Assembly (NCBI GenBank): GCA_035290125.1
Contig: DATDVI010000021.1
Coordinates: forward strand, 1 to 52,248
DNA length: 52,248 bases
From: Candidatus Anderseniibacteriota bacterium
GTDB lineage: Bacteria; Patescibacteriota; Andersenbacteria; UBA10190
Reading direction: 5' to 3'
The translations under genes were made by a program, and so were the position numbers. Numbering within the stretch: position 1 is the first letter of the stretch; each line of letters begins with the position of its first letter. Under the pieces are notes generated by a model. It had not been told where the DNA came from and did no database searches. It saw nothing but the letters and a program-made list of their open reading frames with translations. Shown here one piece after another: positions 1 to 52,248 of this stretch.

Positions 1-78
1 CTTTTTACCCACTTCGTTTGTTGTCGGCGCGGCTGTATCGGCCGTTGCGTGTCTCGCTCTCCTCGCCTTTTGGGTTCG

Positions 79-1146
79 TTACTTGCGCGCAGCGGCGCGG
101 AGGAATTCTTCTTCAAGGGGGGATGGCGGATAGACGTGGCCTTTGCGGTCGTATTGGTTCTTGAGCTTAAAAAACAGCCCAAAAATATCGTTATCGAGGA
201 CTTGTAAAATCGTAATGTCGGGCTGGGTGAATTTTGCTCGCTCCTGAAACAGCCCTACCTCATCGGTAATCGTGTAGCCGGCGACGCCGGCGTTAAGCAC
301 TTCGCGGTCCGGATTGAGGCGCTCCAGTTGAGCGGGATACGTATCCGCGTTGGGCAGATAGGGCCCGAACGTGTACGAATCGCCGAGGATCAGAATACGC
401 TGCTTGCTCTTGGGGAACGAAACGTCGGCGGTGTTCCGCAAACCCTGGCTATTCGTGATGAGGCGATACGGCAGATCGGGGTGATCATAGCGGATCTCAT
501 CACGGCCTGGCGGCTGGTCGCCAAATAGCACGGGTCGTTCGGTAAACATGTGCTGTGCGCGAACATCGTTGTGCTTATTCAGGTATTCGCTCAACGCTTC
601 AGCGACTACCTGATTGCCAAAACGAGAAATGTGGCCGTTGGTCGGCAGGAGATAAACCGTTTGCTTGGGGTGGCGGAACAACTGATCAGTTAGATCAATA
701 AAATCGATTTGATATTTTTCGGCGAGGTGTTTGTAGAATACGCGCAGCTCAACTGACTCGTTATCGGGACTTGAATTGTCTTGCGGGATGTAGAGTATAA
801 TAAGTTTCGAGTTGATTACGTTTGTTTCTGCAGCCAGCGCCTGAAAGCGCTCCTCATATTGCTCATAGAGATTGTTGCGCAGCGGGGCGCCGAGCGGCGA
901 AAAAAGCGCGTGGCGCAACTCGCCAAGTGAGGCAGTATCCTCGCGGCCCGCCTGGCGGAGCAACACTGAGCGTTTGGCGGTCTTGAAAGCGGCAACGATG
1001 GCGAGCGGCTCACGGTGAACGATGTGAAAGTGGATAACGCGCAGCCCAACCTCGACAAGTAGGGTAAGTACGAGCAAGGGGACAAGTGCGAACGTGATCG
1101 TTTTGAGCGGTGCGCGTGGCGCGGGAGGGTCAGAATTGTCGTTCAT
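79..1146 (-). CDS. Membrane-anchored AlgJ/AlgX-like (permuted SGNH/GDSL) polysaccharide O-acyl-transferase or esterase
   Basis: 355 aa, ATG at 1146, 17-nt overlap with the upstream gene. N-terminal hydrophobic anchor (ITFALVPLLVLTLLVEVGL). The His block LLPTNGHISRFGNQVVAEAL lies upstream of the Ser block ILILGDSYTFG, then LNAGVAGY and VLDNDIF (SGNH blocks I-III). This is the permuted order known for AlgJ/AlgX-type enzymes. Motif reading only. Confidence 0.5.
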   Translation of the reverse strand: MNDNSDPPAPRAPLKTITFALVPLLVLTLLVEVGLRVIHFHIVHREPLAIVAAFKTAKRSVLLRQAGREDTASLGELRHALFSPLGAPLRNNLYEQYEERFQALAAETNVINSKLIILYIPQDNSSPDNESVELRVFYKHLAEKYQIDFIDLTDQLFRHPKQTVYLLPTNGHISRFGNQVVAEALSEYLNKHNDVRAQHMFTERPVLFGDQPPGRDEIRYDHPDLPYRLITNSQGLRNTADVSFPKSKQRILILGDSYTFGPYLPNADTYPAQLERLNPDREVLNAGVAGYTITDEVGLFQERAKFTQPDITILQVLDNDIFGLFFKLKNQYDRKGHVYPPSPLEEEFLRAAARK

Positions 1147-1507
1147 AGTTGCCGTCTTTTTTCTCTCGAGGTTGCCAGTAGGTGGGCGCTGCGGTATCGA
1201 TGTTGGTTGACAGGAATTTCTTGCGAGCGATTTTGGCTAAGATTCCAATAGGCATCACGATTACATAGTACACGATGGCGAGTATCAGCCGACTCATGAT
1301 CTCTCCCAGTAGGCGGGCTACGCCCATCCAGGCCCGGTAAACGGGTTGCAGAGCAGCAGGGGCCAGCAGGCCAGTGAGAAATAGCACCACGCCAGCTAAG
1401 AGTAGTAGCCAGCCGAGCGAGCGCTCTCGCCAGAGCAGCAGCGTTCCCAGCAGGCAGAATGCTATTCCCACTGTATGGCTAAATTGTGTTACTTCATCCT
1501 TAGGCAT
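1130..1507 (-). CDS. SxtJ-like small membrane protein
   Basis: 125 aa, ATG at 1507. Three hydrophobic helices (IAFCLLGTLLLW, WLLLLAGVVLFLTGLL, LILAIVYYVIVMPIGIL). It starts 6 nt after the stop of a carbamoyltransferase, the pairing known from sxtI-sxtJ. Family call is from memory, not searched. Confidence 0.45.
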   Translation of the reverse strand: MPKDEVTQFSHTVGIAFCLLGTLLLWRERSLGWLLLLAGVVLFLTGLLAPAALQPVYRAWMGVARLLGEIMSRLILAIVYYVIVMPIGILAKIARKKFLSTNIDTAAPTYWQPREKKDGNYERQF

Positions 1508-1513
1508 ATTTTG

Positions 1514-3319
1514 CTAGTCGGGTGCGAATTTTTCCTGTCGTGCCTGCGAAATAGCCCTGGCAGGCTGCTGGTGCTTTGACAGAAGAAAATTATTCAAGGC
1601 GAGGTAATCCATGTCTGTTCGCAAGAAACAGCGATACGCGTCCTCTGGTGTGCAGACAATCGGCTCTCCGCGAACATTGAATGAGGTATTGATGAGGACC
1701 GGACAGCCTGTTTTATGCGCGAACGCCGACAGCAGCTGGTGAAAGCGAGGGTTTACATCGCGGTTGACGGTTTGAACACGGGCGGAGTAGTCGAGGTGCG
1801 TCACGGCCGGGATCGACGAGCGAATTTCATTGACCTTATTCACGCCGCTCGTCGCACGAATGGGTTGCCGGCGATGGCTGGCCCTGACAGGTGCGACCAA
1901 AAGCATATACGGGCTGGGCCGATCCAGATCGAACCACTGATGCGTATCCTCCTCCCGTACGGCTGGCGCGAAAGGCCGAAAGCTTTCCCGGAATTTTATT
2001 TTCAGGTTTAACTGCCGCTGCATGGTCTTGGAGCGGGCGTCGGCTAGGATCGAGCGGTTGCCGAGGGCACGGGGGCCATACTCCATACGGCCCTGGAACC
2101 AGCCAACGACTTGTTCGGTGGCGAGGAGATCGGCTACGGTTTCAATGAGCTCTTTTTCCGGCAGCTCGCGGTGGGGAATATTGTTTGCCTGGAGAAACTG
2201 GCGAATTTCTGAGTCAGTATAACAGGGCCCGAGGAGCGAGCCTGCTTGAGCATCTGGTTTTTGTGGCTGACGGGGTTTGTTGAGCTGCTGATGCCAGGCA
2301 AGCAGCGCGGCACCGAGGGCGCCGCCAGCGTCGCCAGAGGCGGGCTGAATCCACAAGTCCTTGAAAGATGTGTGCTCCAGAATTTTGCTATTGGCGACAC
2401 AGTTCAGCGCGACGCCGCCAGCCAGGCATAGATATTTTTCTCCGGTGCGCTGGTGAATCGTTCGCGCCATTTTGATCATTATTTCTTCGGTAACAACCTG
2501 GATAGACCGGGCGAGATCAAGGTGTTGCTGACTGAGCTCATCGTCGCTCCGGCGCGGGGGACCGCCGAAGAGCTGGTCGAAACGACGATTCGTCATCGTG
2601 AGGCCAGCCAGGTAGTTGAAGTACTTTAGGTTGAGGCGGAACGATCCGTCGGCCTTGATATCGATCAAATTTTCTTTGATCCGATTAGCGTAGGTTGGCT
2701 GGCCGTACGGGGCGAGTCCCATGACCTTGTATTCACCAGAGTTCACCTTGAAGCCCAGATAATAGGTGAATGCTGAGTAAAGCAGGCCGAGGGAATGTGG
2801 AAAGCGAATTTCAGCGAGGAGCTTCATGTTGCTGCCGCGACCTTGGCCGTAGCTTGTTGTCGTCCACTCGCCGACGCCGTCGACCGTAAGGATGGCGGCT
2901 TGTTCAAACGGAGAGGGGAAAAAGGCGGAGGCGGCGTGGGAAGCGTGGTGCTCTGGGAAAAGAATGGTTCCTGTGTATTGCAGGTGCTGGTTGATAGTAT
3001 CCTTGATCCATAATTTCTCTTTGATCCACACCGGCATGGCGGCCAGGAATGATTGGATGCCGCGTGGCGCGAATTCTAGGTATGTACTCAGCAGCCGCTC
3101 GAACTTAAGCAGCGGCTTGTCGTAAAAAGCGACGATGTCTATGTCATTGATCGTCAGGTTTTTCTCCTTGAGGCAATAAGCAGCAGCCTTGCTTGGAAAG
3201 CGGGCGTCGTGCTTGAGGCGAGTGAACCGCTCTTCCTGAGCTGCGGCGATGATTTGGCCATCTTGGACGAGGCAGGCGGCGCTATCGTGGTAGTACGCGG
3301 AAATTCCCAGGATGTTCAT
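1514..3319 (-). CDS. Carbamoyltransferase, NodU/CmcH family
   Basis: 601 aa. The N-terminus MNILGISAYYHDSAACLVQDGQIIAAAQEERFTRLKHD is the classic start of this family. ATGA overlap with the upstream methyltransferase stop (3316-3319). Confidence 0.9.
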   Translation of the reverse strand: MNILGISAYYHDSAACLVQDGQIIAAAQEERFTRLKHDARFPSKAAAYCLKEKNLTINDIDIVAFYDKPLLKFERLLSTYLEFAPRGIQSFLAAMPVWIKEKLWIKDTINQHLQYTGTILFPEHHASHAASAFFPSPFEQAAILTVDGVGEWTTTSYGQGRGSNMKLLAEIRFPHSLGLLYSAFTYYLGFKVNSGEYKVMGLAPYGQPTYANRIKENLIDIKADGSFRLNLKYFNYLAGLTMTNRRFDQLFGGPPRRSDDELSQQHLDLARSIQVVTEEIMIKMARTIHQRTGEKYLCLAGGVALNCVANSKILEHTSFKDLWIQPASGDAGGALGAALLAWHQQLNKPRQPQKPDAQAGSLLGPCYTDSEIRQFLQANNIPHRELPEKELIETVADLLATEQVVGWFQGRMEYGPRALGNRSILADARSKTMQRQLNLKIKFRESFRPFAPAVREEDTHQWFDLDRPSPYMLLVAPVRASHRRQPIRATSGVNKVNEIRSSIPAVTHLDYSARVQTVNRDVNPRFHQLLSAFAHKTGCPVLINTSFNVRGEPIVCTPEDAYRCFLRTDMDYLALNNFLLSKHQQPARAISQARQEKFAPD

Positions 3320-3987
3320 GCGGCTGTGGCCACGCAGTACATTTCGCCGAAGCGAACGTGCAGGTGCTTGATTGTATATCCAGCATTGGCGAGTTCCTGA
3401 CGAAATATTGCCTCGGTGTATTCAATCCGATGGGTTGGGTCGAGGCGATAATCGAGCCCTAGTTCCTGCTTGAGGAGCGGCAGCCAATCCCGGTCGAGCA
3501 TGGGCACGCGGAGCAGCAATTTTGGGGCCAGTGCTTTTATCTTTTGCAGGAGACCAACGCGATTATCGATGTGCTCCAGGACATTGCTCATAATAATAAC
3601 CGAGAACGATTGGTTAAACTGGTGCGTTACCGCGTCCCCAACGAGGAATGTAAGATTAGCAGCCTGGTAACGGCGCCGAGCTTCAGCGATGCTGGCTTCG
3701 TCGAAATCGATGCCGGTGACGGAGGCCGCAACCTGGGCCGCGTCGAACGCGACGTCGCCATAGCCGCAGCCAATGTCCAGCACGTGATCGGCGGAGTTAA
3801 GGTTATTAATAAAAAATTCGTGATACTTGGTTAAACGATGCTTTGGGTGCATACCGTTTTCGACGGCGAACGTTGAAATCCAGCGCTCAAAAAATGACTG
3901 GACGCGGAGCAGCTCTTTTAATATTGGCACTCGCCAAGATGAGGCCAGCAGCCGGCGAACGATTGTATCGAGGATCGAGCGATACAT
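3316..3987 (-). CDS. Class I SAM-dependent methyltransferase
   Basis: 223 aa, ATG at 3987. Motif I VLDIGCGYGDVAF; post-I/II blocks VTGIDFD and IIMSNVLEHI. Confidence 0.8.
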   Translation of the reverse strand: MYRSILDTIVRRLLASSWRVPILKELLRVQSFFERWISTFAVENGMHPKHRLTKYHEFFINNLNSADHVLDIGCGYGDVAFDAAQVAASVTGIDFDEASIAEARRRYQAANLTFLVGDAVTHQFNQSFSVIIMSNVLEHIDNRVGLLQKIKALAPKLLLRVPMLDRDWLPLLKQELGLDYRLDPTHRIEYTEAIFRQELANAGYTIKHLHVRFGEMYCVATAA

Positions 3988-3992
3988 AGCAC

Positions 3993-4802
3993 TTAGTCTG
4001 GGCGACGCTGCATGACGAGCAGCATAATATGCCCGGCCAAGGGGGCCGCCAGCTCCGTAATAGCTGCGCCGGTGACCCGCGCCAGCTTGCCACGCGAACG
4101 CAACAGTTTTTGCAAGGCTGGCCGCGCCAGCGGGACTTCAGTACTTATTCCTTTGAGGCCGTCGACCGCTTGCTGATGCCGCAGCTGAAACCCTAATTTT
4201 TCGAGGTCGTGGCGCACGTGGAGGTAGTTCAGGATAAACTGGTAAAAATCACTGGGTTCTTTTTGGGGTTGGCTGGCTTTCGTGTAGGCGCGTAATTTTA
4301 TTTTCAATTTGCGCAGGGGGTTTAAGTAGGGAAACGTCATAAACAGATACCCACCGGGCGCAATGACGCGCCTGGCCTCAGTCAGTATTTCTTGGTAGCC
4401 ATTAAAAAAGTGCTCGATGACGCCGAGGGACCAATACGCTGAAAAATAGTTATCAGGAAACGGTAGTTTGCGTACATCGGCCACTGACAGTTGTAAAGCC
4501 GGGAATGCTTGTTCGGCTTGAGTGATCGTCTGCTGCGCAAAATCGATGCCATAGGCATCGTAGCCCTCTCGCTGGTGGCTAAGGACGACTGCCCCGCGCC
4601 CGCAGCCGGCGTCCAGCATGCGCACGTGTGGACCGGGCGGCACAAAACGCTTGGTTAAACCTACGTAAAATGTATTGCGGCTTTCTTCTTCGATTTGCTG
4701 ACGCATATCGTCTACTTGCCACAACGAGTCCCAAAAGAGAGCCGTGGGAGCCTGCTGCCGCATCACTAAGCGGCCGCTGCGAGCGTCGTACTGGGTAGTC
4801 AT
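3993..4802 (-). CDS. Class I SAM-dependent methyltransferase
   Basis: Motif I MLDAGCGRGAVVL, then YGIDFA and WSLGVIEHF. The ORF track extends to a TTG at 4841; alternative ATGs are at 4835 and 4802. I chose 4802 because it avoids a 5-prime overlap with the divergent gene. The start remains uncertain. Confidence 0.75.
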   Translation of the reverse strand: MTTQYDARSGRLVMRQQAPTALFWDSLWQVDDMRQQIEEESRNTFYVGLTKRFVPPGPHVRMLDAGCGRGAVVLSHQREGYDAYGIDFAQQTITQAEQAFPALQLSVADVRKLPFPDNYFSAYWSLGVIEHFFNGYQEILTEARRVIAPGGYLFMTFPYLNPLRKLKIKLRAYTKASQPQKEPSDFYQFILNYLHVRHDLEKLGFQLRHQQAVDGLKGISTEVPLARPALQKLLRSRGKLARVTGAAITELAAPLAGHIMLLVMQRRPD

Positions 4803-4833
4803 GCTGCTACGATGGTAGTATGGAGGTATGAGC

Positions 4834-5658
4834 ATGGGCAAGCCGCTGGTTACGGTACTACTGGCAACGCGGAATGGAGAGCGGTTGATTGCCCAGGCGG
4901 TTGCCAGTGTGTTGAAGCAGAGCTATGAGCATTTTGAGTTAGTTATCATTGATGACGCATCGACCGATACAACAGCTCAGGTTGTTGCTGGAATTAAAGA
5001 TCGGCGAATTCGATTCCTGCATAACGACCAGCCGCTGGGGCTAACGCGCTCACTCAACCGGGGGCTGGTGGCGGCACGCGGCGAATTTATCGCCCGGATC
5101 GATGATGATGATATTTGGGTGGGCAACGAAAAATTGACCAAGCAGGTCGATTTTCTCCTCGCACACCCGCGTGTTGGTTTGGTGGGGACACAAAATGTTG
5201 TGGTGAGCAGCACGGGCTGGGGATTGTACTGGTGGCGTGTGCCGACCCACGACGCGGGAATTCGGCAGACGCTGCTGCGGCGTAACCATTTTGTTCATTC
5301 AGGTGTGATGATCCGGCGTGCGGCGCTGCGCGAAGTAGGGCCCTATGGGCCGAATATTCGCTACGCGCAGGACTACGAGCTCTGGCTGCGCATTGGCAAG
5401 CGCTGGCAGTTGGCGAACCTGCCGGATGTATACGTTAAGCAACGGCTCAACCAGGGCGGGGTGACCAGCCGTAACCGGTGGACGCAGTTTATTTCTTTTC
5501 TGAAAACGGCGTGGTTGTATCGGCACGATTACCCAGGCTTCTGGCGCAGCGTGCCGGTGTATCTGCGGGAGGCGGCTTTAAATCTGCTGCCGCGGCGGTT
5601 TTTCCATCGCTTTGGCGTCTGGCTGCGCCCCTGGCGCATCACCGGCAGCACCCACTGA
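4834..5658 (+). CDS. Glycosyltransferase family 2
   Basis: VTVLLATRNGERLI...YEHFELVIIDDASTDTT...IARIDDDDIW (GT-A DxD region). GGAGG at 4822-4826 sits 7 nt before ATG 4834; ATG 4828 is too close to the SD. Paralogue of 9258..10082. Confidence 0.85.
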   Translation: MGKPLVTVLLATRNGERLIAQAVASVLKQSYEHFELVIIDDASTDTTAQVVAGIKDRRIRFLHNDQPLGLTRSLNRGLVAARGEFIARIDDDDIWVGNEKLTKQVDFLLAHPRVGLVGTQNVVVSSTGWGLYWWRVPTHDAGIRQTLLRRNHFVHSGVMIRRAALREVGPYGPNIRYAQDYELWLRIGKRWQLANLPDVYVKQRLNQGGVTSRNRWTQFISFLKTAWLYRHDYPGFWRSVPVYLREAALNLLPRRFFHRFGVWLRPWRITGSTH

Positions 5659-5690
5659 AGTAAGAAAATTTTCTCCGAGTGTTAACGCAC

Positions 5691-5718
5691 CCCCTCGATA
5701 TTACGTAATATCGAGGGG
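5691..5718. repeat. Family A perfect palindrome, copy A1 (28 bp CCCCTCGATATTACGTAATATCGAGGGG)
   Basis: Read directly from the sequence. Perfect 14+14 inverted repeat, 33 nt after the GT2 stop (5658). Left flank TTAACGC is shared with A2; right flank AAAGAGAATC resembles that of A3. Confidence 0.95.
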
Positions 5719-5841
5719 AAAGAGAATCTTTGCTTGGATTGACCTCAGCTGGAGATCAGTTCAAGAAAGGTGGCGAATTTGGATGTTCCGGTATCGCCTT
5801 TGTGCTAATGCACACCGGGTTTTTCACATCGAAGCTTGCCG

Positions 5842-6084
5842 TTAGGAAGTGAATAGAGTTGGGAATTGCCGTTTCAACATGCCTTGTGTCATTTGAAGAG
5901 CAGCAAGACCTTGGCACAACGCATCCAGACTTGCCTGGTGTGCAAGCGGTATATGTGCTCCACAGGCTTCCAATTCTTGTCTGACCAACTTAACACGCTC
6001 TTCAAAATCACTAATACGACCTTGAAGGTCCTCCATGAATAAGCCCAACTTTTCAATTACTTCATTCTCTGTGAACTGTAGCAT
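5842..6084 (-). CDS. Hypothetical small helical protein (80 aa)
   Basis: The ORF track gives 5842..6171 from a TTG. A TTGACA-N17-TATTAT promoter at 6171-6199 would place the TSS downstream of that TTG. ATG 6084 (MLQFTENEVIEKL...) with a weak GAAAGG upstream is therefore the likely start. The region is AT-richer and the protein has no motif I recognise. Confidence 0.4.
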   Translation of the reverse strand: MLQFTENEVIEKLGLFMEDLQGRISDFEERVKLVRQELEACGAHIPLAHQASLDALCQGLAALQMTQGMLKRQFPTLFTS

Positions 6085-6170
6085 TTTCGAGGTGCCTTTC
6101 TTTGTGGCCTGCCGCTTATCCAGCAAGATGCTGAATCTACGGCCTGCTTGGTTGTAATGTGCAGGCTGCA

Positions 6171-6199
6171 ATAATATATCATCTTTAAACTTCTGTCAA
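6171..6199 (-). promoter_or_regulatory. Sigma70-type promoter candidate (TTGACA-N17-TATTAT)
   Basis: Minus strand: TTGACA at 6199..6194, 17-nt spacer gaagtttaaagatgata, TATTAT at 6176..6171. About 80 nt upstream of ATG 6084. Confidence 0.55.
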
Positions 6200-6253
6200 G
6201 TGCTTCTGGTAATAAACAGCTCAATATAGCTATTAAAATTCTGACCGAACTGA

Positions 6254-6268
6254 ATCACCTAAGGTGAT
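6254..6268. promoter_or_regulatory. 15-bp palindrome ATCACCT-A-AGGTGAT (possible operator)
   Basis: Perfect 7+7 inverted repeat, about 55 nt upstream of the -35 at 6199 and 17 nt from palindrome A2. Confidence 0.25.
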
Positions 6269-6285
6269 GTCTTTAACGCTATATC

Positions 6286-6313
6286 CCCCTCGATATTACG
6301 TAATATCGAGGGG
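6286..6313. repeat. Family A perfect palindrome, copy A2 (28 bp)
   Basis: Sequence identical to A1. It lies 15 nt beyond the stop (6328) of the minus-strand GT4. Left flank is TTAACGC-tatat. Confidence 0.95.
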
Positions 6314-6327
6314 ATTTGGGGCAGTGG

Positions 6328-7314
6328 TTAGGCTCGGGTGAGGATGAGGAGATAACTGGCGACCATATTGGCGAGAGAAAATTTTGATTCGGCCGAGGCG
6401 CGGGCGGTGGTGCTATAGGCGGACAGGTTTTGTGCGACTTTCTGGATGGCGCTGGAGAATGCTTGGGCATCGGTCTGCTTAAATTCATAGCGGTCATAGA
6501 ACGGATTGTGCGGCCGCAGGGGCACAAGCTCGCCGGAGCGGCCAGGCTCAACAAGCTCGGGTAATCCCCCGCGGGCATAGGCGACGACGGGCAAGCCGGC
6601 TGCTAAGGCTTCCAGCACGCTGTTCGGGCAGGCAGAGAGCTGCGAGAAGACGTAGATATCGTGCTGTTGTAACGAGTGGCTGATATCTTGGTGCTTGACC
6701 GCGTCTTGGTAGTATATACGCGGGTTCGTTTTGAGCTGGCGAATAAGCTCGTGCAAACGTGGCGTGTGTGGCCCAATGATTGTCAGGGTAAAATTTGGCG
6801 GGAGCTGTAACAACGCATCGCGAAGCGGGGCGATTTGCTCAGGATCCCGAAAGCTAGCGTGTGTGACGAGGCGAATAAGGTAATTGTCGTGGGGTGGGCG
6901 CGCGAGTGCTGGGGTAGCGACGCCATTGCGAATTACTGATGACGCACTGTGCGGCTGGCCCAGCATCGTGTGGCAGGCCTGGCGACTAAATTCGCTCTGG
7001 TACACCACATGATCGGCGAAGTAGTTGTGAATAATTCGCTTGTGCAGATCTTTGAGGCGATACGTCTGCGAGTGCGGCCAGGGGAGAGCTGGATAATAGA
7101 CGCCATCGAGTCGCTGGATGATTTTCTTGCCTCGCGCCCGGGCGTAGAGCGGATAGATTAGGGAACAGGCGTCGATGATAAACAAGCAGTCAAAATTGGG
7201 TGTGAACGTGTGGGTGACGGCATGTCCTCGTTTTTTTAAAGCGGTCGTTAGGGCGGTCAAGAATGTTATGGGCCCGCCAACGGGGAACAGCTGGTAGGGG
7301 ATGAATATTTTCAT
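6328..7314 (-). CDS. Glycosyltransferase family 4 (GT-B)
   Basis: 328 aa. C-terminal EX7E-type block NSVLEALAAGLPVVAYARGGLPELVEPGRSGELV. ATGA overlap with the upstream gene at 7311-7314. Confidence 0.8.
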   Translation of the reverse strand: MKIFIPYQLFPVGGPITFLTALTTALKKRGHAVTHTFTPNFDCLFIIDACSLIYPLYARARGKKIIQRLDGVYYPALPWPHSQTYRLKDLHKRIIHNYFADHVVYQSEFSRQACHTMLGQPHSASSVIRNGVATPALARPPHDNYLIRLVTHASFRDPEQIAPLRDALLQLPPNFTLTIIGPHTPRLHELIRQLKTNPRIYYQDAVKHQDISHSLQQHDIYVFSQLSACPNSVLEALAAGLPVVAYARGGLPELVEPGRSGELVPLRPHNPFYDRYEFKQTDAQAFSSAIQKVAQNLSAYSTTARASAESKFSLANMVASYLLILTRA

Positions 7315-8309
7315 GGTTCAGGCTGGGTGATGACGTTGCGACACGCATTAGTCAGCTGCTGGCCGAACGCAGCGTACGTGTAGCGCTCGGCCTGCTCGCG
7401 AGCGACGCGTTCGTATTGTTCGCGTCTGCCTGGATTAGTGTTTAGTTCTTGGATGGCTGCCCGTAACGCGGCGACATCACCGGCCGGGACCAGCAGGCCC
7501 TGCTGGTCATGTTGGACATAGTCATTGACGCTGGCTTGATCGGTCGTAATAACCGCTTTGCCCAGCGCGAGCGCCTGGACAACGGTCGTCTGTCCGTGCG
7601 GGTGCACGCCGGCAGTAAGTGGGACGATAACGAACAGCGCGTGGTGCATGGCGGCCAGAAAATCTGTTTGTGACATGGTCCAAAAAACGTGGCAATTGTC
7701 CGGCAGAGGTTGATCGTAGTTCAGTGTGCGGCGAGAGAACGTAATGATCATCAGTGAAATTGGCAGCGAGCGTGCAGCTTCAATGAGGGTGGGAAAATCC
7801 CGACCCTCACCGCCGCCGCTAAAAATATACGGCGACTGTACGCTTTGCAAGGCAGCTGGTAGTGCACTCGTGCGCGCAGCGACGAGGTTGCCAGGGGCAG
7901 GGAGGGGGATGACGACACTTTTTCGGCGTGTTTCCGGTGAACGCAGGGTTAGGGTGCTTGAGTCGTGATCAATGACGAGATCGGCATAGCGGACGCGTGC
8001 ATCATGAAAAATGCTGTAGTTGTGACAGATGATTTTGAGCCTGGCGGGGAGTAGGTGATATTTTTTCAGGCTTAGAAACCACGGAGCCAGGCCATAGGCA
8101 GCGCCGATGAATAATATCGTGGGCCGATCTTGCCAGATGCGCCAGTATGTCTGTAGGGCGAGAAGAGCCATATTAAGCAGGCTACTCATTTTTTTAACAT
8201 AGCGGCGACCATACAGTATCTGCGGAAATATTTGGCAGTCCGGTGTTGCCCAGAAGCCCTTGGCGAACGTCACCACGAGTATGTGGTCAAGTTGAGAGGC
8301 TGTTTTCAT
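7311..8309 (-). CDS. Glycosyltransferase, GT-B fold (GT1/GT4-like)
   Basis: 332 aa, ATG at 8309. C-terminal block HGQTTVVQALALGKAVITTDQASVNDYVQHDQQGLLVPAGD, typical of the GT-B nucleotide-sugar binding domain. Confidence 0.7.
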   Translation of the reverse strand: MKTASQLDHILVVTFAKGFWATPDCQIFPQILYGRRYVKKMSSLLNMALLALQTYWRIWQDRPTILFIGAAYGLAPWFLSLKKYHLLPARLKIICHNYSIFHDARVRYADLVIDHDSSTLTLRSPETRRKSVVIPLPAPGNLVAARTSALPAALQSVQSPYIFSGGGEGRDFPTLIEAARSLPISLMIITFSRRTLNYDQPLPDNCHVFWTMSQTDFLAAMHHALFVIVPLTAGVHPHGQTTVVQALALGKAVITTDQASVNDYVQHDQQGLLVPAGDVAALRAAIQELNTNPGRREQYERVAREQAERYTYAAFGQQLTNACRNVITQPEP

Positions 8310-8340
8310 TTTATTTGGTGTCGGTTATTCTCAGGGTACT

Positions 8341-9279
8341 ATGGCTCGATACTTTGTCACTGGTGGCGCAGGGTTTATTGGCTCGAATATTGCCCGGGAG
8401 CTGGTACGACAGGGCCAGGATGTGGTTGTTTTTGATAACCTATCGACGGGCTCGCGCGACAACCTAGCGGATATTCTGGGGTCGATTGAGTTTGTGGAGG
8501 GGGATATTAAAAACTTGCCGGCTTTGACAGAGATCATGGCTGGCACCGACTTTGTGCTGCACCAGGCAGCGCTGCGGGCCGTTGAGCGATCGGTCGATGA
8601 CCCACTGGAGACGAATGATAATAATATTACCGGAACGCTGAATGTGCTCCTGGCAGCGCGCGAGGCCAAGGTTCAGCGCGTGGTCTTTGCGTCTTCCTCG
8701 TCGATTTATGGCAATCAAGCCCAAGAACGACAAGTGGAGACGCTCCCCCCAGCTCCCGCTTCGCCATATGCACTGTCAAAATTGGCCGGGGAGCATTACT
8801 GCCGGCTGTTTAGCGAGCTGTTTAACGTGCCCACGGTGTGCCTGCGCTACTTCAACGTCTTTGGGCCGTACCAGAACCCCCAGTCGAAGTATTCAGCCGT
8901 TATTCCTATTTTTGTACAGCAGCTGATGACCGATACTCCCCCCGATATTCATTGGCACGGGGAACAGAGCCGAGATTTTACGTATGTTGATAATGTGGTG
9001 AGTGCAAATCTGTTGGCCGCCGCGTCTCAAAATGTTGGCCGGGGCGAGATTCTTAACATTGGCAACGGCGAAAATATTTCCGTGAATGACTTGTATGGCG
9101 AGATTCAGAAACTGCTGGGCAAAGAAGTGACGCCGCGGCGTACCGAGAAGCGAGCAGGAGACGTGCTGAAGACCTACGCCGATATTTCGCGCGCCAAGGA
9201 ATTGATCGGGTATCAACCGGTAGTCACATTTGCCGAGGGACTGGCGCGATCAATCGCATGGTACAAAAAGAACCTCTAG
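8341..9279 (+). CDS. NAD-dependent NDP-sugar epimerase/dehydratase (extended SDR, 4-epimerase-like)
   Basis: 312 aa. VTGGAGFIGSN Rossmann motif, SSSSIYG, and YALSKLAGE (YxxxK). Confidence 0.8.
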   Translation: MARYFVTGGAGFIGSNIARELVRQGQDVVVFDNLSTGSRDNLADILGSIEFVEGDIKNLPALTEIMAGTDFVLHQAALRAVERSVDDPLETNDNNITGTLNVLLAAREAKVQRVVFASSSSIYGNQAQERQVETLPPAPASPYALSKLAGEHYCRLFSELFNVPTVCLRYFNVFGPYQNPQSKYSAVIPIFVQQLMTDTPPDIHWHGEQSRDFTYVDNVVSANLLAAASQNVGRGEILNIGNGENISVNDLYGEIQKLLGKEVTPRRTEKRAGDVLKTYADISRAKELIGYQPVVTFAEGLARSIAWYKKNL

Positions 9280-10082
9280 TTTCAGTGGTGATGGCGACTC
9301 ACAACGGGTCGCGTTTTATTACCGAGGCGCTGGATAGCGTTTTTGCCCAGACCTATCAAAATGTTGAGGTCATAATCGTTGACGATGCGAGCGTTGATGG
9401 TGTGGGGGAGGTCATTCACGCGCGGCGCGACGCACGAATCCAGTATATGCGCAGCGAGACGCACCTGCGCCTGTCGGCCGCGTTGAACCGCGGGATTGCG
9501 GCAGCGCAGGGAGAGTTTATCGCCCGGATCGATGACGATGATGTGTGGGTGAGCCCGGATAAACTCGCGCGGCAGGTGGCGCTGCTGCTCGCGCGGCCAC
9601 GGGTCGGCGTGTGCGGGACGCATAATATCGTCATTGATGAATCTGGAGTGGAGCTGTATCGCTTGCACTTTCCCTTACACGACTCGGAAATCCGCCGGAC
9701 TATTTTGCGGCGCAACCCGTTTCCGCATTCTGGGGTGCTAGTTCGGAAAGCAGCGCTGCTGTCGGCTGGGGGATACCATGAAAATCTTTTCTATGCGCAG
9801 GATTATCATTTGTGGCTCAAGATTGGCACCAGCTGGGAGTTGGCTAACCTGTTACATTGCTATATTAAGCAGCGGGTGAAAGCCGGTAGTTTGTCGAACG
9901 CGAATAATTTCAAGCAATGGCAGGAGTTTATGTGGGCAGCCTGGCGTTTTCGGCGCCACTACCCTGGTTTTGTACGCGATGTGCCGCTGTATGGCCGGGA
10001 GTTTGTTGTTAACCTGTTTCCGAAAAAGCTTTTTTTTCACGTGAGCGCCTGGAAGCGGGAGCGGCTGCGAAGTAAGTCGTAA
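9258..10082 (+). CDS. Glycosyltransferase family 2 (paralogue of 4834..5658)
   Basis: VSVVMATHNGSRFI...VEVIIVDDASVDG...GEFIARIDDDDVWV...YAQDYHLWLKIG...HYPGF. The same blocks occur in the same order in 4834..5658. 22-nt overlap with the preceding gene. Confidence 0.85.
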   Translation: MVQKEPLVSVVMATHNGSRFITEALDSVFAQTYQNVEVIIVDDASVDGVGEVIHARRDARIQYMRSETHLRLSAALNRGIAAAQGEFIARIDDDDVWVSPDKLARQVALLLARPRVGVCGTHNIVIDESGVELYRLHFPLHDSEIRRTILRRNPFPHSGVLVRKAALLSAGGYHENLFYAQDYHLWLKIGTSWELANLLHCYIKQRVKAGSLSNANNFKQWQEFMWAAWRFRRHYPGFVRDVPLYGREFVVNLFPKKLFFHVSAWKRERLRSKS

Positions 10083-12081
10083 TTTGTTCATACTCCTTGC
10101 CTAAAACTGCGGTGTGGGTGAATTGCTTGAGCCGATGGTCGGGGACATTGTATCGTGCGTAGTGACGCAGAATTTCGGTGAGATGAGCCGGAATATCGTG
10201 TGGCTGGGGTGCGAGAATCACGTTTTTGATGCTGCTCAGTTCTTGATTCACTGCTGAGGCCAGGGCGAGGCACGGAATGCCAGTGGCGAGTGCTTCGAGC
10301 AGTGCAACAGAAAAGCCCTCAGCCTGCGCCAGGTGCAGGAGTACATGGCAGCGCGAGAGCAGCGCGAAGAGTTCGCTTGGCGTAAGATAACCGTGATCGA
10401 TGAAGTTCTTGTCGGAATGCTTGGTGCTGCTGCCGGCGATATGCAGGGTGTAGTGCGGCTGGTTGTAGAATAGTTTCTGTAACGCAGAAAAATTTTTCCG
10501 AGGATCCCGCGGGTTACCAATAAAAACGAGGTGCGTGTGTGCTTTAGGCGGCATACGCGGGACAAAGTGAAAAATATTCTCATCAAAAAAAGAAGCGCTG
10601 GGTTTGATTGCTGACGGGGCGATACCGCTGGCCCGGAGATACCGCGCGGCGGCAGCTGTGGCGGCAAAAACCAGCGTGGCCGGGCGCAGAGTCAGGCGCA
10701 CATAGAGCCAGCGCCAGAGGAGCGCAGCAAGACGGTGGTGTGGGTGCACGATGGCTAATTGGTACTCACGTAGATTCGCTGCCTCGTGAACAAACAACGC
10801 TCTGCCCGCCGTTTTCCACCAGCCGATTTTATGCGTGTAGACGGCACTAAACTGCCTGGCGTGGCGCAGGCGAAAGATGAGCGATGCAGCCAGGGGTCGA
10901 AACGATGTTGGGATAAAATGCGGGATGCGGAATTGGATTTGGGGGAGTGGGCTGGCTGCATTTTTTTGGAAGACGCCGAGGGTAACAGTATGCCCGCGCT
11001 CGGCGAGATACTGGGCCATTGAGAGGGTGATGCGCTCGGCGCCGCCTTGCCAGGCGCCCTGCCAGATGAAGATAGCTCTCGCGCGGCTCAGGGATGGCGC
11101 CTGCGCTCGTCCCGCCTGCGGTGGGACACCGTGCCCGCTCCGGCGCCATAACCCGCTTGAAAGGTACAAGCGGCTTCTGGGGAAGAAATGCTCTTGTAGT
11201 GACGTGCTGATGGCTTTCACTGCGTATCTTCTCCACCCTGCTCGATTTCGATTGATTGCCAGCGCAACGAGCGACTTGCCCAGAAAATACGGCAGCCAGA
11301 GCCAGATCCATCTTGGGAACCAGCGGCTGTTTAGATAGATCAGATTGTAGAAGTAGTCGTAGTGAAATGCCGTAAAATCCTTTGTCATCAGTTTTTTATT
11401 GAACTTCTTCGAGCCGCCGCTGGGCGCGCCGGGGTGGCGCAGCAAAAGCTCGGGGCGAAAAATGATCGGCACCCCCGCTTCTCGCAAGCGCAACGCGGTG
11501 CTGAAGCTCTGGCCATAGGCGTCGCCGATCAGCTGGTGATCGATCCAGTAGCTATTCAGGTCGCGGTGCCAGAAGACGCCCAGTTCGTTAAACGGAAAAA
11601 CAGGTCGGGGGCGTGTGCCGCGATTGAGCCGTGCGGTGATAAGCTCGAGAATCGGATACGGCCGTGACGCCAGTACATCGGAGATGCTGAGGGTGCGCTG
11701 CGGGCGCTGGCCAAAGTTTTCCATGATAACTTTTGGTTGAATCATGATGTCTGGCTGCAGTAACCGATACAGTTTCGCAAAAAAGTGCGTATCTTCGATG
11801 ATAACGTCGTCGTCGATGAAACTCATATACTCGCTGCGTGCCAGCTCCAGGCCGGTCTGCCGCGCGGCGGCCAGATGATGCCCGGAATTCAAGGCATAGC
11901 GAATACCCGTGTGACGCAGGAGAAACTCGCGGGCGACAACGCGGGTATGATCGGTCGAGTGGTCATCAATAATAATGATTTCGTCTGGTACACGACTCTG
12001 GGCGGTTAATTGTTCCAGGATCCGGCGCAGTAATTCGGCGCGATTGTAGGTTGGAATAATAATGGAAAGTGTCTTTGACAT
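10009..12081 (-). CDS. Two-domain glycosyltransferase (N-terminal GT2 fused to C-terminal GT4-like GT-B)
   Basis: 690 aa, ATG at 12081. The N-terminal part is GT2 (LSIIIPTYNRAELL, IIIIDDHSTDHT, FIDDDV). A low-complexity linker follows (GVPPQAGRAQAPSLS). The C-terminal part is GT-B (WQGGAERITLSMAQYLAERGH; AQAEGFSVALLEALATGIPCLA). The 3-prime end overlaps convergent gene 9258..10082 by 74 nt. Confidence 0.75.
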   Translation of the reverse strand: MSKTLSIIIPTYNRAELLRRILEQLTAQSRVPDEIIIIDDHSTDHTRVVAREFLLRHTGIRYALNSGHHLAAARQTGLELARSEYMSFIDDDVIIEDTHFFAKLYRLLQPDIMIQPKVIMENFGQRPQRTLSISDVLASRPYPILELITARLNRGTRPRPVFPFNELGVFWHRDLNSYWIDHQLIGDAYGQSFSTALRLREAGVPIIFRPELLLRHPGAPSGGSKKFNKKLMTKDFTAFHYDYFYNLIYLNSRWFPRWIWLWLPYFLGKSLVALAINRNRAGWRRYAVKAISTSLQEHFFPRSRLYLSSGLWRRSGHGVPPQAGRAQAPSLSRARAIFIWQGAWQGGAERITLSMAQYLAERGHTVTLGVFQKNAASPLPQIQFRIPHFIPTSFRPLAASLIFRLRHARQFSAVYTHKIGWWKTAGRALFVHEAANLREYQLAIVHPHHRLAALLWRWLYVRLTLRPATLVFAATAAAARYLRASGIAPSAIKPSASFFDENIFHFVPRMPPKAHTHLVFIGNPRDPRKNFSALQKLFYNQPHYTLHIAGSSTKHSDKNFIDHGYLTPSELFALLSRCHVLLHLAQAEGFSVALLEALATGIPCLALASAVNQELSSIKNVILAPQPHDIPAHLTEILRHYARYNVPDHRLKQFTHTAVLGKEYEQITTYFAAAPASRRSREKKAFSETG
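10030..10037. repeat. T8/A8 homopolymer inside the convergent overlap of two glycosyltransferase genes
   Basis: gcTTTTTTTTcac. It reads LFF in the plus-strand gene and EKKA in the minus-strand gene. It is the longest homopolymer I noticed inside coding sequence in this window. Confidence 0.9.
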
Positions 12082-12176
12082 AGCGGCAAATCGCGATTAA
12101 TAATCAGTTCACCATAGCAATGGGGCTGTGGTTCTACAAATGTTCGTTTGCTCGTTTCAAGTAGGGAGAAATAACG

Positions 12177-13511
12177 ATGGATCTCAAGATTACTGGCATT
12201 GAGACGTTCGACGTTCGCTTTCCAACGGCTCTCGAGGGAGTGGGATCAGACTCTATGCACCCCGATGGTAACCATTCGGCGGCTTGCGTTGTGCTCACCA
12301 CGAACGAACCTCACCTCCAGGGCTGCGGGCATGTTTTTACGATAGGCAGCGGCAATAACATTGCAGCGGCCACTATAGGCGAATGGGCGGCTCGTCGCGG
12401 TATTACAAATATGCCGTTGAGTCAATTTACCCGGGACCCTGGCCATTTTTGGGATCGTATGGCTAATGACAGTCAACTGCGCTGGTTGGGGCCGGAGAAA
12501 GGCGTGTCGCATATGGCCATGGGGGCGATCATAAACGCACTGTGGGATTTGTGGGCAAAACGTGAGGGGAAACCGCTCTGGAAACTGCTCTGTGACATGC
12601 CTCCGTCGGCGATCGTGCGTTGTGTGCCGTTTCGCTATATTAGCGACGTGCTAACACCGCGAGTGGCGATCGACATGCTTGTTGAGCTTGCTCCCACTCG
12701 CCTGGATCGGCTGGCGCATCTCCTGGAGCATGGGTATCCAGCTTACACGACCTCAACTGGTTGGCTGGAATTCAGCACAGAGCAAATTGAGCAGTTGTGC
12801 CATGAGGGCCTGGCAGCGGGCTGGCGTCACTTTAAGATCAAAGTTGGTCGAGATCTGGACTCTGATATTTCTCGCTGTGATGCTGTTCGTAGCGCAATCG
12901 GGAACGATGCTGTGTTGATGGTCGATGCTAATCAGATCTGGGAAAATGCACAACAAGCAATTATCTGGATGCTTGAACTGGCACCATCCCGACCACTGTG
13001 GATTGAAGAGCCAACAAGTCCCGATGATATTCTGGCACACAAGCAGGTAGCAGACGCACTGCACCCGCACGGTATCAAAGTGGCCACGGGCGAGCACTGC
13101 CATAACCGGGTTATGTTCAAGCAGCTTATGCAGGCCGGGGCAATGGATTTTTGCCAAATTGATGCCTGCCGCTTGGGGGGAGTTAATGAGGTGCTTGCCG
13201 TGTTACTTATGGCAGCTAAGTTTGAGATCCCGGTTTGTCCTCATGCCGGCGGTGTCGCGTTATGTGAGCAGGTGCAGCATTTTGCCGCATTTGATTACGT
13301 GTGTGCCAGCGGTTCGCTGGAGGGCAGAATCGTGGAGTATGTTGATCACCTCCACGAACATTCTGCTCACCCGGCTATCGTGAAAGATGGACATTATCGT
13401 CTGCCGACTGCACCTGGCTTTAGCACGGAGATGCGAGTGGAATCGGTGGAGAGGTTCTTGTACCCTACTGGAGAAGTTTGGCAGAAGCTTGGCGTGCAAA
13501 CTACCAGTTAA
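12177..13511 (+). CDS. fucD: L-fuconate dehydratase-like enzyme (enolase superfamily, MR/MLE subgroup)
   Basis: 444 aa; GGGAGA SD before ATG 12177. Blocks match my memory of Xanthomonas FucD: FDVRFPT, DSQLRWLGPEKGV.HMA, GYPAYTTSTGWL, IEEPTSPDDILAH, TGEHCHNRVMFKQLMQAGAMDFCQID, and GGVNEVLAVLLMAAKF..PVCPHAGGV. Not searched. Confidence 0.75.
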   Translation: MDLKITGIETFDVRFPTALEGVGSDSMHPDGNHSAACVVLTTNEPHLQGCGHVFTIGSGNNIAAATIGEWAARRGITNMPLSQFTRDPGHFWDRMANDSQLRWLGPEKGVSHMAMGAIINALWDLWAKREGKPLWKLLCDMPPSAIVRCVPFRYISDVLTPRVAIDMLVELAPTRLDRLAHLLEHGYPAYTTSTGWLEFSTEQIEQLCHEGLAAGWRHFKIKVGRDLDSDISRCDAVRSAIGNDAVLMVDANQIWENAQQAIIWMLELAPSRPLWIEEPTSPDDILAHKQVADALHPHGIKVATGEHCHNRVMFKQLMQAGAMDFCQIDACRLGGVNEVLAVLLMAAKFEIPVCPHAGGVALCEQVQHFAAFDYVCASGSLEGRIVEYVDHLHEHSAHPAIVKDGHYRLPTAPGFSTEMRVESVERFLYPTGEVWQKLGVQTTS

Positions 13512-13518
13512 TCTAACC

Positions 13519-13546
13519 AAAGGCTCAGGGATGAGCCTTTTTTTAT
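13519..13546 (+). terminator. Rho-independent terminator
   Basis: AAAGGCTCA-GGGA-TGAGCCTTT followed by a T-run (TTTTTTTA), 8 nt after the fucD-like stop. Confidence 0.85.
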
Positions 13547-13569
13547 TCCGGCTGTGTGCGTAGACTGAA

Positions 13570-14592
13570 ATGATGAAACGGATGCATGTTTTAGTGACCG
13601 GCGGAGCGGGGTATAAGGGTGCCGTGCTGGTGCCCAAGTTGCTCGCGGCCGGGCACCAGGTGACGGTACTGGACTGGTATCTATATGGGGATGTTGTTTT
13701 GGCTCCTCACGCTGGCCTCAAGCAGCTCAAAGGCGATATCCGTGATATGCAGAGAGTACGGGAAAGCTTAACCGATGTGGATACGGTGATTCACTTGGCT
13801 TGCATTTCTAACGATCCCAGCGTGGAGCTGGATCCAGCCTTAAGTAAATCGATTAATCTTGATGCCTTTTGGCCGCTGGTGCAGCTGAGTAAAGCAGTTG
13901 GCGTCACTCGGTTCATTTTCGCTGCCAGTTCTAGTGTGTATGGCGTTAGTGACGCGCTGGAGGTAACCGAGGAACACCCCCATGTGCCGATTACTGACTA
14001 TAACCGCTACAAGAGCATGTGTGAGGATATTTTGTGGGAAGAGCAAGCAGATAATTTTACCGTTGTGTCGATTAGGCCGGCGACCGTGTGCGGGTATTCG
14101 CCGCGTCTGCGGTTAGATTTAACGGTGAATATTCTAACTAACCACGCGGTGAATAAACAGTTGATCACGGTTTTTGGCGGCGAGCAAAAGCGGCCGAATA
14201 TTCACATTGAAGATATTACGGATTTATACGTCGATTTGTTGCAGGTGCCAGCCGAAAAAATCGCGGGGCAGGCCTTTAACGTTGGCTACGAGAATCATCG
14301 GGTTAAAGATCTAGCCCAGATTGTTAAAGCCAAGGTCGAAGAGCTGATGCCGGAGCTGGGTGAGATTGGCGTCACGACAACAGCGTCAGACGATATTCGA
14401 TCTTATCATATATCGTCGGAGAAGATTAAGCGGGTGCTGGGCTTTGTGCCGCGGCGGGGGATCGAGGACGCGGTCGCTGATCTGGTAGCCGCTTTTCAGG
14501 CGGGCAATATTCCGAACTCGCTGACGGATCCCAAGTATTTCAATATTAAGATGATGCAGACACAGCCTGCACGAGTAGTTTATGGAAAATAG
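13570..14592 (+). CDS. NAD-dependent epimerase/dehydratase family protein (extended SDR)
   Basis: 340 aa. VLVTGGAGYKGAVLV Rossmann motif, ASSSSVYG, YNRYKSMCE (YxxxK). Alternative ATGs at 13573 and 13582. Confidence 0.8.
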   Translation: MMKRMHVLVTGGAGYKGAVLVPKLLAAGHQVTVLDWYLYGDVVLAPHAGLKQLKGDIRDMQRVRESLTDVDTVIHLACISNDPSVELDPALSKSINLDAFWPLVQLSKAVGVTRFIFAASSSVYGVSDALEVTEEHPHVPITDYNRYKSMCEDILWEEQADNFTVVSIRPATVCGYSPRLRLDLTVNILTNHAVNKQLITVFGGEQKRPNIHIEDITDLYVDLLQVPAEKIAGQAFNVGYENHRVKDLAQIVKAKVEELMPELGEIGVTTTASDDIRSYHISSEKIKRVLGFVPRRGIEDAVADLVAAFQAGNIPNSLTDPKYFNIKMMQTQPARVVYGK

Positions 14593-15619
14593 CTGGGGCA
14601 AGGGTGAGCCGACGGCCGTTAAAGCGGCCGGTGGCGTAGCTGTCATGCGTAATCTTTACTACCACGTGTTGCGTATTCGTTTAGTCGAAGAAAAAATTGC
14701 CGACCTGTATCCGGAACAGGAGATCCGCTGCCCCGTTCATCTGTGTATTGGTCAGGAAGCAGTAGCGGCTGGGGTGTGTCTGGCTTTGACAAAAGAAGAT
14801 GCGGTTTTAAGCGGACACCGCGCTCATGGGCACTACTTAGCTAAAGGAGGCAATTTGGCAGCCATGCTGGCCGAGCTCTATGGGCGGGAAACAGGCTGCT
14901 GCCGGGGGCGGGGCGGATCAATGCACCTCATCGATTTATTGGTCAATTTTCTTGGTTCGACGCCAATTGTCGCGAGCAGTATCCCGGTGGCGACGGGCGT
15001 GGCCTGGGCGTATCAGCTGCGGGGCGAGCGGCGCGTCGTTGTGTCATTTATGGGCGAAGCAGCCTGTGAAGAAGGCGTGTGGCACGAGAGTTTAAATTTT
15101 GCGGCGTTGCATAAGCTGCCAATTATTTACGTGTGTGAAAATAATTTGTATTCGGTATATACGCCGCTTAAGGAACGTCAGCCAGCGCGGGGCCTGGCTG
15201 GGCTGGCGGCCGCGCATGGTCTAAAGACTTTCGCCGGAGATGGAAATGATGCGCTGGAAGTGTACAAGATGGCTCTGGCGGCTCGGCAATACGCCCTGTC
15301 GGGAGCTGGCCCCGTTTTTGTGGAACTGACAACATATCGCTGGCGAGAGCACTGCGGGCCGAATTTTGATAATGATTTAGGGTACCGGACTGAGGCAGAG
15401 TTTCAGGAATGGCAGGAGCGTGATCCTGTGCTGCGTCTTGAGGAGCAGCTGCGCGCGGCGGGCGTGAATTTTGAGATGGCCAGGGTACGAGAGAAAATTA
15501 TAAGAGAGATTAGTGAGGCGGTTGATTTTGCTAAGGCAAGCGAGGTAGCGACTTTTGCTCCCACCCCCCGCCTCCGCCAGCTGGCGGACGGCGGGCAAGC
15601 CTCCAGCTATGTCGGATAA
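14582..15619 (+). CDS. ThDP-dependent dehydrogenase E1 component, alpha subunit (PDH/acetoin-DH E1-alpha-like)
   Basis: LRIRLVEEKIADLY, HLCIGQEAVAAGV, GRGGSMHL, FMGEAACEEGVWHESLNFAALHKLPIIYVCENNLYS. A likely alternative start is ATG 14645 (MRNLYYHVL). The 3-prime end contains palindrome C1. Confidence 0.85.
   Translation: MENSWGKGEPTAVKAAGGVAVMRNLYYHVLRIRLVEEKIADLYPEQEIRCPVHLCIGQEAVAAGVCLALTKEDAVLSGHRAHGHYLAKGGNLAAMLAELYGRETGCCRGRGGSMHLIDLLVNFLGSTPIVASSIPVATGVAWAYQLRGERRVVVSFMGEAACEEGVWHESLNFAALHKLPIIYVCENNLYSVYTPLKERQPARGLAGLAAAHGLKTFAGDGNDALEVYKMALAARQYALSGAGPVFVELTTYRWREHCGPNFDNDLGYRTEAEFQEWQERDPVLRLEEQLRAAGVNFEMARVREKIIREISEAVDFAKASEVATFAPTPRLRQLADGGQASSYVG
15573..15588. repeat. Family C perfect 16-bp palindrome TCCGCCAGCTGGCGGA, copy C1
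   Basis: Lies inside the last 50 nt of the E1-alpha CDS (read as LRQLADG), 20 nt before the E1-beta ATG. Extended imperfect arms CCCGCC...GGCGGG. Identical cores at 32644 and 50334. Confidence 0.95.
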
Positions 15620-16670
15620 TCGTGTTATCAGTTGTGCCGAAGCAATTCGAGAAGCCACTGAGCAGGCTATGGCCTTTGATGATCGGGTAATTGTTATTGG
15701 TGAGGGTGTGCCGGATCCGAAAGGCATTTTTGGCACGACGCTAGGTTTGCGGGAGAAATTTGGATCGAAGCGAGTGTTTGATATGCCGGTAGCTGAAAAT
15801 GGCCTGACTGGAATATGTGTTGGCGCGGCACTGGCGGGCCTGCGGCCAATCATAACTCATCAGCGAGTTGATTTTTCGCTGTATGCTCTCGAGCAGATTA
15901 TCAATAATGCAGCTAAGTGGCGCTTTATGTTTGGGGATCTCCAGACCGTACCACTGGTGGTTCGTATGATCATTGGTCGGGGGTGGGGACAGGGCGCACA
16001 GCACTCACAGGCGTTGCAGGCACTGTTTGCGCATGTGCCAGGGCTCACGGTGGTTATGCCGGCGCTGCCGGCTGATGCCAAGGGTTTGCTGCTCGCCAGT
16101 ATCGCGAGCGAGGAGCCAGTGATTTTTCTGGAGCACCGCTGGCTGCATGGTCTGACTGGGCCAGTTCCTGCGGCACCGTATGAAATGCTGCTGGGGAAAG
16201 CAGCGGTGCGCCGGGCCGGGGAGGATGTGACGATCGTCGCCAGCTCGTATCTGACAGTCGATGCGTTGCGCGCGGCTCAGGAGCTCACCAAAATTAATGT
16301 GCAGGCTGAAGTTATCGATTTGCGGACAATTAAGCCGTTGGATCTGAAGACTATCTTGCGATCGGTGCGAAAAACCAGGCGCTTGCTGGTGGCTGATTCG
16401 AGCTGGGCCAGCTTTGGTGTGGCCAGCGAGGTTATTGCACGAGTTGCAGAGTCGGGCTTTAGCTTGAAAAGCGCGCCACAGCGAGTTACGCTGCCCGATA
16501 TGTCGACTCCTTCGGCGTCATCGCTGACGCGTCATTTCTACCCCGATTACCGGACAATTATGTCCCGAGTTTTGGTTATGCTTGGTCGGCCGACGCGCGA
16601 CTCGGTACCACTTGCTCCTCTTGAGGCTCCACACGACGTGCCGGACGTGTCTTTTACCGGGCCATTCTAA
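15609..16670 (+). CDS. ThDP-dependent dehydrogenase E1 component, beta subunit (transketolase-like Pyr and C-terminal domains)
   Basis: MSDNRVISCAEAIREA..., VIVIGEGV, VFDMPVAENGLTGICVGAALAGLRPI, IGRGWGQGAQHSQ, EVIDLRTIKPLD. ATG 15609 overlaps the alpha stop by 11 nt. The ORF-track TTG at 15555 lies inside the alpha gene. Confidence 0.85.
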   Translation: MSDNRVISCAEAIREATEQAMAFDDRVIVIGEGVPDPKGIFGTTLGLREKFGSKRVFDMPVAENGLTGICVGAALAGLRPIITHQRVDFSLYALEQIINNAAKWRFMFGDLQTVPLVVRMIIGRGWGQGAQHSQALQALFAHVPGLTVVMPALPADAKGLLLASIASEEPVIFLEHRWLHGLTGPVPAAPYEMLLGKAAVRRAGEDVTIVASSYLTVDALRAAQELTKINVQAEVIDLRTIKPLDLKTILRSVRKTRRLLVADSSWASFGVASEVIARVAESGFSLKSAPQRVTLPDMSTPSASSLTRHFYPDYRTIMSRVLVMLGRPTRDSVPLAPLEAPHDVPDVSFTGPF

Positions 16671-17329
16671 TGAATCGTTTAGGCACAGAGTTGGGCGCGG
16701 CGGGTTACTTGAGTGGTGTCCAGAAAATTTTGAACGCCATTGATTTTTCAGCTCTAGAGCGTTTCTCGACCTTGTTACACCGAGCTTGGCAAGAAAGCCG
16801 AAGTATTTTTATTTTCGGCAACGGCGGCTCGGGAGCAACCGCCTCACACTTTGCTGAAGATCTGTGCCATGGCACGGTGGCGCCGGAGAGGCGAAGCGAC
16901 GACGAGTTCAAGCGTTTTCAGGCGATGAGCTTGACGGACAACGTGCCCTGGGTGCTGGCGTTGGCTAATGACCTGGGCTACGAGAGAATTTTTGTTGAGC
17001 AGTTGCGCAGCTTGGCTAAGGCGGGCGACGTAGCGATTGCTATTAGTGGCTCGGGCAATAGCCTGAATGTTTTGCGGGCGATCGAGTGGGCGAATGCGCG
17101 AGACTTAGCGACGGTGGGTATCACCGGCTTTGACGGCGGCGAGTTGAAAAAGATTCAGCAGCATGGCGTGCACGTGCCAGTTGATGATATGCCGCTGACG
17201 GAGAGCGTGCACGGCGTGCTATTGCACTGGGTGGTGGATGATTTGTACGCCAGGCTGAATAGTGTGGGGCGGTATGTCGAAGTAAATAAAGATCCCGCCG
17301 TTGTTGGAACGGCGGGGTTTGGTGATTAG
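16670..17329 (+). CDS. gmhA: SIS-domain D-sedoheptulose-7-phosphate isomerase
   Basis: 219 aa, TAATG junction with the previous gene. IFIFGNGGSGATASHFAEDL and AIAISGSGNSLNVLRAI are the GmhA/DiaA-type SIS signatures. Confidence 0.75.
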   Translation: MNRLGTELGAAGYLSGVQKILNAIDFSALERFSTLLHRAWQESRSIFIFGNGGSGATASHFAEDLCHGTVAPERRSDDEFKRFQAMSLTDNVPWVLALANDLGYERIFVEQLRSLAKAGDVAIAISGSGNSLNVLRAIEWANARDLATVGITGFDGGELKKIQQHGVHVPVDDMPLTESVHGVLLHWVVDDLYARLNSVGRYVEVNKDPAVVGTAGFGD

Positions 17330-17332
17330 GGT

Positions 17333-18592
17333 TCAGAAGACGTACACCGGGTCGCGCTGGCCGTGCGGTTTGATCCGTGGGTCTACGTCAAGCGGGATGT
17401 TCAGGACGCCGAGGCGCTGGAAGGGCAGATAGCTGACCATTATCGCCGAGGTATAGTGGCGGTCTTTGGTGCGCACCACGTCGATAGCACATTTTATTTC
17501 GTTGCCCTCAGCGCTGGGCAGTAACATGTATTTTGTTCTGCTCGGCAGTCGTTGGCCGCGCGCATCGGCTAAGGGGTTATGCTGATGGGGGTAGATCACC
17601 TCGTCTGGCTCGAGCACTGCAATAATCTCACCCAGATTTTCAATCACAGTCTGGCGCGCTTGTTGTGACGGTACTGGTGAGCGCAGGTTGTGCACTTCCC
17701 AGTTCGGCTCGCCGTGAGCCAGCAGTATAACTGTTTTCGGGTTCCAGTTGTTGCTCCGCCCGACGTACTTCACGGCTTCGGCTAGACGCTCGACGCTTTC
17801 ATGGTCGTAGCAGGCTAATTCCCAGTACGGTGCTGACACAACGAGGGCTGTGGCAGTTTCAGTGATAGCGATCTTGTCATGAAACGTGATGCCTTGGCGG
17901 CGGTAGAAGGGGACGGTGTCGAAGACGTCGATATGCTTGCCCCAATTCTCTTGACGATTATTTTCCACATTATCCCAGTTGCCACCGACCATGATGACTT
18001 TCGTACCGGCTGCCTGAATGGGCTTAAGGGCTTCGGCGAGTTTTTTCGCTTCAGCTTCGATATCAGCGGCCGTCGCTTGGCGTACTTCTCGCGGCAATTC
18101 CAGGTGCCAGGAGCCAAAGTAATCGCGCTTGGCAGCGTTGCGGATCGCGCCAGCGACTTCGCGCTGACTCGTTTGGTTGGCCTTGGTCATAGCTTCTATT
18201 GGGAACATGCCACTCAGCTCATAGACATAGCCCATCAACTCCAAGAGGCCTGCGCCAAGTGTTTGATCAGGTTTGCGCGGGCAGTGGCCGACGAAGTTAA
18301 GTAGTTCTTCGTCTGCTATTGGCTTTTCGTTTGGCGTGCCGATGCCGAGCTGGTTATGGGCGCGGTTGAAGACGCATTCGTAGAATAGCGTTTTCAAGTG
18401 CTCAAAGGGCTGCGAGCCGGTGACATCACCGCCGAAGAAGAGGTAGTGGGGCGGGTTGTCGGCGACTCGTTTGAGCAGCCATAAGAACTCATCGGTGATG
18501 GCGTGGACGCAGCCGATGAACATCAGCCGATCGCATTTCTCCCAGGGGTCGATGAAGTTATCGAACAGATCAGCGTTGGTGCTAGCAGACAT
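17333..18592 (-). CDS. Divergent calcineurin-like metallophosphoesterase
   Basis: Motif series in the canonical order but degenerate: FIGCVHA (DxH with D to C), FFGGDVTG (GD), VGGNWDN (GNHD with H to W), LLAHGEP, YPHQHNP (GHxH-like). ATG 18592 is preceded by AGGAAG. The ORF-track TTG 18643 is part of a TTGACA hexamer. Confidence 0.5.
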   Translation of the reverse strand: MSASTNADLFDNFIDPWEKCDRLMFIGCVHAITDEFLWLLKRVADNPPHYLFFGGDVTGSQPFEHLKTLFYECVFNRAHNQLGIGTPNEKPIADEELLNFVGHCPRKPDQTLGAGLLELMGYVYELSGMFPIEAMTKANQTSQREVAGAIRNAAKRDYFGSWHLELPREVRQATAADIEAEAKKLAEALKPIQAAGTKVIMVGGNWDNVENNRQENWGKHIDVFDTVPFYRRQGITFHDKIAITETATALVVSAPYWELACYDHESVERLAEAVKYVGRSNNWNPKTVILLAHGEPNWEVHNLRSPVPSQQARQTVIENLGEIIAVLEPDEVIYPHQHNPLADARGQRLPSRTKYMLLPSAEGNEIKCAIDVVRTKDRHYTSAIMVSYLPFQRLGVLNIPLDVDPRIKPHGQRDPVYVF

Positions 18593-18656
18593 GGCAATTC
18601 TTCCTGCCCTAAGGGCATTGGAGGAGAGGAAACTAATTGTCAACGAACAATGTAGT

Positions 18657-18685
18657 AGTATCGAAAATTATCGGTGGACTGTCAA
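18657..18685 (-). promoter_or_regulatory. Sigma70-type promoter candidate (TTGACA-N17-GATACT)
   Basis: Minus strand: TTGACA at 18685..18680, 17-nt spacer, GATACT at 18662..18657. About 60 nt upstream of ATG 18592. Confidence 0.4.
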
Positions 18686-18728
18686 TTGTACCAGCGTAAA
18701 TTCTAGCTGCTCGTCTGTGCTTTGTTCT

Positions 18729-18754
18729 CCCTCGATATTACGTAATATCGAGGG
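18729..18754. repeat. Family A palindrome, copy A3 (26 bp core CCCTCGATATTACGTAATATCGAGGG)
   Basis: Perfect 13+13 inverted repeat. The outermost pair is T/G, a wobble if transcribed. It lies 44 nt upstream of the -35 at 18685. Confidence 0.95.
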
Positions 18755-18780
18755 GAAAGATAAGAATCAGTGTCTGCGGC

Positions 18781-18806
18781 ACATCGACGCATCAACGCGT
18801 CGATGT
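18781..18806. repeat. Family B 26-nt hairpin repeat, copy B1 (ACATCGACGCATCAACGCGTCGATGT)
   Basis: 10-bp stem ACATCGACGC/GCGTCGATGT with a 6-nt loop. Flanks gc...aaaa. A near-identical copy is inverted at 31678-31703. Confidence 0.9.
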
Positions 18807-18842
18807 AAAATTATAAGCCAGTAAGTTGCAGCAGTTTTGCGG

Positions 18843-18873
18843 AAAAAATAAAACCGGCCGTTTTGCGACCGGG
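18843..18873 (-). terminator. Rho-independent terminator
   Basis: Minus strand reads CCGGTCG-CAAAA-CGGCCGG then TTTTATTTTTT. It lies 42 nt after the stop (18915) of the IMPase-like gene. The single non-Watson-Crick pair is G-U only in the minus-strand transcript. Confidence 0.8.
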
Positions 18874-18914
18874 TGAGACCTTACTTACGCCCCGGTGGTG
18901 TAAGTATGGTTGAG

Positions 18915-19793
18915 TTAGCTTTGGAACTTGGGGTTGTCCCAGAAATTCTCAGCGAAGTCGTACGCGGACGTGAGATTGAGGATATCCTGACCGATTTCTT
19001 CGCTGCTGGCGGCGATGACGACCTGGGGAATGCGGCACGTGTTGAATGGCTGGCCGTCGGCTGAGGCGATGAATCCGCCAGCTTCCTCGACGGCGAGTAG
19101 TCCTGGCGTGTCCCACAGTTTGCCGGCGATAACGCAGGCAGCCAGGGTGCCGAGAACAACGCCGGAGATCGCAGCGATGTTTGAGTTATAGCATACGTAG
19201 CCGCCCGGGTGCTGGGTGTAGAGGATCAGATTGAGCAGCTGGTCGAAGCTGGACGGAATGTCTTTGTGCCTGACCAGGTAGATCATTGATATCTCAATGT
19301 TCTTGGTGTCGGTGAGGCGGTGTCGGGTACCGTTCACGTAGCAGCCTTCGCCTTTTTTGGCCGTGATCATAAGATCCTGGCGCGGCAGGTACATCATGCT
19401 GCGGGTGAGCGTGCCGTCCTCGACGGTGCCGGCAATGTGTCCATAGTTGGCGCCGCCGTAACGGTTCCCGGCAATCATGACACTGTTGTCGAACTCGAAT
19501 GTGGCGTCGAGGTCATCAACGACAATGTACGTGCCGCCATGGAGAGTGTTTTGCAATGCGGCAAGGAATTTGCGTTTGGGTCCACCCGTGCGGTTTTCTT
19601 CAGCGGCGATGGGAAACTGAGGGAGCTTATCTGCAAATATTTTCGCCATTGCCTCACCAGCGTCCAGGTCGGCTTGGGTGGCGAAATCATCTGGGCTCCT
19701 CTTGTCGACAACTTTGGACGCCTTGCCTTGCTGAGTAAAGGATATGCTGCCCGCGATTTTGCCGGCTTCTTCCAGAACTTTTAGCACTTTCAT
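18915..19793 (-). CDS. Inositol-monophosphatase-fold sugar-phosphate phosphatase (IMPase/FBPase/CysQ superfamily)
   Basis: 292 aa; GGAG SD before ATG 19793. PIAAEEN (metal-binding EE), IVVDDLDATFEF (variant of DPxDGT), and LWDTPGLLAVEEAGG (WDxxxGxxxxxEAGG). Confidence 0.7.
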   Translation of the reverse strand: MKVLKVLEEAGKIAGSISFTQQGKASKVVDKRSPDDFATQADLDAGEAMAKIFADKLPQFPIAAEENRTGGPKRKFLAALQNTLHGGTYIVVDDLDATFEFDNSVMIAGNRYGGANYGHIAGTVEDGTLTRSMMYLPRQDLMITAKKGEGCYVNGTRHRLTDTKNIEISMIYLVRHKDIPSSFDQLLNLILYTQHPGGYVCYNSNIAAISGVVLGTLAACVIAGKLWDTPGLLAVEEAGGFIASADGQPFNTCRIPQVVIAASSEEIGQDILNLTSAYDFAENFWDNPKFQS

Positions 19794-19832
19794 GATTGTT
19801 CTCCTTTGTAGCGTGAAGTGTACAGCAGCGGC

Positions 19833-19861
19833 ACTGTATGATGCGATAGGGTTGCTGTCAA
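19833..19861 (-). promoter_or_regulatory. Sigma70-type promoter candidate (TTGACA-N17-TACAGT)
   Basis: Minus strand: TTGACA at 19861..19856, 17-nt spacer gcaaccctatcgcatca, TACAGT at 19838..19833. About 40 nt upstream of ATG 19793. Confidence 0.45.
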
Positions 19862-19886
19862 GCTGCGGCTCATCTACGCTAACGAT

Positions 19887-20873
19887 ATGTACAAAGTAGC
19901 GGTTATTGGCTGTAATTCATTTACTGGTGGGTACGTGGTGGATGAGCTGCTGGCGGCAGGTGAGTATCAGGTACTGGGCATTGATCGGGAGGAAAAAGGG
20001 CGTTTGTTTTTGCCGTACGTGCAGAATGATTTACGCCGTTTCCGGTTCGCTCAGATGGATGTGAATAAGGATATGGCGGACCTGCTCGCGTTATTGCAAT
20101 CGGAGCAGCCGGATTATGTTATGAACCTGGCAGCGCTCTCAGAAGTAGCGCCAAGTTGGGAGCATCCCGAGCAATGGATGCAGACTAATGTGGTGGCGTT
20201 GACTATCCTGGTTGATGGTCTGCGGCATCTGCCTGTATTAAAAAAATTCGTCCAAATATCTACGCCGGAAGTTTATGGCTCAGTAGCTGGCCGAGTACAA
20301 GAAGACGCGGCGTTAAAGCCTTCGACGCCCTATGCGGTTTCTAAGGCAGCTTTTGATTTGTTGCTTCTTGCGTTCGTTAAGCAGTATGCGTTTCCGGCGG
20401 TGCTGATGCGCGCGGCTAATGTCTATGGGGCACATCAGCAGTTGTTTAAAATTGTGCCGCGGACGATTATTTATGAGAAACTAGGCCGGAAATTGCCGCT
20501 GCACGGCGGTGGGAAAGCAACGCGGGCATTTATTCATGGGCGGGATGTGGCTCGTGCTTACGTGGCCGCCCTGACCTTGGGCAAAGTGGGCGAAGCGTAT
20601 CATGTGGCGCCCGAGACAACGGTAACTATCCGGGAGTTGGTGCAGCGAATTTGTGATCTGGTTGGTGAGGATATATCGGCCGTGGTTGAGGACACGCCGG
20701 CCCGACCAGGGCACGACGCGGTTTACTCTCTGGATGCGAGTAAGGCTAAGCGCGATCTTAGATGGCAGCCGGAGGTGACTCTATCGGCTGGACTAGCTGA
20801 AGTTATCGCTTGGGTTGATACGAATTGGGCAGAGATTCGCGAGGAGTCGCTGGAGTACGTTCATCGCGCTTAG
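19887..20873 (+). CDS. NDP-sugar 4,6-dehydratase-like extended SDR
   Basis: 328 aa. VAVIGCNSFTGGYV, ISTPEVYG, YAVSKAAFDLL (YxxxK), and RAANVYGAHQQLFKIVPRTI...LPLHGGGKATRAFIHGRD, which parallels the RfbB/DmhA-type layout. Confidence 0.7.
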   Translation: MYKVAVIGCNSFTGGYVVDELLAAGEYQVLGIDREEKGRLFLPYVQNDLRRFRFAQMDVNKDMADLLALLQSEQPDYVMNLAALSEVAPSWEHPEQWMQTNVVALTILVDGLRHLPVLKKFVQISTPEVYGSVAGRVQEDAALKPSTPYAVSKAAFDLLLLAFVKQYAFPAVLMRAANVYGAHQQLFKIVPRTIIYEKLGRKLPLHGGGKATRAFIHGRDVARAYVAALTLGKVGEAYHVAPETTVTIRELVQRICDLVGEDISAVVEDTPARPGHDAVYSLDASKAKRDLRWQPEVTLSAGLAEVIAWVDTNWAEIREESLEYVHRA

Positions 20874-21787
20874 GCGCGCGACTGCAGCCAGCGATGAATC
20901 GCTTTCCGCGATTGGCGGACTGGCGAAAAACGAGCCGCCCAGTGACTGAGGGCTCCCGTGTGGCTGAGCAGATACTGTTCAGCGATGATGAAGCGATACC
21001 CCCGCAGCCAGCGGTCGACGTGGGCCGGTGGAAAGAGTTCGCGGAACTCTGGTGAGCGCATGAGGTTGGCTGCACGGTTCATGATCTGCCACAGGGAGCG
21101 CGGCGAGCGAGCGGCTGATTGAGAGACGCTGGTGGAGGATAGGCGCCAGGCCATACACGGCTGGGCGAGGTAGCAAACCCCATGCTTGAGGCCAAGCGCG
21201 CGCAGGGCAAAAGAGTCAAGCCAGCTGCCGAGTTCTGGGTGAAAACCACCGATATCAATCAAAGCTTGGCGGCGATAGACAGTTGCTCCGGAAAGTGAAT
21301 GCGAGGGCAGTTCACGCTCCAGACAGTCGCTGAGATACTCAGTTGGCGTGGCGAAGCGCGAGGTCGGCCAATGGGAGACGCCGCTGGTGTAGAGATAGCG
21401 TTTCTGGGTATCGTACGTAGGAATTTGTCCAAAGATAATACCGGCTGTTGGGTATTGTTTTGCCCAGCGCAGCGCAGCCGAAAAAAAGCCTGGCAGGACG
21501 CGGTCGTCGCTGGCTGCGCCGTAGATGTAATCGCCGGACAAAAAGGTGGGCATGGCTTGCATGATGCTGGCGACACCCTGGTTGGTCTTGTTGCGCAGTC
21601 CCTGCAAACGCGGATACTGTCGTTGTAATTGTTTGATGAGCTGCGGTGTCGTGTCGGTCGAGGCGTCATCGATAATCACCAGCTCGTCTGGAGCACGCGA
21701 TTGCGTCATTATTGCCTCCACGGCGCCGGCCAGGAGCGCGGCGTGATTGTAGGTTGGGAGATACACCGAAAGCGTGGGTTCAGACAC
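20870..21787 (-). CDS. Glycosyltransferase family 2
   Basis: LSVYLPTYNHAALL...ELVIIDDASTDTT...AASDD. The GTG at 21787 forms GTGTCTGA with the upstream stop (21780-21782). The ORF-track start at 21997 would overlap the upstream gene by 218 nt. Confidence 0.8.
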   Translation of the reverse strand: MSEPTLSVYLPTYNHAALLAGAVEAIMTQSRAPDELVIIDDASTDTTPQLIKQLQRQYPRLQGLRNKTNQGVASIMQAMPTFLSGDYIYGAASDDRVLPGFFSAALRWAKQYPTAGIIFGQIPTYDTQKRYLYTSGVSHWPTSRFATPTEYLSDCLERELPSHSLSGATVYRRQALIDIGGFHPELGSWLDSFALRALGLKHGVCYLAQPCMAWRLSSTSVSQSAARSPRSLWQIMNRAANLMRSPEFRELFPPAHVDRWLRGYRFIIAEQYLLSHTGALSHWAARFSPVRQSRKAIHRWLQSRA

Positions 21788-22604
21788 GATGCGATGCTTG
21801 GTTAGTGGCTTGGTACGCTTGCGCGATGGCTGTGGCAGGGGAATTAAGGCAAGGTTGATAGTAGGTGGGCCGGGCCGACAGGTCGACAGGAGCAAATTGA
21901 TTGATGATGCGCAGGTCGGTACTCCACCTCGTAACGGTGCTGTCGTTGCTGGTCGTGCCATGAAGTGTAGCCAGGCTAAACGCCAGAATCTGGCCAAAGC
22001 GCAGCGGAACGGGGTGCATCTTCAAGGGATACGCGGGATCGATCACCTTTGGTGCATACAGAAACCCCAGTTTGTGTTTCGCAGAGCCTTTTTGTACGTT
22101 GCGGCTGGCGATCTGGATTAGAGGAATCGCTGTTTCGGGAATGGTGTGTGAGTCTGGCTGAACGCGCAGGGTGTTGCCGGCATCTAAATCAACAAAAGGA
22201 ATTACCAGAGAAATTTCATAGGGCGAACCACCGTAAAACGTGTCGCGATGGTAGCCGATGCTATCGCCGTCTCGCCCCGGGCGGACGATCCGTAAGTAGG
22301 GCTCGCGCTGGGCGAGCATATCTTCTCCAACCAGGCAGGTGAACAGAGATTGATTATCATGCAGAAGCTGGTGGAGGTGTGGCAGAGCGCGGAGCTGCCT
22401 CGTCAACTCGATCTGAATCTTGTCATGCTGATCTTGGGAACTCACGAGCCGATGGTAGCGCTCGAGCGTTGCGGAGGAATCGAGCACGTGCCGCAGGCCC
22501 TGCAGCAGCGCGTCACGCTGCTTGGCCAGGGCGAGCGTGTCAATAAGCTCAATAACGCAAAAGCCGTGTCGGCGAAAATGAGCGGCGTGGGCTGGCGTGA
22601 TCAT
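21780..22604 (-). CDS. Fe(II)/2-oxoglutarate-dependent oxygenase, phytanoyl-CoA dioxygenase (PhyH)-like
   Basis: 274 aa. GYHRDTFYG (HxD facial-triad motif) and a distal LATLHGTT His. The N-terminus ITPAHAAHFRRHGFCVI is typical of PhyH-family starts. Confidence 0.6.
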   Translation of the reverse strand: MITPAHAAHFRRHGFCVIELIDTLALAKQRDALLQGLRHVLDSSATLERYHRLVSSQDQHDKIQIELTRQLRALPHLHQLLHDNQSLFTCLVGEDMLAQREPYLRIVRPGRDGDSIGYHRDTFYGGSPYEISLVIPFVDLDAGNTLRVQPDSHTIPETAIPLIQIASRNVQKGSAKHKLGFLYAPKVIDPAYPLKMHPVPLRFGQILAFSLATLHGTTSNDSTVTRWSTDLRIINQFAPVDLSARPTYYQPCLNSPATAIAQAYQATNQASHRV

Positions 22605-23494
22605 GTCAGCAGCATATCATGCGGTACTTGGCTGGCATAAGACTGCTGCGCAAAAGCGGATTCGATGGTTGCTGGACGCACGGGTAGTCGACGGCGGGTA
22701 GCGCGGTCATCGAGTACTTGCCAGCGGGGACGCTCTTCAAGCCAAGTAAAATCTTTGCTTACCCTTTTTTCAATAAGGCCGGTATTGAGGTGGAAGTGTC
22801 TGGCCAGGCGTTCGGCATAGTCAGCAGGACTGCCACTGTCAGGGCCCGTGAAGTGGTAGATACCTGGCTGCTCTGTTGGATCGAGAAGCGATAGCGAGCG
22901 AGCTACGTCGGTGACCCAGATTGGCGAGATTACCTGGTCGGTAACCGCGCGAATACTCCTGCCGCGGCGCAGCAGCTGCAGCCACTGGTAAAAAAGATAC
23001 GTATCTGTGGCGTCAGTGTTGTAGACTTTCGTCAGCCGCGCAATGCAATACTGGCGGAAATGCCGACGAATGTATTTTTCAACAGCTGCCTTTTGCCGGC
23101 CGTATTCCGTGTTGGGATTCAGGCGACTTTGCTCGTGGTAACGAGCATGCCGCCCGGCAAAAACTACGTTAGATGACAAATAGATTGGTTGGCCGCCGTG
23201 CTGTTGCAGGTACTTAAGTAGACGAATCAAGCCGCGAACATTGATCGCACTGGTTGAGGTGGGTGAACGTTTACAATCATCGAGTGTGCCCTGTTGTAGG
23301 CAAAGAAAGACACGCTGAAAGGGCGGTACGTGTTTCAGCTGATCAGCAAGTGGTTTCGTTACGTCAAAAAAGCTCAGGTGGCTGTCACCGGCCGAGGCTG
23401 GGAAAAATGTGCCGTGAACAGGTTCTTGATTATCACGAAAGTATTCGTGGAGGTGCTGGCCAATAAAGCCGTTGGCGCCGATTATGAGGTTCAC
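22601..23494 (-). CDS. NAD(P)-dependent sugar reductase/epimerase (RmlD-like SDR)
   Basis: 297 aa. GTG start in a GTGA overlap at 23491-23494. LIIGANGFIGQHL Rossmann motif; YGRQKAAVE (YxxxK). Confidence 0.7.
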   Translation of the reverse strand: MNLIIGANGFIGQHLHEYFRDNQEPVHGTFFPASAGDSHLSFFDVTKPLADQLKHVPPFQRVFLCLQQGTLDDCKRSPTSTSAINVRGLIRLLKYLQQHGGQPIYLSSNVVFAGRHARYHEQSRLNPNTEYGRQKAAVEKYIRRHFRQYCIARLTKVYNTDATDTYLFYQWLQLLRRGRSIRAVTDQVISPIWVTDVARSLSLLDPTEQPGIYHFTGPDSGSPADYAERLARHFHLNTGLIEKRVSKDFTWLEERPRWQVLDDRATRRRLPVRPATIESAFAQQSYASQVPHDMLLT

Positions 23495-24177
23495 GTTTGT
23501 CGAGATCGGGTTTTAATGCCGATGCCGATCCCAAACAGGTAATGCGCCATTGGCCCAAAGCCGGTGTGAACAACCTCATCGTTCATCGAAAACATGAAGA
23601 CAGTTTTGAAGTATTGCTGGAATAGTGCCTTTAGCTCGTCGAAAGTTTTGCAATTAACATGTCCCTCGCGGCTCGGGCGAGAAGCATAGGGTTGGGAGGT
23701 GACGTTAGGTGTGCCCAGGATGAGTATGCCGGGGCTCTGCAGGCTCATGACGAGGTGGAGTATAAATTTCTTCTCCTGACGTGGTGAAATGTGCTCCACG
23801 ACGTCGAGAGCGTAGAGGCTATCGTAGCGGCGTGGCAGGGGTTCTGCGAGAATGTCATGCACAAAGAAGCGTTGATTGGCACGGTCGTGATTTGTCGCGA
23901 TGGCGTTGTCGACGAACACGGGATCGAAATCGTACCCATCGAGTTTGCCGACCTCGGCCGCGACCAGGCGAGAGCCGAAAGCATCACCACAGCCCACTTC
24001 GGCCACCTGCTTTCCACCCGCGAGCATTTTGGCGGCAAATTTATAGCGCGACAGTGTAAATACAACATGCTTAGGGTCGTGGTGCCAGAGGTATGAAGCG
24101 GTGATGCCCAGGGAGGCAGCGCCGTGTTGGTAATGCTTGACGTGCCGATTGTATTGGGGTTCCTTGGTTTGACGCAC
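23491..24177 (-). CDS. Class I SAM-dependent methyltransferase
   Basis: 228 aa, apparent GTG start at 24177. Motif I VAEVGCGDAFGSRL, then GYDFD and LYALDVVEHI. Confidence 0.75.
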   Translation of the reverse strand: MRQTKEPQYNRHVKHYQHGAASLGITASYLWHHDPKHVVFTLSRYKFAAKMLAGGKQVAEVGCGDAFGSRLVAAEVGKLDGYDFDPVFVDNAIATNHDRANQRFFVHDILAEPLPRRYDSLYALDVVEHISPRQEKKFILHLVMSLQSPGILILGTPNVTSQPYASRPSREGHVNCKTFDELKALFQQYFKTVFMFSMNDEVVHTGFGPMAHYLFGIGIGIKTRSRQT

Positions 24178-24204
24178 GGGGTGTATTGTAAGACACTTGG
24201 CATA

Positions 24205-24861
24205 ATGAGCGAAATTGACTTACTGGAGAAGTATCCTAAGACGAGGCGTAATCTGAACGAACGGGCTGAGGCAAAGACCGAAGAGGACCGGCGGATTGGC
24301 CGCGAATTTGACCGAGATTATTTCGACGGCGATCGCCGGCACGGGTATGGCGGATATACATACCAGGCTCGCTTTTGGCAGCCAGTGGTGCCAGCTTTTC
24401 AGAAGCAGTATGGCCTAACAGCCCAGAGCAGTATTTTAGACGTTGGTAGCGGCAAGGGGTTTATGCTGCACGATTTTATGGAATTGATTCCGGGCATCAC
24501 CGTGGCGGGCATCGATATTTCCGAATATGGTGTCGTCCACACACTGCCAGACGTTAAGCCCTACGTGCAGGTGGCCAATGCGAAAAAGCTGCCGTTTGCG
24601 GACAATACATTTGATGTAGTTATTTCCATCAACACAATCCACAATTTGCCGCTGGAAGAGTGTAAGCAGGCACTGCGGGAGATCATGCGTGTGACAAAAA
24701 GCGATGCGTTTGTGACCGTGGATGCGTATCGAACAGCGGAAGAGAAGCAGCGCATGGACATGTGGAATTTAACAGCGCTCACCTACATGTCGGTGAGGGA
24801 GTGGGAAACATTATTTAAAGAAGTAGGGTATACCGGCGACTACTACTGGTTTACACCGTGA
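24205..24861 (+). CDS. Class I SAM-dependent methyltransferase
   Basis: Start MSEIDLLEKYP at ATG 24205; the ORF-track start 24124 would overlap the divergent gene. Motif I ILDVGSGKGFML, then AGIDIS and VVISINTIHNL. Confidence 0.8.
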   Translation: MSEIDLLEKYPKTRRNLNERAEAKTEEDRRIGREFDRDYFDGDRRHGYGGYTYQARFWQPVVPAFQKQYGLTAQSSILDVGSGKGFMLHDFMELIPGITVAGIDISEYGVVHTLPDVKPYVQVANAKKLPFADNTFDVVISINTIHNLPLEECKQALREIMRVTKSDAFVTVDAYRTAEEKQRMDMWNLTALTYMSVREWETLFKEVGYTGDYYWFTP

Positions 24862-25898
24862 AAACGCGGGCTGCAATTCTGGTTCGGCTTGGGCAGGAAC
24901 TCGTGGTCGATGAAATTGAAGTGCCCCGCCTCCGGCGGGGGCAAGTCCTGGTTGAGATGGTCATGGCAGGAGTATGCCGGACGCAGCTCAATGAAGTCAG
25001 CGGCCGCAAGGGGCCTGATCCCTATTTGCCGCATCTGTTGGGACACGAGGGGACGGGAAAAATACTTGATATAGGATCTGGGGTTACCAAGGTAGCGGCT
25101 GGAGATATTGTCGCGATATCGTGGATTAAAGGCGGGGGGTTAGAGGCACCGGGAGGAATGTATCGATGGGGAAAGAAGCGAGTGCACTCTGGTAGCGCGG
25201 CTGTTTTTGGCGAAAAGGTCGTCGTGGCAGAAAACCGGGTTACCCGTGTGCCGGCGCAGGTGCCAGCGTACGTGACGGCAATACTTGGCTGCGCGGTAGC
25301 GACGGGTGTGGGAGTTATTCAAAAAACGCTCCAGGTGCGGCCGGGCTCGACCATTGCTATTTTTGGTGTCGGTGGAGTGGGAGGAGCAGCGGTGCTGGCG
25401 GCGAGAGCAGCGGGCTGTCGGGCAATTGTCGCCATTGATGTGTCGCAGAAAAAGCTTATGTGGGCTGCGCAGCTCGGCGCAACGCACTTTCTCAACGTGC
25501 GGCGCGTAAATGTTCTCTCAGCGATGAGGCGGCAATTTTCGGAGGGTGTTGACTTTGCGGTTGAAGCGTCTGGGGTGGCGAGCGTTGCCGAGACGGCGCT
25601 CGCGAGCCTTTCTCCCCACGGTGTACTGGCTATTGCCGGGCACCCGGGAGGAGGGGAAACATTTCAGGTTGACCCGTTTGTGTTAATTCAAGGGCGTCGC
25701 ATTGTGGGCACCTGGGGTGGTGAGACAGTGCCTGACCGTGATTTTCCGCGGTATCTGCGTGCCTATCGTACTCACCGACTTCCTCTCGAGAAACTCATCG
25801 GCGCATCGTATGCCTTAGAAGATAGTAACGCAGCACTAAAGGCTTTGGCAGGCGGAGCCGTTGGTCGTTTGCTGATAACGTTTAATTCAGAGCAGTAA
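24858..25898 (+). CDS. Zinc-type alcohol dehydrogenase (MDR family)
   Basis: 346 aa, 4-nt overlap with the previous gene. GVCRTQL, GHEGTGKILDIGSGV, and GVGGVGGAAV (GxGxxG). Confidence 0.8.
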   Translation: MKTRAAILVRLGQELVVDEIEVPRLRRGQVLVEMVMAGVCRTQLNEVSGRKGPDPYLPHLLGHEGTGKILDIGSGVTKVAAGDIVAISWIKGGGLEAPGGMYRWGKKRVHSGSAAVFGEKVVVAENRVTRVPAQVPAYVTAILGCAVATGVGVIQKTLQVRPGSTIAIFGVGGVGGAAVLAARAAGCRAIVAIDVSQKKLMWAAQLGATHFLNVRRVNVLSAMRRQFSEGVDFAVEASGVASVAETALASLSPHGVLAIAGHPGGGETFQVDPFVLIQGRRIVGTWGGETVPDRDFPRYLRAYRTHRLPLEKLIGASYALEDSNAALKALAGGAVGRLLITFNSEQ

Positions 25899-27202
25899 TG
25901 AGGTGGCGCAGGCAGATGACTCTCGCCACAGCAGCGGCGCACCAGCATCTTTTCGGGCAGGAGTTGACGGTGGCAATGAAAAATTTCCTCCAGAATTTGT
26001 CGCTTTCGCTCACCGGCTATGTGATCGCAAACAGTTTGATTTTTGTATCGATTGTGGTGGCGGGGCGCCTGCTGGGGCCATCTCAGTTCGGGCAGTATGC
26101 TTTAACGATTGCGCTGTCTCAGATTCTTATTATTCCGATGCTCCCCGGTATTGATGTCGCCGCGATGCGCGAGGTGGCTTTGCACCCCCAGCAACTCCCC
26201 CAGATCGCTGCCTCGGGGTTGTTTTTGCTCGCGGCCTGCACGCTGGCGACGTGGATTGGTGTGCTACTGGTCGGGGATACTGCTGCACGTTTACTGGGCC
26301 TTGGGGGAAGTGTTGTGCGTATTGCGGCTCTGATTGCACTCGCGATGGCGGGGAAAACGTTCTGGGATAGCATTGTGCGTGGTAGCGGTGCTTTCCGCTT
26401 ACAGCTCTGGGTGCGCATTGTTGATGCAGCGCTTATTCTATTCATTTTTCTGGCTGGGTACGCCTGGCTTGGTGTTCATGATTGGCGGTTACTCGCGCTG
26501 GGCGTGACTGGCGGGGCACTTGCTAGCGCGTGGATTTTTTACTCCTGGGTGGGCCGGGGTCAGTTGCGCTGGGCTGGCGTTACCAGTGCCGTGACGCGAC
26601 GGCTGGTGCGCTATGGCTGGGCCGGCGTGATCGGGGCCGTAGCTGGTATTTTACTCGCGAGCGCCGACAAAGTTTTATTGGGCAACTTCTTGGGCAGTCG
26701 AGGCCTGGGTGTGTATCAGGCGTATTACTTTGCTTCAGTTCAGCTGACAGGTCAGCTCGCGCTCATTTTCCTTAATGTTTTCTTTCCGGCAGCCGTTGGG
26801 CAGTCTGACCTCGCTATAGTCATTCGAAAATTGGATCGCCTGGTCGTTCGGCTGGCGGTGCCTGCGATCATCGGAGTCAGCTTGTTTATTCTGGCTACGT
26901 TGTGGCTCTTCAGTTCGGCCTATGAGCGGAATCTGATATTAGTTCTTCTGATGAGTGTATATGCCGTGCTGTGGTTTATTATGATGACGTACTGGACGCT
27001 GATTAACACAACCGGTCCCCGTGGCATTCTCTATGCTTCGCTCAATGCACTTGTCGCTGGTGTGATGTACCTGCTCCTCGTGCAGCAGCTGCTGCCGCTG
27101 CTGGAATTGTATGCCCCGCCGATTGCTTTTTTGGCTGCTTTTGGTTACATGGGCGGGGCGATTTGGTTGTGGCGCGTTCGGTTCCGCTTTACACTGCGCT
27201 GA
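25898..27202 (+). CDS. Wzx-type oligosaccharide flippase (MOP superfamily polysaccharide biosynthesis protein)
   Basis: About 12 predicted hydrophobic helices. The N-terminal region KNFLQNLSLSLTGYVIANSLIFVSIVVAGRLLGPSQFGQYAL is typical of Wzx. TAATG junction at 25898. ATG 25976 (MKNFLQ) is an equally plausible start. Confidence 0.65.
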   Translation: MRWRRQMTLATAAAHQHLFGQELTVAMKNFLQNLSLSLTGYVIANSLIFVSIVVAGRLLGPSQFGQYALTIALSQILIIPMLPGIDVAAMREVALHPQQLPQIAASGLFLLAACTLATWIGVLLVGDTAARLLGLGGSVVRIAALIALAMAGKTFWDSIVRGSGAFRLQLWVRIVDAALILFIFLAGYAWLGVHDWRLLALGVTGGALASAWIFYSWVGRGQLRWAGVTSAVTRRLVRYGWAGVIGAVAGILLASADKVLLGNFLGSRGLGVYQAYYFASVQLTGQLALIFLNVFFPAAVGQSDLAIVIRKLDRLVVRLAVPAIIGVSLFILATLWLFSSAYERNLILVLLMSVYAVLWFIMMTYWTLINTTGPRGILYASLNALVAGVMYLLLVQQLLPLLELYAPPIAFLAAFGYMGGAIWLWRVRFRFTLR

Positions 27203-27203
27203 T

Positions 27204-28736
27204 ATGAGCAGGGGGGTTGAGCATAAGATTAAAACGTTGCCATATCTGGCAGCTGAGGTCCGCCGCCTGCAGCGGGCGGGTAAAACGGTGGTGCAGTGTC
27301 ACGGTGTGTTTGATCTGATTCACCCGGGGCACCTGCGCCATTTTGCCGCGGCACGGCGGGAGGGCGATGTGCTGGTTGTTACCCTCACGGCCGATCGCTA
27401 CGTTAAGCGTGGTCCGGGGCGCCCGCTCTTTAGTGAGCACTTACGCGCGGAATCTTTGGCAGCGCTTGAGCTGGTTGATTTTGTTGCTATTGTTGCTTCT
27501 CCGACTGCGGTGGAGTGCCTGGAAACTCTGCGGCCGAATGTCTACGTGAAAGGGCCTGATTATCGGCAGGCGCGGGATGACGTGACGGGCATGATCACCG
27601 CCGAGAAGCAGGCGGTGGAGCGGCATGGCGGACGGCTGCACATCACCGATGATATTGTGTTCAGCTCAACGCAGCTCATCAATGCTGAGCTTGATGTTCA
27701 GCCACCGCTGATCCGTCGCTACTTGCAGCGGCTCGCGAACGATTATTCTGTTGGCACAATAACGCAGCTGCTGCAGAGGCTTGAGCAGCTACGCATCCTT
27801 GTTATTGGCGATGCGATTATTGACCAGTACGATTACGTACGGCCCCTGGGTAAATCGGGCAAAGAACCGCTGGTGGTGAGTAAGTTTGTGGAGCGAGAAT
27901 CTTTTGCTGGCGGGGTACTGGCTACGGCTACTCACGTGGCAAGTTTATCCCGAAACGTCCGACTTGCTACCCTGCTCGGACGTCGGCATAGCTGGCGTGA
28001 GTTTATTGACGAGAAGTTATCGCCGCGCATCAACCCGAAGTTTTTCTATCGGCGTGGTGCTGTGACGACCGTGAAGCGGCGCTACGTGAGCGAGGGGCGC
28101 GCGCAGAAAATGTTTGAAATTTACTTCATCGATGACACGCTGCTTGATCGTACTGGGGAGACCGCAGTTATTCGCTGGCTCGCAAAAATGCAGAAAAATC
28201 TTGATCTGATTATTGTCAACGATTTTGGCCATGGCTTTATCACTGAGGGTATTATTGCTGCTATCCGTCGTAGTCGCAGGAAGCTTGCGATTAATGTCCA
28301 GACCAATGGCGCTAATGCTGGGTTTAATTTGGTTACGAAATATCCTCGAGCAGATTTTGTCTGCGTGGATGAGGTGGAGCTCCGTTATGCTGCCCATGAT
28401 CGTGATGGTGACCTCAAGCATATTATGAAGAAGATTAGTCGCCAACTGAAGTGTGAATTATTGGTAACTACGCGGGGTCGGAAGGGTTCACTCAGCTGGT
28501 CGCGGAGCGAGGGGTTTATAGCAACACCCGCCTTTGCGACGCAGGTAGTTGATGCCGTGGGGGCAGGAGATGCTTTTTTCGCATACGCGGCCCCGTGCTT
28601 CGCGGCTGGTTTTCCTCCTACTTTAGTGCCGTTTGTTGGCAACGTAGCTGGTTCTTTGGCAACGCAAATTGTGGGTAACCGCAGTGCCGTTGAGCTGCCC
28701 GACGTGTTGAAGTTTATTGGGCGTTTACTGAAGTGA
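27204..28736 (+). CDS. Bifunctional cytidylyltransferase-like nucleotidyltransferase / PfkB-family sugar kinase (HldE-like, reversed domain order)
   Basis: 510 aa from ATG 27204 (TGATATG junction with the flippase stop). The N-terminal domain has VVQCHGVFDLIHPGHLRHF (HxGH) and VTLTADRYV. The C-terminal domain has ILVIGDAIIDQY and VVDAVGAGDAFFA (PfkB signature). Confidence 0.8.
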   Translation: MSRGVEHKIKTLPYLAAEVRRLQRAGKTVVQCHGVFDLIHPGHLRHFAAARREGDVLVVTLTADRYVKRGPGRPLFSEHLRAESLAALELVDFVAIVASPTAVECLETLRPNVYVKGPDYRQARDDVTGMITAEKQAVERHGGRLHITDDIVFSSTQLINAELDVQPPLIRRYLQRLANDYSVGTITQLLQRLEQLRILVIGDAIIDQYDYVRPLGKSGKEPLVVSKFVERESFAGGVLATATHVASLSRNVRLATLLGRRHSWREFIDEKLSPRINPKFFYRRGAVTTVKRRYVSEGRAQKMFEIYFIDDTLLDRTGETAVIRWLAKMQKNLDLIIVNDFGHGFITEGIIAAIRRSRRKLAINVQTNGANAGFNLVTKYPRADFVCVDEVELRYAAHDRDGDLKHIMKKISRQLKCELLVTTRGRKGSLSWSRSEGFIATPAFATQVVDAVGAGDAFFAYAAPCFAAGFPPTLVPFVGNVAGSLATQIVGNRSAVELPDVLKFIGRLLK

Positions 28737-29714
28737 CCCAACGGCGGTAATGCCCGCTTCCGGGTGCTCGTGAGTCTTTATGCGGGCAAGGTTTGCGTGG
28801 GAGAACCAGGCGGCGATCTCCTCAACGTAGTAATAGTTGCTTTTGGGGGTGGCAAATACATCGAACGCGTCGTTGACTTTCATGCTAAAGGGAAAGTTGG
28901 CGTAGTACGCGAAAGGGATTTTTCGGGCGGCTTTGCTGCGGCCAAGTTCCTGCAAGCCAAGGGTGATTTGGTTGAGTATATGTACGCCCGCGGCTGGAGC
29001 GTAGCCAAGCCGGTAGAGCAAGGGTTTGGGGATGTGGCGAGTAATCCGGCGCAGCGTCTCGAAGATATACACGGCCCGGAAATTCCTCCGACGGTTATAG
29101 ACCCAGATCAGAACCTGGCCGCCGGACCGAACGGTCACTGGCAGCTGGCGAAAACCCTGCTCCGGTTCAGGGAGGTGATGCAAAACGCCAATGGAAAATG
29201 CTACATCGGCCCAGGCATTAATTGGCATGTGATAAATATCAGCCTGGACGATGCAAGCATTGGGCAAATCGCTCGTGAGGGCGAAAGCGGCTTCGACGCT
29301 CTGGCCATGATCGGTGCCAATAACGACTTTGGCACCAGCCAGGGCCGCTTGTTTGGTAAAGCGGCCGGAACCGCAGCCGACGTCGAGCAATTTTTTGCCG
29401 GCCAAATCCTGCTCTCGTACAAAGGGGTTCAAGAAATGCAGGAAATTCTGTTTTTCGTATGTGTTCTCCCGATAAATATTGTTCCACTCATACGCAAAAC
29501 TATGAGCATTTTTTTGCTGGTGTGCTTGAAAAGAAGAGGTATGAGCAGTATCTGGAGGAAGCAGGCGCGGGATGCCGTTAGTAATTTTGTATTCGTTTCT
29601 GGCGCTGCGCAGTACTCCGGACATGACGTGCTTGCCCACTTGCTGGTGAATTGCTAATTGCAGTGGCTCTTTAGTAATCGGGTCGACAAGGTGCTCGGCG
29701 TGTTCTGGTCTCAT
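28725..29714 (-). CDS. Class I SAM-dependent methyltransferase with N-terminal Trm112-like extension
   Basis: ATG 29714 (MRPEHAEHLVDPITKEPL) forms a TAATG junction with the asnB-like stop. Motif I LLDVGCGSGRFT; AFSIGVLHHL. An alternative GTG is at 29738. Confidence 0.75.
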   Translation of the reverse strand: MRPEHAEHLVDPITKEPLQLAIHQQVGKHVMSGVLRSARNEYKITNGIPRLLPPDTAHTSSFQAHQQKNAHSFAYEWNNIYRENTYEKQNFLHFLNPFVREQDLAGKKLLDVGCGSGRFTKQAALAGAKVVIGTDHGQSVEAAFALTSDLPNACIVQADIYHMPINAWADVAFSIGVLHHLPEPEQGFRQLPVTVRSGGQVLIWVYNRRRNFRAVYIFETLRRITRHIPKPLLYRLGYAPAAGVHILNQITLGLQELGRSKAARKIPFAYYANFPFSMKVNDAFDVFATPKSNYYYVEEIAAWFSHANLARIKTHEHPEAGITAVGSLQ

Positions 29715-31603
29715 TAGTCGAAATATTCTCGGAACCACAGTTCAAGCGTGAGCAAGGCCCAGATGCGGGTGGATTCGTTGATCCGCGTTTGCTCGTGCGT
29801 GTGCAAGATCCTGGCGACGGCGCTGGGATTAAACAGCCCGCGATTTTGCGCCTGTGGGGAGGTGAGGATGCCTTGCGCGTAGCTGGTTAATTCGCCGCGA
29901 AACCAAAGATCAATTGGCGCCTGGAAGCCCATTTTTGGCCGATCTAAAACGCGATCAGGCAAGAGTCCTCGTAGCGCTTGTTTGAGAATGTACTTGCGGT
30001 TGTTTGATCCCTTGAGCTTTAAGCGGCTGGGAATTTTGGCGGCCAGTTCCATAAATTCATGGTCAAGAAAAGGTGACCGAACCTCTAATGAGACTGACAT
30101 GGCGGCGATGTCCCATTTTGTTAGAAAGTCGTCGGCTAGAATTGTTTTTATATCGGCGTAGAGTGCTTGGTCGAGCTTGTCGGCCGTTCGCGCCTGCGAA
30201 AATTGATTGACGATTATGTTATACGAGTCTTGTTCTTTTAGGCGTTCGCGCATGGCGCGATTATAGAGCTGGTGCTTGGCTTCATTGTTGAAATAACAAA
30301 CGTAATTGACGTAGCGGTGTGGATAATCTTGGGCGAGCGTGGCGGCAAATTGATTGGCACGGGTGAAGAAAGTACTGGGGTAGACGCGGGCCATGGCGCG
30401 CGTGGCTGGCAGGGCCAGGGCTTGGTTTAACGGTCGCAGTTTTTCGTAGAGCAAGGCAAATTTTTGGATACTGTAGCGGCCGTAGCCGGCAAAATTTTCG
30501 TCGCCCCCGTCGCCGCTTAAGGCAACGGTGACATGCTTTTTCGTGAGCTCGCTGACCAGGTAGGTAGGTAAGGCGCTGGAATCGGCGTAGGGCTCCTCAT
30601 ACTGCCGAACTAACTGTGGCAGCAGATCAATGGCCTGGGGCTCGACGATCAGCTCAGTGTGGTCAGTTTTGAAGTGCTGCGCTACTTCTTTGGCATAGGG
30701 CAGCTCGCTATAGCTTTTTTCCTTGAAGCCAATTGAGAATGTCTTCACAGGAGTGGGTGAAAGGGTACTCATGAGGGCCACGATGGCGCTGGAATCGACC
30801 CCACCGGAGAGAAACGCGCCGAGCGGAACTTCGGCAACCATGCGCAGCCTGATCGCTTCACTCAGCTTAGCAATAATACGGCGCTGCCACTCAACTTCTG
30901 AGAGACTCAGCTTGTCAGAGAAATCAAGCTGCCAGTATGGTTTGTTAATCATATGCCCGGAGGGGATATCGAGCAGCAGGTAGTGCGCCGGTTCTAGTTT
31001 TTTAATTCCCTTGAAGCCGGTCAGCGGCGCTGGCGTATATTGCAAAGTTAAATAATGGTGAATGGCCAGATAATCTGGTTCTTTTTTATATTCTGTCTGC
31101 GTCAAGATTGCCTTAAGTTCTGAGGCGAAGATGAAGACACTGCTGTCGTGGTAGTACTTAAAGGGTTTTTTGCCGGCACGGTCGCGGGCGCAGAACAGCT
31201 GCTGTTTCTCCTTGTCGTAGATGGCAAAGGCGAACATGCCTCTAAGATGCTGCAGGCAGTCAACACCGTACTTATCGTATAAAGCCAAAATGACTTCCGT
31301 GTCGGTCTTGGACTGAAACGCGTAGCCTTCTTTTTCCAGCTCGCGACGCTTCTCCTGAAAGTTGTAGATCTCGCCGTTGAACGTGATCCAGTATTTGTTG
31401 GCAAAACTCATTGGCTGGTGCCCTTGTGCGGAGAGGTCAATAATCGAGAGGCGTCGGTGCCCGAGGCCGACTTTTTGATCGGGGGAGATGTAGACGCCGG
31501 CATCGTCCGGCCCGCGGTGGGCAATGGCGTCTGTCATCTGCCGTATATCCACCGCCGCGATGGATCTATTGGTAAAACTAACCTTTCCGGCTATGCCGCA
31601 CAT
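29714..31603 (-). CDS. asnB: Asparagine synthase (glutamine-hydrolysing)-family amidotransferase
   Basis: True start MCGIAGKV at ATG 31603 (Cys2 nucleophile of Ntn amidotransferases). The ORF-track TTG is at 31672. HRGPDD, HRRLSIIDL, and SGGVDSS (PP-loop). Confidence 0.9.
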   Translation of the reverse strand: MCGIAGKVSFTNRSIAAVDIRQMTDAIAHRGPDDAGVYISPDQKVGLGHRRLSIIDLSAQGHQPMSFANKYWITFNGEIYNFQEKRRELEKEGYAFQSKTDTEVILALYDKYGVDCLQHLRGMFAFAIYDKEKQQLFCARDRAGKKPFKYYHDSSVFIFASELKAILTQTEYKKEPDYLAIHHYLTLQYTPAPLTGFKGIKKLEPAHYLLLDIPSGHMINKPYWQLDFSDKLSLSEVEWQRRIIAKLSEAIRLRMVAEVPLGAFLSGGVDSSAIVALMSTLSPTPVKTFSIGFKEKSYSELPYAKEVAQHFKTDHTELIVEPQAIDLLPQLVRQYEEPYADSSALPTYLVSELTKKHVTVALSGDGGDENFAGYGRYSIQKFALLYEKLRPLNQALALPATRAMARVYPSTFFTRANQFAATLAQDYPHRYVNYVCYFNNEAKHQLYNRAMRERLKEQDSYNIIVNQFSQARTADKLDQALYADIKTILADDFLTKWDIAAMSVSLEVRSPFLDHEFMELAAKIPSRLKLKGSNNRKYILKQALRGLLPDRVLDRPKMGFQAPIDLWFRGELTSYAQGILTSPQAQNRGLFNPSAVARILHTHEQTRINESTRIWALLTLELWFREYFD

Positions 31604-31677
31604 GGCTGAAGCGTAAAGGGAAACGGGCAAAGGGTAAAATGCAGCCCAAATCGCTAGCTTATCGGCTGGCAATTTTT

Positions 31678-31703
31678 ACATCGACGCGTTGACGTGTCGA
31701 TGT
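31678..31703. repeat. Family B 26-nt hairpin repeat, copy B2 (ACATCGACGCGTTGACGTGTCGATGT)
   Basis: Its reverse complement matches B1 at 24 of 26 positions and shares the gc...aaaa flanks. Both substitutions keep the stem paired (G-C to G-U and G-U to G-C). It lies 75 nt upstream of the asnB-like ATG. Confidence 0.9.
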
Positions 31704-31732
31704 GCGGCGGGCAGACAAAAAGGAGATAAAAA

Positions 31733-31753
31733 TTCAAACACCGGGTGTTTGAA
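31733..31753. promoter_or_regulatory. 21-bp palindrome TTCAAACAC-CGG-GTGTTTGAA
   Basis: Perfect 9+9 inverted repeat. On the minus strand it is followed by TTTTTAT, so it could be a weak AT-rich terminator/attenuator hairpin or an operator. Confidence 0.3.
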
Positions 31754-31769
31754 TGTGGCTCATTTGTAT

Positions 31770-31801
31770 GAAAAACCGCCGCGGCATCATGCGTTGGCGG
31801 T
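31770..31801 (-). terminator. Rho-independent terminator candidate
   Basis: Minus strand reads ACCGCC-(15 nt)-GGCGGT followed by TTTTC, 30 nt after the stop (31831) of the small membrane-protein gene. The loop is large, so the prediction is only moderate. Confidence 0.5.
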
Positions 31802-31830
31802 AAGAATTCCTCAACATGATGTAGATGGTA

Positions 31831-32109
31831 TCATTGCCTGTAATCGTGACGACGATTGAGAGGAATGATTTTCCTAATCCAGTGACCTGTTGGGCGTGTT
31901 GCCGTGTATTGCGTGAGAGCGAAAGCGGTCAGGCCGGTGATTATTAAGCCCTGCAGCCAGTAGGTACCTAGCAAATGGGCCATTAGCTGCTCATTGAGTA
32001 TCGAGTTTAAGGCTAACATGCTGAGTATCGTTATGTGAGTCCAGAAAAAGTAGAGGAAAAGGATATACTGATGGAGATACGCATTGAACTTTCTCTTTAC
32101 TCTCTTCAT
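31831..32109 (-). CDS. Hypothetical small membrane protein (92 aa, two hydrophobic helices)
   Basis: ATG 32109 is preceded by AGGAG (8-nt spacing). YILFLYFFWTHITILSMLAL and LQGLIITGLTAFAL are probable TM segments. AT-richer than the surrounding sequence. Confidence 0.4.
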   Translation of the reverse strand: MKRVKRKFNAYLHQYILFLYFFWTHITILSMLALNSILNEQLMAHLLGTYWLQGLIITGLTAFALTQYTATRPTGHWIRKIIPLNRRHDYRQ

Positions 32110-32179
32110 TGTTTTGCTCCTGCTACCATAGGTAGCTGTTTCTAGAAAAGGACAGACATCAAACACAACCAAATTAATG

Positions 32180-33421
32180 CTACAGGTCGGCTAATTTGTC
32201 AAATAGGTTTTGGTATTGCTGAACGGCTTCATCCCAGCTGAATTTTTGGGAGACTTCGTGGAAAGCGTTCTCGGCCAGGCGCGCTCTGAGGGCCGGATCA
32301 GCGATTAGTTGCTGCAGCTTTTGGGCTAGGAGTTCCGGGTCTTTGGGTGGAATAAGAATAGCGCTTGTTTTATCCGTGACGATTTCGGGTGTGCCACCCA
32401 CGTTTGTCGCGATAATGGCAATTTTGCACAGTGCGGCTTCAATGACGCTGGTGGGCAAGCCCTCGGTGTGGCTGGGGTTAACGAAGATGTCGGACGACTT
32501 CATGATGCTGATTGTTTGTTCAAAGCTTTGCTCACCGAGAAAAGTGACAACGTTTTCGAGACCGAGTTTTTTTGTTAGTTGCTTAAGTTCTGCTTCTTGG
32601 GGACCGGAGCCAATGATATTCAGCTTCAGTTCCCCTCTCCTTGTCCGCCAGCTGGCGGAGGGAGAGGGGTTAGGGGTGAGGGTTTTTGGGGGAGAGAGGA
32701 GACTGCGAGAGCATATCTGCAAGGCGTGCAAAAGGTCAGCCACGCCTTTGCCAAAGATTAAGCGGCCGGCGTAGGTGATTATTACCGAGTTTGTAGTGAG
32801 TAGTGAGTAGTGAGTAGAAAGGTTTACAGATGTGATTTTTTCGATTGCTGCCTTATCGATGCCGCGATAAATGACCTGCGAGTCGCGGCCGGATAATTTC
32901 TTGACGAAGCTGGCTGAGGCGCGCGAGTTGGCCACCAGTGCATCGGCTGCTTTCAGGACAAAGCGGCCAAGCGTATAGTCCCAGACCCACGCGATCTTGG
33001 TCAGCAGGGGTGTGGCGAGGCTGGGGAAATCGGAACCGTGTTCAATGTGCATATGTGGTTTGCTCGTCATTTTGGCGAGAAGCACAGCGAAGAGCGACGC
33101 AATGAAGAAGCGGGTGCGGGACATGATAACATCCGGCTGGTTTTTTTGAGCACTACGTACCAGCTGCCAGAAGACAGGCCGCCAGAACGCCGGAATGGGG
33201 TAGTGCGGAATTATTTCCGCGGCAGGGTAGCGAATGACCTGGAGGTTGGGTGAGATTTTTTCATGCTCGGCCGCGCTGCGTGGTAGTCGGGCTGTGAAGA
33301 CGGTTATGCTAACACCCTGGGCGGCGAGGAGCTGATCAAGCTTGCCCGCGTGATTTTCCAGCCCGCCGATGTGGGGCGGGTAAAAGGGAGTGAGGTGCAG
33401 TGCTTTTACTTGATTTCCCAT
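32180..33421 (-). CDS. Glycosyltransferase family 4
   Basis: 413 aa. ALHLTPFYPPHIGGLENH start; FVNPSHTEGLPTSVIEAALCKIAIIATNVGGTPEIV (EX7E block). Carries in-frame repeat insertions (palindrome C2, a G-rich tract and a heptamer tract). Confidence 0.85.
   Translation of the reverse strand: MGNQVKALHLTPFYPPHIGGLENHAGKLDQLLAAQGVSITVFTARLPRSAAEHEKISPNLQVIRYPAAEIIPHYPIPAFWRPVFWQLVRSAQKNQPDVIMSRTRFFIASLFAVLLAKMTSKPHMHIEHGSDFPSLATPLLTKIAWVWDYTLGRFVLKAADALVANSRASASFVKKLSGRDSQVIYRGIDKAAIEKITSVNLSTHYSLLTTNSVIITYAGRLIFGKGVADLLHALQICSRSLLSPPKTLTPNPSPSASWRTRRGELKLNIIGSGPQEAELKQLTKKLGLENVVTFLGEQSFEQTISIMKSSDIFVNPSHTEGLPTSVIEAALCKIAIIATNVGGTPEIVTDKTSAILIPPKDPELLAQKLQQLIADPALRARLAENAFHEVSQKFSWDEAVQQYQNLFDKLADL
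32644..32659. repeat. Family C perfect 16-bp palindrome, copy C2 (extended hairpin 32632-32669)
   Basis: TCCGCCAGCTGGCGGA flanked by CCCCTCTCC...GGAGAGGGG arms. Read as SASWRT in the minus-strand GT4. Confidence 0.95.
32660..32692 (+). other. G-quadruplex-type motif GGGagaGGGGttaGGGGtgaGGGtttttGGGGG
   Basis: Five G-runs of at least 3 with loops of 3-5 nt, on the plus strand (template strand of the GT4 gene). Fits the G3+N1-7 x4 rule. Encodes the low-complexity PKTLTPNPSPS segment. Confidence 0.5.
32793..32817. repeat. Heptanucleotide tandem repeat (GTAGTGA)x3.5
   Basis: GTAGTGAGTAGTGAGTAGTGAGTAG inside the GT4 CDS (read as THYSLLTT). The same unit occurs at 50160-50181 and flanks C3. Confidence 0.9.
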
Positions 33422-35025
33422 ACGTACGCGGCGTCTTGTCGATATATTTCTGGAAAGCGCTGCGGGTGTGCTTGGATTGTCGCTGCGGTGCAGAGGGGGG
33501 CGGCTGGATCCTGCCAGGGGCGATTGTAGTACGGACTGCGGGGATCATCTGGATAGTAGAACAGGTAGGCCGGCTGGTCGGTGGTGGGAAGTTGCGGCTG
33601 CGCCTGGCAGAAAAAGTCGGCTGGCAGTCGACGAATAGTTTGCTGCATGTATACGTCTAAATAGTCTGGTCCGTGATTAGCATATACTGTGGCGTTAACG
33701 GGAATGTTCTGATCCATCCAGCGGGCAGCGTGGATGGCATGGTCGGGAAGCGCATGCTGCTTGAGTTGGTTCACGTATAGGGCACCGGTGAGGTTGACAA
33801 GGGCGAGCGCAATTGTGAGAAGTGGCAGCGAGTGGGTGAACGTACCCTGCCGTAGCAGGTACAGATACGCCGGCACACTGAAGACAACGATGAGGAGCCA
33901 GGCGCGCTCGGGCAGAACAACAATGTTAAAAAAGCGGGGTAGTATTTCGGCGAGCACCAAGAAGAATACGAGAGAGAGTCCGAGTGTCGCAGTGGAAGGA
34001 TGACGTAAAATGCTGTAGAGCCGGCTCGCCGAACGAGAGCGCATTGTCGAGATTGCAACGAGCGCGAGCAGTGGGAACACCAGGCCAGCGTAGAATGCGT
34101 AGTACTTGAATGTTTCCACCGGGCCTGGCCAGCCATTTGGTTCGCCGTCAATTGTTACAAATGACGCGGGAAAGGTGAGGTTTAGCCCTACGTTGCCCAG
34201 TGCCTGCGGAATTCGCTGCAGGACATAGGATCCGCTGAGGATAGCGGTAAGTACTAGTAAGAGTGCGGCGGGGTATCGCCAGCGGGTGGCGATGGCTGTG
34301 CCCGCGAGCCAGAGGCCGAAGAGTACCAGTGCCAATCCGTGGTAGAGCGAGCTGAGGGCGAACACGAGGCCAGCAAGGTAGTGCCAGCGCAGATCTTTGG
34401 TTCGATACGCGTGGAGGAGCAGCGCAACGCAGGTAGTAACAATAATCAGTAGCACGGCTTGGGGGGTGCCCATCGTGAGACTGAGGAGGAGCGAGGGACT
34501 CCACAGCGGCAGGCTGAGTATGGAGAGCTGCGCGAGGCGACTTTTTTCATCGCGAGCAATGAGCCACAGTGGGATGAGGCTGGTAGACGACAGTTGCGGC
34601 AGCACGAACTTAAAGATCTGCTCTGGTGTGAACGGCGTGATCATCTCGAGAATATGAATGAGCGAGTGAAAGAGGATGCGATGCAACGAGAGGTCGATTG
34701 GCTCACTGCGAAAAACGTGGACGTATGCTTTTACCCAATGGTACGGGTCGACATCAGGCAGCGCCTGATACGCAAATGTTACGAGGAGCGTGATGATGAT
34801 CTGTATGGAGAGGGCCAGCCACAGCGGCCAGCCGTGGGTTATGGCGGGCAGCCAGGGTACGCGTAGGCGAGCGCTGGTGGCAACGACTCCCAGGAAGACG
34901 AGGGTGAGCGCGGCGGCAGTTGCTGCATGTGGCTGACCGGCGAGAATGATTGGTAGAAGATTGAGAGTTGGTAGTAGCACGAGGCCGCCGAGGAGAGCCA
35001 GGCTACTCTTTGCGGCGCTGGTCAT
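33406..35025 (-). CDS. Polytopic membrane protein, candidate glycan polymerase or GT-C-type glycosyltransferase
   Basis: 539 aa. At least 10 hydrophobic segments followed by a roughly 130-aa soluble C-terminal region. Located next to a polyprenyl-phosphate GT2 + DUF2304-like pair. No catalytic motif recognised. Confidence 0.45.
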   Translation of the reverse strand: MTSAAKSSLALLGGLVLLPTLNLLPIILAGQPHAATAAALTLVFLGVVATSARLRVPWLPAITHGWPLWLALSIQIIITLLVTFAYQALPDVDPYHWVKAYVHVFRSEPIDLSLHRILFHSLIHILEMITPFTPEQIFKFVLPQLSSTSLIPLWLIARDEKSRLAQLSILSLPLWSPSLLLSLTMGTPQAVLLIIVTTCVALLLHAYRTKDLRWHYLAGLVFALSSLYHGLALVLFGLWLAGTAIATRWRYPAALLLVLTAILSGSYVLQRIPQALGNVGLNLTFPASFVTIDGEPNGWPGPVETFKYYAFYAGLVFPLLALVAISTMRSRSASRLYSILRHPSTATLGLSLVFFLVLAEILPRFFNIVVLPERAWLLIVVFSVPAYLYLLRQGTFTHSLPLLTIALALVNLTGALYVNQLKQHALPDHAIHAARWMDQNIPVNATVYANHGPDYLDVYMQQTIRRLPADFFCQAQPQLPTTDQPAYLFYYPDDPRSPYYNRPWQDPAAPLCTAATIQAHPQRFPEIYRQDAAYVWEIK

Positions 35026-35362
35026 GTTGCTCGAATTTTTCCAGGGCCTCTGCGCGCGTGAGCAGTGTCACCTGGTGCTCGATCCGTTCAATAACCGACA
35101 GCATCTTAAAAATGAGCAGGAACACGAGTAGAAACGCGATCATCATGACGGCATTGACATTGCCCTCAATGCCGAGCAGCGTGGCCAGGTCATAGGTGAG
35201 TTGTGGGAAAATAGTAATGGCGAACATACCGCCCCAGACGATGAGCCGCACGGCGAGCTTGAGGGGGGTTTGGCCCTTACCGCCGCGCAGATAGCGCTCG
35301 ACGCCAAAGCCGATCATGACGAGGGAGAGGGCAGCAACGATGAATTGGTATGGTTGCAGCAT
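35003..35362 (-). CDS. DUF2304-like small membrane protein
   Basis: 119 aa from ATG 35362 (ORF-track TTG at 35386). Three to four helices and a charged C-terminal tail (RAEALEKFEQHDQRRKE). Placement immediately after a DPM1-like GT2 is typical for this family, as far as I recall. Confidence 0.5.
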   Translation of the reverse strand: MLQPYQFIVAALSLVMIGFGVERYLRGGKGQTPLKLAVRLIVWGGMFAITIFPQLTYDLATLLGIEGNVNAVMMIAFLLVFLLIFKMLSVIERIEHQVTLLTRAEALEKFEQHDQRRKE

Positions 35363-35367
35363 GGAGG

Positions 35368-36045
35368 CTAGGAGATGTTGCGCCAAAGCATTTTGGCCGC
35401 AGTTTTGAGCCCGCTGACAACGTTCTGGCGGGCAGGCTTAGTGGTGGCATACGTTGTGTAGCGGACGCGGATGGGCACCTGCTCCCAGCGGAGCCCCTTG
35501 ACGCGGATTTCACGGATGACTTCACTGTCGTAGTCGTAGAAATCGGCTTGGGTGTCCATGAGCTTTGCGGCGTGGCGCGAATACGCTCGAAAGCCCGACT
35601 GGCTGTCGGCGACCCATTGGTGGTGGATAAGCCAGGTGGCGGCATTGCCCAAAAAATTGTGAATAACTTTGTAGCGCGGAATATCATGGCTGTGCCACTG
35701 CCGAGTGCCAAGCACGACGTCACACGCTCCGCTGAGCAATGGCTGTATCACCGCAGGTATGTCGCTGGCTAGGTGCTGGCCATCGGCATCGAGGGTGACA
35801 ATAATGTCGGCCTGCAGGCGCTGAGCGACTTCGATGCCTGTTTTTGTCGCGGCCCCCTTGCCGCGGTTGAGTTTGTGGGTCACCACATGCACACCGGTGG
35901 GTGTGGCGATAGCGCCGGTACCATCGGTTGAGCCATCGTCGACAACAACGATATTTGTAAAGCCTTGTAGTTGAATACTTTCAATGACACTGGCGATCAC
36001 CGTTGCTTCGTTGTAAGCGGGCAAGACAATGACGACGCTGCTCAT
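35368..36045 (-). CDS. Polyprenyl-phosphate glycosyltransferase (GT2, DPM1/GtrB/ArnC-like)
   Basis: 225 aa. VVIVLPAYNEATVI, IVVVDDGSTDGT, and VTLDADGQH. Confidence 0.8.
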   Translation of the reverse strand: MSSVVIVLPAYNEATVIASVIESIQLQGFTNIVVVDDGSTDGTGAIATPTGVHVVTHKLNRGKGAATKTGIEVAQRLQADIIVTLDADGQHLASDIPAVIQPLLSGACDVVLGTRQWHSHDIPRYKVIHNFLGNAATWLIHHQWVADSQSGFRAYSRHAAKLMDTQADFYDYDSEVIREIRVKGLRWEQVPIRVRYTTYATTKPARQNVVSGLKTAAKMLWRNIS

Positions 36046-37154
36046 AGCACTGCCTGATACACCTGTCGATACTGCACGGCAATACGCGGCCAGGTTAGTT
36101 TGGTGGCTACGGTCTCCCTGGCGCCGTGGACGAGCTGCACGCGCAGGGCGGGTTTTTCCAGTACTTCGCGCAGAGATGCGGCCAGCGCGATAGGGTTGTT
36201 TGGCGGCACGAGCAGACTATTTTGACGGTGCACGAGTATCTCGGGCAAGGCACCAACGGTAGTCGCGACAATGGGAGTTTCGGCTGGCATAGCTATGGAA
36301 ATGATGCCAGACTGACTGGCTTCGCGGTAGGGCAGCGCAATGAGCGTCGCGCGCTGGAAGTAGTGGATGATTTCTTCTTCGGGAATTGTTCGATTATCGA
36401 TTATTTTATTGCGCACTTTTTCGAGCAAGCTTTGATAGGGCCCCAGATCACCGGCGCCAGCCAGAATCAGCACGGGAGCTACTCCCCCAGTCTGCAACTG
36501 GATAAGGCTTTCCAGTAGGATGTCTAAACCTTTGTAATCGGCAATACGGCCAAAGAAAAGAACTGAATTGGGAATGGGAGAGATGGTGGCGTCTCGCCAG
36601 CGCAGCAAAAAGGAATAGTCACCGTGGAGAATCACGCTAATCCTGACTGGGTCAAGGCCGCGTGCAACGAGGGTTTTTTTAAGAAACTGACCATGGACAA
36701 TGATGCGGCGAGCCAGGCGCTGTTGGGTGGCGTGGATAATGCGCGAGGCCAAGGGATACACGTCGCCTGGGTGCATGAGCGGATCGTGCTGCGTAAAAAC
36801 AATGGGGTAGCGCCGGAGCCACCAGGCGTGGGGGACGTAGACGGCGTGCGAGTCAGTAAGATGGATTACGTCTGGTTGGAAGTGCTTTATTGTCTGGTAG
36901 ATGAGTTGCTGCTCGCGTAGATTCAGGAGCCAGCGCCAGAAGCCGGCTTGCTGATGTGGTGCTGCCTGGGTTAAGACCCGCACATTGCTCCCGCGGGGCA
37001 AGAGGGCCTGGTTGTTGTGGCTAGATGTCAAAAAGAGAATTTCGGTGTTGGACTGCTCAGCGAGCGCTGACACTAAACAGCAGGCGTAATGGAATAAGCC
37101 ACTGCTGCTGTAATTGATGACGGCTATTTTTAGCTTGCGCTGACGTTCTGGCAT
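36042..37154 (-). CDS. Glycosyltransferase family 4
   Basis: 370 aa. KIAVINYSSSGLFHYA start; ALPYREASQSGIISIAMPAETPIVATTVGALPEILVHRQNSLLV. Confidence 0.8.
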   Translation of the reverse strand: MPERQRKLKIAVINYSSSGLFHYACCLVSALAEQSNTEILFLTSSHNNQALLPRGSNVRVLTQAAPHQQAGFWRWLLNLREQQLIYQTIKHFQPDVIHLTDSHAVYVPHAWWLRRYPIVFTQHDPLMHPGDVYPLASRIIHATQQRLARRIIVHGQFLKKTLVARGLDPVRISVILHGDYSFLLRWRDATISPIPNSVLFFGRIADYKGLDILLESLIQLQTGGVAPVLILAGAGDLGPYQSLLEKVRNKIIDNRTIPEEEIIHYFQRATLIALPYREASQSGIISIAMPAETPIVATTVGALPEILVHRQNSLLVPPNNPIALAASLREVLEKPALRVQLVHGARETVATKLTWPRIAVQYRQVYQAVL

Positions 37155-37184
37155 AGCTGGTCACAGTATCATACTATACGTAGC

Positions 37185-37913
37185 ATGCGGCGTGTGTGCG
37201 TGATTATGCCTGCTTTTAATGAATCGGCTTCAGTCGGGCGGGTTATTGAGACAGTGCGGGACGTTTTGCCAGAGGCCCATATTGTCGTTATTGATGATGG
37301 CTCAACAGATGCCACAGCCAGGCTGGCTGAGCGAGCTGGAGCGGTTGTGGTCAGCCTCCCTTTTAATTTAGGCATTGGTGGAGCAGTGCAAACAGGGTTG
37401 AAATACGCTGATCGTGGTGGATTTGATGCGGCAGTAGAAATTGATGCCGATGGCCAGCACGACCCGGCCTTTGCCGTACGCCTAGTGGCTGCGTTGGGGC
37501 GGGAGGCCGATATGGTAATCGGCAGCCGGTTTACGGCTGCCACAACGTATCGGCCTGGCTGGTTACGGCTAGTGGGCATTCGAACATTTTCTTTTCTGAT
37601 TAAGTTGGTTACGGGTAAGCGGGTACTCGATTCAACCTCGGGGTTTCGGGCCTATAACCAGGCAGCGCTGGCCTTTTTGGCCTGGCGGTATCCGGCTGAT
37701 TTCCCGGAGCCGGAATCAATTGTCATGCTGCTGAATGCTGGTTTCAAGATCCAGGAGATTTCGACCGTGATGCAGACACGCCAGGCTGGGGAATCGGTTA
37801 TTGGCCGAAGTGATTTTTCCTGGCGGGCGGCGTATTTTGTGCTGTCGAACGCGATTGCTATTCTGGTCAGTGGCCTCAAAGAAAAACGATCCCTTAAGCA
37901 CCGCGCTGCATGA
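37185..37913 (+). CDS. Polyprenyl-phosphate glycosyltransferase (GT2, DPM1/GtrB/ArnC-like)
   Basis: 242 aa. VCVIMPAFNESASV, IVVIDDGSTDAT, EIDADGQHDP. A C-terminal amphipathic/TM segment is present. Confidence 0.8.
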   Translation: MRRVCVIMPAFNESASVGRVIETVRDVLPEAHIVVIDDGSTDATARLAERAGAVVVSLPFNLGIGGAVQTGLKYADRGGFDAAVEIDADGQHDPAFAVRLVAALGREADMVIGSRFTAATTYRPGWLRLVGIRTFSFLIKLVTGKRVLDSTSGFRAYNQAALAFLAWRYPADFPEPESIVMLLNAGFKIQEISTVMQTRQAGESVIGRSDFSWRAAYFVLSNAIAILVSGLKEKRSLKHRAA

Positions 37914-38296
37914 TTCAGCAAATTTTATCTGGTACGATCCCGGCGCGGATTCAATTTCTGGCGCTGGTGGGCAGCGTGATTCTGTTAGGAATCATTGTGA
38001 ACCTGATTCGCCGCGAGAAGTTGAAAGAGGGGTACTCGATCATTTGGTTTCTGGTAGGGCTCGCCATGGTGACTTTTTCGGCGCTGGCAGGCCTACTGGA
38101 TGTATTTGCCCGCAGTGTGGGCATATCGTATTCCCCGGCGGCATTGTTTTTGATTCTGATTAGCGGCCTATTGCTGCTGTCGATTCACTTTTCCGTTATG
38201 GTCTCAAAGCATGATCAGCGGTACCGAGAGTTAGCTCAGGAGCACGCACTGCTGCGGGCGCGCCTAGAGGCAGCGGAGAGAGGGCGCCATGGCTAG
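37910..38296 (+). CDS. DUF2304-like small membrane protein
   Basis: 128 aa, ATGA overlap with the GT2 stop. LALVGSVILLGIIVNLIRREKLKEGYSIIWFLVGL is the family-typical segment. The C-terminus is charged and helical. Confidence 0.55.
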   Translation: MIQQILSGTIPARIQFLALVGSVILLGIIVNLIRREKLKEGYSIIWFLVGLAMVTFSALAGLLDVFARSVGISYSPAALFLILISGLLLLSIHFSVMVSKHDQRYRELAQEHALLRARLEAAERGRHG

Positions 38297-39272
38297 GGTG
38301 CTTGTGACGGGGGGAGCAGGTTTTATTGGCTCCCATTTGTGCGAATATCTTCTTGGTCGGGGGTATGATGTTTTCGCGCTGGATGATCTATCAACGGGCT
38401 CGCTGACAAATATTGCTCATTTGCGGAGTCACCCGCACTTTGTGTTTACGCAAGGCTCGGTGCTCAGCCGCCGACAGATGAATGAGACGATGCGTGGGGT
38501 TGACATCGTGTATCACCTGGCCGCTTCAGTTGGAGTTAAACTGGTGGTTGAGCAGCTGGTGGCGTCGATTGAAAATAATGTTCATGGGACTGAAGCTGTA
38601 CTTGCCGCCGCGGCTGATGCCCGGGTGCCAGTTTTACTTACTTCTACCTCAGAAGTGTATGGCCGCGGCGACCGAGAGATATTCTCGGAAGACGGTGACT
38701 TAGCCATGGGACCGACTCAGCGCGGGCGCTGGTCGTATGCCTGTTCGAAAGCGCTGGATGAGTATTTAGCTTTTGCGTATCATCTGGAGCAGGACTTACC
38801 GGTGACGGTCGTGCGCCTATTTAACACCGTGGGTGAGCGGCAGAGCTCCCACTATGGCATGGTATTGCCGACGTTCGTTCGCCAGGCGCTCAGTGGACAG
38901 CCGCTGACTATTTATGGCGATGGGCAGCAAAGCCGCTGTTTTTGCCACGTGAGCGATGTCGTGACCGCGTTGGTGGGGCTCATGGAGCATGCGGGTGCAA
39001 ATGGCGAGGTGTATAATATTGGCAGCACTGAAAGTGTGACAATGGAGCAGTTAGCCGACCGGGTGCTGGCGCTCACCGGGAGCAGATCACAAAAAGTTCT
39101 GGTGCCGTATGACCAAGCTTATTTGGCCGGTTTCGATGATATCCGCCGCCGGGTGCCTGATATTAGTAAAATTAAAGCGCTGCTGGGTTGGCAGCCGACG
39201 CTGGGGTTAGACGAAATAATCACTCGCGTGCGGGATGATATTGCGGCCTCCGTGGTCCAAACGCCGGTATGA
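38289..39272 (+). CDS. NAD-dependent NDP-sugar epimerase/dehydratase (UDP-glucuronate decarboxylase/ArnA-C-like SDR)
   Basis: 327 aa. VLVTGGAGFIGSHL, TSTSEVYG, YACSKALDE (YxxxK). Confidence 0.8.
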   Translation: MARVLVTGGAGFIGSHLCEYLLGRGYDVFALDDLSTGSLTNIAHLRSHPHFVFTQGSVLSRRQMNETMRGVDIVYHLAASVGVKLVVEQLVASIENNVHGTEAVLAAAADARVPVLLTSTSEVYGRGDREIFSEDGDLAMGPTQRGRWSYACSKALDEYLAFAYHLEQDLPVTVVRLFNTVGERQSSHYGMVLPTFVRQALSGQPLTIYGDGQQSRCFCHVSDVVTALVGLMEHAGANGEVYNIGSTESVTMEQLADRVLALTGSRSQKVLVPYDQAYLAGFDDIRRRVPDISKIKALLGWQPTLGLDEIITRVRDDIAASVVQTPV

Positions 39273-39395
39273 GAAAGGCTAAAGATACGCTTGACCGCAT
39301 TATTGAGAAACTGGAGAAAATCCTCGAAGTTGTCACGTCAATTGATAGGTGACTTAAGGCACAGGAAGTCTTACGACGCGCACGTGCGTCAGCAA

Positions 39396-39424
39396 GAAAA
39401 AAGACCGTCTGAAATCAGGCGGCC
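39396..39424 (-). terminator. Rho-independent terminator
   Basis: Minus strand reads GGCCGCCTGA-TT-TCAGACGGTC (one mismatch, one G-U) followed by TTTTTTCTT. It lies 25 nt after the stop (39449) of the zinc-ribbon gene. Confidence 0.65.
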
Positions 39425-39448
39425 CTACTAGCAGGCAGTGTGATCGGC

Positions 39449-39715
39449 TTAAGATTGCGGTGCGTTCCAATCCCAGTCGCCTTTAAATTGCTTTTCCTCG
39501 TATTCAGTGAAACGGCCGCCGGCGTGAATATCCTCTTCATATTCTTTCTGCATCTTGGAGGGATATTTTCTTACGCCGGAGACTGAGGTGAAATAGCCTT
39601 TCTTTTTCAACTCCTTGAGCACAATCGGCCTACATTCTGGACAGTAGCGACTCGACGGGAGCATGCGGACGGTTTCATTACATCTTTCGCACCGTTTCTC
39701 AATCGCTTTAGCCAT
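39449..39715 (-). CDS. Hypothetical zinc-ribbon protein (88 aa)
   Basis: ATG 39715 is preceded by GGAG (8-nt spacing). CERCNETV...(10 aa)...CPECRP gives a CxxC-N-CxxC ribbon. Lys/Glu-rich C-terminus; AT-richer island. Confidence 0.5.
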   Translation of the reverse strand: MAKAIEKRCERCNETVRMLPSSRYCPECRPIVLKELKKKGYFTSVSGVRKYPSKMQKEYEEDIHAGGRFTEYEEKQFKGDWDWNAPQS

Positions 39716-39810
39716 TGTTTTTTCTCCAACTTTACGCTGCTGGGTATGCCTAGACCAGAGATGGTTAAGGAACCAGATGCTCATAATATTGTTTAATTAT
39801 CGCTCTTCTG

Positions 39811-40671
39811 TCAAGCGGTGGTTTGGAACCAGAAGATGTTGCCGTGGGTGTCGACGCCCTGAAATTGGGAGGTTGTGAACAGCGGTTTTATTTGGCCGCG
39901 CAGTTCGGGATCTGAGCTCACGAACCAATTGGGTAGAACGATCTGTATTTTCTGGCCGCCGCCGAGCAGCCAGGTAGCTAATAGATACTGCTCGTTGTAG
40001 TAGTTGAATTTATATGATGGCGGGTAATCGTCGGGTAGGAAAATATCGTGAATGCCGACGAGAATGCCGGGCGGCAGGTTGGGCAGAACATCGAGAAAGA
40101 AGACGGTGACGTCGGAATTTTGGAACGCTTGGTGCGAGTTGTCGATGAAGAGCATATCGCCGGTGGACAGCTGGCGGAATACAGTCAGATCGACTTCTTC
40201 CAGCGGCTGGCGGATAACGACATCGCACAGCTGATCTATTTCCGCGCGTGGGAAAGGGTCGATTGATGTGATAGTAGTTGCGAGGGCGTGATCACGTATA
40301 GCGCGGCGGACGAATGTCGTCGAAACACCAGAGCCAACTTCAACATACCGAGCTGGGTTACGTTCGGCGCTGAGCGCGTAGAGGGTCGCTGCATCGAGCG
40401 TTGGTAGATAGCCGTTGATCCACCAGCTGGCTGGCAGCTGGTGCAGGTGCTTCGTGTAGCTCTGTACCGTGGTGAGGTTGTGGGCGTACACGCTACGGCT
40501 GGTTTCGATTAGTAATGCCAACTGGGGGTGCCGTGGCAACCCAAAGCCGTAGCGAGGGTGCGCATCGATTGGATAATCGAGGGCAATGGCTTGCTTACCG
40601 CGCATGAGGTTCATGGCAGCAAAGAGCGGTGGTTTTTGCTTGAGGTACGAATACAGGCGCGCGGCGAACAT
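39811..40671 (-). CDS. Class I SAM-dependent methyltransferase (Methyltransf_24/TylF-CmcI-like)
   Basis: 286 aa. YVEVGSGVSTTF (glycine-rich motif I) and GDMLFIDNSHQAF (the D..FIDG.H-type block of this subgroup). Confidence 0.55.
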   Translation of the reverse strand: MFAARLYSYLKQKPPLFAAMNLMRGKQAIALDYPIDAHPRYGFGLPRHPQLALLIETSRSVYAHNLTTVQSYTKHLHQLPASWWINGYLPTLDAATLYALSAERNPARYVEVGSGVSTTFVRRAIRDHALATTITSIDPFPRAEIDQLCDVVIRQPLEEVDLTVFRQLSTGDMLFIDNSHQAFQNSDVTVFFLDVLPNLPPGILVGIHDIFLPDDYPPSYKFNYYNEQYLLATWLLGGGQKIQIVLPNWFVSSDPELRGQIKPLFTTSQFQGVDTHGNIFWFQTTA

Positions 40672-40707
40672 TGTTCTTTTTTCTGTGATAGTTTACATAC
40701 TACAGCT

Positions 40708-42786
40708 ATGCTGCAGGCGCACAAACGGCACTATCTTGTTTTAGCTATGTACCTTGGTCTCACGCTGCTCATGACGATGCCGCTGGCCTGGCGCCTAACT
40801 TCCCATGTGGCGGGCGCGGGCGGGGATCCGTGGCAGACGATGTGGCGTTTTGAGGAAAAGGCTGCGGGCGGCTGGCAGGAGTTCATGACTGATCTAACCG
40901 GCCGCGGGGAGCCGCGTTTAGTCAATTTGTCGGTGTTGCCCTGGATCTGGGCGCAGTTTTTATTCGGACAGCCGGCAGCATATAACATAGCCTGGCTGCT
41001 GTCGTTTGTGCTGGCTGGGTATGGAATGTATCTGCTCGCAGCTCAACTGCTCGCCAAAATTCCCAATGAAAAAATACCAGCCTACGCCAAGGCTTCGGCC
41101 GGCAGGCAAATTCCAAATGACATACCGGCGTTTCTTGCTGGCGTCGTCTATATGTTCTTGCCCTACCGAGTGGCGCACGCGCAGGGGCATTTCGGGGCCA
41201 TGCAAACGGCGTGGCTGCCGCTGATTATGTGGTTGGTGGTGCGCTGGGTTAGCCAGCCAACGTGGCTGCGCACGGCAGGCCTCGCGGCACTGATTGCTAT
41301 CCAAGCTTGGACAGAGCACCACTATATGTTGTGGTTGCTGGTTGTGGCACTGATCGCGAGTTGGTTTTTCAGAGATCGTCTCACGCGCTTTTGGCGTGAA
41401 CAGCAGGGGATCTGGTATGCACTCGCTCTGGTGGGGATGTTGCTGGTGCTGGTGGTTATGCCATATATGCCGACGATTCGGCTGGCGCTGGCGGATAACA
41501 GCCCCCTTGAGCTGGGAGCAGCGCAGACCATTCGATTTTCGGCGGATACGTTTGCGTACCTGACACCGGCTTCGTTTCATCCGCTCTGGGGCCGCCTCTC
41601 CTACTTTCTATTTGGCCAGCACTTTACGGGTAACCTGGCTGAGCAAACGCACTTTTTGGGATTGCTCCCGTTGCTGCTGGTCATTTTCTTCTGGCGCAGT
41701 ATTCCGGCTGTGCAGCGAACATTCTGGGGCAGCGTTGCGGGCGTGTTTTTACTCTTGAGTTTTGGTCCTCGGCTACATATTCTCGGACTGCTTACGCCGC
41801 TGCCACTGCCATTTGCCGCTGTGGGTTCTTGGCCGCTGCTTAGCTCAGTGCGGGCGGTGGCGCGAGCTAGCGTGATGGTCGGGCTCGCCTGGGTCGTCTT
41901 GCTGGCGTTTGTTTGGCGCACTGAATTGAAGCGGCGCGGTGCAGCGGTGGTCGTGCTGGGGATTATTCTGTTGGAATTTTTGTTTGTGCCCGCCCCCACC
42001 CAATCCGTCGTGTTGCCCGCAGCATATGCCGTGGTTCGCCAGAGTGAGGGCGCGGCGATCGTGGAAATACCAGCCGCCACTAACTATACCGTTGCCTCAC
42101 AGGCGCTGTATGGTTCGCGCGTGCATGGCAAGAGTGTCGTGGGTAATATTGCGCTGGAGCGCGCGCTCACTGACGCAGACTTGCTCGAGTCACGTTCATT
42201 GCCCGTGCTGCGGCAGCTGCTTTTTCTACGAACAACGCACCTGCTGGAAAATCGACACGAGTTTTTTGATCAGGCGCCAACTGAAACACTCGTTGATGTG
42301 CTGCGCTGGCTGGATGCGCGCGTGATTTTGGTCCACCGCGACTCGCTGACTACTCGACAGCTGGCGGCGGTACAGCATCTCCTGGAGCCGGTGGCGCCGG
42401 GCGAAGATGCCGGAGAGGAGATTCTCTACCGGATACCAGTTTCGGCTCAGGGAGATGGCGTCTTTCTTTCGCGTGATGAGCGCTGGCAGGTTGGGTATGA
42501 CCAGGTCCGTGGGGCGACGTTTGCGCACGTATCGAGCGAGGCTGGAATCACGTTGTATAATGTAACTTCCTCGCCAAAAGAAGTGCGCCTGGTTATAGAG
42601 CGTGCCGAAGAATCCGAGGGTTCGCTGCGCATCAGCAAGGGAAATACAGTGCTGTATGAAGAGGCAGGGGGGCTACAGCCAATTACTGTTACTCTTCCTG
42701 TGAGCCCAGGTACAACGCAGCTGGAATTCACTAACCGGTTGCCGGGCCCCGTGATTCTTAAAAATCCACGCCTGCTGGTGCCATGA
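40708..42786 (+). CDS. Large polytopic membrane protein, candidate GT-C-type glycosyltransferase (YfhO/ArnT-like)
   Basis: 692 aa from ATG 40708; the ORF-track start 40528 overlaps the divergent gene. At least 12 hydrophobic segments, an early loop GAGGDPWQTMWRFE, and a roughly 250-aa soluble C-terminal domain. Confidence 0.5.
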   Translation: MLQAHKRHYLVLAMYLGLTLLMTMPLAWRLTSHVAGAGGDPWQTMWRFEEKAAGGWQEFMTDLTGRGEPRLVNLSVLPWIWAQFLFGQPAAYNIAWLLSFVLAGYGMYLLAAQLLAKIPNEKIPAYAKASAGRQIPNDIPAFLAGVVYMFLPYRVAHAQGHFGAMQTAWLPLIMWLVVRWVSQPTWLRTAGLAALIAIQAWTEHHYMLWLLVVALIASWFFRDRLTRFWREQQGIWYALALVGMLLVLVVMPYMPTIRLALADNSPLELGAAQTIRFSADTFAYLTPASFHPLWGRLSYFLFGQHFTGNLAEQTHFLGLLPLLLVIFFWRSIPAVQRTFWGSVAGVFLLLSFGPRLHILGLLTPLPLPFAAVGSWPLLSSVRAVARASVMVGLAWVVLLAFVWRTELKRRGAAVVVLGIILLEFLFVPAPTQSVVLPAAYAVVRQSEGAAIVEIPAATNYTVASQALYGSRVHGKSVVGNIALERALTDADLLESRSLPVLRQLLFLRTTHLLENRHEFFDQAPTETLVDVLRWLDARVILVHRDSLTTRQLAAVQHLLEPVAPGEDAGEEILYRIPVSAQGDGVFLSRDERWQVGYDQVRGATFAHVSSEAGITLYNVTSSPKEVRLVIERAEESEGSLRISKGNTVLYEEAGGLQPITVTLPVSPGTTQLEFTNRLPGPVILKNPRLLVP
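41056..41130. repeat. Imperfect direct repeat (about 24 nt x2) flanking a 25-nt spacer inside the membrane-protein CDS
   Basis: AAAATTCCCAATGAAAAAATACCAGCC ... AAATTCCAAATGACATACCGGCG, read as KIPNEKIPA...QIPNDIPA. Confidence 0.6.
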
Positions 42787-43940
42787 AGATCCTGATTTTT
42801 AATTTTGAATATCCACCATTGGGAGGCGGGGGCGCGGTGGCAACAGCCCAGATTGCTGAGGAACTAGCCAAGCGGCACACTGTTTTTGTCTTGACGACTC
42901 ACTATCGATCACTAGCGTATCAAGAAGTCGTCAACGGCGTGCACGTGCACCGGGTTTCGGTGTGGGGGCGTCGGAGCTTGCCGACCGCCAGTTTGCGCTC
43001 ACTGCTCACGTTTGTTCCGGCAGCCCTTTGGCGTGGTTGGCGCCTGTGTCGGAGAGAAGCATTTGATGTGATCAACGCGCAATTTGTGTTGCCCTCGGGC
43101 CTGGTTGGTGTGCTGCTGGGTACGCTTTTTTCTGTTCCGGTTGTTGTCAGTTTCGTTGGGGGAGACCTGTTTGACCCAACGAAAGGAACTTCACCCCACC
43201 GCCATGCTGTGCTGCGCTGGCTGGTGCGTGCTCTTAGCCGGCGCGCGCAGGCGCGAACTGCTATCTCGCGAGACACGCAGCAGAACGCGCGTACGCTGCA
43301 TGGGGTACAGGAGCCGATTGTGGTCACGCCGCTCGGAATATTTCCTCGTGAGGTGGTGCCCGCGCAGCGCGCACAGCTTGCTTTGCCTGAGCGCGGAGCA
43401 ATTTTTGTCAGTATCGGACGACTCATCCCGCGCAAAAACTACGACTTACTTCTGCGTGCCTGGGCGCGCGTGCCTGAGTCTCAGCTGGTTATCATTGGCA
43501 GTGGACCGTTGCAGGCAAAACTTGAGCGGCGCATTGCCGAGCTTGGCCTTGGCAACCGTGTGCAACTGACAGGATTTGTTGCGGAAGAGACAAAGCAGCA
43601 GATCCTTCAGGCGAGCCAGGGATACGTTTCGGCGGCTGATCATGAGGGATTTGGCCTGGTTTTTCTGGAAGCGATGCAGGCGGGGCTGCCCATTGTGGCA
43701 ACACGGCGAGGGGGGCACACTGACTTTCTTCGCGCCGGCGAGAATGCACTGTTGGTAGAGCCAGGAGATGCGGCTGCGCTCGCCCAGGCAGTGCGGCGCT
43801 TGCTGGCAGAGGCGGCGCTCGGGCGACGCATGGGAGAAGCGAACCGAGCGGCCGTGCGTGAGTTTTACCTCGACAAAACCGTGGCGCGATTTGAAGACGT
43901 TTTAGAGCAAGCAGTGCACACCTATGCGAATCGCCATTGA
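42783..43940 (+). CDS. Glycosyltransferase family 4
   Basis: 385 aa, ATGA overlap. KILIFNFEYPPLGGGGAVAT start; SAADHEGFGLVFLEAMQAGLPIVATRRGGHTDFLRAGENALLVEPGD. Confidence 0.85.
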   Translation: MKILIFNFEYPPLGGGGAVATAQIAEELAKRHTVFVLTTHYRSLAYQEVVNGVHVHRVSVWGRRSLPTASLRSLLTFVPAALWRGWRLCRREAFDVINAQFVLPSGLVGVLLGTLFSVPVVVSFVGGDLFDPTKGTSPHRHAVLRWLVRALSRRAQARTAISRDTQQNARTLHGVQEPIVVTPLGIFPREVVPAQRAQLALPERGAIFVSIGRLIPRKNYDLLLRAWARVPESQLVIIGSGPLQAKLERRIAELGLGNRVQLTGFVAEETKQQILQASQGYVSAADHEGFGLVFLEAMQAGLPIVATRRGGHTDFLRAGENALLVEPGDAAALAQAVRRLLAEAALGRRMGEANRAAVREFYLDKTVARFEDVLEQAVHTYANRH

Positions 43941-45060
43941 AGCCAGGGCACTGACTGGGCGCGGAGGCGGTACGCGACGCTATGTGAGTGAACTAACTGA
44001 CCAGCTGCGCCGCTTGGTGCCCGAGAATGAGTTAGTCATCCTTGATCGCGGTCCAGCGCATGAGCTGCTCCTGCCCTGGTGGTTTAATGTGACGATGCCC
44101 CGCCGCTTGCGGAAGACGCGGCCCGACATTATCCATTGGACGAAAGGCGCTGTATCGAAGCGAAAGATCGCGCCGACTGTCGTCACCATCTATGACGTTA
44201 TTCCGCTGTTATTTTCCGAATCACAGAAATTGACTGGTCGCTGGTATTGGCCACGGGCGCTGCGCGGTGCCGTGAGAGCTGCGGATCATATTCTGACTAT
44301 TTCTGACGCGAGCAAGCGGGACATTGTGCGCGAGTTAGGTGCGGCAGAGCATAAGATTACCGTCACGCCGCTCGCAATTGACCCAAATGATTTTCACCCG
44401 ACCCGGGCGACTGATTTCGTCGGGCAGATTCGCGCAACGGGACCATACATTCTCTTTGTTGGTACAATTGAGCCGCGAAAAAACGTGCCGCTACTGATCC
44501 GGGCTTTTGCGCGCATCGCCAGCGATATTCCGCACCAGCTTATTATTGCCGGCCGGGCTTACAAGGGCGAGGAGGCTTTACGGAAAGAAATAGCGCGAAT
44601 GAATCTGACTGATCGCGTGCGGAGAATTGGCAGCGTACCGGCGGCTGATTTGCCCGCGCTGTATGCCAGCGCTGATCTCTTCATGTGGCCATCGATCTAC
44701 GAGGGTTGGGGTTTTCCGCCGCAGGAGGCAATGGCGTGCGGCGTGCCGGTGATCGTGAGCGATGGCGGTTCGCTGCCCGAAGTGGTTGGGGAGGCTGGAA
44801 AAGTGGTTTCGTTTAGCGCGCCGCTCAGGGAGCGAATCCATGATACTGATTTCGAGCGACGGCTGGCCGAGACTATGCTTGCCGTGTTGGGTAGCGAAAC
44901 AAGGCGGGTGAGTATGCGGGAAGCCGGCTTAGCACGCGTGAAGCAATTTTCCTGGCAGCGGGTGGCCGAGCAAACACTGGGTGTGTATCAGAAAGTTTTA
45001 AGCGAGGGGAGTGAAAAATCTTCCTCGATATTACGTAATATCGAGGGAACAACGCTATGA
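43924..45060 (+). CDS. Glycosyltransferase family 4
   Basis: 378 aa. MWPSIYEGWGFPPQEAMACGVPVIVSDGGSLPEVVGEAGKVV. The last 12 codons (SSILRNIEGTTL) are encoded by palindrome A4. Confidence 0.85.
   Translation: MRIAIEARALTGRGGGTRRYVSELTDQLRRLVPENELVILDRGPAHELLLPWWFNVTMPRRLRKTRPDIIHWTKGAVSKRKIAPTVVTIYDVIPLLFSESQKLTGRWYWPRALRGAVRAADHILTISDASKRDIVRELGAAEHKITVTPLAIDPNDFHPTRATDFVGQIRATGPYILFVGTIEPRKNVPLLIRAFARIASDIPHQLIIAGRAYKGEEALRKEIARMNLTDRVRRIGSVPAADLPALYASADLFMWPSIYEGWGFPPQEAMACGVPVIVSDGGSLPEVVGEAGKVVSFSAPLRERIHDTDFERRLAETMLAVLGSETRRVSMREAGLARVKQFSWQRVAEQTLGVYQKVLSEGSEKSSSILRNIEGTTL
45023..45046. repeat. Family A palindrome, copy A4 (24 bp core CCTCGATATTACGTAATATCGAGG)
   Basis: Perfect 12+12 inverted repeat inside the 3-prime end of CDS 43924..45060. 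Its right arm GAGGGA lies 9 nt before ATG 45057 of the next gene, an SD-like position. Confidence 0.95.
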
Positions 45061-46313
45061 AATTACTTTTCTTGTCGGCGCATTATCCTCCTCTCGCGCG
45101 CGGGGGCGGGGAAATTTCGACGCATCTGCTGGCGCAGGAGCTCGCGCACCGGGGACACGATGTGCAGGTTATCACCGAGGGCGCGCAACGTGAGGAGAGT
45201 ATGTTGGATGGTGTGAAGATTGTACGTGCGCCGCTGGGGCTAACGAAGAAGCCGTTGTTTGAAGAGCGGGCGAGTAGGAGGATGGCACGAGAGCTTGCAA
45301 AGATTCTTTACGAGTTTAATACCTCACCCCCGCCAATACGGCGGGCAGGCCCAACTCTTGTTCACGCCCACGATTTTCGGTCGGCGCTAGTGCTGAGTGA
45401 GTTGATTCGCATGCAGAAAATCCCAGCCGAGATGGCGTATGTTACGCTCAGGGACTACGCATCTGTTTGCGGTACGACGAATAATATTTTGCGCGATGGC
45501 TCGGTGTGCCATTGCACGATTGCTGATTTGCGGCAGACGCAGCGCTACCGCGAGGCGTGGATTCCGCGGCGGTACGCGCGGCTCTGGCAGTATTGGTACA
45601 ACGTCGGGTATCGCCAGCGCGCCTTTGGCAATATTCCAAATCAGGCGTATATCTCGGCCGCGCAGCGGGATGTGATCTATGGGCAGACTTCTTTTGGCTC
45701 GCTCCGCCACACCGTGATCCACAACCCTGTTCCCGAGACGTATCTGTCGGCTCCTCTGCAGGATGGCAAAGCACATACTGTCCTCTATGCCGGTACGGTG
45801 GAGAACTACAAAGGCGTGGATGTGCTTATCGCGGCTTGGCAGGAAGTGGCCAGGCGGAACCATGAAGCTCACCTTATTATTGTCGGTGAGGGTGCTCAGC
45901 TCTTTACGTATAAGCGCATGGTTGAACGGGCGGGGCTGACGGAGCGAGTTGAGTTTGTTGGCAAGGTGCCGTGGGAGCGTATGCAGCAGATCTATGAATC
46001 TGCCCAGCTGATTGTGGCGCCGCACTGCTGGGTGGAGCCGTTTGGACGCACCGTGGCGGAGGCGATGGCTCTGGGTAAGGTAGTGCTCAGCGCCAACACT
46101 GGCGGGCCGGCGGAGATGATTGAGCATAATAAAAGTGGTTTTTTGTTTGCTCATGGTTCGGCAGAGGCTCTGGCGCAGCACTTAGTCGAAGCGTTGGCCT
46201 TGCCCGTTTTGCGCCGGCGAGAGATGGGCGCTGCCGCTCGGGCGTGGGCAAAAGAACATCTGGCGCCGGATGTGATTGCAAAGCAGTATGAGGAGTTTTA
46301 TACCGCGGCATAG
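45057..46313 (+). CDS. Glycosyltransferase family 4
   Basis: 418 aa, ATGA overlap. LLFLSAHYPPLARGGGEIST start; VAPHCWVEPFGRTVAEAMALGKVVLSANTGGPAEMIEHNKSGFLF. Confidence 0.85.
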   Translation: MKLLFLSAHYPPLARGGGEISTHLLAQELAHRGHDVQVITEGAQREESMLDGVKIVRAPLGLTKKPLFEERASRRMARELAKILYEFNTSPPPIRRAGPTLVHAHDFRSALVLSELIRMQKIPAEMAYVTLRDYASVCGTTNNILRDGSVCHCTIADLRQTQRYREAWIPRRYARLWQYWYNVGYRQRAFGNIPNQAYISAAQRDVIYGQTSFGSLRHTVIHNPVPETYLSAPLQDGKAHTVLYAGTVENYKGVDVLIAAWQEVARRNHEAHLIIVGEGAQLFTYKRMVERAGLTERVEFVGKVPWERMQQIYESAQLIVAPHCWVEPFGRTVAEAMALGKVVLSANTGGPAEMIEHNKSGFLFAHGSAEALAQHLVEALALPVLRRREMGAAARAWAKEHLAPDVIAKQYEEFYTAA

Positions 46314-46321
46314 CTCTTATT

Positions 46322-46401
46322 AAAAGAAAAAACCCGTCTTTCTTTGTACCGAGAAATGCTGAATTCTCAGGAAAATGCTGTGGCATTCTCAGAAAGACGG
46401 G
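46322..46401 (-). terminator. Long compound hairpin + U-tract (terminator candidate for the minus-strand gene)
   Basis: 11-bp outer stem CCCGTCTTTCT (46333-46343) / AGAAAGACGGG (46391-46401). Inner stem GAGAAATGC/GCATTCTC. On the minus strand it is followed by TTTTTTCTTTTA. It lies 112 nt after the stop at 46513. Confidence 0.55.
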
Positions 46402-46512
46402 CCGGGCTGCTGCACTCTTCCGCCGGCTTGTCAACCCGGCGCGCTGACGTGACAGCACTAAAGAAAGAGTACAGACAGGCCCTTATGACCAGAGATCGTT
46501 GCTTGGACTGGG

Positions 46513-46986
46513 CTATGCAAACAGGTCGGCGAAAGAGCTGAGTGAACTGAGGAAGAGGCGGGCGGCCCTGGTTGCTTTCTCGGGGTCGGGTAGATCGCTC
46601 CAGCCGATGCGCCAATCGGGAAAGAGACTGACACGCTGCTTGTTCGCTAACTCTGGGTACTGATGGCGTATGGAGAACCAGAAGAGATATTTAAGTAGCT
46701 CGTATTCTCTCCTTTCATCGGCAATTTTTTGTCCGAGTTGCATGAATGCAGGCACAAGCTTTTCATTCCCGCTTTCCTCGACGTCGGCTTGGCGCCGCCG
46801 ATGCTCATAGACAAGGGTGTTGTGGCTGGTTGTCACCTGGTGGCAATGCATCCAGAGGCGTCGGTGATCAGTGTCGAGGGTGCCAAGAAATTGAAAATTT
46901 TCGGTATCCGGTTGATCACCTACGCCTGGTGCTTTATCCGGAACCACGATTTGCTCCAGGTTTTCAAAGAGCTGTTGGATATACAT
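46513..46986 (-). CDS. Hypothetical protein (157 aa), no recognisable motif
   Basis: ATG 46986 is preceded by GGAGGA at 6-nt spacing; the ORF-track TTG at 47004 lies upstream of that SD. Soluble, His/Arg-rich centre (HRRLWMHCHQVTTSHNTLVYEHRRRQ). AT-richer island. Confidence 0.5.
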   Translation of the reverse strand: MYIQQLFENLEQIVVPDKAPGVGDQPDTENFQFLGTLDTDHRRLWMHCHQVTTSHNTLVYEHRRRQADVEESGNEKLVPAFMQLGQKIADERREYELLKYLFWFSIRHQYPELANKQRVSLFPDWRIGWSDLPDPEKATRAARLFLSSLSSFADLFA

Positions 46987-47033
46987 ACCATTTCCTCCAA
47001 ACAAGTGTGTGGACAGACAGAACGACGCTCCGC

Positions 47034-47062
47034 AGCATAACTGCCGTTTTCTTATCTGTCAA
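47034..47062 (-). promoter_or_regulatory. Sigma70-type promoter candidate (TTGACA-N17-TATGCT)
   Basis: Minus strand: TTGACA at 47062..47057, 17-nt spacer gataagaaaacggcagt, TATGCT at 47039..47034. About 40 nt upstream of ATG 46986. Confidence 0.5.
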
Positions 47063-47081
47063 TTTTGGAAAATACTGGGCC

Positions 47082-47110
47082 TTGACAGGTATCCTTGTTA
47101 GCAGTATAAT
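47082..47110 (+). promoter_or_regulatory. Consensus sigma70 promoter (TTGACA-N17-TATAAT)
   Basis: TTGACA at 47082-47087, a 17-nt spacer, and TATAAT at 47105-47110. Both hexamers are perfect. It is back-to-back with the minus-strand promoter, with the -35 boxes 20 bp apart. Confidence 0.7.
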
Positions 47111-47127
47111 GAACAAGATAGTTGTTC
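47111..47127. promoter_or_regulatory. Inverted repeat GAACAA-N5-TTGTTC overlapping the predicted TSS (operator candidate)
   Basis: Perfect 6+6 arms starting directly after the -10 hexamer. Confidence 0.35.
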
Positions 47128-47135
47128 ATTTTATT

Positions 47136-47145
47136 AGAACGTTCT
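47136..47145. promoter_or_regulatory. 10-bp perfect palindrome AGAACGTTCT in the 5-prime UTR (operator candidate)
   Basis: Shares the GAAC/GTTC half-site with the repeat at 47111-47127. It lies 8 nt before the GGGAGG SD. Confidence 0.3.
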
Positions 47146-47162
47146 TTGAAGGGAGGTGGGCC

Positions 47163-47543
47163 GTGTGCGATGTATTTATTGTGCATGAGCCAGGCGCCAA
47201 GATGGACGCTTTGCGAGAAATGTTTGCCAGGGATGGTGATACAGTCACAGAAATAGCCGTTGGTTCTTGGTCGGAGTACCGGCTTGGTTTGGAATCGGCT
47301 GGACTAGTGGTGATTGATTTGTGTGGTGGTCCCGTAACCGACGCCGCATGGGATGCAGTCGAGTGGCTGGTGTCTTCTGATCAACTTAGGTGCGTACCTG
47401 TGCTCGTCTTGCTGGCCGATGGAAGCCGCGCCGTTCAAGAAGGGGGGCATGTGTATGTGCACCACTTCTCAGACTCTTTGAGTGGCGAAAAACTTGCGCT
47501 GGTGAAGCGTCACCCGTTAACTCTGGAGAGCATATGCGCATAA
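47163..47543 (+). CDS. Stand-alone degenerate receiver-like (CheY-fold) protein, 126 aa; TIR-like fold not excluded
   Basis: GTG 47163 lies 5 nt after GGGAGGTG. The in-frame ATG 47109 sits inside the -10 box. REC-like layout: VFIVHE (beta1, acidic pair degenerate), LVVIDLCGG (beta3 with Asp), PVLVLLAD (beta4, Thr/Ser replaced by Leu), GGHVYVHHFS (beta5, Lys replaced by His). DVFIVH plus AAWDAVEW also resembles TIR betaA and the W-x3-E region. Confidence 0.45.
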   Translation: MCDVFIVHEPGAKMDALREMFARDGDTVTEIAVGSWSEYRLGLESAGLVVIDLCGGPVTDAAWDAVEWLVSSDQLRCVPVLVLLADGSRAVQEGGHVYVHHFSDSLSGEKLALVKRHPLTLESICA

Positions 47544-47598
47544 AAGTTTGTGGTCGAGCCAGCAAAAAAACATGCCCGCCCACTTTTTTTGTAGGAAA

Positions 47599-48666
47599 TC
47601 AGCTTGCAGACACCAGCAGTTTTTTTATTTCATTCAGGACCACATCTGGCTTTAGCTGCTGCAGCGTCGCGTGTGGAGCATTGCCGAGATCGAAGTTTGT
47701 GTTCACATCATAAACCGCTTTCGTGCCAGCAGCACGAATGGTGTAGCTGAGCGACCCGCGCGGGCCGATTTTATTTTCATCGGTGGGGCCAAATAGGCCG
47801 AGAGTTTTTACTCCGGCTGCGGCGGCAAGGTGCATAAGGCCCGAGTCGTTACTGACCATAAGCTCGCAGCGGCGCATGATGGCGGCGGTGGTGAGGAGGT
47901 CGGACGTGATGGGGGTGACACTTGAGGGGGAGGAAATTAAACGTGAGAGTTTTTGCTTAAGTGACTCCTCATCCGGGCCGCCGAAAATTAGGATATGCGC
48001 GCTGTGTTGCTCGATCAGTGTGCGGGCGAGCGCGGCAAAATTTTCCAGCGGCCAGCGCTTCCAGGCAAAGCCGGGTGCAGAGCCAGCGTGCAGGCCAATG
48101 AGCGGCTTATCATGTGGCACGCGGAGTGTGGCGAGCAGCTTGTCGGCTTCGTGATAGTGTGTTTGCGAGAGCGGTAGACTATAGCGTGATTCACCGAGTT
48201 CTGTGTTGATGCCAAGCGGCTGCAATAGATTAAGATTTTGCTCGATGTCATGCACGTTTTCTTTCTCACCTACGGCGTGGGTGAGTAGAAACGTACTGCG
48301 AGGATTTTTCCCCAACAGATACTCATGCCCGACACGCTGCCGAATGCCGGCGGCGTAGAGATACACTGCGCTTTTAATACGTTGACCAGGATACAGCACA
48401 AGGCCAATCGTAAATTTCTGCCGGAAGAGGTGATCGGCGTGACGCAAGTGTTCAAGAAGCGGCCGCTGGTGGGGCGCGATAATCACACGATCAATGTGCG
48501 GATTGCTCTCGGCGAGCGCTTGTGGGAGGCGCGGGGCAACCCAAGCGGTGAGGTGGCTCTGTGGCCAAGACTTTTTAAGGGCGGCGAAAACCGGCGTGTG
48601 CATCAGAAAATTACCAATGCCGGAGAGGGAGAGCAGTAAAATGCGTGGCGCTTTATCGTTGGGCAT
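47599..48666 (-). CDS. Glycosyltransferase family 9 (heptosyltransferase)
   Basis: ATG 48666 (MPNDKAPRILLLSLSGIGNFLMHTPV) overlaps the upstream stop by 14 nt. IGLHAGSAPGFAWKRWPLENF, LIFGGPDEE, and MVSNDSGLMHLAAAAGVKTLGLFGPTD are GT9 hallmarks. Confidence 0.8.
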   Translation of the reverse strand: MPNDKAPRILLLSLSGIGNFLMHTPVFAALKKSWPQSHLTAWVAPRLPQALAESNPHIDRVIIAPHQRPLLEHLRHADHLFRQKFTIGLVLYPGQRIKSAVYLYAAGIRQRVGHEYLLGKNPRSTFLLTHAVGEKENVHDIEQNLNLLQPLGINTELGESRYSLPLSQTHYHEADKLLATLRVPHDKPLIGLHAGSAPGFAWKRWPLENFAALARTLIEQHSAHILIFGGPDEESLKQKLSRLISSPSSVTPITSDLLTTAAIMRRCELMVSNDSGLMHLAAAAGVKTLGLFGPTDENKIGPRGSLSYTIRAAGTKAVYDVNTNFDLGNAPHATLQQLKPDVVLNEIKKLLVSAS

Positions 48667-49837
48667 ACAGTTCGTGATAGAGCGACGTGAGCGTTGCGAT
48701 CGATTTTTCCCAGCTGAAATTTTTCTTGACATGCTGGTGGCCTTGCTCGCCAAGTGTGCGCCGCAGCGTGGCATTACTCAGGAGCGTTGTCATCGTTTCC
48801 GGCAACTCTGAATCATCGTTAAAAAGCAGGCTCGTCGTGTGGGGTGGTGCGACAAAGGGAATAGCTGAGGTGTTACGCGCGATAACCGGTGTACGAGCGG
48901 CGAAGGCTTCGGCGACGGTGATACCGAACGCTTCATAGTAGCTGGGGTGAATGAAGATATCGGCGTGCTGATAGGCGGCCAGTAATTGCTCACGCTCGAG
49001 GTGTCCCCAGAAATGAATATAGTTGGTAATGCCGAGTGCAACGGCCTGCTGCTGCAATTTTTTCTTGGCGCCAAAATCGTCGCCAATAATGACCAGCTGG
49101 AGATTGGGGTGTTTTTTGAGAACGCTCGGCAGTGCGCGCAGGAGACTGCTGAGCCCTTTACTCTCCGCTAAGCGGCTGACCGCTAGGGCAATTTCGCCCG
49201 CCAGCCCGCGCGCTTGGAACGGATTGGGGCGTGGCTGGTTAAATACCGCTGTATCAATACCTGGCGGGATGAGGACGAAACGATTAACGGGCAGACCGGC
49301 GCTTTCGATTAATTTTTGCTCAAATGGCGAGATAACAATTACCGCATCGGCAGCAGCAAACGTCGCGCGGCCGATGGTTGAGCGATACAGCTGCCAGATG
49401 AGCTTTTGGCGCGGGCCGTGGGCGTAGAAATAGGGGTTAAAAACAAAAGGTCGACGATGCCGCCGGGCGTAGCGGGCGCTCACATCGGCTGGTTGGTACC
49501 AGAAACCATGTCCATGAATAATATCGGGCTGGTGGTGGCCAAGGTAGTATTTCAGTGCCTGGAGGCGTGGGTACGAAACGAGGGGAGTAGCGGCGTGGTG
49601 CAAGCGCTGGACGTGCATCGGGTCATCGAGGAGCTGTTCGGGCGCCAGTTCGCTCATTGGCCCATGGGTGCGCAGCCTGCTTGTGAGCACGCGGACGTCG
49701 AAGCGGTTTGGGTTACTCGTCTGCAGGACGCCGGCGGCCCCGGTCTCATACCGCGTGCGGGTGACCAGCTCCTGCACGTAGGTTTCGACGCCGCCTGAGG
49801 CGGGAGGATACCGCAGCGTGGTGTGAACTATGCGCAT
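48653..49837 (-). CDS. Glycosyltransferase family 4
   Basis: ATG 49837 (MRIVHTTLRYPPASGGVETYV) overlaps the upstream stop by 10 nt. FIHPSYYEAFGITVAEAFAARTPVIARNTSAIPFV. Confidence 0.85.
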   Translation of the reverse strand: MRIVHTTLRYPPASGGVETYVQELVTRTRYETGAAGVLQTSNPNRFDVRVLTSRLRTHGPMSELAPEQLLDDPMHVQRLHHAATPLVSYPRLQALKYYLGHHQPDIIHGHGFWYQPADVSARYARRHRRPFVFNPYFYAHGPRQKLIWQLYRSTIGRATFAAADAVIVISPFEQKLIESAGLPVNRFVLIPPGIDTAVFNQPRPNPFQARGLAGEIALAVSRLAESKGLSSLLRALPSVLKKHPNLQLVIIGDDFGAKKKLQQQAVALGITNYIHFWGHLEREQLLAAYQHADIFIHPSYYEAFGITVAEAFAARTPVIARNTSAIPFVAPPHTTSLLFNDDSELPETMTTLLSNATLRRTLGEQGHQHVKKNFSWEKSIATLTSLYHELYAQR

Positions 49838-50652
49838 AGCTGACGATACTTTTGCGCCATTTCCCATTCATAATAGCTAGACATTATACACCAGACGATG
49901 CCCTGCCAGCCATCGAGGATACCGCGCCGATAGATCAACAGCTTGAGTAGTTGGCGAGCAGCCAGACGACAGGGCAGATGCCACGCAGGCATCACGGCGC
50001 GGCCGGTACGGTGTGTATGCGTGGCCGCCATTTGCTGCGCATCGAGAGTAGTGTAGCGGTGCATTTTCGCGAGATAGCTGGCGATCGTTGGATGAGAATG
50101 GTGCAGGAGCGGCTCAGTGATGAGCCCGGTGTCTGAGTCATCGAGTTTAATAGGTCGTCGTGAGTAGTGAGTAGTGAGTAGAGGTGTATTACGGACTACT
50201 TGCTCGTGGACGGCGGCAGCGGTCCACTGAGCAGCTGCTTTTTTGAACAGGCGCGGGTTGTGGCCATAGAGATGCGTGAGCGGGCGGCCGAGAAAGACGG
50301 TGACAATTCGGAGCCAATACAACGAGTGAGTAGTCCGCCAGCTGGCGGAGTAGGAGTAGTGAGTGACTTTTTGAATTTCTTGGGCGAGCGCAGGGGTGAC
50401 TTCTTCGTCGTCATCAATAAACAGCAGCCACTCGCCGTGGGCCACATCGCGGCCGAAATTTTTCTGTGCGCCGTAGCCGGGCCAAGGCCGAACGTATACT
50501 TTTGCGCCAAGCTGCTCGGCTCGAGCCGCCGTCGCATCACGCGTGGCAGCGTCAACAATGACAATGGTCTCATTGGCCCACTTGACGCTTCGCACTGCGC
50601 GCTCGATCGTGTCGGCGGCATTTTTTGCAATGATAATGGCCGACAGTGTCAT
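49828..50652 (-). CDS. Glycosyltransferase family 2 (WaaE/KdtX-like core-type GT2)
   Basis: 274 aa, ATGA overlap with the upstream gene. LSAIIIAKNAADTIERAVRSVKWANETIVIVDAATRD, WPGYGAQKNFG, LLFIDDDEEVTP, and a C-terminal RRGILDGWQGIVWCIMSSYY. Contains palindrome C3 and heptamer tracts as apparent in-frame insertions. Confidence 0.8.
   Translation of the reverse strand: MTLSAIIIAKNAADTIERAVRSVKWANETIVIVDAATRDATAARAEQLGAKVYVRPWPGYGAQKNFGRDVAHGEWLLFIDDDEEVTPALAQEIQKVTHYSYSASWRTTHSLYWLRIVTVFLGRPLTHLYGHNPRLFKKAAAQWTAAAVHEQVVRNTPLLTTHYSRRPIKLDDSDTGLITEPLLHHSHPTIASYLAKMHRYTTLDAQQMAATHTHRTGRAVMPAWHLPCRLAARQLLKLLIYRRGILDGWQGIVWCIMSSYYEWEMAQKYRQLCA
50160..50181. repeat. Heptanucleotide tandem repeat (GTGAGTA)x3
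   Basis: GTGAGTAGTGAGTAGTGAGTAG inside the GT2 CDS (read as LLTTHYS). Same unit as at 32793-32817. Confidence 0.9.
50324..50366. repeat. Family C palindrome copy C3 (50334-50349) bracketed by heptamer-like units
   Basis: GAGTGAGTAG-TCCGCCAGCTGGCGGA-GTAGGAGTAGTGAGTGA, read as THYSYSASWRTTHS in the minus-strand GT2. Confidence 0.95.
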
Positions 50653-51929
50653 GGGTAGAGGTATTTCTTGGCGAGCGCAAGGCTGCGGGCGTGGTCATCG
50701 TTCACAATATGGACAATCACATCTCCTGCCTTGGCATTCGCCACAGCAGTCGCAATGGCCTTTTCTTCCTCAATAATTTTGTGCGCCGCGTGCGTGGCAG
50801 TTTGGTGCTGCGTAATGCTTTGATGAAAAATGTCGGCAGTCTCCCCCGCCTGTCGCTTTAAGTTCCACCGGTCAATAACCAGGGAATGGCGGTGGACTGC
50901 GTCTATTTTGTCATAGACAATAATCGTATCAAATGCATTGGCGATCGAGCGGCCAGTTTCCGTGATGAGTTCGTCGGTGCGATCAGGATTAAGCCGGACA
51001 ATGCCCGTGGTTTTTCCTAGCGACAGGCGCTTGGCGAGGCTGGCTACCTGCTGCAGTGATTCTTTTTCGTGCGCGAAATCGAGCAGCATGGTTATGCCTG
51101 TCTTGTCGTTGACGAGCTTGATCAGGCGGCCCCCGTTTTCGTCTAGCCGGTAGCTTTTGATTGAGGCAAGATACTGCAGCATCTCGTGACTTCTTTTTGC
51201 TTGTGCATGCAGTGCCGCTAGTGCGAATAACAAGGTGTAGATTGACGGCTTGTAGAAGCCATCAAATGTCCAGCTGATTTCTTTTACATTCAGTAGCGGC
51301 TGAAATCCCTGGCGGCTGAGCAGACCAACGTCGTCGTTCTGGCGGGTCAGGGCAAGGCCGCCGTTGCTGAGGTGCTGGGCGATATTAAAATGTGAAAAAT
51401 GTAGACCAGCCGGCAGGTGCTTGATACCCAGTTTTTGGGGGATATGATTCAGCGCAGACACCACCAGGGCATCATCGGCGTTAAAGACCGCCGTTCCCCC
51501 CGGCCTGATGCGACCAAAGATAAGGCGAGCTTTTCGTTCTGCCAGCTCGGGCCGGGTTTTAATGCCGCGGCCGATGTGGTCGCTGTAGACGTTGGTGAAA
51601 ATGCCAATGGCATGCGACAGGTATCCTAGCCCGGCGGTTCCGCTGGAGGAAAACGATACTTCCAGAATGGCTACGGCCTCGCGCTGGCTTTTGAGCGCAT
51701 AGAGATACCGGCCAGGGCTCGTGGTTGGCAGGAGGCCGTACAGATTGCGACTGTCGGCCGCGGTGGAGCGCTGCTGCTCATTTAGGTAGTGTCCTGCGGT
51801 GTCGACTCGGAGCGTTGGTTTGCCGGCGGCGGTAAAGACGTGGCTTACGAGTCGGCTCAGAGTTGTTTTTCCTTTCGTGCCCGTGATGGCGATCAGGAGC
51901 GGGCGGCGCTGCCTGGCGGAAGAGTTCAT
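50649..51929 (-). CDS. Mur-ligase-family protein (cyanophycin-synthetase M-domain / MurE-like ATP-dependent amide ligase)
   Basis: ATG 51929 is in an ATGA overlap with the upstream ORF. LLIAITGTKGKTT (P-loop), GIFTNVYSDHIG (the TN..DHLG block) and LLDFAHEKESL (the DYAH-type start of the C-terminal domain). Confidence 0.7.
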   Translation of the reverse strand: MNSSARQRRPLLIAITGTKGKTTLSRLVSHVFTAAGKPTLRVDTAGHYLNEQQRSTAADSRNLYGLLPTTSPGRYLYALKSQREAVAILEVSFSSSGTAGLGYLSHAIGIFTNVYSDHIGRGIKTRPELAERKARLIFGRIRPGGTAVFNADDALVVSALNHIPQKLGIKHLPAGLHFSHFNIAQHLSNGGLALTRQNDDVGLLSRQGFQPLLNVKEISWTFDGFYKPSIYTLLFALAALHAQAKRSHEMLQYLASIKSYRLDENGGRLIKLVNDKTGITMLLDFAHEKESLQQVASLAKRLSLGKTTGIVRLNPDRTDELITETGRSIANAFDTIIVYDKIDAVHRHSLVIDRWNLKRQAGETADIFHQSITQHQTATHAAHKIIEEEKAIATAVANAKAGDVIVHIVNDDHARSLALAKKYLYP

Positions 51930-52248
51930 AGCTGCTGGAGGGCTTGAGCAATCGTGCTGCATTGCAAGGGTAGCTGGGAGACAAAGCGAAGATGTCGGCG
52001 AAAGCCGGTCAGCGGTACGGCGTGTTCTTTTTCTGTCTCTTGATCGTCGACGAGGTGATACGTTTCAATGATCCACTGGTTGGTTAGAAAGGCCCAGAGT
52101 GCCAGTCGATTGGCGCGAAAGGGTGAAAAATTATTGCGCGTAAAATTGAACGTTTTCAGTTGCAGGGGGCTGTCCGGTACGCGAGACTCGAAGCCGCGGC
52201 GGGTGGTGCGGGCGGCGCGGTAGTACGTCGCGGCCGCGGCGGCAACAC
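51926..52248 (-). CDS. Hypothetical protein, C-terminal 106 codons only (gene runs off the window)
   Basis: My own translation of the minus strand: open frame from 52246 to TGA at 51928..51926 (...FESRVPDSPLQLKTFNFTRNNFSPFRANRLALWAF...AQALQQL). The stop overlaps the next ATG. No motif recognised. Confidence 0.35.
   Translation of the reverse strand, partial: VAAAAATYYRAARTTRRGFESRVPDSPLQLKTFNFTRNNFSPFRANRLALWAFLTNQWIIETYHLVDDQETEKEHAVPLTGFRRHLRFVSQLPLQCSTIAQALQQL

Follow-up and report, generated by a model that had tools for sequence, protein, structure and literature searches.

The SDR4-6 elements and the STRR heptanucleotide repeats of heterocystous cyanobacteria were described by Elhai et al. 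(2008, Genome Res 18:1484; via PMC4390886, PMC3116915 and PMC3488679). According to the latter three papers, SDR elements are very small, lack coding capacity and a known mobilising protein, and insert precisely into other short repeats. SDR5 is described as going in between bases 3 and 4 of HIP1 (PMC4390886). HIP1 is an 8-bp sequence that occurs about once per gene, is propagated by substitutions and is linked to methyltransferases (PMC4390886, PMC5861425), at a density of roughly 1 per kb (PMC5861425). The RPEs (Ogata et al. 2000), which are restricted to Rickettsia, are palindromic elements of 105-146 bp that lie in frame within conserved protein genes and give, on translation, a recognisable peptide module with a neutral or mild effect, and they also exist in RNA genes, including that of the RNase P M1 RNA (PMC2229807). 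REP/REPIN sequences are short GC-rich hairpin repeats with many dispersed copies, often nested or serving as targets of other elements; REPs are extragenic by definition, 20-40 bp long, imperfect, marked by a GTAG or CGTC tag, found as doublets and RAYT-lineage-specific, and their spread by a hairpin-specific HUH enzyme has been proposed (PMC3116915, PMC3733652).

Here we analyze a stretch of 52,248 nucleotides (the window, 52 kb), a glycan-biosynthesis cluster in a metagenome-assembled genome of Candidatus Andersenbacteria, an uncultured member of the CPR, in which a 16-bp perfect palindrome, TCCGCCAGCTGGCGGA (the 16-mer), is present in three exact copies. By analogy, the 16-mer resembles the cyanobacterial SDR/STRR elements and the Rickettsia RPEs in behaviour but is smaller and shared across phyla. 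Like the SDR elements, the 16-mer and its sister hairpins sit in heptamer tracts and in other hairpins; unlike them (21-27 nt, many copies, Nostocales), it is a perfect palindrome of 16 bp with 3 copies in 62 kb, lies in frame within protein-coding genes, and is found as the identical word in several phyla, the CPR and Bacteroidota included, the likeness being one of behaviour. Like the RPEs it lies in frame in three enzymes, and the same word occurs in RNase P RNA genes of other bacteria, but the RPEs have a long stem-loop and terminal inverted repeats, whereas the 16-mer contributes only 5-6 residues and is not lineage-restricted. With the REPs it shares the character of a short, hairpin-forming dispersed repeat nested in other repeats; however, all three window copies are intragenic, 35% of the copies in other genomes are coding-like, and instead of a GTAG or CGTC tag the flanks show weak preferences, the GTAG beside copy 3 being part of the heptamer GTGAGTA. 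No RAYT (Y1 transposase) gene was found in the window, and none was recurrent near the copies in other genomes. Like HIP1, the 16-mer is a short perfect palindrome in coding DNA whatever the frame, for which a DNA-level cause is suspected, but it is twice as long, rarer (0.06 per kb) and placed in extra segments.

Yeast mitochondrial GC clusters are small GC-rich mobile mini-elements of an organelle genome. Organellar palindromic mini-elements are also represented by the Volvox repeats (PMC2670323). Both are, like the 16-mer, small GC-rich hairpin repeats of AT-richer genomes that lie in intergenic, intron and sometimes coding DNA and encode no enzyme, but their units are longer and no cross-lineage sequence identity is known for them. 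Two further classes were considered and rejected: MITEs, as the 16-mer has neither a consistent target-site duplication nor separated half-sites acting as terminal inverted repeats, and DNA uptake sequences, as the word is common to several phyla and its density is low. IS200/IS605-derived palindrome-associated elements insert 3' of a fixed short word without duplication and have hairpins that TnpA recognises. The 16-mer shows no consistent duplication; the insertion point ACTA^CAA was seen in three related cases and not at the window copies, and no TnpA was seen.

Identification of the 16-mer in the window

The three copies lie at 15573-15588, 32644-32659 and 50334-50349, whereas about 2.4e-5 exact copies are expected in 52 kb from the GC content of 54.7%. 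The sequence-only reading had judged three chance occurrences not credible and proposed a genome-wide comparison with composition; the counts for the window bear out its judgement. No variants with one or two mismatches exist in the window, and three sites have three mismatches (2157, 40199 and 40419); for up to 3 mismatches 0.59 matches are expected, and none of 100 shuffles reached six. Seven perfect palindromes of at least 16 bp were found in the window versus 0.9 in Markov-1 shuffles, and they form only two families, the 16-mer (3 copies) and a 24-28-bp palindrome (4 copies). The copies are 100% identical and no degenerate relatives were found in 62 kb.

All three copies are located inside ORFs with reading frames open through every copy, the host ORFs are intact, and the copies are predicted to be translated. 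The predicted peptides of 5-6 residues are LRQLAD in E1-alpha and SASWRT in the GT4 and GT2 glycosyltransferases, as had been read from the DNA. The copies had been said to be read in different frames; more than one frame is indeed used, but only two of the three. Among 390 homologues of the three host proteins, SASWR was present only in the window's own proteins. Both observations uphold the suggestion that the nucleic acid, and not the peptide, is the level at which the word is maintained or spreads, and with the peptide absent from every homologue outside the window the idea of an ancestral peptide motif fails. The segments bearing the 16-mer are absent from, or different in, the homologues, and they form low-confidence coil in AlphaFold models. 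The occurrence of the 16-mer in the window is thus non-chance and not a peptide motif.

Location and structure of the three copies

Copy 1 lies near the end of the gene for the alpha component of E1, and the relevant features are as follows.

14582..15619, plus strand: host gene 1, E1 component alpha (E1_dh, PF00676), intact ORF, 345 aa
15573..15588, no strand assigned: copy 1 of TCCGCCAGCTGGCGGA, E1-alpha C-terminal tail, LRQLAD = residues 331-336
15567..15595, no strand assigned: nested hairpin round copy 1, outer stem CCCGCC 15567-15572 / GGCGGG 15590-15595

The tail diverges from the conserved 'S-PFPxxxxLxxxVY' terminus in the alignment with homologues. The outer stem is the stem of a sister hairpin family, CCCGCC-N5-GGCGGG, and both stems of copy 1 are found in tandem in L125/L389. 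The RNA fold of the nested hairpin has -26.7 kcal/mol (z = -2.9). As copy 1 sits 20 nt upstream of the E1-beta ATG (15609), it could affect translational coupling. The copy-1 region is 99.98-100% identical across three independent assemblies from different pipelines (ENA, Logan and JGI), and the sequence is therefore not an assembly artefact.

Copies 2 and 3 lie in the middle of two glycosyltransferase genes.

32180..33421, minus strand: host gene 2, GT4 glycosyltransferase, intact ORF, 413 aa
32644..32659, no strand assigned: copy 2 of TCCGCCAGCTGGCGGA, minus-strand reading SASWRT, GT4 residues 255-260
32632..32669, no strand assigned: nested hairpin round copy 2, arms CCCCTCTCC 32632-32640 / GGAGAGGGG 32661-32669
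32636..32695, minus strand: GT4 insert segment, residues 243-262, heptamer-like tract + copy 2 + inverted arm
32792..32817, minus strand: heptamer array GTGAGTA x3.6 (plus-strand sequence), in frame in GT4, STHYSLLTT, residues 202-210
49828..50652, minus strand: host gene 3, GT2 glycosyltransferase, intact ORF, 274 aa
50334..50349, no strand assigned: copy 3 of TCCGCCAGCTGGCGGA, minus-strand reading SASWRT, GT2 residues 102-107
50323..50364, minus strand: GT2 insert segment, residues 97-110, low-confidence loop, copy 3 between degenerate heptamers
50157..50181, minus strand: second heptamer array, GTGAGTA x3, in frame in GT2, LLTTHYS, residues 158-164

In GT4, residues 243-262 have a pLDDT below 50 and form a coil between a helix (227-242) and a strand (265-270), so that a disordered loop is predicted by the model; compared with PDB relatives the loop has about 22 additional residues, and the segment is lineage-specific in the homologue alignment. 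Its heptamer-like tract reads CCCTCAC/CCCTAAC on the coding strand and G-rich GGGGTTA/GGGGTGA on the plus strand (32665-32682). The nested hairpin of copy 2, with 38 bp the largest nested structure, folds at -31.0 kcal/mol (z = -5.1). The GT2 model has a mean pLDDT of 93.8, with 63 at residues 101-110 and more than 90 elsewhere, and its loop is about 10 residues longer than the consensus. Copy 3 is bordered by degenerate heptamers, gagtgagtag (50324-50333) and gtaggagtagtgagtg (50350-50365). The segments in the two glycosyltransferases had been described as insertion-like, and alignment of the hosts with homologues upholds this, placing the 16-mer in extra or lineage-specific segments in all three proteins. 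The partly complementary GC-rich arms reported for copies 1 and 2 are likewise present; such arms are themselves either the sister hairpin family (CCCGCC...GGCGGG) or an inverted copy of the adjacent heptamer tract.

Heptamer tracts and sister hairpins

Of the three window copies, two adjoin heptanucleotide repeat tracts and two are enclosed by outer complementary arms; every heptamer array found in the window is within the two glycosyltransferase genes bearing the palindrome. At the GT2 site, the relatives P0015 and P0009 have the heptamer array only, without a hairpin, and P0012 has another, 33-nt GC-hairpin insert at the same point where the window has the 16-mer; these 'empty' or differently filled sites come from orthologues only 56-64% identical, and no filled-versus-empty polymorphism was found within the same species. 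In the GT4 orthologue P0123, a two-hairpin module occupies the site of the heptamer array.

Copying of a sister module between two genes was observed in a relative. On the Logan contig SRR22387998_43357, the GT2 and GT4 orthologues share a module of about 50 nt (47 of 50 positions identical), reading TCCGCC-ATCAN-GGCGGA CCCGCC-GNANT-GGCGGG between ACTA and CAAACT, and outside it the two genes are without similarity. The TCCGCC/GGCGGA stem of the module is that of the 16-mer, with another loop. All 3 differences fall in the hairpin loops, and in sister hairpins generally the stem sequence is constant and the loops variable. The module splits the heptamer ACTACAA as ACTA^CAA without target duplication, and hairpin modules of two different sequences entered the heptamer at this one phase in three related cases; the window 16-mer copies do not share the word. 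A further hairpin in the window, listed below, is a probable member of the CCCGCC/GGCGGG sister family, as judged from its sequence.

45329..45345, no strand assigned: CCCGCC-AATAC-GGCGGG, in a loop (NTSPPPIRRAGPT) of another GT4, 45057-46313

Distribution of the 16-mer in other genomes

The exact 16-mer was found in multiple copies in low-GC Patescibacteria, Bacteroidota, Cloacimonadota, Elusimicrobiota and others. In 82 low-GC loci, 16 extra copies are present in 534 kb (about 0.03 per kb) versus 2.7e-5 expected, whereas high-GC loci have no extra copies in 289 kb; the absence of exact copies from 721 kb of homologous loci of other organisms indicates a patchy distribution. This cross-phylum occurrence and the heptanucleotide-repeat link are additions to the sequence-only reading.

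Period-7 arrays lie within 40 nt of 9.6% of the copies in low-GC loci versus 1.1% of control positions, and none of the periods 5, 6, 8 and 9 exceeds 1.8% there. Flanking stems of at least 5 bp accompany 19% of the copies versus 5% of controls. The contexts are non-coding-like in 50% of cases, and the coding-like copies use all three frames. No consistent target-site duplication was detected: a 2-bp duplication borders 17 copies versus 8.7 expected, and 71 of 111 have none. Separated half-sites were not found and half-sites are not enriched, which indicates that the 16-mer is the whole unit. Flank preferences are weak and symmetric; position -3 is a pyrimidine in 76% of copies.

The 16-mer clearly plays a structural part in some contexts, namely in RNase P RNA helices and at a phage intergenic site. 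In the RNase P RNA genes of two Bacteroidota (L076 and L095) it makes up the P3 helix and one or two helices besides. A set of 24 related phage contigs has, at one intergenic site, a perfect palindrome of unvarying length, the 16-mer or a symmetric derivative with compensatory changes, which persists while the flanks diverge by about 10%; at five of the 11 pairs both partners have changed, and at no pair has just one. These symmetric double substitutions include the two central pairs, which are unable to pair in a hairpin, which points to DNA-level upkeep of dyad symmetry.

Origin of the 16-mer

The presence of the same 16-mer in three unrelated enzymes and its recurrence in distant low-GC bacteria indicate that it behaves as a DNA-level dispersed repeat and not as a protein motif. 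We consider it probable that the 16-mer is a very small, non-coding, non-autonomous dispersed repeat, able to form a hairpin with a 6-bp stem or a cruciform. DNA-level copying would have brought it to three sites or more in this Andersenbacteria genome, two of them beside heptanucleotide-repeat tracts and two within the loop of another small hairpin. The copying may depend on single strands or hairpins and would leave no target-site duplication; replication/repair template switching or gene conversion could act between the heptamer tracts and the loops of hairpins, or a hairpin-specific HUH/Y1-type enzyme could act in trans. The complementary arms beside the copies could stem from insertion into the loops of hairpins already present, or from intrastrand template switching that made the palindrome grow outward. 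SASWRT and LRQLAD would then be neutral or nearly neutral translated passengers, which survive because the sites, two disordered surface loops and one C-terminal tail, are permissive, the total inserted length keeps the frame and the palindrome has no stop codon in any frame. Recent spread would explain the 100% identity of the copies, but so would selection or homogenisation.

A broader proposal is advanced tentatively. TCCGCCAGCTGGCGGA, CCTGCC-GGCA-GGCAGG (at least) and the CCCGCC/GGCGGG hairpins might be 'hairpin cassettes' common to Patescibacteria, Bacteroidota, Cloacimonadota, Elusimicrobiota, a number of phages of these and other groups. A DNA-level mechanism of wide distribution, one that preserves perfect dyad symmetry, would copy them into heptanucleotide tracts and hairpin loops whatever the gene, be it for a protein or RNase P RNA, or an intergenic hairpin. 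If so, no smaller mobile or self-propagating unit of DNA would be known, and there would be a mechanistic tie to the unexplained, STRR-like heptamer repeats.

Naming an enzyme class gives a sub-case of the dispersed-repeat explanation that is possible but doubtful. In it, the 16-mer is the minimal substrate for a single-strand transposase that would recognise hairpins (IS200/IS605 TnpA or RAYT-like HUH/Y1) and whose gene would lie on a mobile element or in another part of the genome; insertion would be 3' of a short target word and leave no duplication. Lack of target duplication, the recurrent ACTA^CAA phase with two different modules, conserved stems with varying loops and the weak symmetric flank preferences are consistent with this. 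However, HUH, transposase and RT domains are absent from the 52-kb window, no recurrent ORF family, of mobilising enzymes or otherwise, was found near the copies in the 82 loci, known REP/RAYT pairs are lineage-specific and extragenic whereas the 16-mer is identical across phyla, a single 16-nt hairpin offers no separate left and right ends, and homology-driven conversion between heptamer arrays could also yield the ACTA^CAA coincidence.

Selection of the 16-mer site by site as a functional cis-element is unlikely. It could be the site of a dimeric DNA-binding protein or an RNA hairpin acting in mRNA stability, processing, ribosome pausing or translational coupling, with coding loops being where such a signal fits. 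The perfect identity of the copies, the very stable local structures, the position of copy 1 before E1-beta, the phage palindromes and the RNase P RNA helices argue for it, but copies 2 and 3 lie in mid-gene in unrelated glycosyltransferases with no shared position relative to starts or stops, orthologues have no hairpin or a different one at the site, contexts elsewhere are heterogeneous (coding in three frames, intergenic and RNA genes), heptamer association and nesting in other repeats are typical of dispersed repeats, and a single regulator common to several phyla is hard to envisage.

That the 16-mer belongs with the over-represented genomic words, such as HIP1 or DNA uptake sequences, and arose mainly through point substitutions favoured by a methylation, repair or uptake bias rather than by insertion, is very improbable. 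The palindrome does contain CAGCTG and AGCT and is present in coding DNA in several frames, and CPR bacteria are thought to take up DNA. Yet its density, here and in other carriers, is well below the roughly 1 per kb of HIP1 and DNA uptake sequences, 16 specified bases are far too many for repeated origin by substitution, the window yielded no DNA methyltransferase domain, and a word common to several phyla is unlike a species-specific uptake tag; the alignments, in which the copies occupy residues extra to homologues, largely refute this explanation.

That the three copies reflect chance, an ancestral peptide motif or an assembly or library artefact has practically no probability and is refuted for the window by the expected count (~2e-5), the homologues, the concordant assemblies and the open frames. 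Outside it, single intragenic copies read in the xRQLAx frame occur in high-GC genomes, for example at a shared position in two ABC-type ATPase genes (L050 and L121), which indicates that chance or peptide-driven copies exist.

Occurrence of the 16-mer in the window

The palindrome TCCGCCAGCTGGCGGA has three exact matches in the window, at 15573, 32644 and 50334, and zero relatives with one or two mismatches. As the sequence-only reading had reported, the copies lie within three unrelated coding sequences, those of E1-alpha and of the glycosyltransferases GT4 and GT2. Its judgement that a chance triple occurrence is not credible was borne out: approximately 2e-5 exact copies are expected from the window composition (54.7% GC) and seven perfect palindromes of at least 16 bp are present, versus 0.9 in shuffles, which rules out a chance origin. 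These seven long palindromes belong to just two families, the 16-mer and the 24-28-bp CCCCTCGATATTACGTAATATCGAGGGG. An artefact is ruled out as well, because three independent assemblies (ENA, Logan and JGI) agree at 99.98-100% identity over the copy-1 region.

Copies of the 16-mer and period-7 arrays in the window
15573-15588, copy 1, in E1-alpha (14582-15619, + strand): read as LRQLAD in the C-terminal tail (residues 331-336 of 345), with the overlapping E1-beta start 20 nt downstream
32644-32659, copy 2, in GT4 (32180-33421, - strand): read as SASWRT, residues 255-260, on the strand opposite to copy 1's reading
50334-50349, copy 3, in GT2 (49828-50652, - strand): read as SASWRT, residues 102-107, on the strand opposite to copy 1's reading
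32665-32682 and 32792-32817, period-7 arrays in GT4, in frame
50157-50181, period-7 array in GT2, in frame

Copies within the host proteins

The 16-mer contains no stop codon in any frame and is read as SASWR, PPAGG or RQLA. Each of the three host segments is extra or lineage-specific relative to homologues. In GT2, most homologues have ~10 residues fewer in the loop that joins the DxDE helix to the YWLRIV strand. In GT4, the segment from the 'LLxA' helix to the 'LxIIGxGP' strand exceeds that of solved structures by ~22 residues, and in 16 homologues it is short or occupied by unrelated lineage-specific sequence. The conserved 'S-PFPxxxxLxxxVY' ending of E1-alpha is replaced by the tail that bears the 16-mer. 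The alignments thus uphold the earlier view that the segments are insertions relative to the family layout in both glycosyltransferases. SASWR was found in none of the 390 retrieved homologues of the hosts apart from the window's own proteins, which rules out a peptide-motif origin and agrees with the proposal that conservation is at the DNA rather than the peptide level. The AlphaFold models are confident overall, with a mean pLDDT of 93.8 (GT2) and 86.7 (GT4). The value is lower, 63, for residues 101-110 of GT2 and is under 50 for residues 243-262 of GT4, and each of these stretches is modelled as coil between regular elements. GT2 and GT4 thus look intact, with the 16-mer predicted to be translated as a floppy loop.

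Outer stems, heptamer tracts and orthologous sites

Extra complementary arms had been described at each copy. They were found at copy 1, which is enclosed by CCCGCC...GGCGGG (predicted hairpin -26.7 kcal/mol, z = -2.9), and at copy 2, enclosed by CCCCTCTCC...GGAGAGGGG (-31.0 kcal/mol, z = -5.1), both predicted hairpins being very stable, but copy 3 has no outer stem. Degenerate GTGAGTA heptamers surround copy 3, a G-rich heptamer tract (GGGGTTA/GGGGTGA) adjoins copy 2, and a scan of the window located period-7 arrays only in the GT4 and GT2 genes. The GTGAGTA arrays at 32792-32817 and 50157-50181 are perfect, with the in-frame peptides STHYSLLTT (GT4) and LLTTHYS (GT2), and the loops concerned hold other heptamers, hairpin modules or nothing in orthologues. 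The heptamer tracts of GT4 and GT2 are themselves lineage-specific protein insertions.

Where the window GT2 has the 16-mer, its orthologues P0015 and P0009 carry a plain heptamer array (ACTACAA-like), and P0012 has a different insert at that point, a GC-rich hairpin of 33 nt. On contig logan SRR22387998_43357, which is Andersenbacteria-like, a module of ~50 nt is common to the orthologues of GT2 and GT4; it consists of ACTA, then TCCGCC-ATCA(A/C)-GGCGGA CCCGCC-G(A/T)A(A/T)T-GGCGGG, then CAAACT.

Two-hairpin module of ~50 nt, flanked by ACTACAA-type heptamers
Locus L125, 6373-6424
Locus L389, in the GT4 gene at 1501-2742

The two module copies are identical at 47 of 50 positions, all three mismatches falling within hairpin loops, and no similarity between the two genes extends beyond the module. 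It splits the heptamer ACTACAA as ACTA^CAA without duplication, and its peptide in both loci is TTNYPPSRRTRR(I/N)GGQT. The stem of its first hairpin is exactly that of the window 16-mer, with another loop, and the stem of its second is the one that encloses copy 1. We read this module as an independent replicate of small GC hairpins moving, or being converted, between heptamer tracts in the loops of unrelated genes. In the window, a third glycosyltransferase (45057-46313) has the hairpin CCCGCC-AATAC-GGCGGG at 45329-45345, within its loop NTSPPPIRRAGPT. This hairpin shares its stem with the copy-1 arms and the second hairpin of the module, and is probably a further member of this sister hairpin family.

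A same-species empty allele was found neither among the retrieved candidates nor among metagenome relatives. P0122 (ENA, 3,261-bp contig; 89% identity by BLAST) is identical to the window GT4 for its first ~347 residues and then continues into kinase-like sequence, and probably reflects a chimeric contig or gene call, not a natural fusion. Loci L207 and L208 are 99.99% identical. A metagenome scan with the GT2 alignment gave relatives of at most 56% identity and no exact 16-mer in 721 kb.

Distribution in other bacteria

A cross-phylum scan with one genome per species returned at least 120 stretches with the 16-mer, for which taxon labels are those of the MAG records. Among the matches listed, 38 come from genomes above 50% GC, where the 16-mer occurs once each, nearly always within a gene, with the xRQLAx frame predominating; these single copies, with no extra ones in the set, look like chance or peptide-driven occurrences. 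The other 82 listed come from low-GC genomes of many Patescibacteria classes, Bacteroidota (including a cultured isolate, Mucilaginibacter flavidus RT5R15, locus L058), Cloacimonadota, Elusimicrobiota, Bdellovibrionales, low-GC Gammaproteobacteria and one archaeon. These 82 loci contain 16 extra copies in 534 kb versus 2.7e-5 expected, which makes the 16-mer a true repeat of the genomes concerned, at a density of ~1 per 30 kb, like the window.

Half of the listed low-GC copies are in non-coding-like DNA and 35% are in coding-like DNA, in all three frames. An outer stem of at least 5 bp caps 19% of them versus 5% of controls, and 9.6% have a period-7 repeat no more than 40 nt away versus 1.1% of control positions, with no excess of other repeat periods. 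No consistent target-site duplication was found at the listed copies, and a longer element with TCCGCCAG... ends (a MITE or footprint) was rejected, its half-sites occurring at about background frequency. Variants that keep the stem and have another loop (for example AACT, CCCT, GGCT, TTT) are also present in the low-GC loci listed. A second discrete family, CCTGCC-GGCA-GGCAGG, co-occurs with the 16-mer; as (G)CCTGCC-GGCA-GGCAGG(C) it has 15 occurrences in eight low-GC loci (L019, L022, L043 and five others), at times adjoining or interleaved with the 16-mer. CCCCTC/GAGGGG-type arms and GGGGTTA/GGGGTGA tracts recur beside the 16-mer in Bacteroidales, viral contigs and the window. The 16-mer is also often central within an inverted repeat, GTCATTGCGAG...CGAAGCAATC (L058, L068, L072, L210, L224; P0117), which occurs in several phyla and gives 'SLRGG...DEAIS'-like peptides when genic; in the GT2 homologue P0117 this repeat is at the window's second heptamer site.

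In two Bacteroidota (Cyclobacteriaceae, Roseivirgaceae), the 16-mer lies inside RNase P RNA genes (L076, 4274-4680; L095, 480-873) and makes up whole helices: L076 uses it for P3 and for a second helix, L095 for another one. Interruption of tRNA genes, suspected by eye in L060, L065 and L047, was not supported by Rfam, which places the tRNAs beside the copies and not around them. In a Cyclobacteriaceae MAG (L020, 4960-8000), units of ~400 bp are arranged in tandem; some contain a 30-nt composite hairpin (GGATCCTTC-16-mer-T(A/C)AGGATT) and sister units do not, a possible filled/empty series.

Phage contigs

IMG/VR contains 55 stretches with the 16-mer, a mixture of high-GC-like and low-GC-like kinds, and one genome (IMGVR_UViG_3300042540_000531) has three exact copies in 34 kb. 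In one phage family of 24 contigs (L218, L221, L256, L262, L369-L388), a 22-bp palindrome is kept at one intergenic site, immediately 3' of a stop codon, with the next start ~25 nt further on. It occurs in eight variants, perfect palindromes in all but three, including AATTCCGTCCATGGACGGAATT, ...CCGCCCATGGGCGG... and ...CCGCCAGCTGGCGG..., and the differences are symmetric double changes: in five of the 11 pairs both members are substituted, and in no pair is a single member substituted. Those at the centre, two in number, alternate jointly between AGCT and CATG. Because the central bases are unable to pair in a hairpin and no G-T/G-U intermediates were seen among the variants, the dyad symmetry seems, over few events, to be maintained in the DNA duplex (through a dimeric binder or arm-to-arm templating) and not by RNA folding alone. 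In a phage family (L211, L237, L240), the search for an empty site gave filled alleles only.

Interpretation and comparison with known repeats

The simplest account, which we consider somewhat probable, is that the 16-mer is a very small non-autonomous dispersed DNA repeat, a tiny hairpin inserted or converted without target duplication. Such a repeat would enter or convert preferentially at heptamer tracts and hairpin loops, and would survive in genes only where reading frame and fold tolerate it. Within this reading our weight is roughly evenly divided between two routes. In the first, replication or repair template switching, or gene conversion, would use the heptamer tracts as homology, and palindromes would grow outward by intrastrand switching; in the second, a dedicated hairpin-specific enzyme would act. 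No recurrent mobilising gene was found near the listed copies by all-against-all clustering of 1,238 ORFs from the 82 loci, the sole recurrent family being ABC ATPases unrelated to the copies.

That the palindrome is instead a selected cis-element is the main rival reading and appears unlikely. A selected role is clear in some contexts, namely the RNase P helices and the intergenic site of the phages, and translation of E1-beta could be affected by copy 1, but selection leaves unexplained why unrelated enzymes carry copies in mid-gene that are missing from their orthologues. Word bias of the HIP1 or uptake-sequence kind, chance and artefact are essentially excluded.

To our knowledge, small dispersed repeats and heptamer repeats have been without a mechanism since they were first described in cyanobacteria. 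The 16-mer core and the second palindrome are absent in relevant context from the literature searched. Cyanobacterial SDR elements and STRR heptamers (PMC4390886, PMC3488679, PMC3116915) are alike in behaviour, and SDR elements differ from the 16-mer in size. Rickettsia palindromic elements are alike in their in-frame fusion within conserved genes and RNase P RNA (PMC2229807) and again differ in size. REPs behave alike (PMC3733652), but the 16-mer lacks their defining extragenic location and tag, and no cognate RAYT was found in the window or recurrently near the listed copies. It also lacks the terminal repeats with duplication of MITEs and the density and substitution origin of HIP1. That the cross-phylum hairpin cassettes and heptamers reflect a mechanism not yet described is a real, though less probable, possibility. 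If the dispersed-repeat reading is right, a selfish or neutral DNA unit of 16 bp is making protein loops of CPR bacteria longer and more diverse, and annotators and structure predictors would otherwise take such lineage-specific inserts as protein features. The 16-mer is multi-copy in several phyla and some phage contigs, with heptamer adjacency ~9 times control among the matches listed, and its cross-phylum identity together with the cultured M. flavidus carrier makes the question of mechanism testable.

Gene content and other features of the window

The host is a CPR/Patescibacteria organism, since proteins with 100% identity to the window GT2 and GT4 are assigned by NCBI to a 'Candidatus Andersenbacteria bacterium' MAG. 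The window is a glycan-biosynthesis cluster with glycosyltransferases, epimerases, sugar methyltransferases, a flippase and an asparagine-synthase-like enzyme. Pfam analysis of its genes showed functions in glycan biosynthesis only, with no transposase, reverse transcriptase, restriction or DNA-methylase domains, and four sizeable ORFs (17333-18643, 33406-35025, 40528-42786 and 46746-47543) have no Pfam match. The second palindrome family, with an AT-rich centre, is at 5691-5718, 6286-6313, 18729-18754 and 45023-45046, three copies separating ORFs and the fourth ending a GT4 gene (43924-45060) on its 3' side; the family resembles REPs or terminators, and its sequence has no relation to the 16-mer. 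Every 2-kb bin shows positive GC skew (0.09-0.23) whatever the gene orientation, and a strong replication-strand compositional bias therefore extends across the window.

Follow-up and report, generated by a model that had tools for sequence, protein, structure and literature searches.

Does a small bacterial genome that encodes enzymes of nucleotide-heptose synthesis do without the HAD-type phosphatase GmhB, and could one of two phosphatase-like genes beside its gmhA-like gene supply the corresponding step? The question was raised by a 52,248-nucleotide stretch of DNA from Candidatus Anderseniibacteriota bacterium (assembly GCA_035290125.1, contig DATDVI010000021.1), referred to here in its entirety as the window. 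It forms part of a small Patescibacteria (CPR) genome and constitutes a glycan-biosynthesis island. An earlier note, made from the sequence alone, described a gmhA gene, a kinase/nucleotidyltransferase fusion, a GT9 gene, a metallophosphoesterase-like gene and an IMPase/FBPase-fold gene in this island and saw no HAD phosphatase among them. All five genes are where that note placed them, and no HAD-IIIA or GmhB-like open reading frame (ORF) was found across the window. The features relevant to the question are as follows.

13570-14592, + strand: extended SDR of the epimerase/dehydratase family (PF01370)
14582-15619, + strand: ThDP-dependent E1 alpha (PF00676)
15555-16670, + strand: ThDP-dependent E1 beta (PF02779 and PF02780)
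16670-17329, + strand: GmhA-like SIS isomerase, divergent, of the module type (profile match)
17333-18643 (ORF; likely gene 17333-18592), - strand: atypical calcineurin-like metallophosphoesterase (MPE), P0001 (fold and homologues)
18593-18914, - strand: IMPase/MPE intergenic region (consensus scan and sequence)
18915-19793, - strand: IMPase-family phosphatase, P0002, 292 aa (PF00459)
19887-20873, + strand: RmlB-like NDP-sugar 4,6-dehydratase (TIGR01181, 213 bits against a cut-off of 365)
27111-28736, + strand: permuted HldE-like fusion of an N-terminal HldC-like nucleotidyltransferase and a C-terminal HldA-like PfkB kinase (profile matches), with a likely start near 27204
47599-48774, - strand: GT9 heptosyltransferase-like gene (TIGR02195, 120 bits against a cut-off of 134.6)

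The stop codons of the MPE ORF and the SIS gene are convergent and 3 nt apart, as the earlier note had it. The IMPase and MPE genes both run convergent to the SIS operon, and the RmlB-like dehydratase gene is divergent from the IMPase gene. The MPE ORF has 436 codons, but its true start is probably Met18 at 18592, which gives a protein of ~419 aa. The region between the two phosphatase genes contains a hairpin resembling a terminator (18872-18854) and a site resembling a promoter (18685-18657), both identified as consensus matches only, and the genes are therefore probably separate transcription units in the window.

A canonical pathway is encoded on another contig

The earlier note had proposed that the pathway operates without a HAD-type GmhB, and suggested a search of the complete genome for gmhB. 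For the genome, that search overturned this premise and bore out one half of the refutation that the note had set, namely that a canonical gmhB exists elsewhere. Contig C5 carries a full canonical cluster consisting of a GmhA-HldA fusion, a stand-alone GmhB (NF006506, 191.6 bits against a cut-off of 178), and an HldC-GmhB fusion, giving two GmhB domains; a genome-wide HAD-IIIA search matched no contig but C5. The GmhA domain of this canonical cluster scores 171-174 bits, compared with 102 for the SIS protein in the window. Genome G140 has an equivalent canonical pathway on its contig C6, and GmhB is present in 32 of the 35 genomes of the same Patescibacteria family. The genes in the window are therefore a paralogous set rather than the sole pathway. 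GmhB is not missing from the genome, and nucleotide-heptose is predicted from gene content to be made by the complete canonical pathway on C5. Annotating an organism as having 'no gmhB' from a single locus is consequently unsafe.

The window carries a rare second heptose-type module

What the window carries is a rare second heptose-type sugar-nucleotide module made up of the SIS isomerase, the permuted fusion, the SDR, the ThDP E1 alpha/beta pair, the RmlB-like dehydratase, and tailoring enzymes. The IMPase-like and MPE-like genes belong to it as conserved components. Its core enzymes have their best profile matches in the same three families (SIS, PfkB kinase, and cytidylyltransferase-like) as the E. 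coli-type HldE/GmhA ADP-heptose pathway, but with scores far below the equivalog cut-offs. For the SIS protein the best family match is GmhA (TIGR00441, 102 bits; NF010546, 104 bits), and because the TIGR00441 cut-off is 209 bits the protein is GmhA-like rather than an equivalog. It retains the GNGGS motif, H60, and H186, but unlike GmhA of the E. coli-type pathway it has an aspartate in place of the canonical catalytic glutamate and a glutamate in place of the canonical glutamine ligand (alignment A3). The fusion protein likewise matches the domains of HldE best, with rfaE_dom_II at 102 bits against a cut-off of 181.5 and rfaE_dom_I at 107 bits against 345. Compared with the full-length HldE model NF008454 it scores 153 bits against 521, and its domain order is reversed, placing it outside that equivalog family. 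Also unlike the E. coli-type pathway, the module is linked to ThDP-dependent E1 alpha and beta, SDR, and 4,6-dehydratase genes, and exists as a paralogue beside a canonical pathway in one genome. The E1 alpha/beta pair is not accompanied by an E2 or E3, and the SDR matches no equivalog model (GalE, 104 bits against a cut-off of 262).

The module genes were found together again in ~10 independent loci, and the neighbourhood in the window is therefore more than chance. The gene found most constantly beside the fusion gene is that for the SDR, with orthologues at 49-74% identity in all module loci, including L044. Orthologues of the SIS gene occur in module loci L019, L022, L023, L024, L028, L029, L044, and G244, and the E1 alpha/beta genes are co-located in G140, G309, L019, L022, L028, and L048. 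In G140 the IMPase and MPE pair has RmlB-like, E1 beta/alpha, and SDR genes as neighbours, and the pair is also conserved in L019, L020, and L031, with the RmlB-like dehydratase gene adjoining the pair in G140, L019, and G309 as well, the pair in G309 being reduced to a 120-aa MPE remnant. Gottesmanbacteria-type loci (L022, L028, L029/L048, and L030) have the operon order MPE, ComB-like (PF04029), fusion, SDR, SIS, E1 alpha, E1 beta. In a sample of 401 phylum genomes, which are related to each other so that the counts are not independent, the permuted fusion occurs in five; the MPE family occurs in four of these, in G309 only as the 120-aa remnant, and in none of the other 396.

The in-cluster phosphomonoesterase varies from locus to locus and is IMPase-like (three lineages), ComB-like, or HAD GmhB-like, while the MPE recurs, although its constancy among the metagenome loci is partly ascertainment because these were recruited via the MPE. 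One IMPase lineage comprises the window, G140, and L019, a second, ~26% identical to it, is found in L020 and L031, and in G244 a canonical-type IMPase is encoded two genes downstream of the module SIS gene, with the fusion present and the MPE absent. ComB-like genes occur in four loci. The ComB (2-phosphosulfolactate phosphatase) family, whose known substrates are 2-phospho-hydroxyacids, differs in fold from the IMPase of the window, but its gene adjoins the MPE gene in the Gottesmanbacteria-type loci, a position that the IMPase-like gene takes in the clade of the window; no ComB was found in the window's genome. The window and the first 16 related loci yielded no HAD GmhB-like ORF. The sole exception among the related loci is L044, where a HAD GmhB-like gene directly follows the SIS gene, the fusion shares their operon, and the MPE is also present.

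The IMPase-family phosphatase

P0002 belongs to Pfam family PF00459 (Inositol_P, 66.8 bits against a gathering threshold of 27). It shares its fold and metal-binding residues (EE, D-x-x-D-x-T, and WD) with the IMPase/FBPase superfamily members TM1415, SuhB, HisN, and CysQ, and all of its metal-binding and catalytic residues are retained, with E65, E66, D93-x-x-D96-x-T, and W227-D228 invariant (alignment A2). An AlphaFold2 model (pLDDT 77.5) has the alpha-beta-alpha-beta-alpha IMPase fold, with a Foldseek probability of 1.0, and overlays on the Thermotoga maritima IMPase TM1415 (2p3v) with TM scores of 0.70/0.80. Identity to solved IMPase members is only 16-21%, however, and no equivalog model was reached, with the best being HisN (43 bits against a cut-off of 275). 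P0002 also departs from the family in having DDLDAT in place of DPIDGT, with a 9-residue insert after this motif, and an NPKFQS tail is conserved at the C-terminus of its subfamily. About 6 members of this subfamily are known, every one of them beside a Cys-type MPE: P0002 has only five close homologues among 5.8 billion proteins, and its subfamily is present in one of 400 other phylum genomes. Profile searches detected no HAD match in P0001 or P0002.

The metallophosphoesterase

P0001 itself has no Pfam hit, and homologues at 42-44% identity match PF00149 (Metallophos) with 37-40 bits against a threshold of 21.5. Its AlphaFold2 model (pLDDT 86) has the beta-sandwich fold and matches MPE structures with a Foldseek probability of ~1.0. 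There are 66 PDB matches at E<=0.001, and all among the matches listed are MPEs; a protein atlas search agrees on this fold for the 17333-18592 product. TM scores for the model are low because of a helical insert at approximately residues 78-211. The invariant residues of the family are G44-C45-x-H47, G72-D73, G221-N222-W223-D224, H310, H318, and H353-x-H355 (alignment A1). Of the five MPE motifs (DxH, GD, GNH(D/E), H, and GHxH), GD, H, and HxH are thus invariant, while DxH has become CxH and GNH(D/E) has become GNWD.

Outside this family, the Cys-x-His motif is the hallmark of the RNA lariat debranching enzyme Dbr1 (PMC5113202), an MPE in which an invariant cysteine replaces the first aspartate of D-x-H, as in the protein from the window. 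The sequence relationship between the two is detectable only at the superfamily level, and the MPE from the window differs in being bacterial, in being encoded in a sugar-nucleotide operon, and in having its large helical insert. Motif III also differs, with GNWD in P0001 and GNHE in Dbr1, so that the MPE family has no general-acid histidine. Dbr1 depends on this histidine when the leaving group is a poor one, an alkoxide for example (PMC5113202), and the absence of such a residue from the MPE argues against a simple sugar monoester as the substrate.

Candidates for the GmhB-like step

We propose tentatively, and with somewhat less than even confidence, that the IMPase is the module's equivalent of GmhB and that the MPE performs a different step. 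GmhB (D-glycero-D-manno-heptose 1,7-bisphosphate 7-phosphatase) removes the distal phosphate between the 1-kinase and the nucleotidyltransferase, which is the role proposed here, but it has a HAD-IIIA fold, whereas the proteins in the window have IMPase and calcineurin-like MPE folds and are not GmhB family members. In the proposed pathway, the SIS protein would convert a ketose phosphate, probably sedoheptulose 7-phosphate, to an aldose phosphate, the PfkB domain would phosphorylate C1, the IMPase-like enzyme would take off the distal phosphate, and the cytidylyltransferase-like domain would form an NDP-sugar that the SDR, dehydratase, ThDP, and methyltransferase enzymes would then alter. The Cys-x-His MPE would hydrolyse a different phosphoester in the same pathway and, because it is without the general-acid histidine, may act on pyrophosphate or another good leaving group. 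The proposal draws on the identities of the genes, the integrity of their catalytic motifs, the protein folds, the conserved co-location, and the changing identity of the in-cluster phosphomonoesterase. Its substrates and order of steps are read from gene context and the sugar is putative, with the kinase, nucleotidyltransferase, and SIS protein all scoring far below their equivalog cut-offs.

The strongest competing explanation, which we consider unlikely but by no means negligible, is that both pathways rely on the canonical HAD GmhB of C5 or on its second, fused copy, with the IMPase-like and MPE-like enzymes acting on later or side intermediates of a modified sugar. These could be, for example, a phosphate carried by the unit that ThDP transfers, a tailoring intermediate in phosphorylated form, or a nucleotide released as a by-product. 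In favour of this, one of the two GmhB domains on C5 is joined to HldC, almost every genome of the family has canonical GmhB, and the MPE coexists with a HAD GmhB in L044. Furthermore, G309 retains the fusion, E1 alpha/beta, SDR, and dehydratase genes with no IMPase, no intact MPE, and no module SIS gene, indicating that the IMPase/MPE pair is dispensable where canonical GmhA and GmhB are present. In contrast, the Gottesmanbacteria genome G416 has two module copies and ComB, yet no HAD-IIIA protein or canonical GmhA in its assembly, which is a single metagenome-assembled genome (MAG) of unknown completeness. The alternation of IMPase-like, ComB-like, and HAD genes as the in-cluster phosphomonoesterase, with the HAD case known from the single locus L044, also fits one common role. 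Between a sugar-phosphate 1-kinase and its nucleotidyltransferase, no dephosphorylation other than the GmhB step is known to be required.

The same comparisons bear on the improbable reading that the MPE-like enzyme is the GmhB-equivalent bisphosphate phosphatase and that the IMPase-like or ComB-like enzyme has another function. No other phosphoesterase is as constant as the MPE beside the fusion, SDR, and SIS genes, the MPE is confined to genomes with the fusion in the 401-genome sample, and it occurs without ComB or IMPase in the cluster both in G415 and in one of the two modules of G416. In G415 a GT9 gene has a HAD GmhB-like gene beside it. However, its coexistence with an in-cluster HAD GmhB in L044 argues against the MPE as a substitute and leaves the IMPase as the stronger of the two candidates, while G244 combines fusion, SIS, and IMPase genes without an MPE, and the altered motif III is also unfavourable. 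It is very improbable that a variable glycan island simply carries the two genes as unrelated passengers, such as a housekeeping IMPase/SuhB and a generic phosphodiesterase: they do lie on the opposite strand to the SIS operon, with their own promoter-like and terminator-like sites, but conserved co-location over distant CPR lineages and ~10 loci weighs heavily against this, both subfamilies are extremely rare, and searches of the related genomes G193 and G309 turned up no IMPase-family gene, which means that the IMPase is not a housekeeping gene in this lineage.

The idea in the earlier note of a non-orthologous GmhB replacement thus loses its premise to the gmhB genes on C5 but survives, in refined form, for a divergent module that repeatedly carries an MPE plus an IMPase-like or ComB-like phosphatase. 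G000, G140, and G244 have an in-cluster IMPase plus a HAD-IIIA phosphatase elsewhere, making the complementary distribution imperfect.

If the proposed assignment is correct, HAD, IMPase, and ComB enzymes would represent a clear three-way non-orthologous displacement at one step of nucleotide-heptose synthesis, and a paralogous heptose-derived pathway would be defined on surface-glycan islands of minimal-genome CPR bacteria. A bacterial MPE family with a Cys-x-His metal ligand would also gain its first biochemical context. A broader possibility, which we regard as doubtful when taken as a whole, is an undescribed CPR pathway for a heptose-type or higher-sugar nucleotide in which the bisphosphate phosphatase is interchangeably IMPase-fold, ComB-fold, or HAD, and the new Cys-x-His MPE family adds a further, obligatory cleavage of a phosphodiester or pyrophosphate that precedes two-carbon branching or extension by the ThDP-dependent enzymes. 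For annotation, IMPase and ComB genes beside GmhA/HldE-like genes may be misnamed.

A divergent second set of heptose-type genes in a glycan island

Judged from its ORF map and family scans, the whole window is a single large predicted glycan-biosynthesis island, with the following genes.

13570-14592, + strand, SDR
14582-15619, + strand, E1 alpha
15555-16670, + strand, E1 beta
16670-17329, + strand, SIS/GmhA-like gene
17333-18643, - strand, 436-codon ORF, 3 nt from the SIS gene and convergent with it
18915-19793, - strand, IMPase-family gene
19887-20873, + strand, RmlB-like dehydratase, divergent from the IMPase gene
Beyond the RmlB-like gene: GT2, PhyH-type oxygenase, RmlD-like reductase, three methyltransferases, Zn-ADH and Wzx
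27111-28736, after the Wzx stretch, fusion of a cytidylyltransferase-like N terminus and a PfkB kinase C terminus
After the fusion: AsnB and numerous GT4 and GT2 genes
47599-48774, GT9 heptosyltransferase-like gene

The gene content and positions described in the earlier note agree with this map, as does the absence of GmhB from the window, within which no HAD-IIIA ORF was found. In the family scan, the top match of the SIS gene is GmhA (102 bits, cut-off 209), and the two halves of the fusion score 102 and 107 bits against the HldE domains (cut-offs 181.5 and 345), while the SDR, E1, Zn-ADH, and RmlD-like genes of the window reach no NCBIfam equivalog. The predicted SIS and fusion genes of the window form a divergent second set. 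An alignment of module-type SIS proteins shows that they retain GNGGS and both histidines, and consistently carry Asp at the canonical Glu and Glu at the canonical Gln, positions assigned from the residues of E. coli GmhA. From these substitutions, the substrate or stereochemistry of the module SIS may differ from that of canonical GmhA, a difference that would account for the module having its own phosphatase. Beside the module, at 12177-13511, lies an enolase-superfamily gene resembling acid-sugar dehydratases (129 bits with the L-talarate/galactarate dehydratase model, cut-off 500), which is missing from the syntenic island of the complete relative G140.

A canonical heptose pathway encoded elsewhere in the genome

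The assembly that contains the window (as contig C21) comprises 848 kb in 86 contigs and is 77% complete. The earlier note had proposed a heptose pathway without GmhB and called for a genome-wide search for gmhB; that search found a canonical gmhB on contig C5, and the proposal fails at the scale of the genome. The order of genes on C5 is RmlC, split transketolase, transaldolase, RmlD, GmhA-HldA fusion, GmhB, and HldC-GmhB fusion, with the stand-alone GmhB scoring 191.6 bits with NF006506 (cut-off 178). All HAD-IIIA domains of the assembly are confined to this contig, in the stand-alone GmhB and the HldC-GmhB protein. The fusions of this cluster (4751-8005) are unusual, with a GmhA-HldA protein of 539 aa and an HldC-GmhB protein of 384 aa flanking the separate GmhB, so that the cluster contains two GmhB domains; the split transketolase and transaldolase precede it. 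In G140, GmhA, HldA, GmhB, and HldC are unfused on contig C6. Because these clusters occur in both genomes and GmhB-like genes are found in 32 of 35 family genomes, the predicted canonical nucleotide-heptose pathway, including GmhB, is a trait of the family.

The phosphatase that accompanies the module varies between related loci

Scanning metagenome and genome contigs with the alignment of the calcineurin-like metallophosphoesterase (MPE) encoded by the 436-codon ORF yielded 22 loci, some of them mutual duplicates, which we annotated against the window proteins and Pfam; a search of the genome contigs with the IMPase protein as sole query found no related locus. The module conserved across loci consists of the fusion, an SDR like the 13570 gene, the SIS, and E1 alpha/beta, often with an RmlB-like gene next.

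MPE form and in-cluster phosphomonoesterase at related loci (L) or genomes (G)
Window, G140, L019: long MPE (410-440 aa); IMPase-A
L020, L031: long MPE; IMPase-B, a second IMPase lineage (26% identity)
L022, L028, L029/L048, L030: short MPE (350-380 aa); ComB-family phosphatase (PF04029)
G415 module, second G416 module: short MPE; none
G244: no MPE; canonical-type IMPase (171 bits), two genes downstream of the SIS gene
L044: MPE of 480 aa, heading a divergent SDR/DegT/split-transketolase operon; HAD GmhB-like

The G140 island is that of the window inverted, with RmlB-like, IMPase-like (43% identity), MPE-like (42% identity), E1 beta, E1 alpha, and SDR genes, and with the fusion, Wzx, Zn-ADH, methyltransferases, and AsnB near this core; no SIS gene was found in the cluster. 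At the place of the window's PhyH, RmlD-like, and methyltransferase genes, G140 carries an acetolactate-synthase-type ThDP enzyme, an FkbM methyltransferase, and a classical SDR (L008, contig C5 of G140, 1494-4947), giving two distinct ThDP systems within one sugar island. In L022 and L028, MPE and ComB-like genes are followed by the module genes on the same strand with mostly short gaps, and in L048 the order is ComB-like, MPE, a two-gene insert, and then the module genes. Such inserts lie between MPE and fusion in Gottesmanbacteria loci: that of L024/L032/L046 (9216-9844), a 79-aa ORF with a 130-aa PIN-domain protein in L024, looks like a toxin-antitoxin pair, and that of L029/L048 (10984-11645) encodes proteins of 88 and 132 aa. 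L028 also encodes a second MPE-like paralogue (8315-9796; 493 aa, 25% identity to the window protein, no Pfam match), whose gene immediately precedes the ComB-like gene and adjoins a short-form MPE.

The L044 operon runs fusion, SIS, HAD GmhB-like, NTP-transferase, and transaldolase. This CPR-type module, whose SDR is 50% identical to that of the window, lies in a metagenome-assembled genome of about 0.8 Mb labelled Gammaproteobacteria (CAZXEC010000001.1, G417); either this taxonomic assignment is questionable or the module arrived by transfer.

Of 401 sampled genomes of the phylum, five carry the permuted fusion. Four of these five also have the MPE family, one of the four (G309) just as a remnant, and no MPE was found in the remaining 396; as the genomes are mutually related, these counts are not an independent statistic. 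In G309, the MPE remnant of 120 aa lies between the RmlB-like gene and the E1 beta gene; this genome lacks the IMPase and the module SIS, and encodes canonical GmhA, GmhB, and HldC in a cluster at another place. At the remnant locus (L041, contig C25, 1511-1894), the syntenic slot holds a 127-aa ORF whose match to the MPE is confined to residues 74-192, the helical insert, and which has the look of a gene in decay. Among Gottesmanbacteria, G416 carries two copies of the module with a single ComB gene, and neither a HAD-IIIA protein nor canonical GmhA was found anywhere in its assembly; G415 has the module and a HAD GmhB-like gene adjoining a GT9 gene, with no ComB gene found in its assembly.

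Active sites of the IMPase-like and MPE-like proteins

The IMPase-like protein (P0002) is above the Pfam threshold, and its metal ligands (E65, E66, D93-x-x-D96-x-T, W227-D228) are invariant in the alignment. Its model adopts an IMPase fold and matches Thermotoga IMPase TM1415 best (TM 0.70/0.80); no equivalog model was reached. It is very rare, with 5 close homologues among 5.8 billion proteins and a homologue in just one of the 400 further phylum genomes. Among the IMPase and MPE homologues, P0007 and P0037 may be neighbours, as may P0006 and P0040, judging by contigs of equal length. Roles as HisN or as a CysQ/PAP phosphatase were rejected, as both scores are far under the cut-offs and, for the latter, the scanned window genes include no sulfotransferase or PAPS gene.

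The MPE-like protein (P0001) probably starts at Met18 of its ORF, at 18592. It has no Pfam match of its own and no match in a sequence search of the PDB even at E<=10; homologues with 42-44% identity match PF00149, and the Foldseek matches listed for its AF2 model (pLDDT 86) are all metallophosphoesterases, with probability about 1.0. Invariant across 18 homologues are G-C45-x-H47, G-D73, G-N222-W-D224, H310, H318, and H353-x-H355. Compared with standard metallophosphoesterases, the family has Cys in place of the first Asp of D-x-H, a substitution that distinguishes Dbr1 within the superfamily (PMC5113202), and Trp in place of the general-acid His of GNH(D/E). In Dbr1 this His is required for a poor leaving group and dispensable for an activated one (PMC5113202). 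By analogy, the substrate of the P0001 family may be a diester or pyrophosphate that offers a good leaving group, rather than a simple sugar monoester.

Possible roles of the two enzymes

The IMPase/MPE pair very probably belongs to the module. In the GmhA/HldA/GmhB/HldC route, GmhB catalyses the sole dephosphorylation known to be required between the sugar-phosphate 1-kinase and the nucleotidyltransferase. Three lineages have an IMPase-like phosphomonoesterase in the cluster, one has a ComB-like enzyme, and one a HAD enzyme. Because of this variation, and because one genome has the module but no HAD protein, we tentatively read the IMPase-like enzyme as the one that would perform the module's GmhB-equivalent step. 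The MPE would perform a different step, since L044 encodes it together with a HAD GmhB, G244 does without it, and it has no general-acid His. In the main rival explanation, which we consider only somewhat less likely, canonical GmhB serves both pathways and the IMPase-like enzyme and MPE act later; G309 agrees with this explanation, as do the HAD genes present in the window's own genome, G140, and G244. The suggestion in the earlier note that one of the two phosphatases replaces GmhB is thus partly supported in corrected form: the IMPase remains a possible equivalent for the module, while GmhB itself exists on C5 and the MPE is given another step. The corrected interpretation draws wholly on comparative genomics, and literature searches pairing GmhB with metallophosphoesterase, heptose with IMPase, and heptose with Saccharibacteria found nothing relevant.

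Local expression signals

By consensus match only, terminator-like hairpins on the - strand follow the IMPase gene (18872-18854) and the MPE stop (17316-17294, within the 3' end of the SIS gene), and a promoter-like TTGACA-17-GATACT precedes the MPE start (18685-18657, - strand). Between the hairpin that follows the IMPase gene and this promoter-like site, the IMPase-MPE intergenic region also contains a hairpin-like repeat (18781-18806).

Follow-up and report, generated by a model that had tools for sequence, protein, structure and literature searches.

An orphan pair of divergent genes inserted beside a GT9 gene in a cell-envelope glycan region of a groundwater bacterium

Divergent regulator/target pairs with an operator that overlaps a promoter are a general bacterial layout. 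Pseudo-receiver (PsR) domains and single-domain atypical response regulators include the receiver of FrzS and the N-terminal domain of KaiA. A PsR is a computationally identified receiver that lacks at least one of five catalytic residues (PMC12632262). We analyzed two divergent small genes, termed A and B, that lie in a 1.3-kb island within a 52-kb stretch of DNA (52,248 nucleotides, hereafter the window), and we asked how this locus compares with these systems. We suggest that A and B most likely form an accessory or regulatory pair that is specific to this lineage and independent of phosphorylation. Our tentatively preferred explanation is that the island is a lineage-specific insert in a glycan locus, where a regulatory or adaptor pair would tune the neighboring glycan machinery or its expression.

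Layout and insertion of the island

The first-pass annotation had described a divergent two-gene island in an AT-richer segment between the end of a GT4 operon and the end of a GT9 operon. Examination of the ORFs and flanks confirmed this arrangement, with the flanking genes ending at 46313 (GT4) and 47599 (GT9):

46314-47598, island with two divergent small genes, A (minus strand) and B (plus strand)
46513..46986, minus strand, gene A, ATG at 46986 and stop codon at 46513-46515, 157 aa
47163..47543, plus strand, gene B, GTG at 47163, 126 aa, orphan alpha/beta protein
47544..47598, no strand assigned, 55-bp spacer A7-CATGCCCGCCCAC-T7 separating the convergent B and GT9 stops

The GC content of the island is 0.506 vs 0.547 for the window, and the dip is mostly due to the 176-bp control region (0.426), while the genes themselves (A, 0.52; B, 0.53) are within the host-gene range of 0.50-0.59. 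Of 2000 dinucleotide-shuffled versions of the island, 34 contained ORF pairs of at least 157 and at least 126 codons, and thus two ORFs as long as A and B are uncommon by chance. Both ORFs are unbroken in 12/12 contigs, and the contigs that carry them are 99.8-100% identical and come from a single, near-clonal population. When this population was compared across 46201-47700 (1.5 kb), both SNPs fell in the noncoding structured region, and an indel was found at 47571, in the A-run of the B/GT9 spacer. The spacer itself forms only a weak hairpin (z about 0) and is possibly a weak bidirectional terminator. No variants occur within A or B in the sole known population, and for this reason purifying selection on the two genes cannot be shown.

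We found that in seven relatives with a GT9 42-53% identical to that of the window, the GT9 and GT4-418-like genes abut or overlap with nothing between them (L009, L010, L016, L018, L021, L022 and L025). The 1.3-kb segment is therefore an insertion, self-contained and limited to one lineage. Searches of the relatives' loci by tblastn or phmmer recovered nothing resembling A or B, and in one further locus, L020, a different ORF of 130 aa occupies the GT9/GT4 junction. The nearest relatives of the source bacterium are Patescibacteria/CPR-type MAGs. The codon-usage score of gene A is 0.131, which is host-like (real genes, 0.146 +/- 0.034), and consequently there is little compositional support for recent foreign acquisition. 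The earlier proposal of an acquired module therefore holds in part: the insertion relative to the seven relatives stands, but a recent foreign origin draws little support from composition. The frame of B is the best of its six by codon usage, and its score of 0.032 is atypical, falling under the 5th percentile for segments of real genes.

The neighborhood of GT9 is a variable slot, with different small genes found there in other lineages. Small antisense genes adjoin GT9 in L009, L010, L016, L017 and L021 and form a family, here called 'sm', whose members are mutually significant (best 5e-28; weakest best link, L009-L010, about 2e-5) and which is itself undescribed. In L018 and L019 a different helical ORF occupies the GT9-adjacent slot.

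Control region and structured RNA

The control region carries unusually strong expression signals, as judged from sequence:

46993..46998, minus strand, gene A SD, GGAGGA, 6 nt upstream of the ATG
47034..47062, minus strand, promoter-like site P_A, TTGACA-N17-TATGCT, 10/12 matches, sigma70-type
47053..47091, no strand assigned, dyad TATCTGTCAA / TTGACAGGTA, covers both -35 boxes
47082..47110, plus strand, promoter-like site P_B, TTGACA-N17-TATAAT, 12/12 matches, sigma70-type
47105..47133, no strand assigned, operator-like palindrome TATAATGAACAA-N5-TTGTTCATTTTA, overlaps the P_B -10 box and the expected start site
47151..47156, plus strand, gene B SD, GGGAGG, 6 nt upstream of the GTG

The strong SD of each gene and the back-to-back, near-consensus promoters reported at first pass were both upheld. 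P_B is the sole 12/12 promoter match in the 52 kb, the -35 boxes of P_A and P_B are 19 bp apart, and the geometry of P_A predicts a gene A 5′ UTR of about 40 nt. At two or fewer mismatches, the whole window has five promoter-like sites vs 2.0 expected, of which the three besides P_A and P_B precede genes or lie in an intergenic gap; TTGACAG is common to 5/5. Among 30 gene starts examined, only those of A and B have a full GGAGG SD. The start of B is called differently between databases (126 aa in ENA, Logan and JGI-3300025323; 144 aa in NCBI and JGI-3300002502), and the NCBI start, an ATG at 47109, overlaps the -10 box and is without an SD.

Two inverted repeats overlie the promoters. The dyad has 10-nt arms that are 90% complementary with 19 nt between them, and it is partly accounted for by the two TTGACAG boxes themselves. 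The palindrome has 12-nt arms that are 92% complementary; an exact copy of its core, ATGAACAA-N5-TTGTTCAT, occurs once in the window, and at three or fewer mismatches there are 2 matches vs 0.15 expected. Its position over the P_B -10 box points to a putative operator for DNA-level repression or autoregulation. No DNA-binding motif, helix-turn-helix or other, that would match the palindrome was detected in A or B.

The region 3′ of gene A is predicted to form a large RNA structure on the minus strand:

46321..46403, minus strand, branched hairpin followed by the U-tract UUUUUUCUUUU, RNAfold -34.7 kcal/mol
46404..46482, minus strand, hairpin with a three-way junction, 3′ region of gene A, RNAfold -44.4 kcal/mol

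The first hairpin, with UUUUUUCUUUU directly 3′ of it, is a likely intrinsic terminator for transcription of gene A. Over all 216 nt of the region the predicted folding energy is -95.6 kcal/mol, with z=-7.4 on the minus strand vs z=-3.0 on the plus strand, and 46321-46480(-) ranks first in stability among 5210 160-nt windows of the 52 kb. The two population SNPs, at 46356 and 46430, are both in loops of the predicted fold, and Rfam returned no match for the region.

Orphan status and the receiver likeness of B

In the databases searched, A and B are orphans of one groundwater-bacterium population. Word-index searches of 5.8 billion proteins returned only self matches from the one near-clonal population, and an exhaustive HMMER scan of 1.84 billion representatives with B returned B itself and two repeat-protein artefacts (P0004 and P0005). 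Neither protein has a match at E<=1 in Pfam, NCBIfam or PADLOC. The sole PHROGs match, 31 residues long with E=0.0038, is to a functionally uncharacterized family and is not meaningful. A PDB sequence search with both proteins gave nothing, and no relatives were found by tblastn against phages and plasmids or in scans of viral contigs. The first-pass annotation had stated that its proposal would be refuted if A and B do not co-occur elsewhere, and this is so in its strongest form, as neither gene was found elsewhere in the searched databases.

That proposal had favored a regulatory or conflict (defence or toxin-type) module. A horizontally acquired toxin-antitoxin or anti-phage pair in a surface-glycan locus would fit with a segment that is inserted relative to relatives, with promoters and SDs that are strong and its own, unlike those of its neighbors, and with the atypical codon usage of B; surface-glycan loci are also exposed to phage pressure. 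We nevertheless consider such a pair very unlikely, given the empty PADLOC result for A and B, the lack of a meaningful PHROGs match, and the phage, plasmid and viral-contig searches that returned nothing. Additionally, no integrase, repeat or mobile-element scar was found at the island borders, the neighbors within tens of kb are all glycan-synthesis genes, divergent gene order is unusual among toxin-antitoxin pairs, and the TIR reading of B considered below is unsupported. As the pair is found nowhere else, co-occurrence with defence islands cannot be shown. The island reveals no defence system.

We ran AF2 on the single sequences of A and B because no alignment exists. The model of A (pLDDT 69.4, pTM 0.64) has predicted helices at 39-72, 75-109 and 135-156, so that A is predicted to be a long helical hairpin, with a His-rich first helix, plus a C-terminal helix. 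Foldseek against PDB and viral structures gave no match for A with E<0.1, and A remains, as first noted, without a recognizable motif, homologue or fold match in the family and structure searches. A few viral Foldseek matches of ECF-sigma type at E=2-5 were rejected as noise, and Pfam gave no sigma match. A relationship between A and the L018/L019 slot ORF was likewise rejected (hhalign P=0.31).

The first-pass annotation had also read B as having a CheY-like pattern with the acceptor Asp kept and the acidic pocket, Thr and Lys replaced, and a weak REC alignment bears this out. With a hand-made REC profile of seven sequences, hhalign aligned B over 91 columns at P=0.0035, with a probability of only 9%; B residues 4-99 were paired with REC positions 6-102, and D52 fell in the acceptor column. 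The HMMER REC profile scored 6.2 bits on B, a value that 1/2000 shuffles and 3/1052 segments of real proteins equalled or exceeded. As controls, true receivers in unrelated loci were found at 2e-32 and 8.5e-22, and A gave P=0.53. HMMER and hhalign both pair Asp52 (LVVIDL) with the acceptor Asp, each in a weak alignment. In the hhalign register the acidic pair DD is replaced by His8-Glu9, keeping one acidic residue, and the Thr column holds Leu84 (PVLVLLA); the Lys position corresponds to His100/His101 (VYVHHF) when read by eye past the end of the alignment, and helix 4 appears nearly deleted. The AF2 model of B is of low confidence (pLDDT 49.7) with the beta-alpha pattern E-H-E-H-E-H-E-E-E. 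At least 8 of its best 50 weak Foldseek matches are receiver domains, at E=0.26-0.9 and TM about 0.25, and no match with E<0.1 was found against PDB. Curated receiver models in Pfam and NCBIfam gave 0 families at E<=1, and phmmer of B against PDB gave no receiver at E<=10. We conclude from these alignments that B appears weakly but specifically receiver-like, or pseudo-receiver-like. A generic Rossmann-like beta-alpha pattern could account for part of the REC signal of B. Descent of B from the Rossmann domain of a flanking GT as a degraded copy was considered and rejected (best BLASTP E=2.1, to the GT4-418 C-domain). A cognate kinase was looked for nearby, and HisKA, HATPase_c and Hpt were absent from the Pfam lists of the window plus about 10 kb to its left and about 5 kb to its right.

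A TIR resemblance had been noted for B as well, from its N-terminal DVFIVH and a W-x3-E at residues 63-67, and on this resemblance of motifs B might be an NADase-type effector. We regard this as extremely improbable, as the Pfam and PADLOC TIR models had no match at E<=1, hhalign against four TIR domains gave P=0.61 over 13 columns, the HMMER TIR profile reported no score, and no TIR was among the best 50 Foldseek matches listed. Glu67 does follow Trp63 in the W-x3-E arrangement, where it might correspond to the catalytic Glu of the conserved NADase pocket.

Could B instead be a relocated, fast-evolving orthologue of 'sm', which in relatives lies antisense between GT4 and GT9, rather than a newly acquired gene? 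B resembles 'sm' genes in size class, in antisense orientation to the GT2-GT4-GT9 operon and in adjacency to GT9, and the window has no sm gene at the usual place. The two also align collinearly over their length with the motifs VxIV, hhhhD, hhLV and G[RH]VxVH in common, local hhalign gives P=0.033 (GRVYVH vs GHVYVH), and the sm family aligns to REC by hhalign in the same register as B (P=0.019). In contrast, the HMMER score of 2.5 bits is at chance level for a claim of family membership (63/2000 shuffles and 43/1052 real segments score at least as high), BLASTP gives E=4.6-38, B sits on the opposite side of GT9, and sm is absent at the GT4-GT9 junction in six other loci, so its absence is common. 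We find this origin doubtful; it is compatible with the preferred explanation, from which it differs only in the origin of B.

A different explanation is that A and B are young or decaying ORFs with products not under selection, in a segment whose importance, if any, would lie in its DNA or RNA, either as a promoter/terminator buffer between convergent glycan operons or as a minus-strand structured RNA. The total orphan status in sets of 5.8 billion and 1.84 billion proteins, the low coding score and low AF2 confidence of B, the RNA fold (z=-7.4) as the most striking quantitative signal of the island, and the location of both SNPs of 46201-47700 in the noncoding structured region are all in line with it. 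However, an ORF pair this long appeared in just 34/2000 shuffles, the two genes have the only full GGAGG SDs of the 30 starts at ideal spacing and downstream of well-placed promoters, A has host-like codon usage and a confident fold without an alignment (pLDDT 69, pTM 0.64), and both ORFs are intact in 12/12 contigs. We think such young or decaying ORFs unlikely.

Proposed role and comparison with known systems

Our preferred explanation, an insert encoding a regulatory or adaptor pair, would work as follows. The segment lies in a variable accessory slot beside GT9, within a cell-envelope glycan biosynthesis region of >60 kb in this uncultured groundwater bacterium, and the single 176-bp control region would drive A and B divergently. 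B would be a highly degenerate receiver-fold protein with the acceptor Asp kept, and because the acidic pair has become His-Glu, Thr has become Leu and Lys has become His, it probably works without phosphotransfer. B probably acts through protein-protein contacts, and we infer that A, the helical hairpin, is its likely partner. The palindrome at the P_B -10 box may serve as an operator for repression or autoregulation, and the large structured terminator after A may insulate the facing GT4 operon. The role of the pair would then be to tune the adjoining glycan machinery or its expression. Only position ties A and B functionally to the glycosyltransferases.

A broader idea, which we rate as distinctly unlikely, is that B and 'sm' represent an undescribed class of small, fast-evolving, receiver-derived, kinase-independent regulators hard-wired beside GT9 in CPR-type surface-glycan superclusters, and that B, with a helical partner (A), an operator of palindromic form and a large structured RNA all added in this lineage, forms a self-contained switch varying the surface glycan. 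Surface glycans of ultra-small bacteria are central to host attachment and phage evasion. If B and sm were true GT9-tied, receiver-derived regulators, they would offer a first handle on the control and diversification of surface glycans in ultra-small uncultured bacteria and would extend the pseudo-receiver class to sequences invisible to curated models. As it stands, the island chiefly offers a clear case of two orphan genes, with expression signals of textbook quality, that are inserted in the variable slot of a conserved cluster.

Among known systems, TIR defence effectors (Thoeris ThsB-type and similar) share with B a small alpha/beta make-up and an N-terminal D-V-F-I-x-H strand, but B has no profile or fold match to them and is without partner sensor/effector genes or a defence-island context. 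Divergent regulator/target pairs are alike in their back-to-back promoters, here 19 bp apart, and in a palindrome (12-nt arms here) over the -10 box of one promoter, whereas neither A nor B has a detectable DNA-binding domain and the operator is putative. The 'sm' family, for its part, lies on the other side of GT9 from B, has no A-like partner gene, and shows no significant sequence similarity to B; like B, its members are alpha/beta proteins (about 130-180 aa), are antisense to the GT2-GT4-GT9 operon and GT9-adjacent, are weakly REC-like in the register of B and, close to the C-terminus, have a G-[RH]-V-x-V-H motif.

PsR domains and single-domain atypical response regulators provide a further comparison. 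Set against the PsR definition, B has lost DD, T and K, and its identification as a receiver comes from a hand-made profile (P=0.0035), not from curated models. PsR domains are by definition recognized computationally, whereas B is missed by Pfam and NCBIfam, appears to have helix 4 nearly deleted in the alignment and is without known relatives. In common with PsR domains and atypical response regulators, B has a beta/alpha alternation over about 100 residues, an Asp that ends the third strand and aligns to the phosphorylation site, His-Glu, Leu and His in the places of the catalytic DD, T and K, and a small, stand-alone form with no partner kinase nearby.

Layout and expression signals of the island

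The 1.3-kb island fills the interval between the stop codons of two glycosyltransferase genes and carries the divergent genes A and B with their promoter-like sites, P_A and P_B.

46314-47598: island, 1285 bp, between GT4 stop and GT9 stop
45057-46313 (+): GT4 glycosyltransferase gene, flanking the island
47599-48666 (-): GT9 gene, flanking the island
ATG 46986, stop codon 46513-46515 (-): gene A, 157 aa
GTG 47163, end 47543 (+): gene B, 126 aa
47062-47034 (-): P_A, promoter-like site, TTGACA-N17-TATGCT
47082-47110 (+): P_B, promoter-like site, perfect TTGACA-N17-TATAAT
47105-47133: palindrome TATAATGAACAA-N5-TTGTTCATTTTA, 12-nt arms, covering the P_B -10 box and expected start site

The first-pass annotation had described two divergent genes with Shine-Dalgarno (SD) sequences and back-to-back promoter-like sites, and this anatomy is accurate. 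Both sites lie in the 176-bp A-B intergenic control region, with 19 bp between their -35 boxes, and the palindrome sits at a classical operator position, making it a putative operator. Each gene has a full GGAGG-type SD 6 nt ahead of its start codon; among 30 gene starts examined, a full GGAGG was found at these two only, and most neighbouring starts lack a recognisable SD. The NCBI start for B (ATG 47109, 144 aa) lacks an SD and falls inside the -10 box, and therefore we prefer the GTG start, which most other gene callers also chose. Five sigma70-like sites with ≤2 mismatches were observed in the 52-kb window against 2 expected [6171-6199(-), 18657-18685(-), 19833-19861(-), 47034-47062(-) and 47082-47110(+)], the three outside the island being located ahead of genes or within an intergenic gap. 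They look like the organism's real promoter class, and the extended -35 box TTGACAG common to all five suggests a lineage-specific promoter consensus.

The 200 nt from the A stop to the GT4 stop have a predicted minus-strand fold of -95.6 kcal/mol (z=-7.4; plus strand, z=-3.0), consisting of two branched hairpins with UUUUUUCUUUU directly after the second. This region is the most stable among 5210 160-nt windows of the 52 kb and has no match in Rfam; the B/GT9 spacer holds a weak hairpin only. The next most stable 160-nt folds, at 5661-5820 (+) and 37421-37580 (+), have GC-corrected z of -3.4 and -3.6, respectively, and the former lies in the intergenic gap after a GT2 gene, ~0.5 kb from an insertion-sequence site.

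The GT9 neighbourhood in relatives

Scans with the GT9 protein gave 20 loci, about a dozen of which show the window's arrangement of the glycan cluster (GT9 at 42-53% identity). These carry the label of, or are related to, MAGs of Candidatus Andersenbacteria and Saccharibacteria. The 3' ends of GT9 and of the GT4 counterpart facing it (GT4-418-like) abut or overlap in seven relatives (L009, L010, L016, L018, L021, L022 and L025), and thus, judged by gene order, the island is an insertion relative to them. A different 130-aa membrane ORF occupies this junction in relative L020. On the other side of GT9, between GT4 and GT9, five loci carry a gene of a family that we call sm, antisense to the GT2-GT4-GT9 operon. 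The sm products are small alpha/beta proteins of 129-181 aa that match one another at up to 5e-28 (weakest best link L009-L010, ~2e-5) and have no match in Pfam, NCBIfam or PDB; they are an undescribed protein family. An unrelated helical ORF fills the GT4/GT9 slot in L018 and L019 (the two copies share 92% identity and lack a Pfam match), and the remaining loci have no ORF there. Because the small genes beside GT9 differ across loci, its neighbourhood is, on this comparison, a slot in which small accessory genes have varied repeatedly. Separately, relatives have scattered small ORFs (130-159 aa, hydrophobic at the N-terminus) between glycosyltransferase genes; the one in L020 is the ORF at the junction that the island occupies in the window.

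Small ORFs in relatives
L009 9522-9911 (-): sm
L010 7840-8373 (-): sm
L016 1018-1467 (-): sm
L017 364-909 (-): sm
L021 464-964 (-): sm
L018 1983-2468 and L019 902-1432 (-): helical slot ORF, 161-176 aa
L020 7128-7520 (+): hydrophobic N-terminus
L018 5061-5492 (+): hydrophobic N-terminus
L009 14108-14587 (+): hydrophobic N-terminus

Two orphan genes in a glycan region

Small orphan genes are frequent in genomes of this type. Neither A nor B has a match in Pfam, NCBIfam, PADLOC or PDB, and word-index searches of 5.8 billion proteins retrieved only A and B themselves. An exhaustive HMMER scan of 1.84 billion representatives with B returned itself and two repeat-protein artefacts. The single-sequence AF2 model of A is fairly confident (pLDDT 69.4, pTM 0.64) and shows two ~35-residue helices packed as a hairpin, one further helix at the C-terminus and disorder at the N-terminus, with a His-rich helix 1 (H41, H47, C48, H49, H55, H61); searches of PDB, BFVD and the other libraries gave no relative in sequence or structure. 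A was also compared with the helical ORF of L018/L019, and no similarity was found.

A is present on 12 contigs, and eight loci from at least eight samples were fetched (NCBI MAG GCA_001824355.1 and JGI, ENA and Logan assemblies). These are 99.5-100% identical to the window and 99.8-100% over the island; the 1.5 kb compared (46201-47700) varies by two SNPs, both in predicted loops of the A 3' fold, and one homopolymer indel, all noncoding. The indel is an A-run between the B and GT9 stops (47565-47571), with 7 or 8 A among assemblies. One ENA assembly of this population carries a 907-bp element missing from the window (L030 7050-7956), a strain-level insertion-sequence polymorphism with perfect 18-bp terminal inverted repeats GAGACCGTTTCGAAATTC and two overlapping ORFs that match DUF4096 (3e-28) and DDE_Tnp_1 (4e-12), both domains of IS4/5 transposases; in the window, the unoccupied site (~6297-6300) is the palindrome CGATATTACGTAATATCG.

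The segment had been called AT-richer, and a GC dip does exist, but it is mostly the control region (0.426), with A (0.52) and B (0.53) inside the host range. A codon model derived from 42 genes of the window gave per-codon scores of 0.131 for A and 0.032 for B, against 0.146 +/- 0.034 for real genes, and each scored best in its own frame. The score and GC of A suggest a native gene or a long-established resident. B has an atypical composition: its score is below the 5th percentile of equal-length real-gene segments and its GC3 (0.52) is lower than the mean (0.61). Of 2000 dinucleotide shuffles of the island, 34 contained an ORF pair of at least 157 and 126 codons. That the proteins are non-functional, or that the role is mainly as RNA or DNA, would accord with the score of B and the A 3' fold; given the gene-like score of A, we consider this unlikely.

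A conflict (defence/toxin-type) module had also been proposed. PADLOC, phage/plasmid tblastn and viral-contig scans were empty and PHROGs gave nothing meaningful, and the window with ~10 kb to its left and ~5 kb to its right (L031, L001) is a single, very large biosynthetic region that encodes glycan or cell-envelope enzymes only (many GT2, GT4 and GT9 enzymes, epimerases, methyltransferases, a carbamoyltransferase, a Mur-ligase-like protein, an ATP-grasp protein and YfhO); kinases, response regulators and defence genes are absent from this stretch. A defence or toxin-antitoxin function for this divergent pair is accordingly unsupported and quite improbable.

Receiver likeness of gene B

B had been read as a degenerate receiver (REC) or TIR-like protein. 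Its AF2 model without an alignment is of low confidence (pLDDT 49.7) and alternates strands and helices; Foldseek with this model gave no match below E=0.15, and the best 50 weak matches include at least eight receiver domains and no TIR. A rough, hand-made REC profile of seven well-known sequences works in that it retrieves genuine receivers in unrelated fetched loci (2e-32 and 8.5e-22). It scores B at 6.2 bits with HMMER; one shuffle among 2000 scored at least this high, as did 3 of 1052 segments of equal length from real proteins of the window. With hhalign, B residues 4-99 align to REC columns 6-102 (P=0.0035; control A, P=0.53), placing Asp52 at the phosphorylation-site column, His8-Glu9 at the acidic pair and Leu84 at the Thr, with helix 4 nearly deleted; just beyond the alignment's end, the Lys position reads His. 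B is thus receiver-like, if weakly so. A TIR effector, which the model's matches and a four-sequence TIR profile (P=0.61) both speak against, is hardly credible.

In hhalign the sm family matches REC in the register that B shows (P=0.019), and B aligns to sm at P=0.033, but the 2.5 bits between them in HMMER are reached by 3-4% of controls and direct similarity is not established. That B is a relocated sm orthologue, which would be compatible with our main reading, is possible but rather unlikely; that regulators derived from receivers, B and sm among them, form a class tied to GT9 in the glycan clusters of CPR bacteria is more doubtful still.

In our main reading, a genuine, lineage-restricted insert, from its signals strongly expressed, would encode a degenerate receiver-fold protein, probably phosphorylation-independent, and a helical partner. 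One dyad-symmetric region would control both genes, a large terminator after A would separate the pair from the facing operon, and the pair probably modulates the adjacent glycan machinery. The analysis shows the island's anatomy, its insertion, the lack of relatives for both genes and the weak REC likeness of B; we infer the partnership, co-control, insulation and glycan role from position and layout, and the full reading stands somewhat short of an even chance. Compared with pseudo-receivers as defined in PMC12632262, B would qualify by its lost catalytic residues, as one that keeps the Asp, but it fails the first clause, recognition by standard models, and we therefore file it as receiver-like rather than as a pseudo-receiver.
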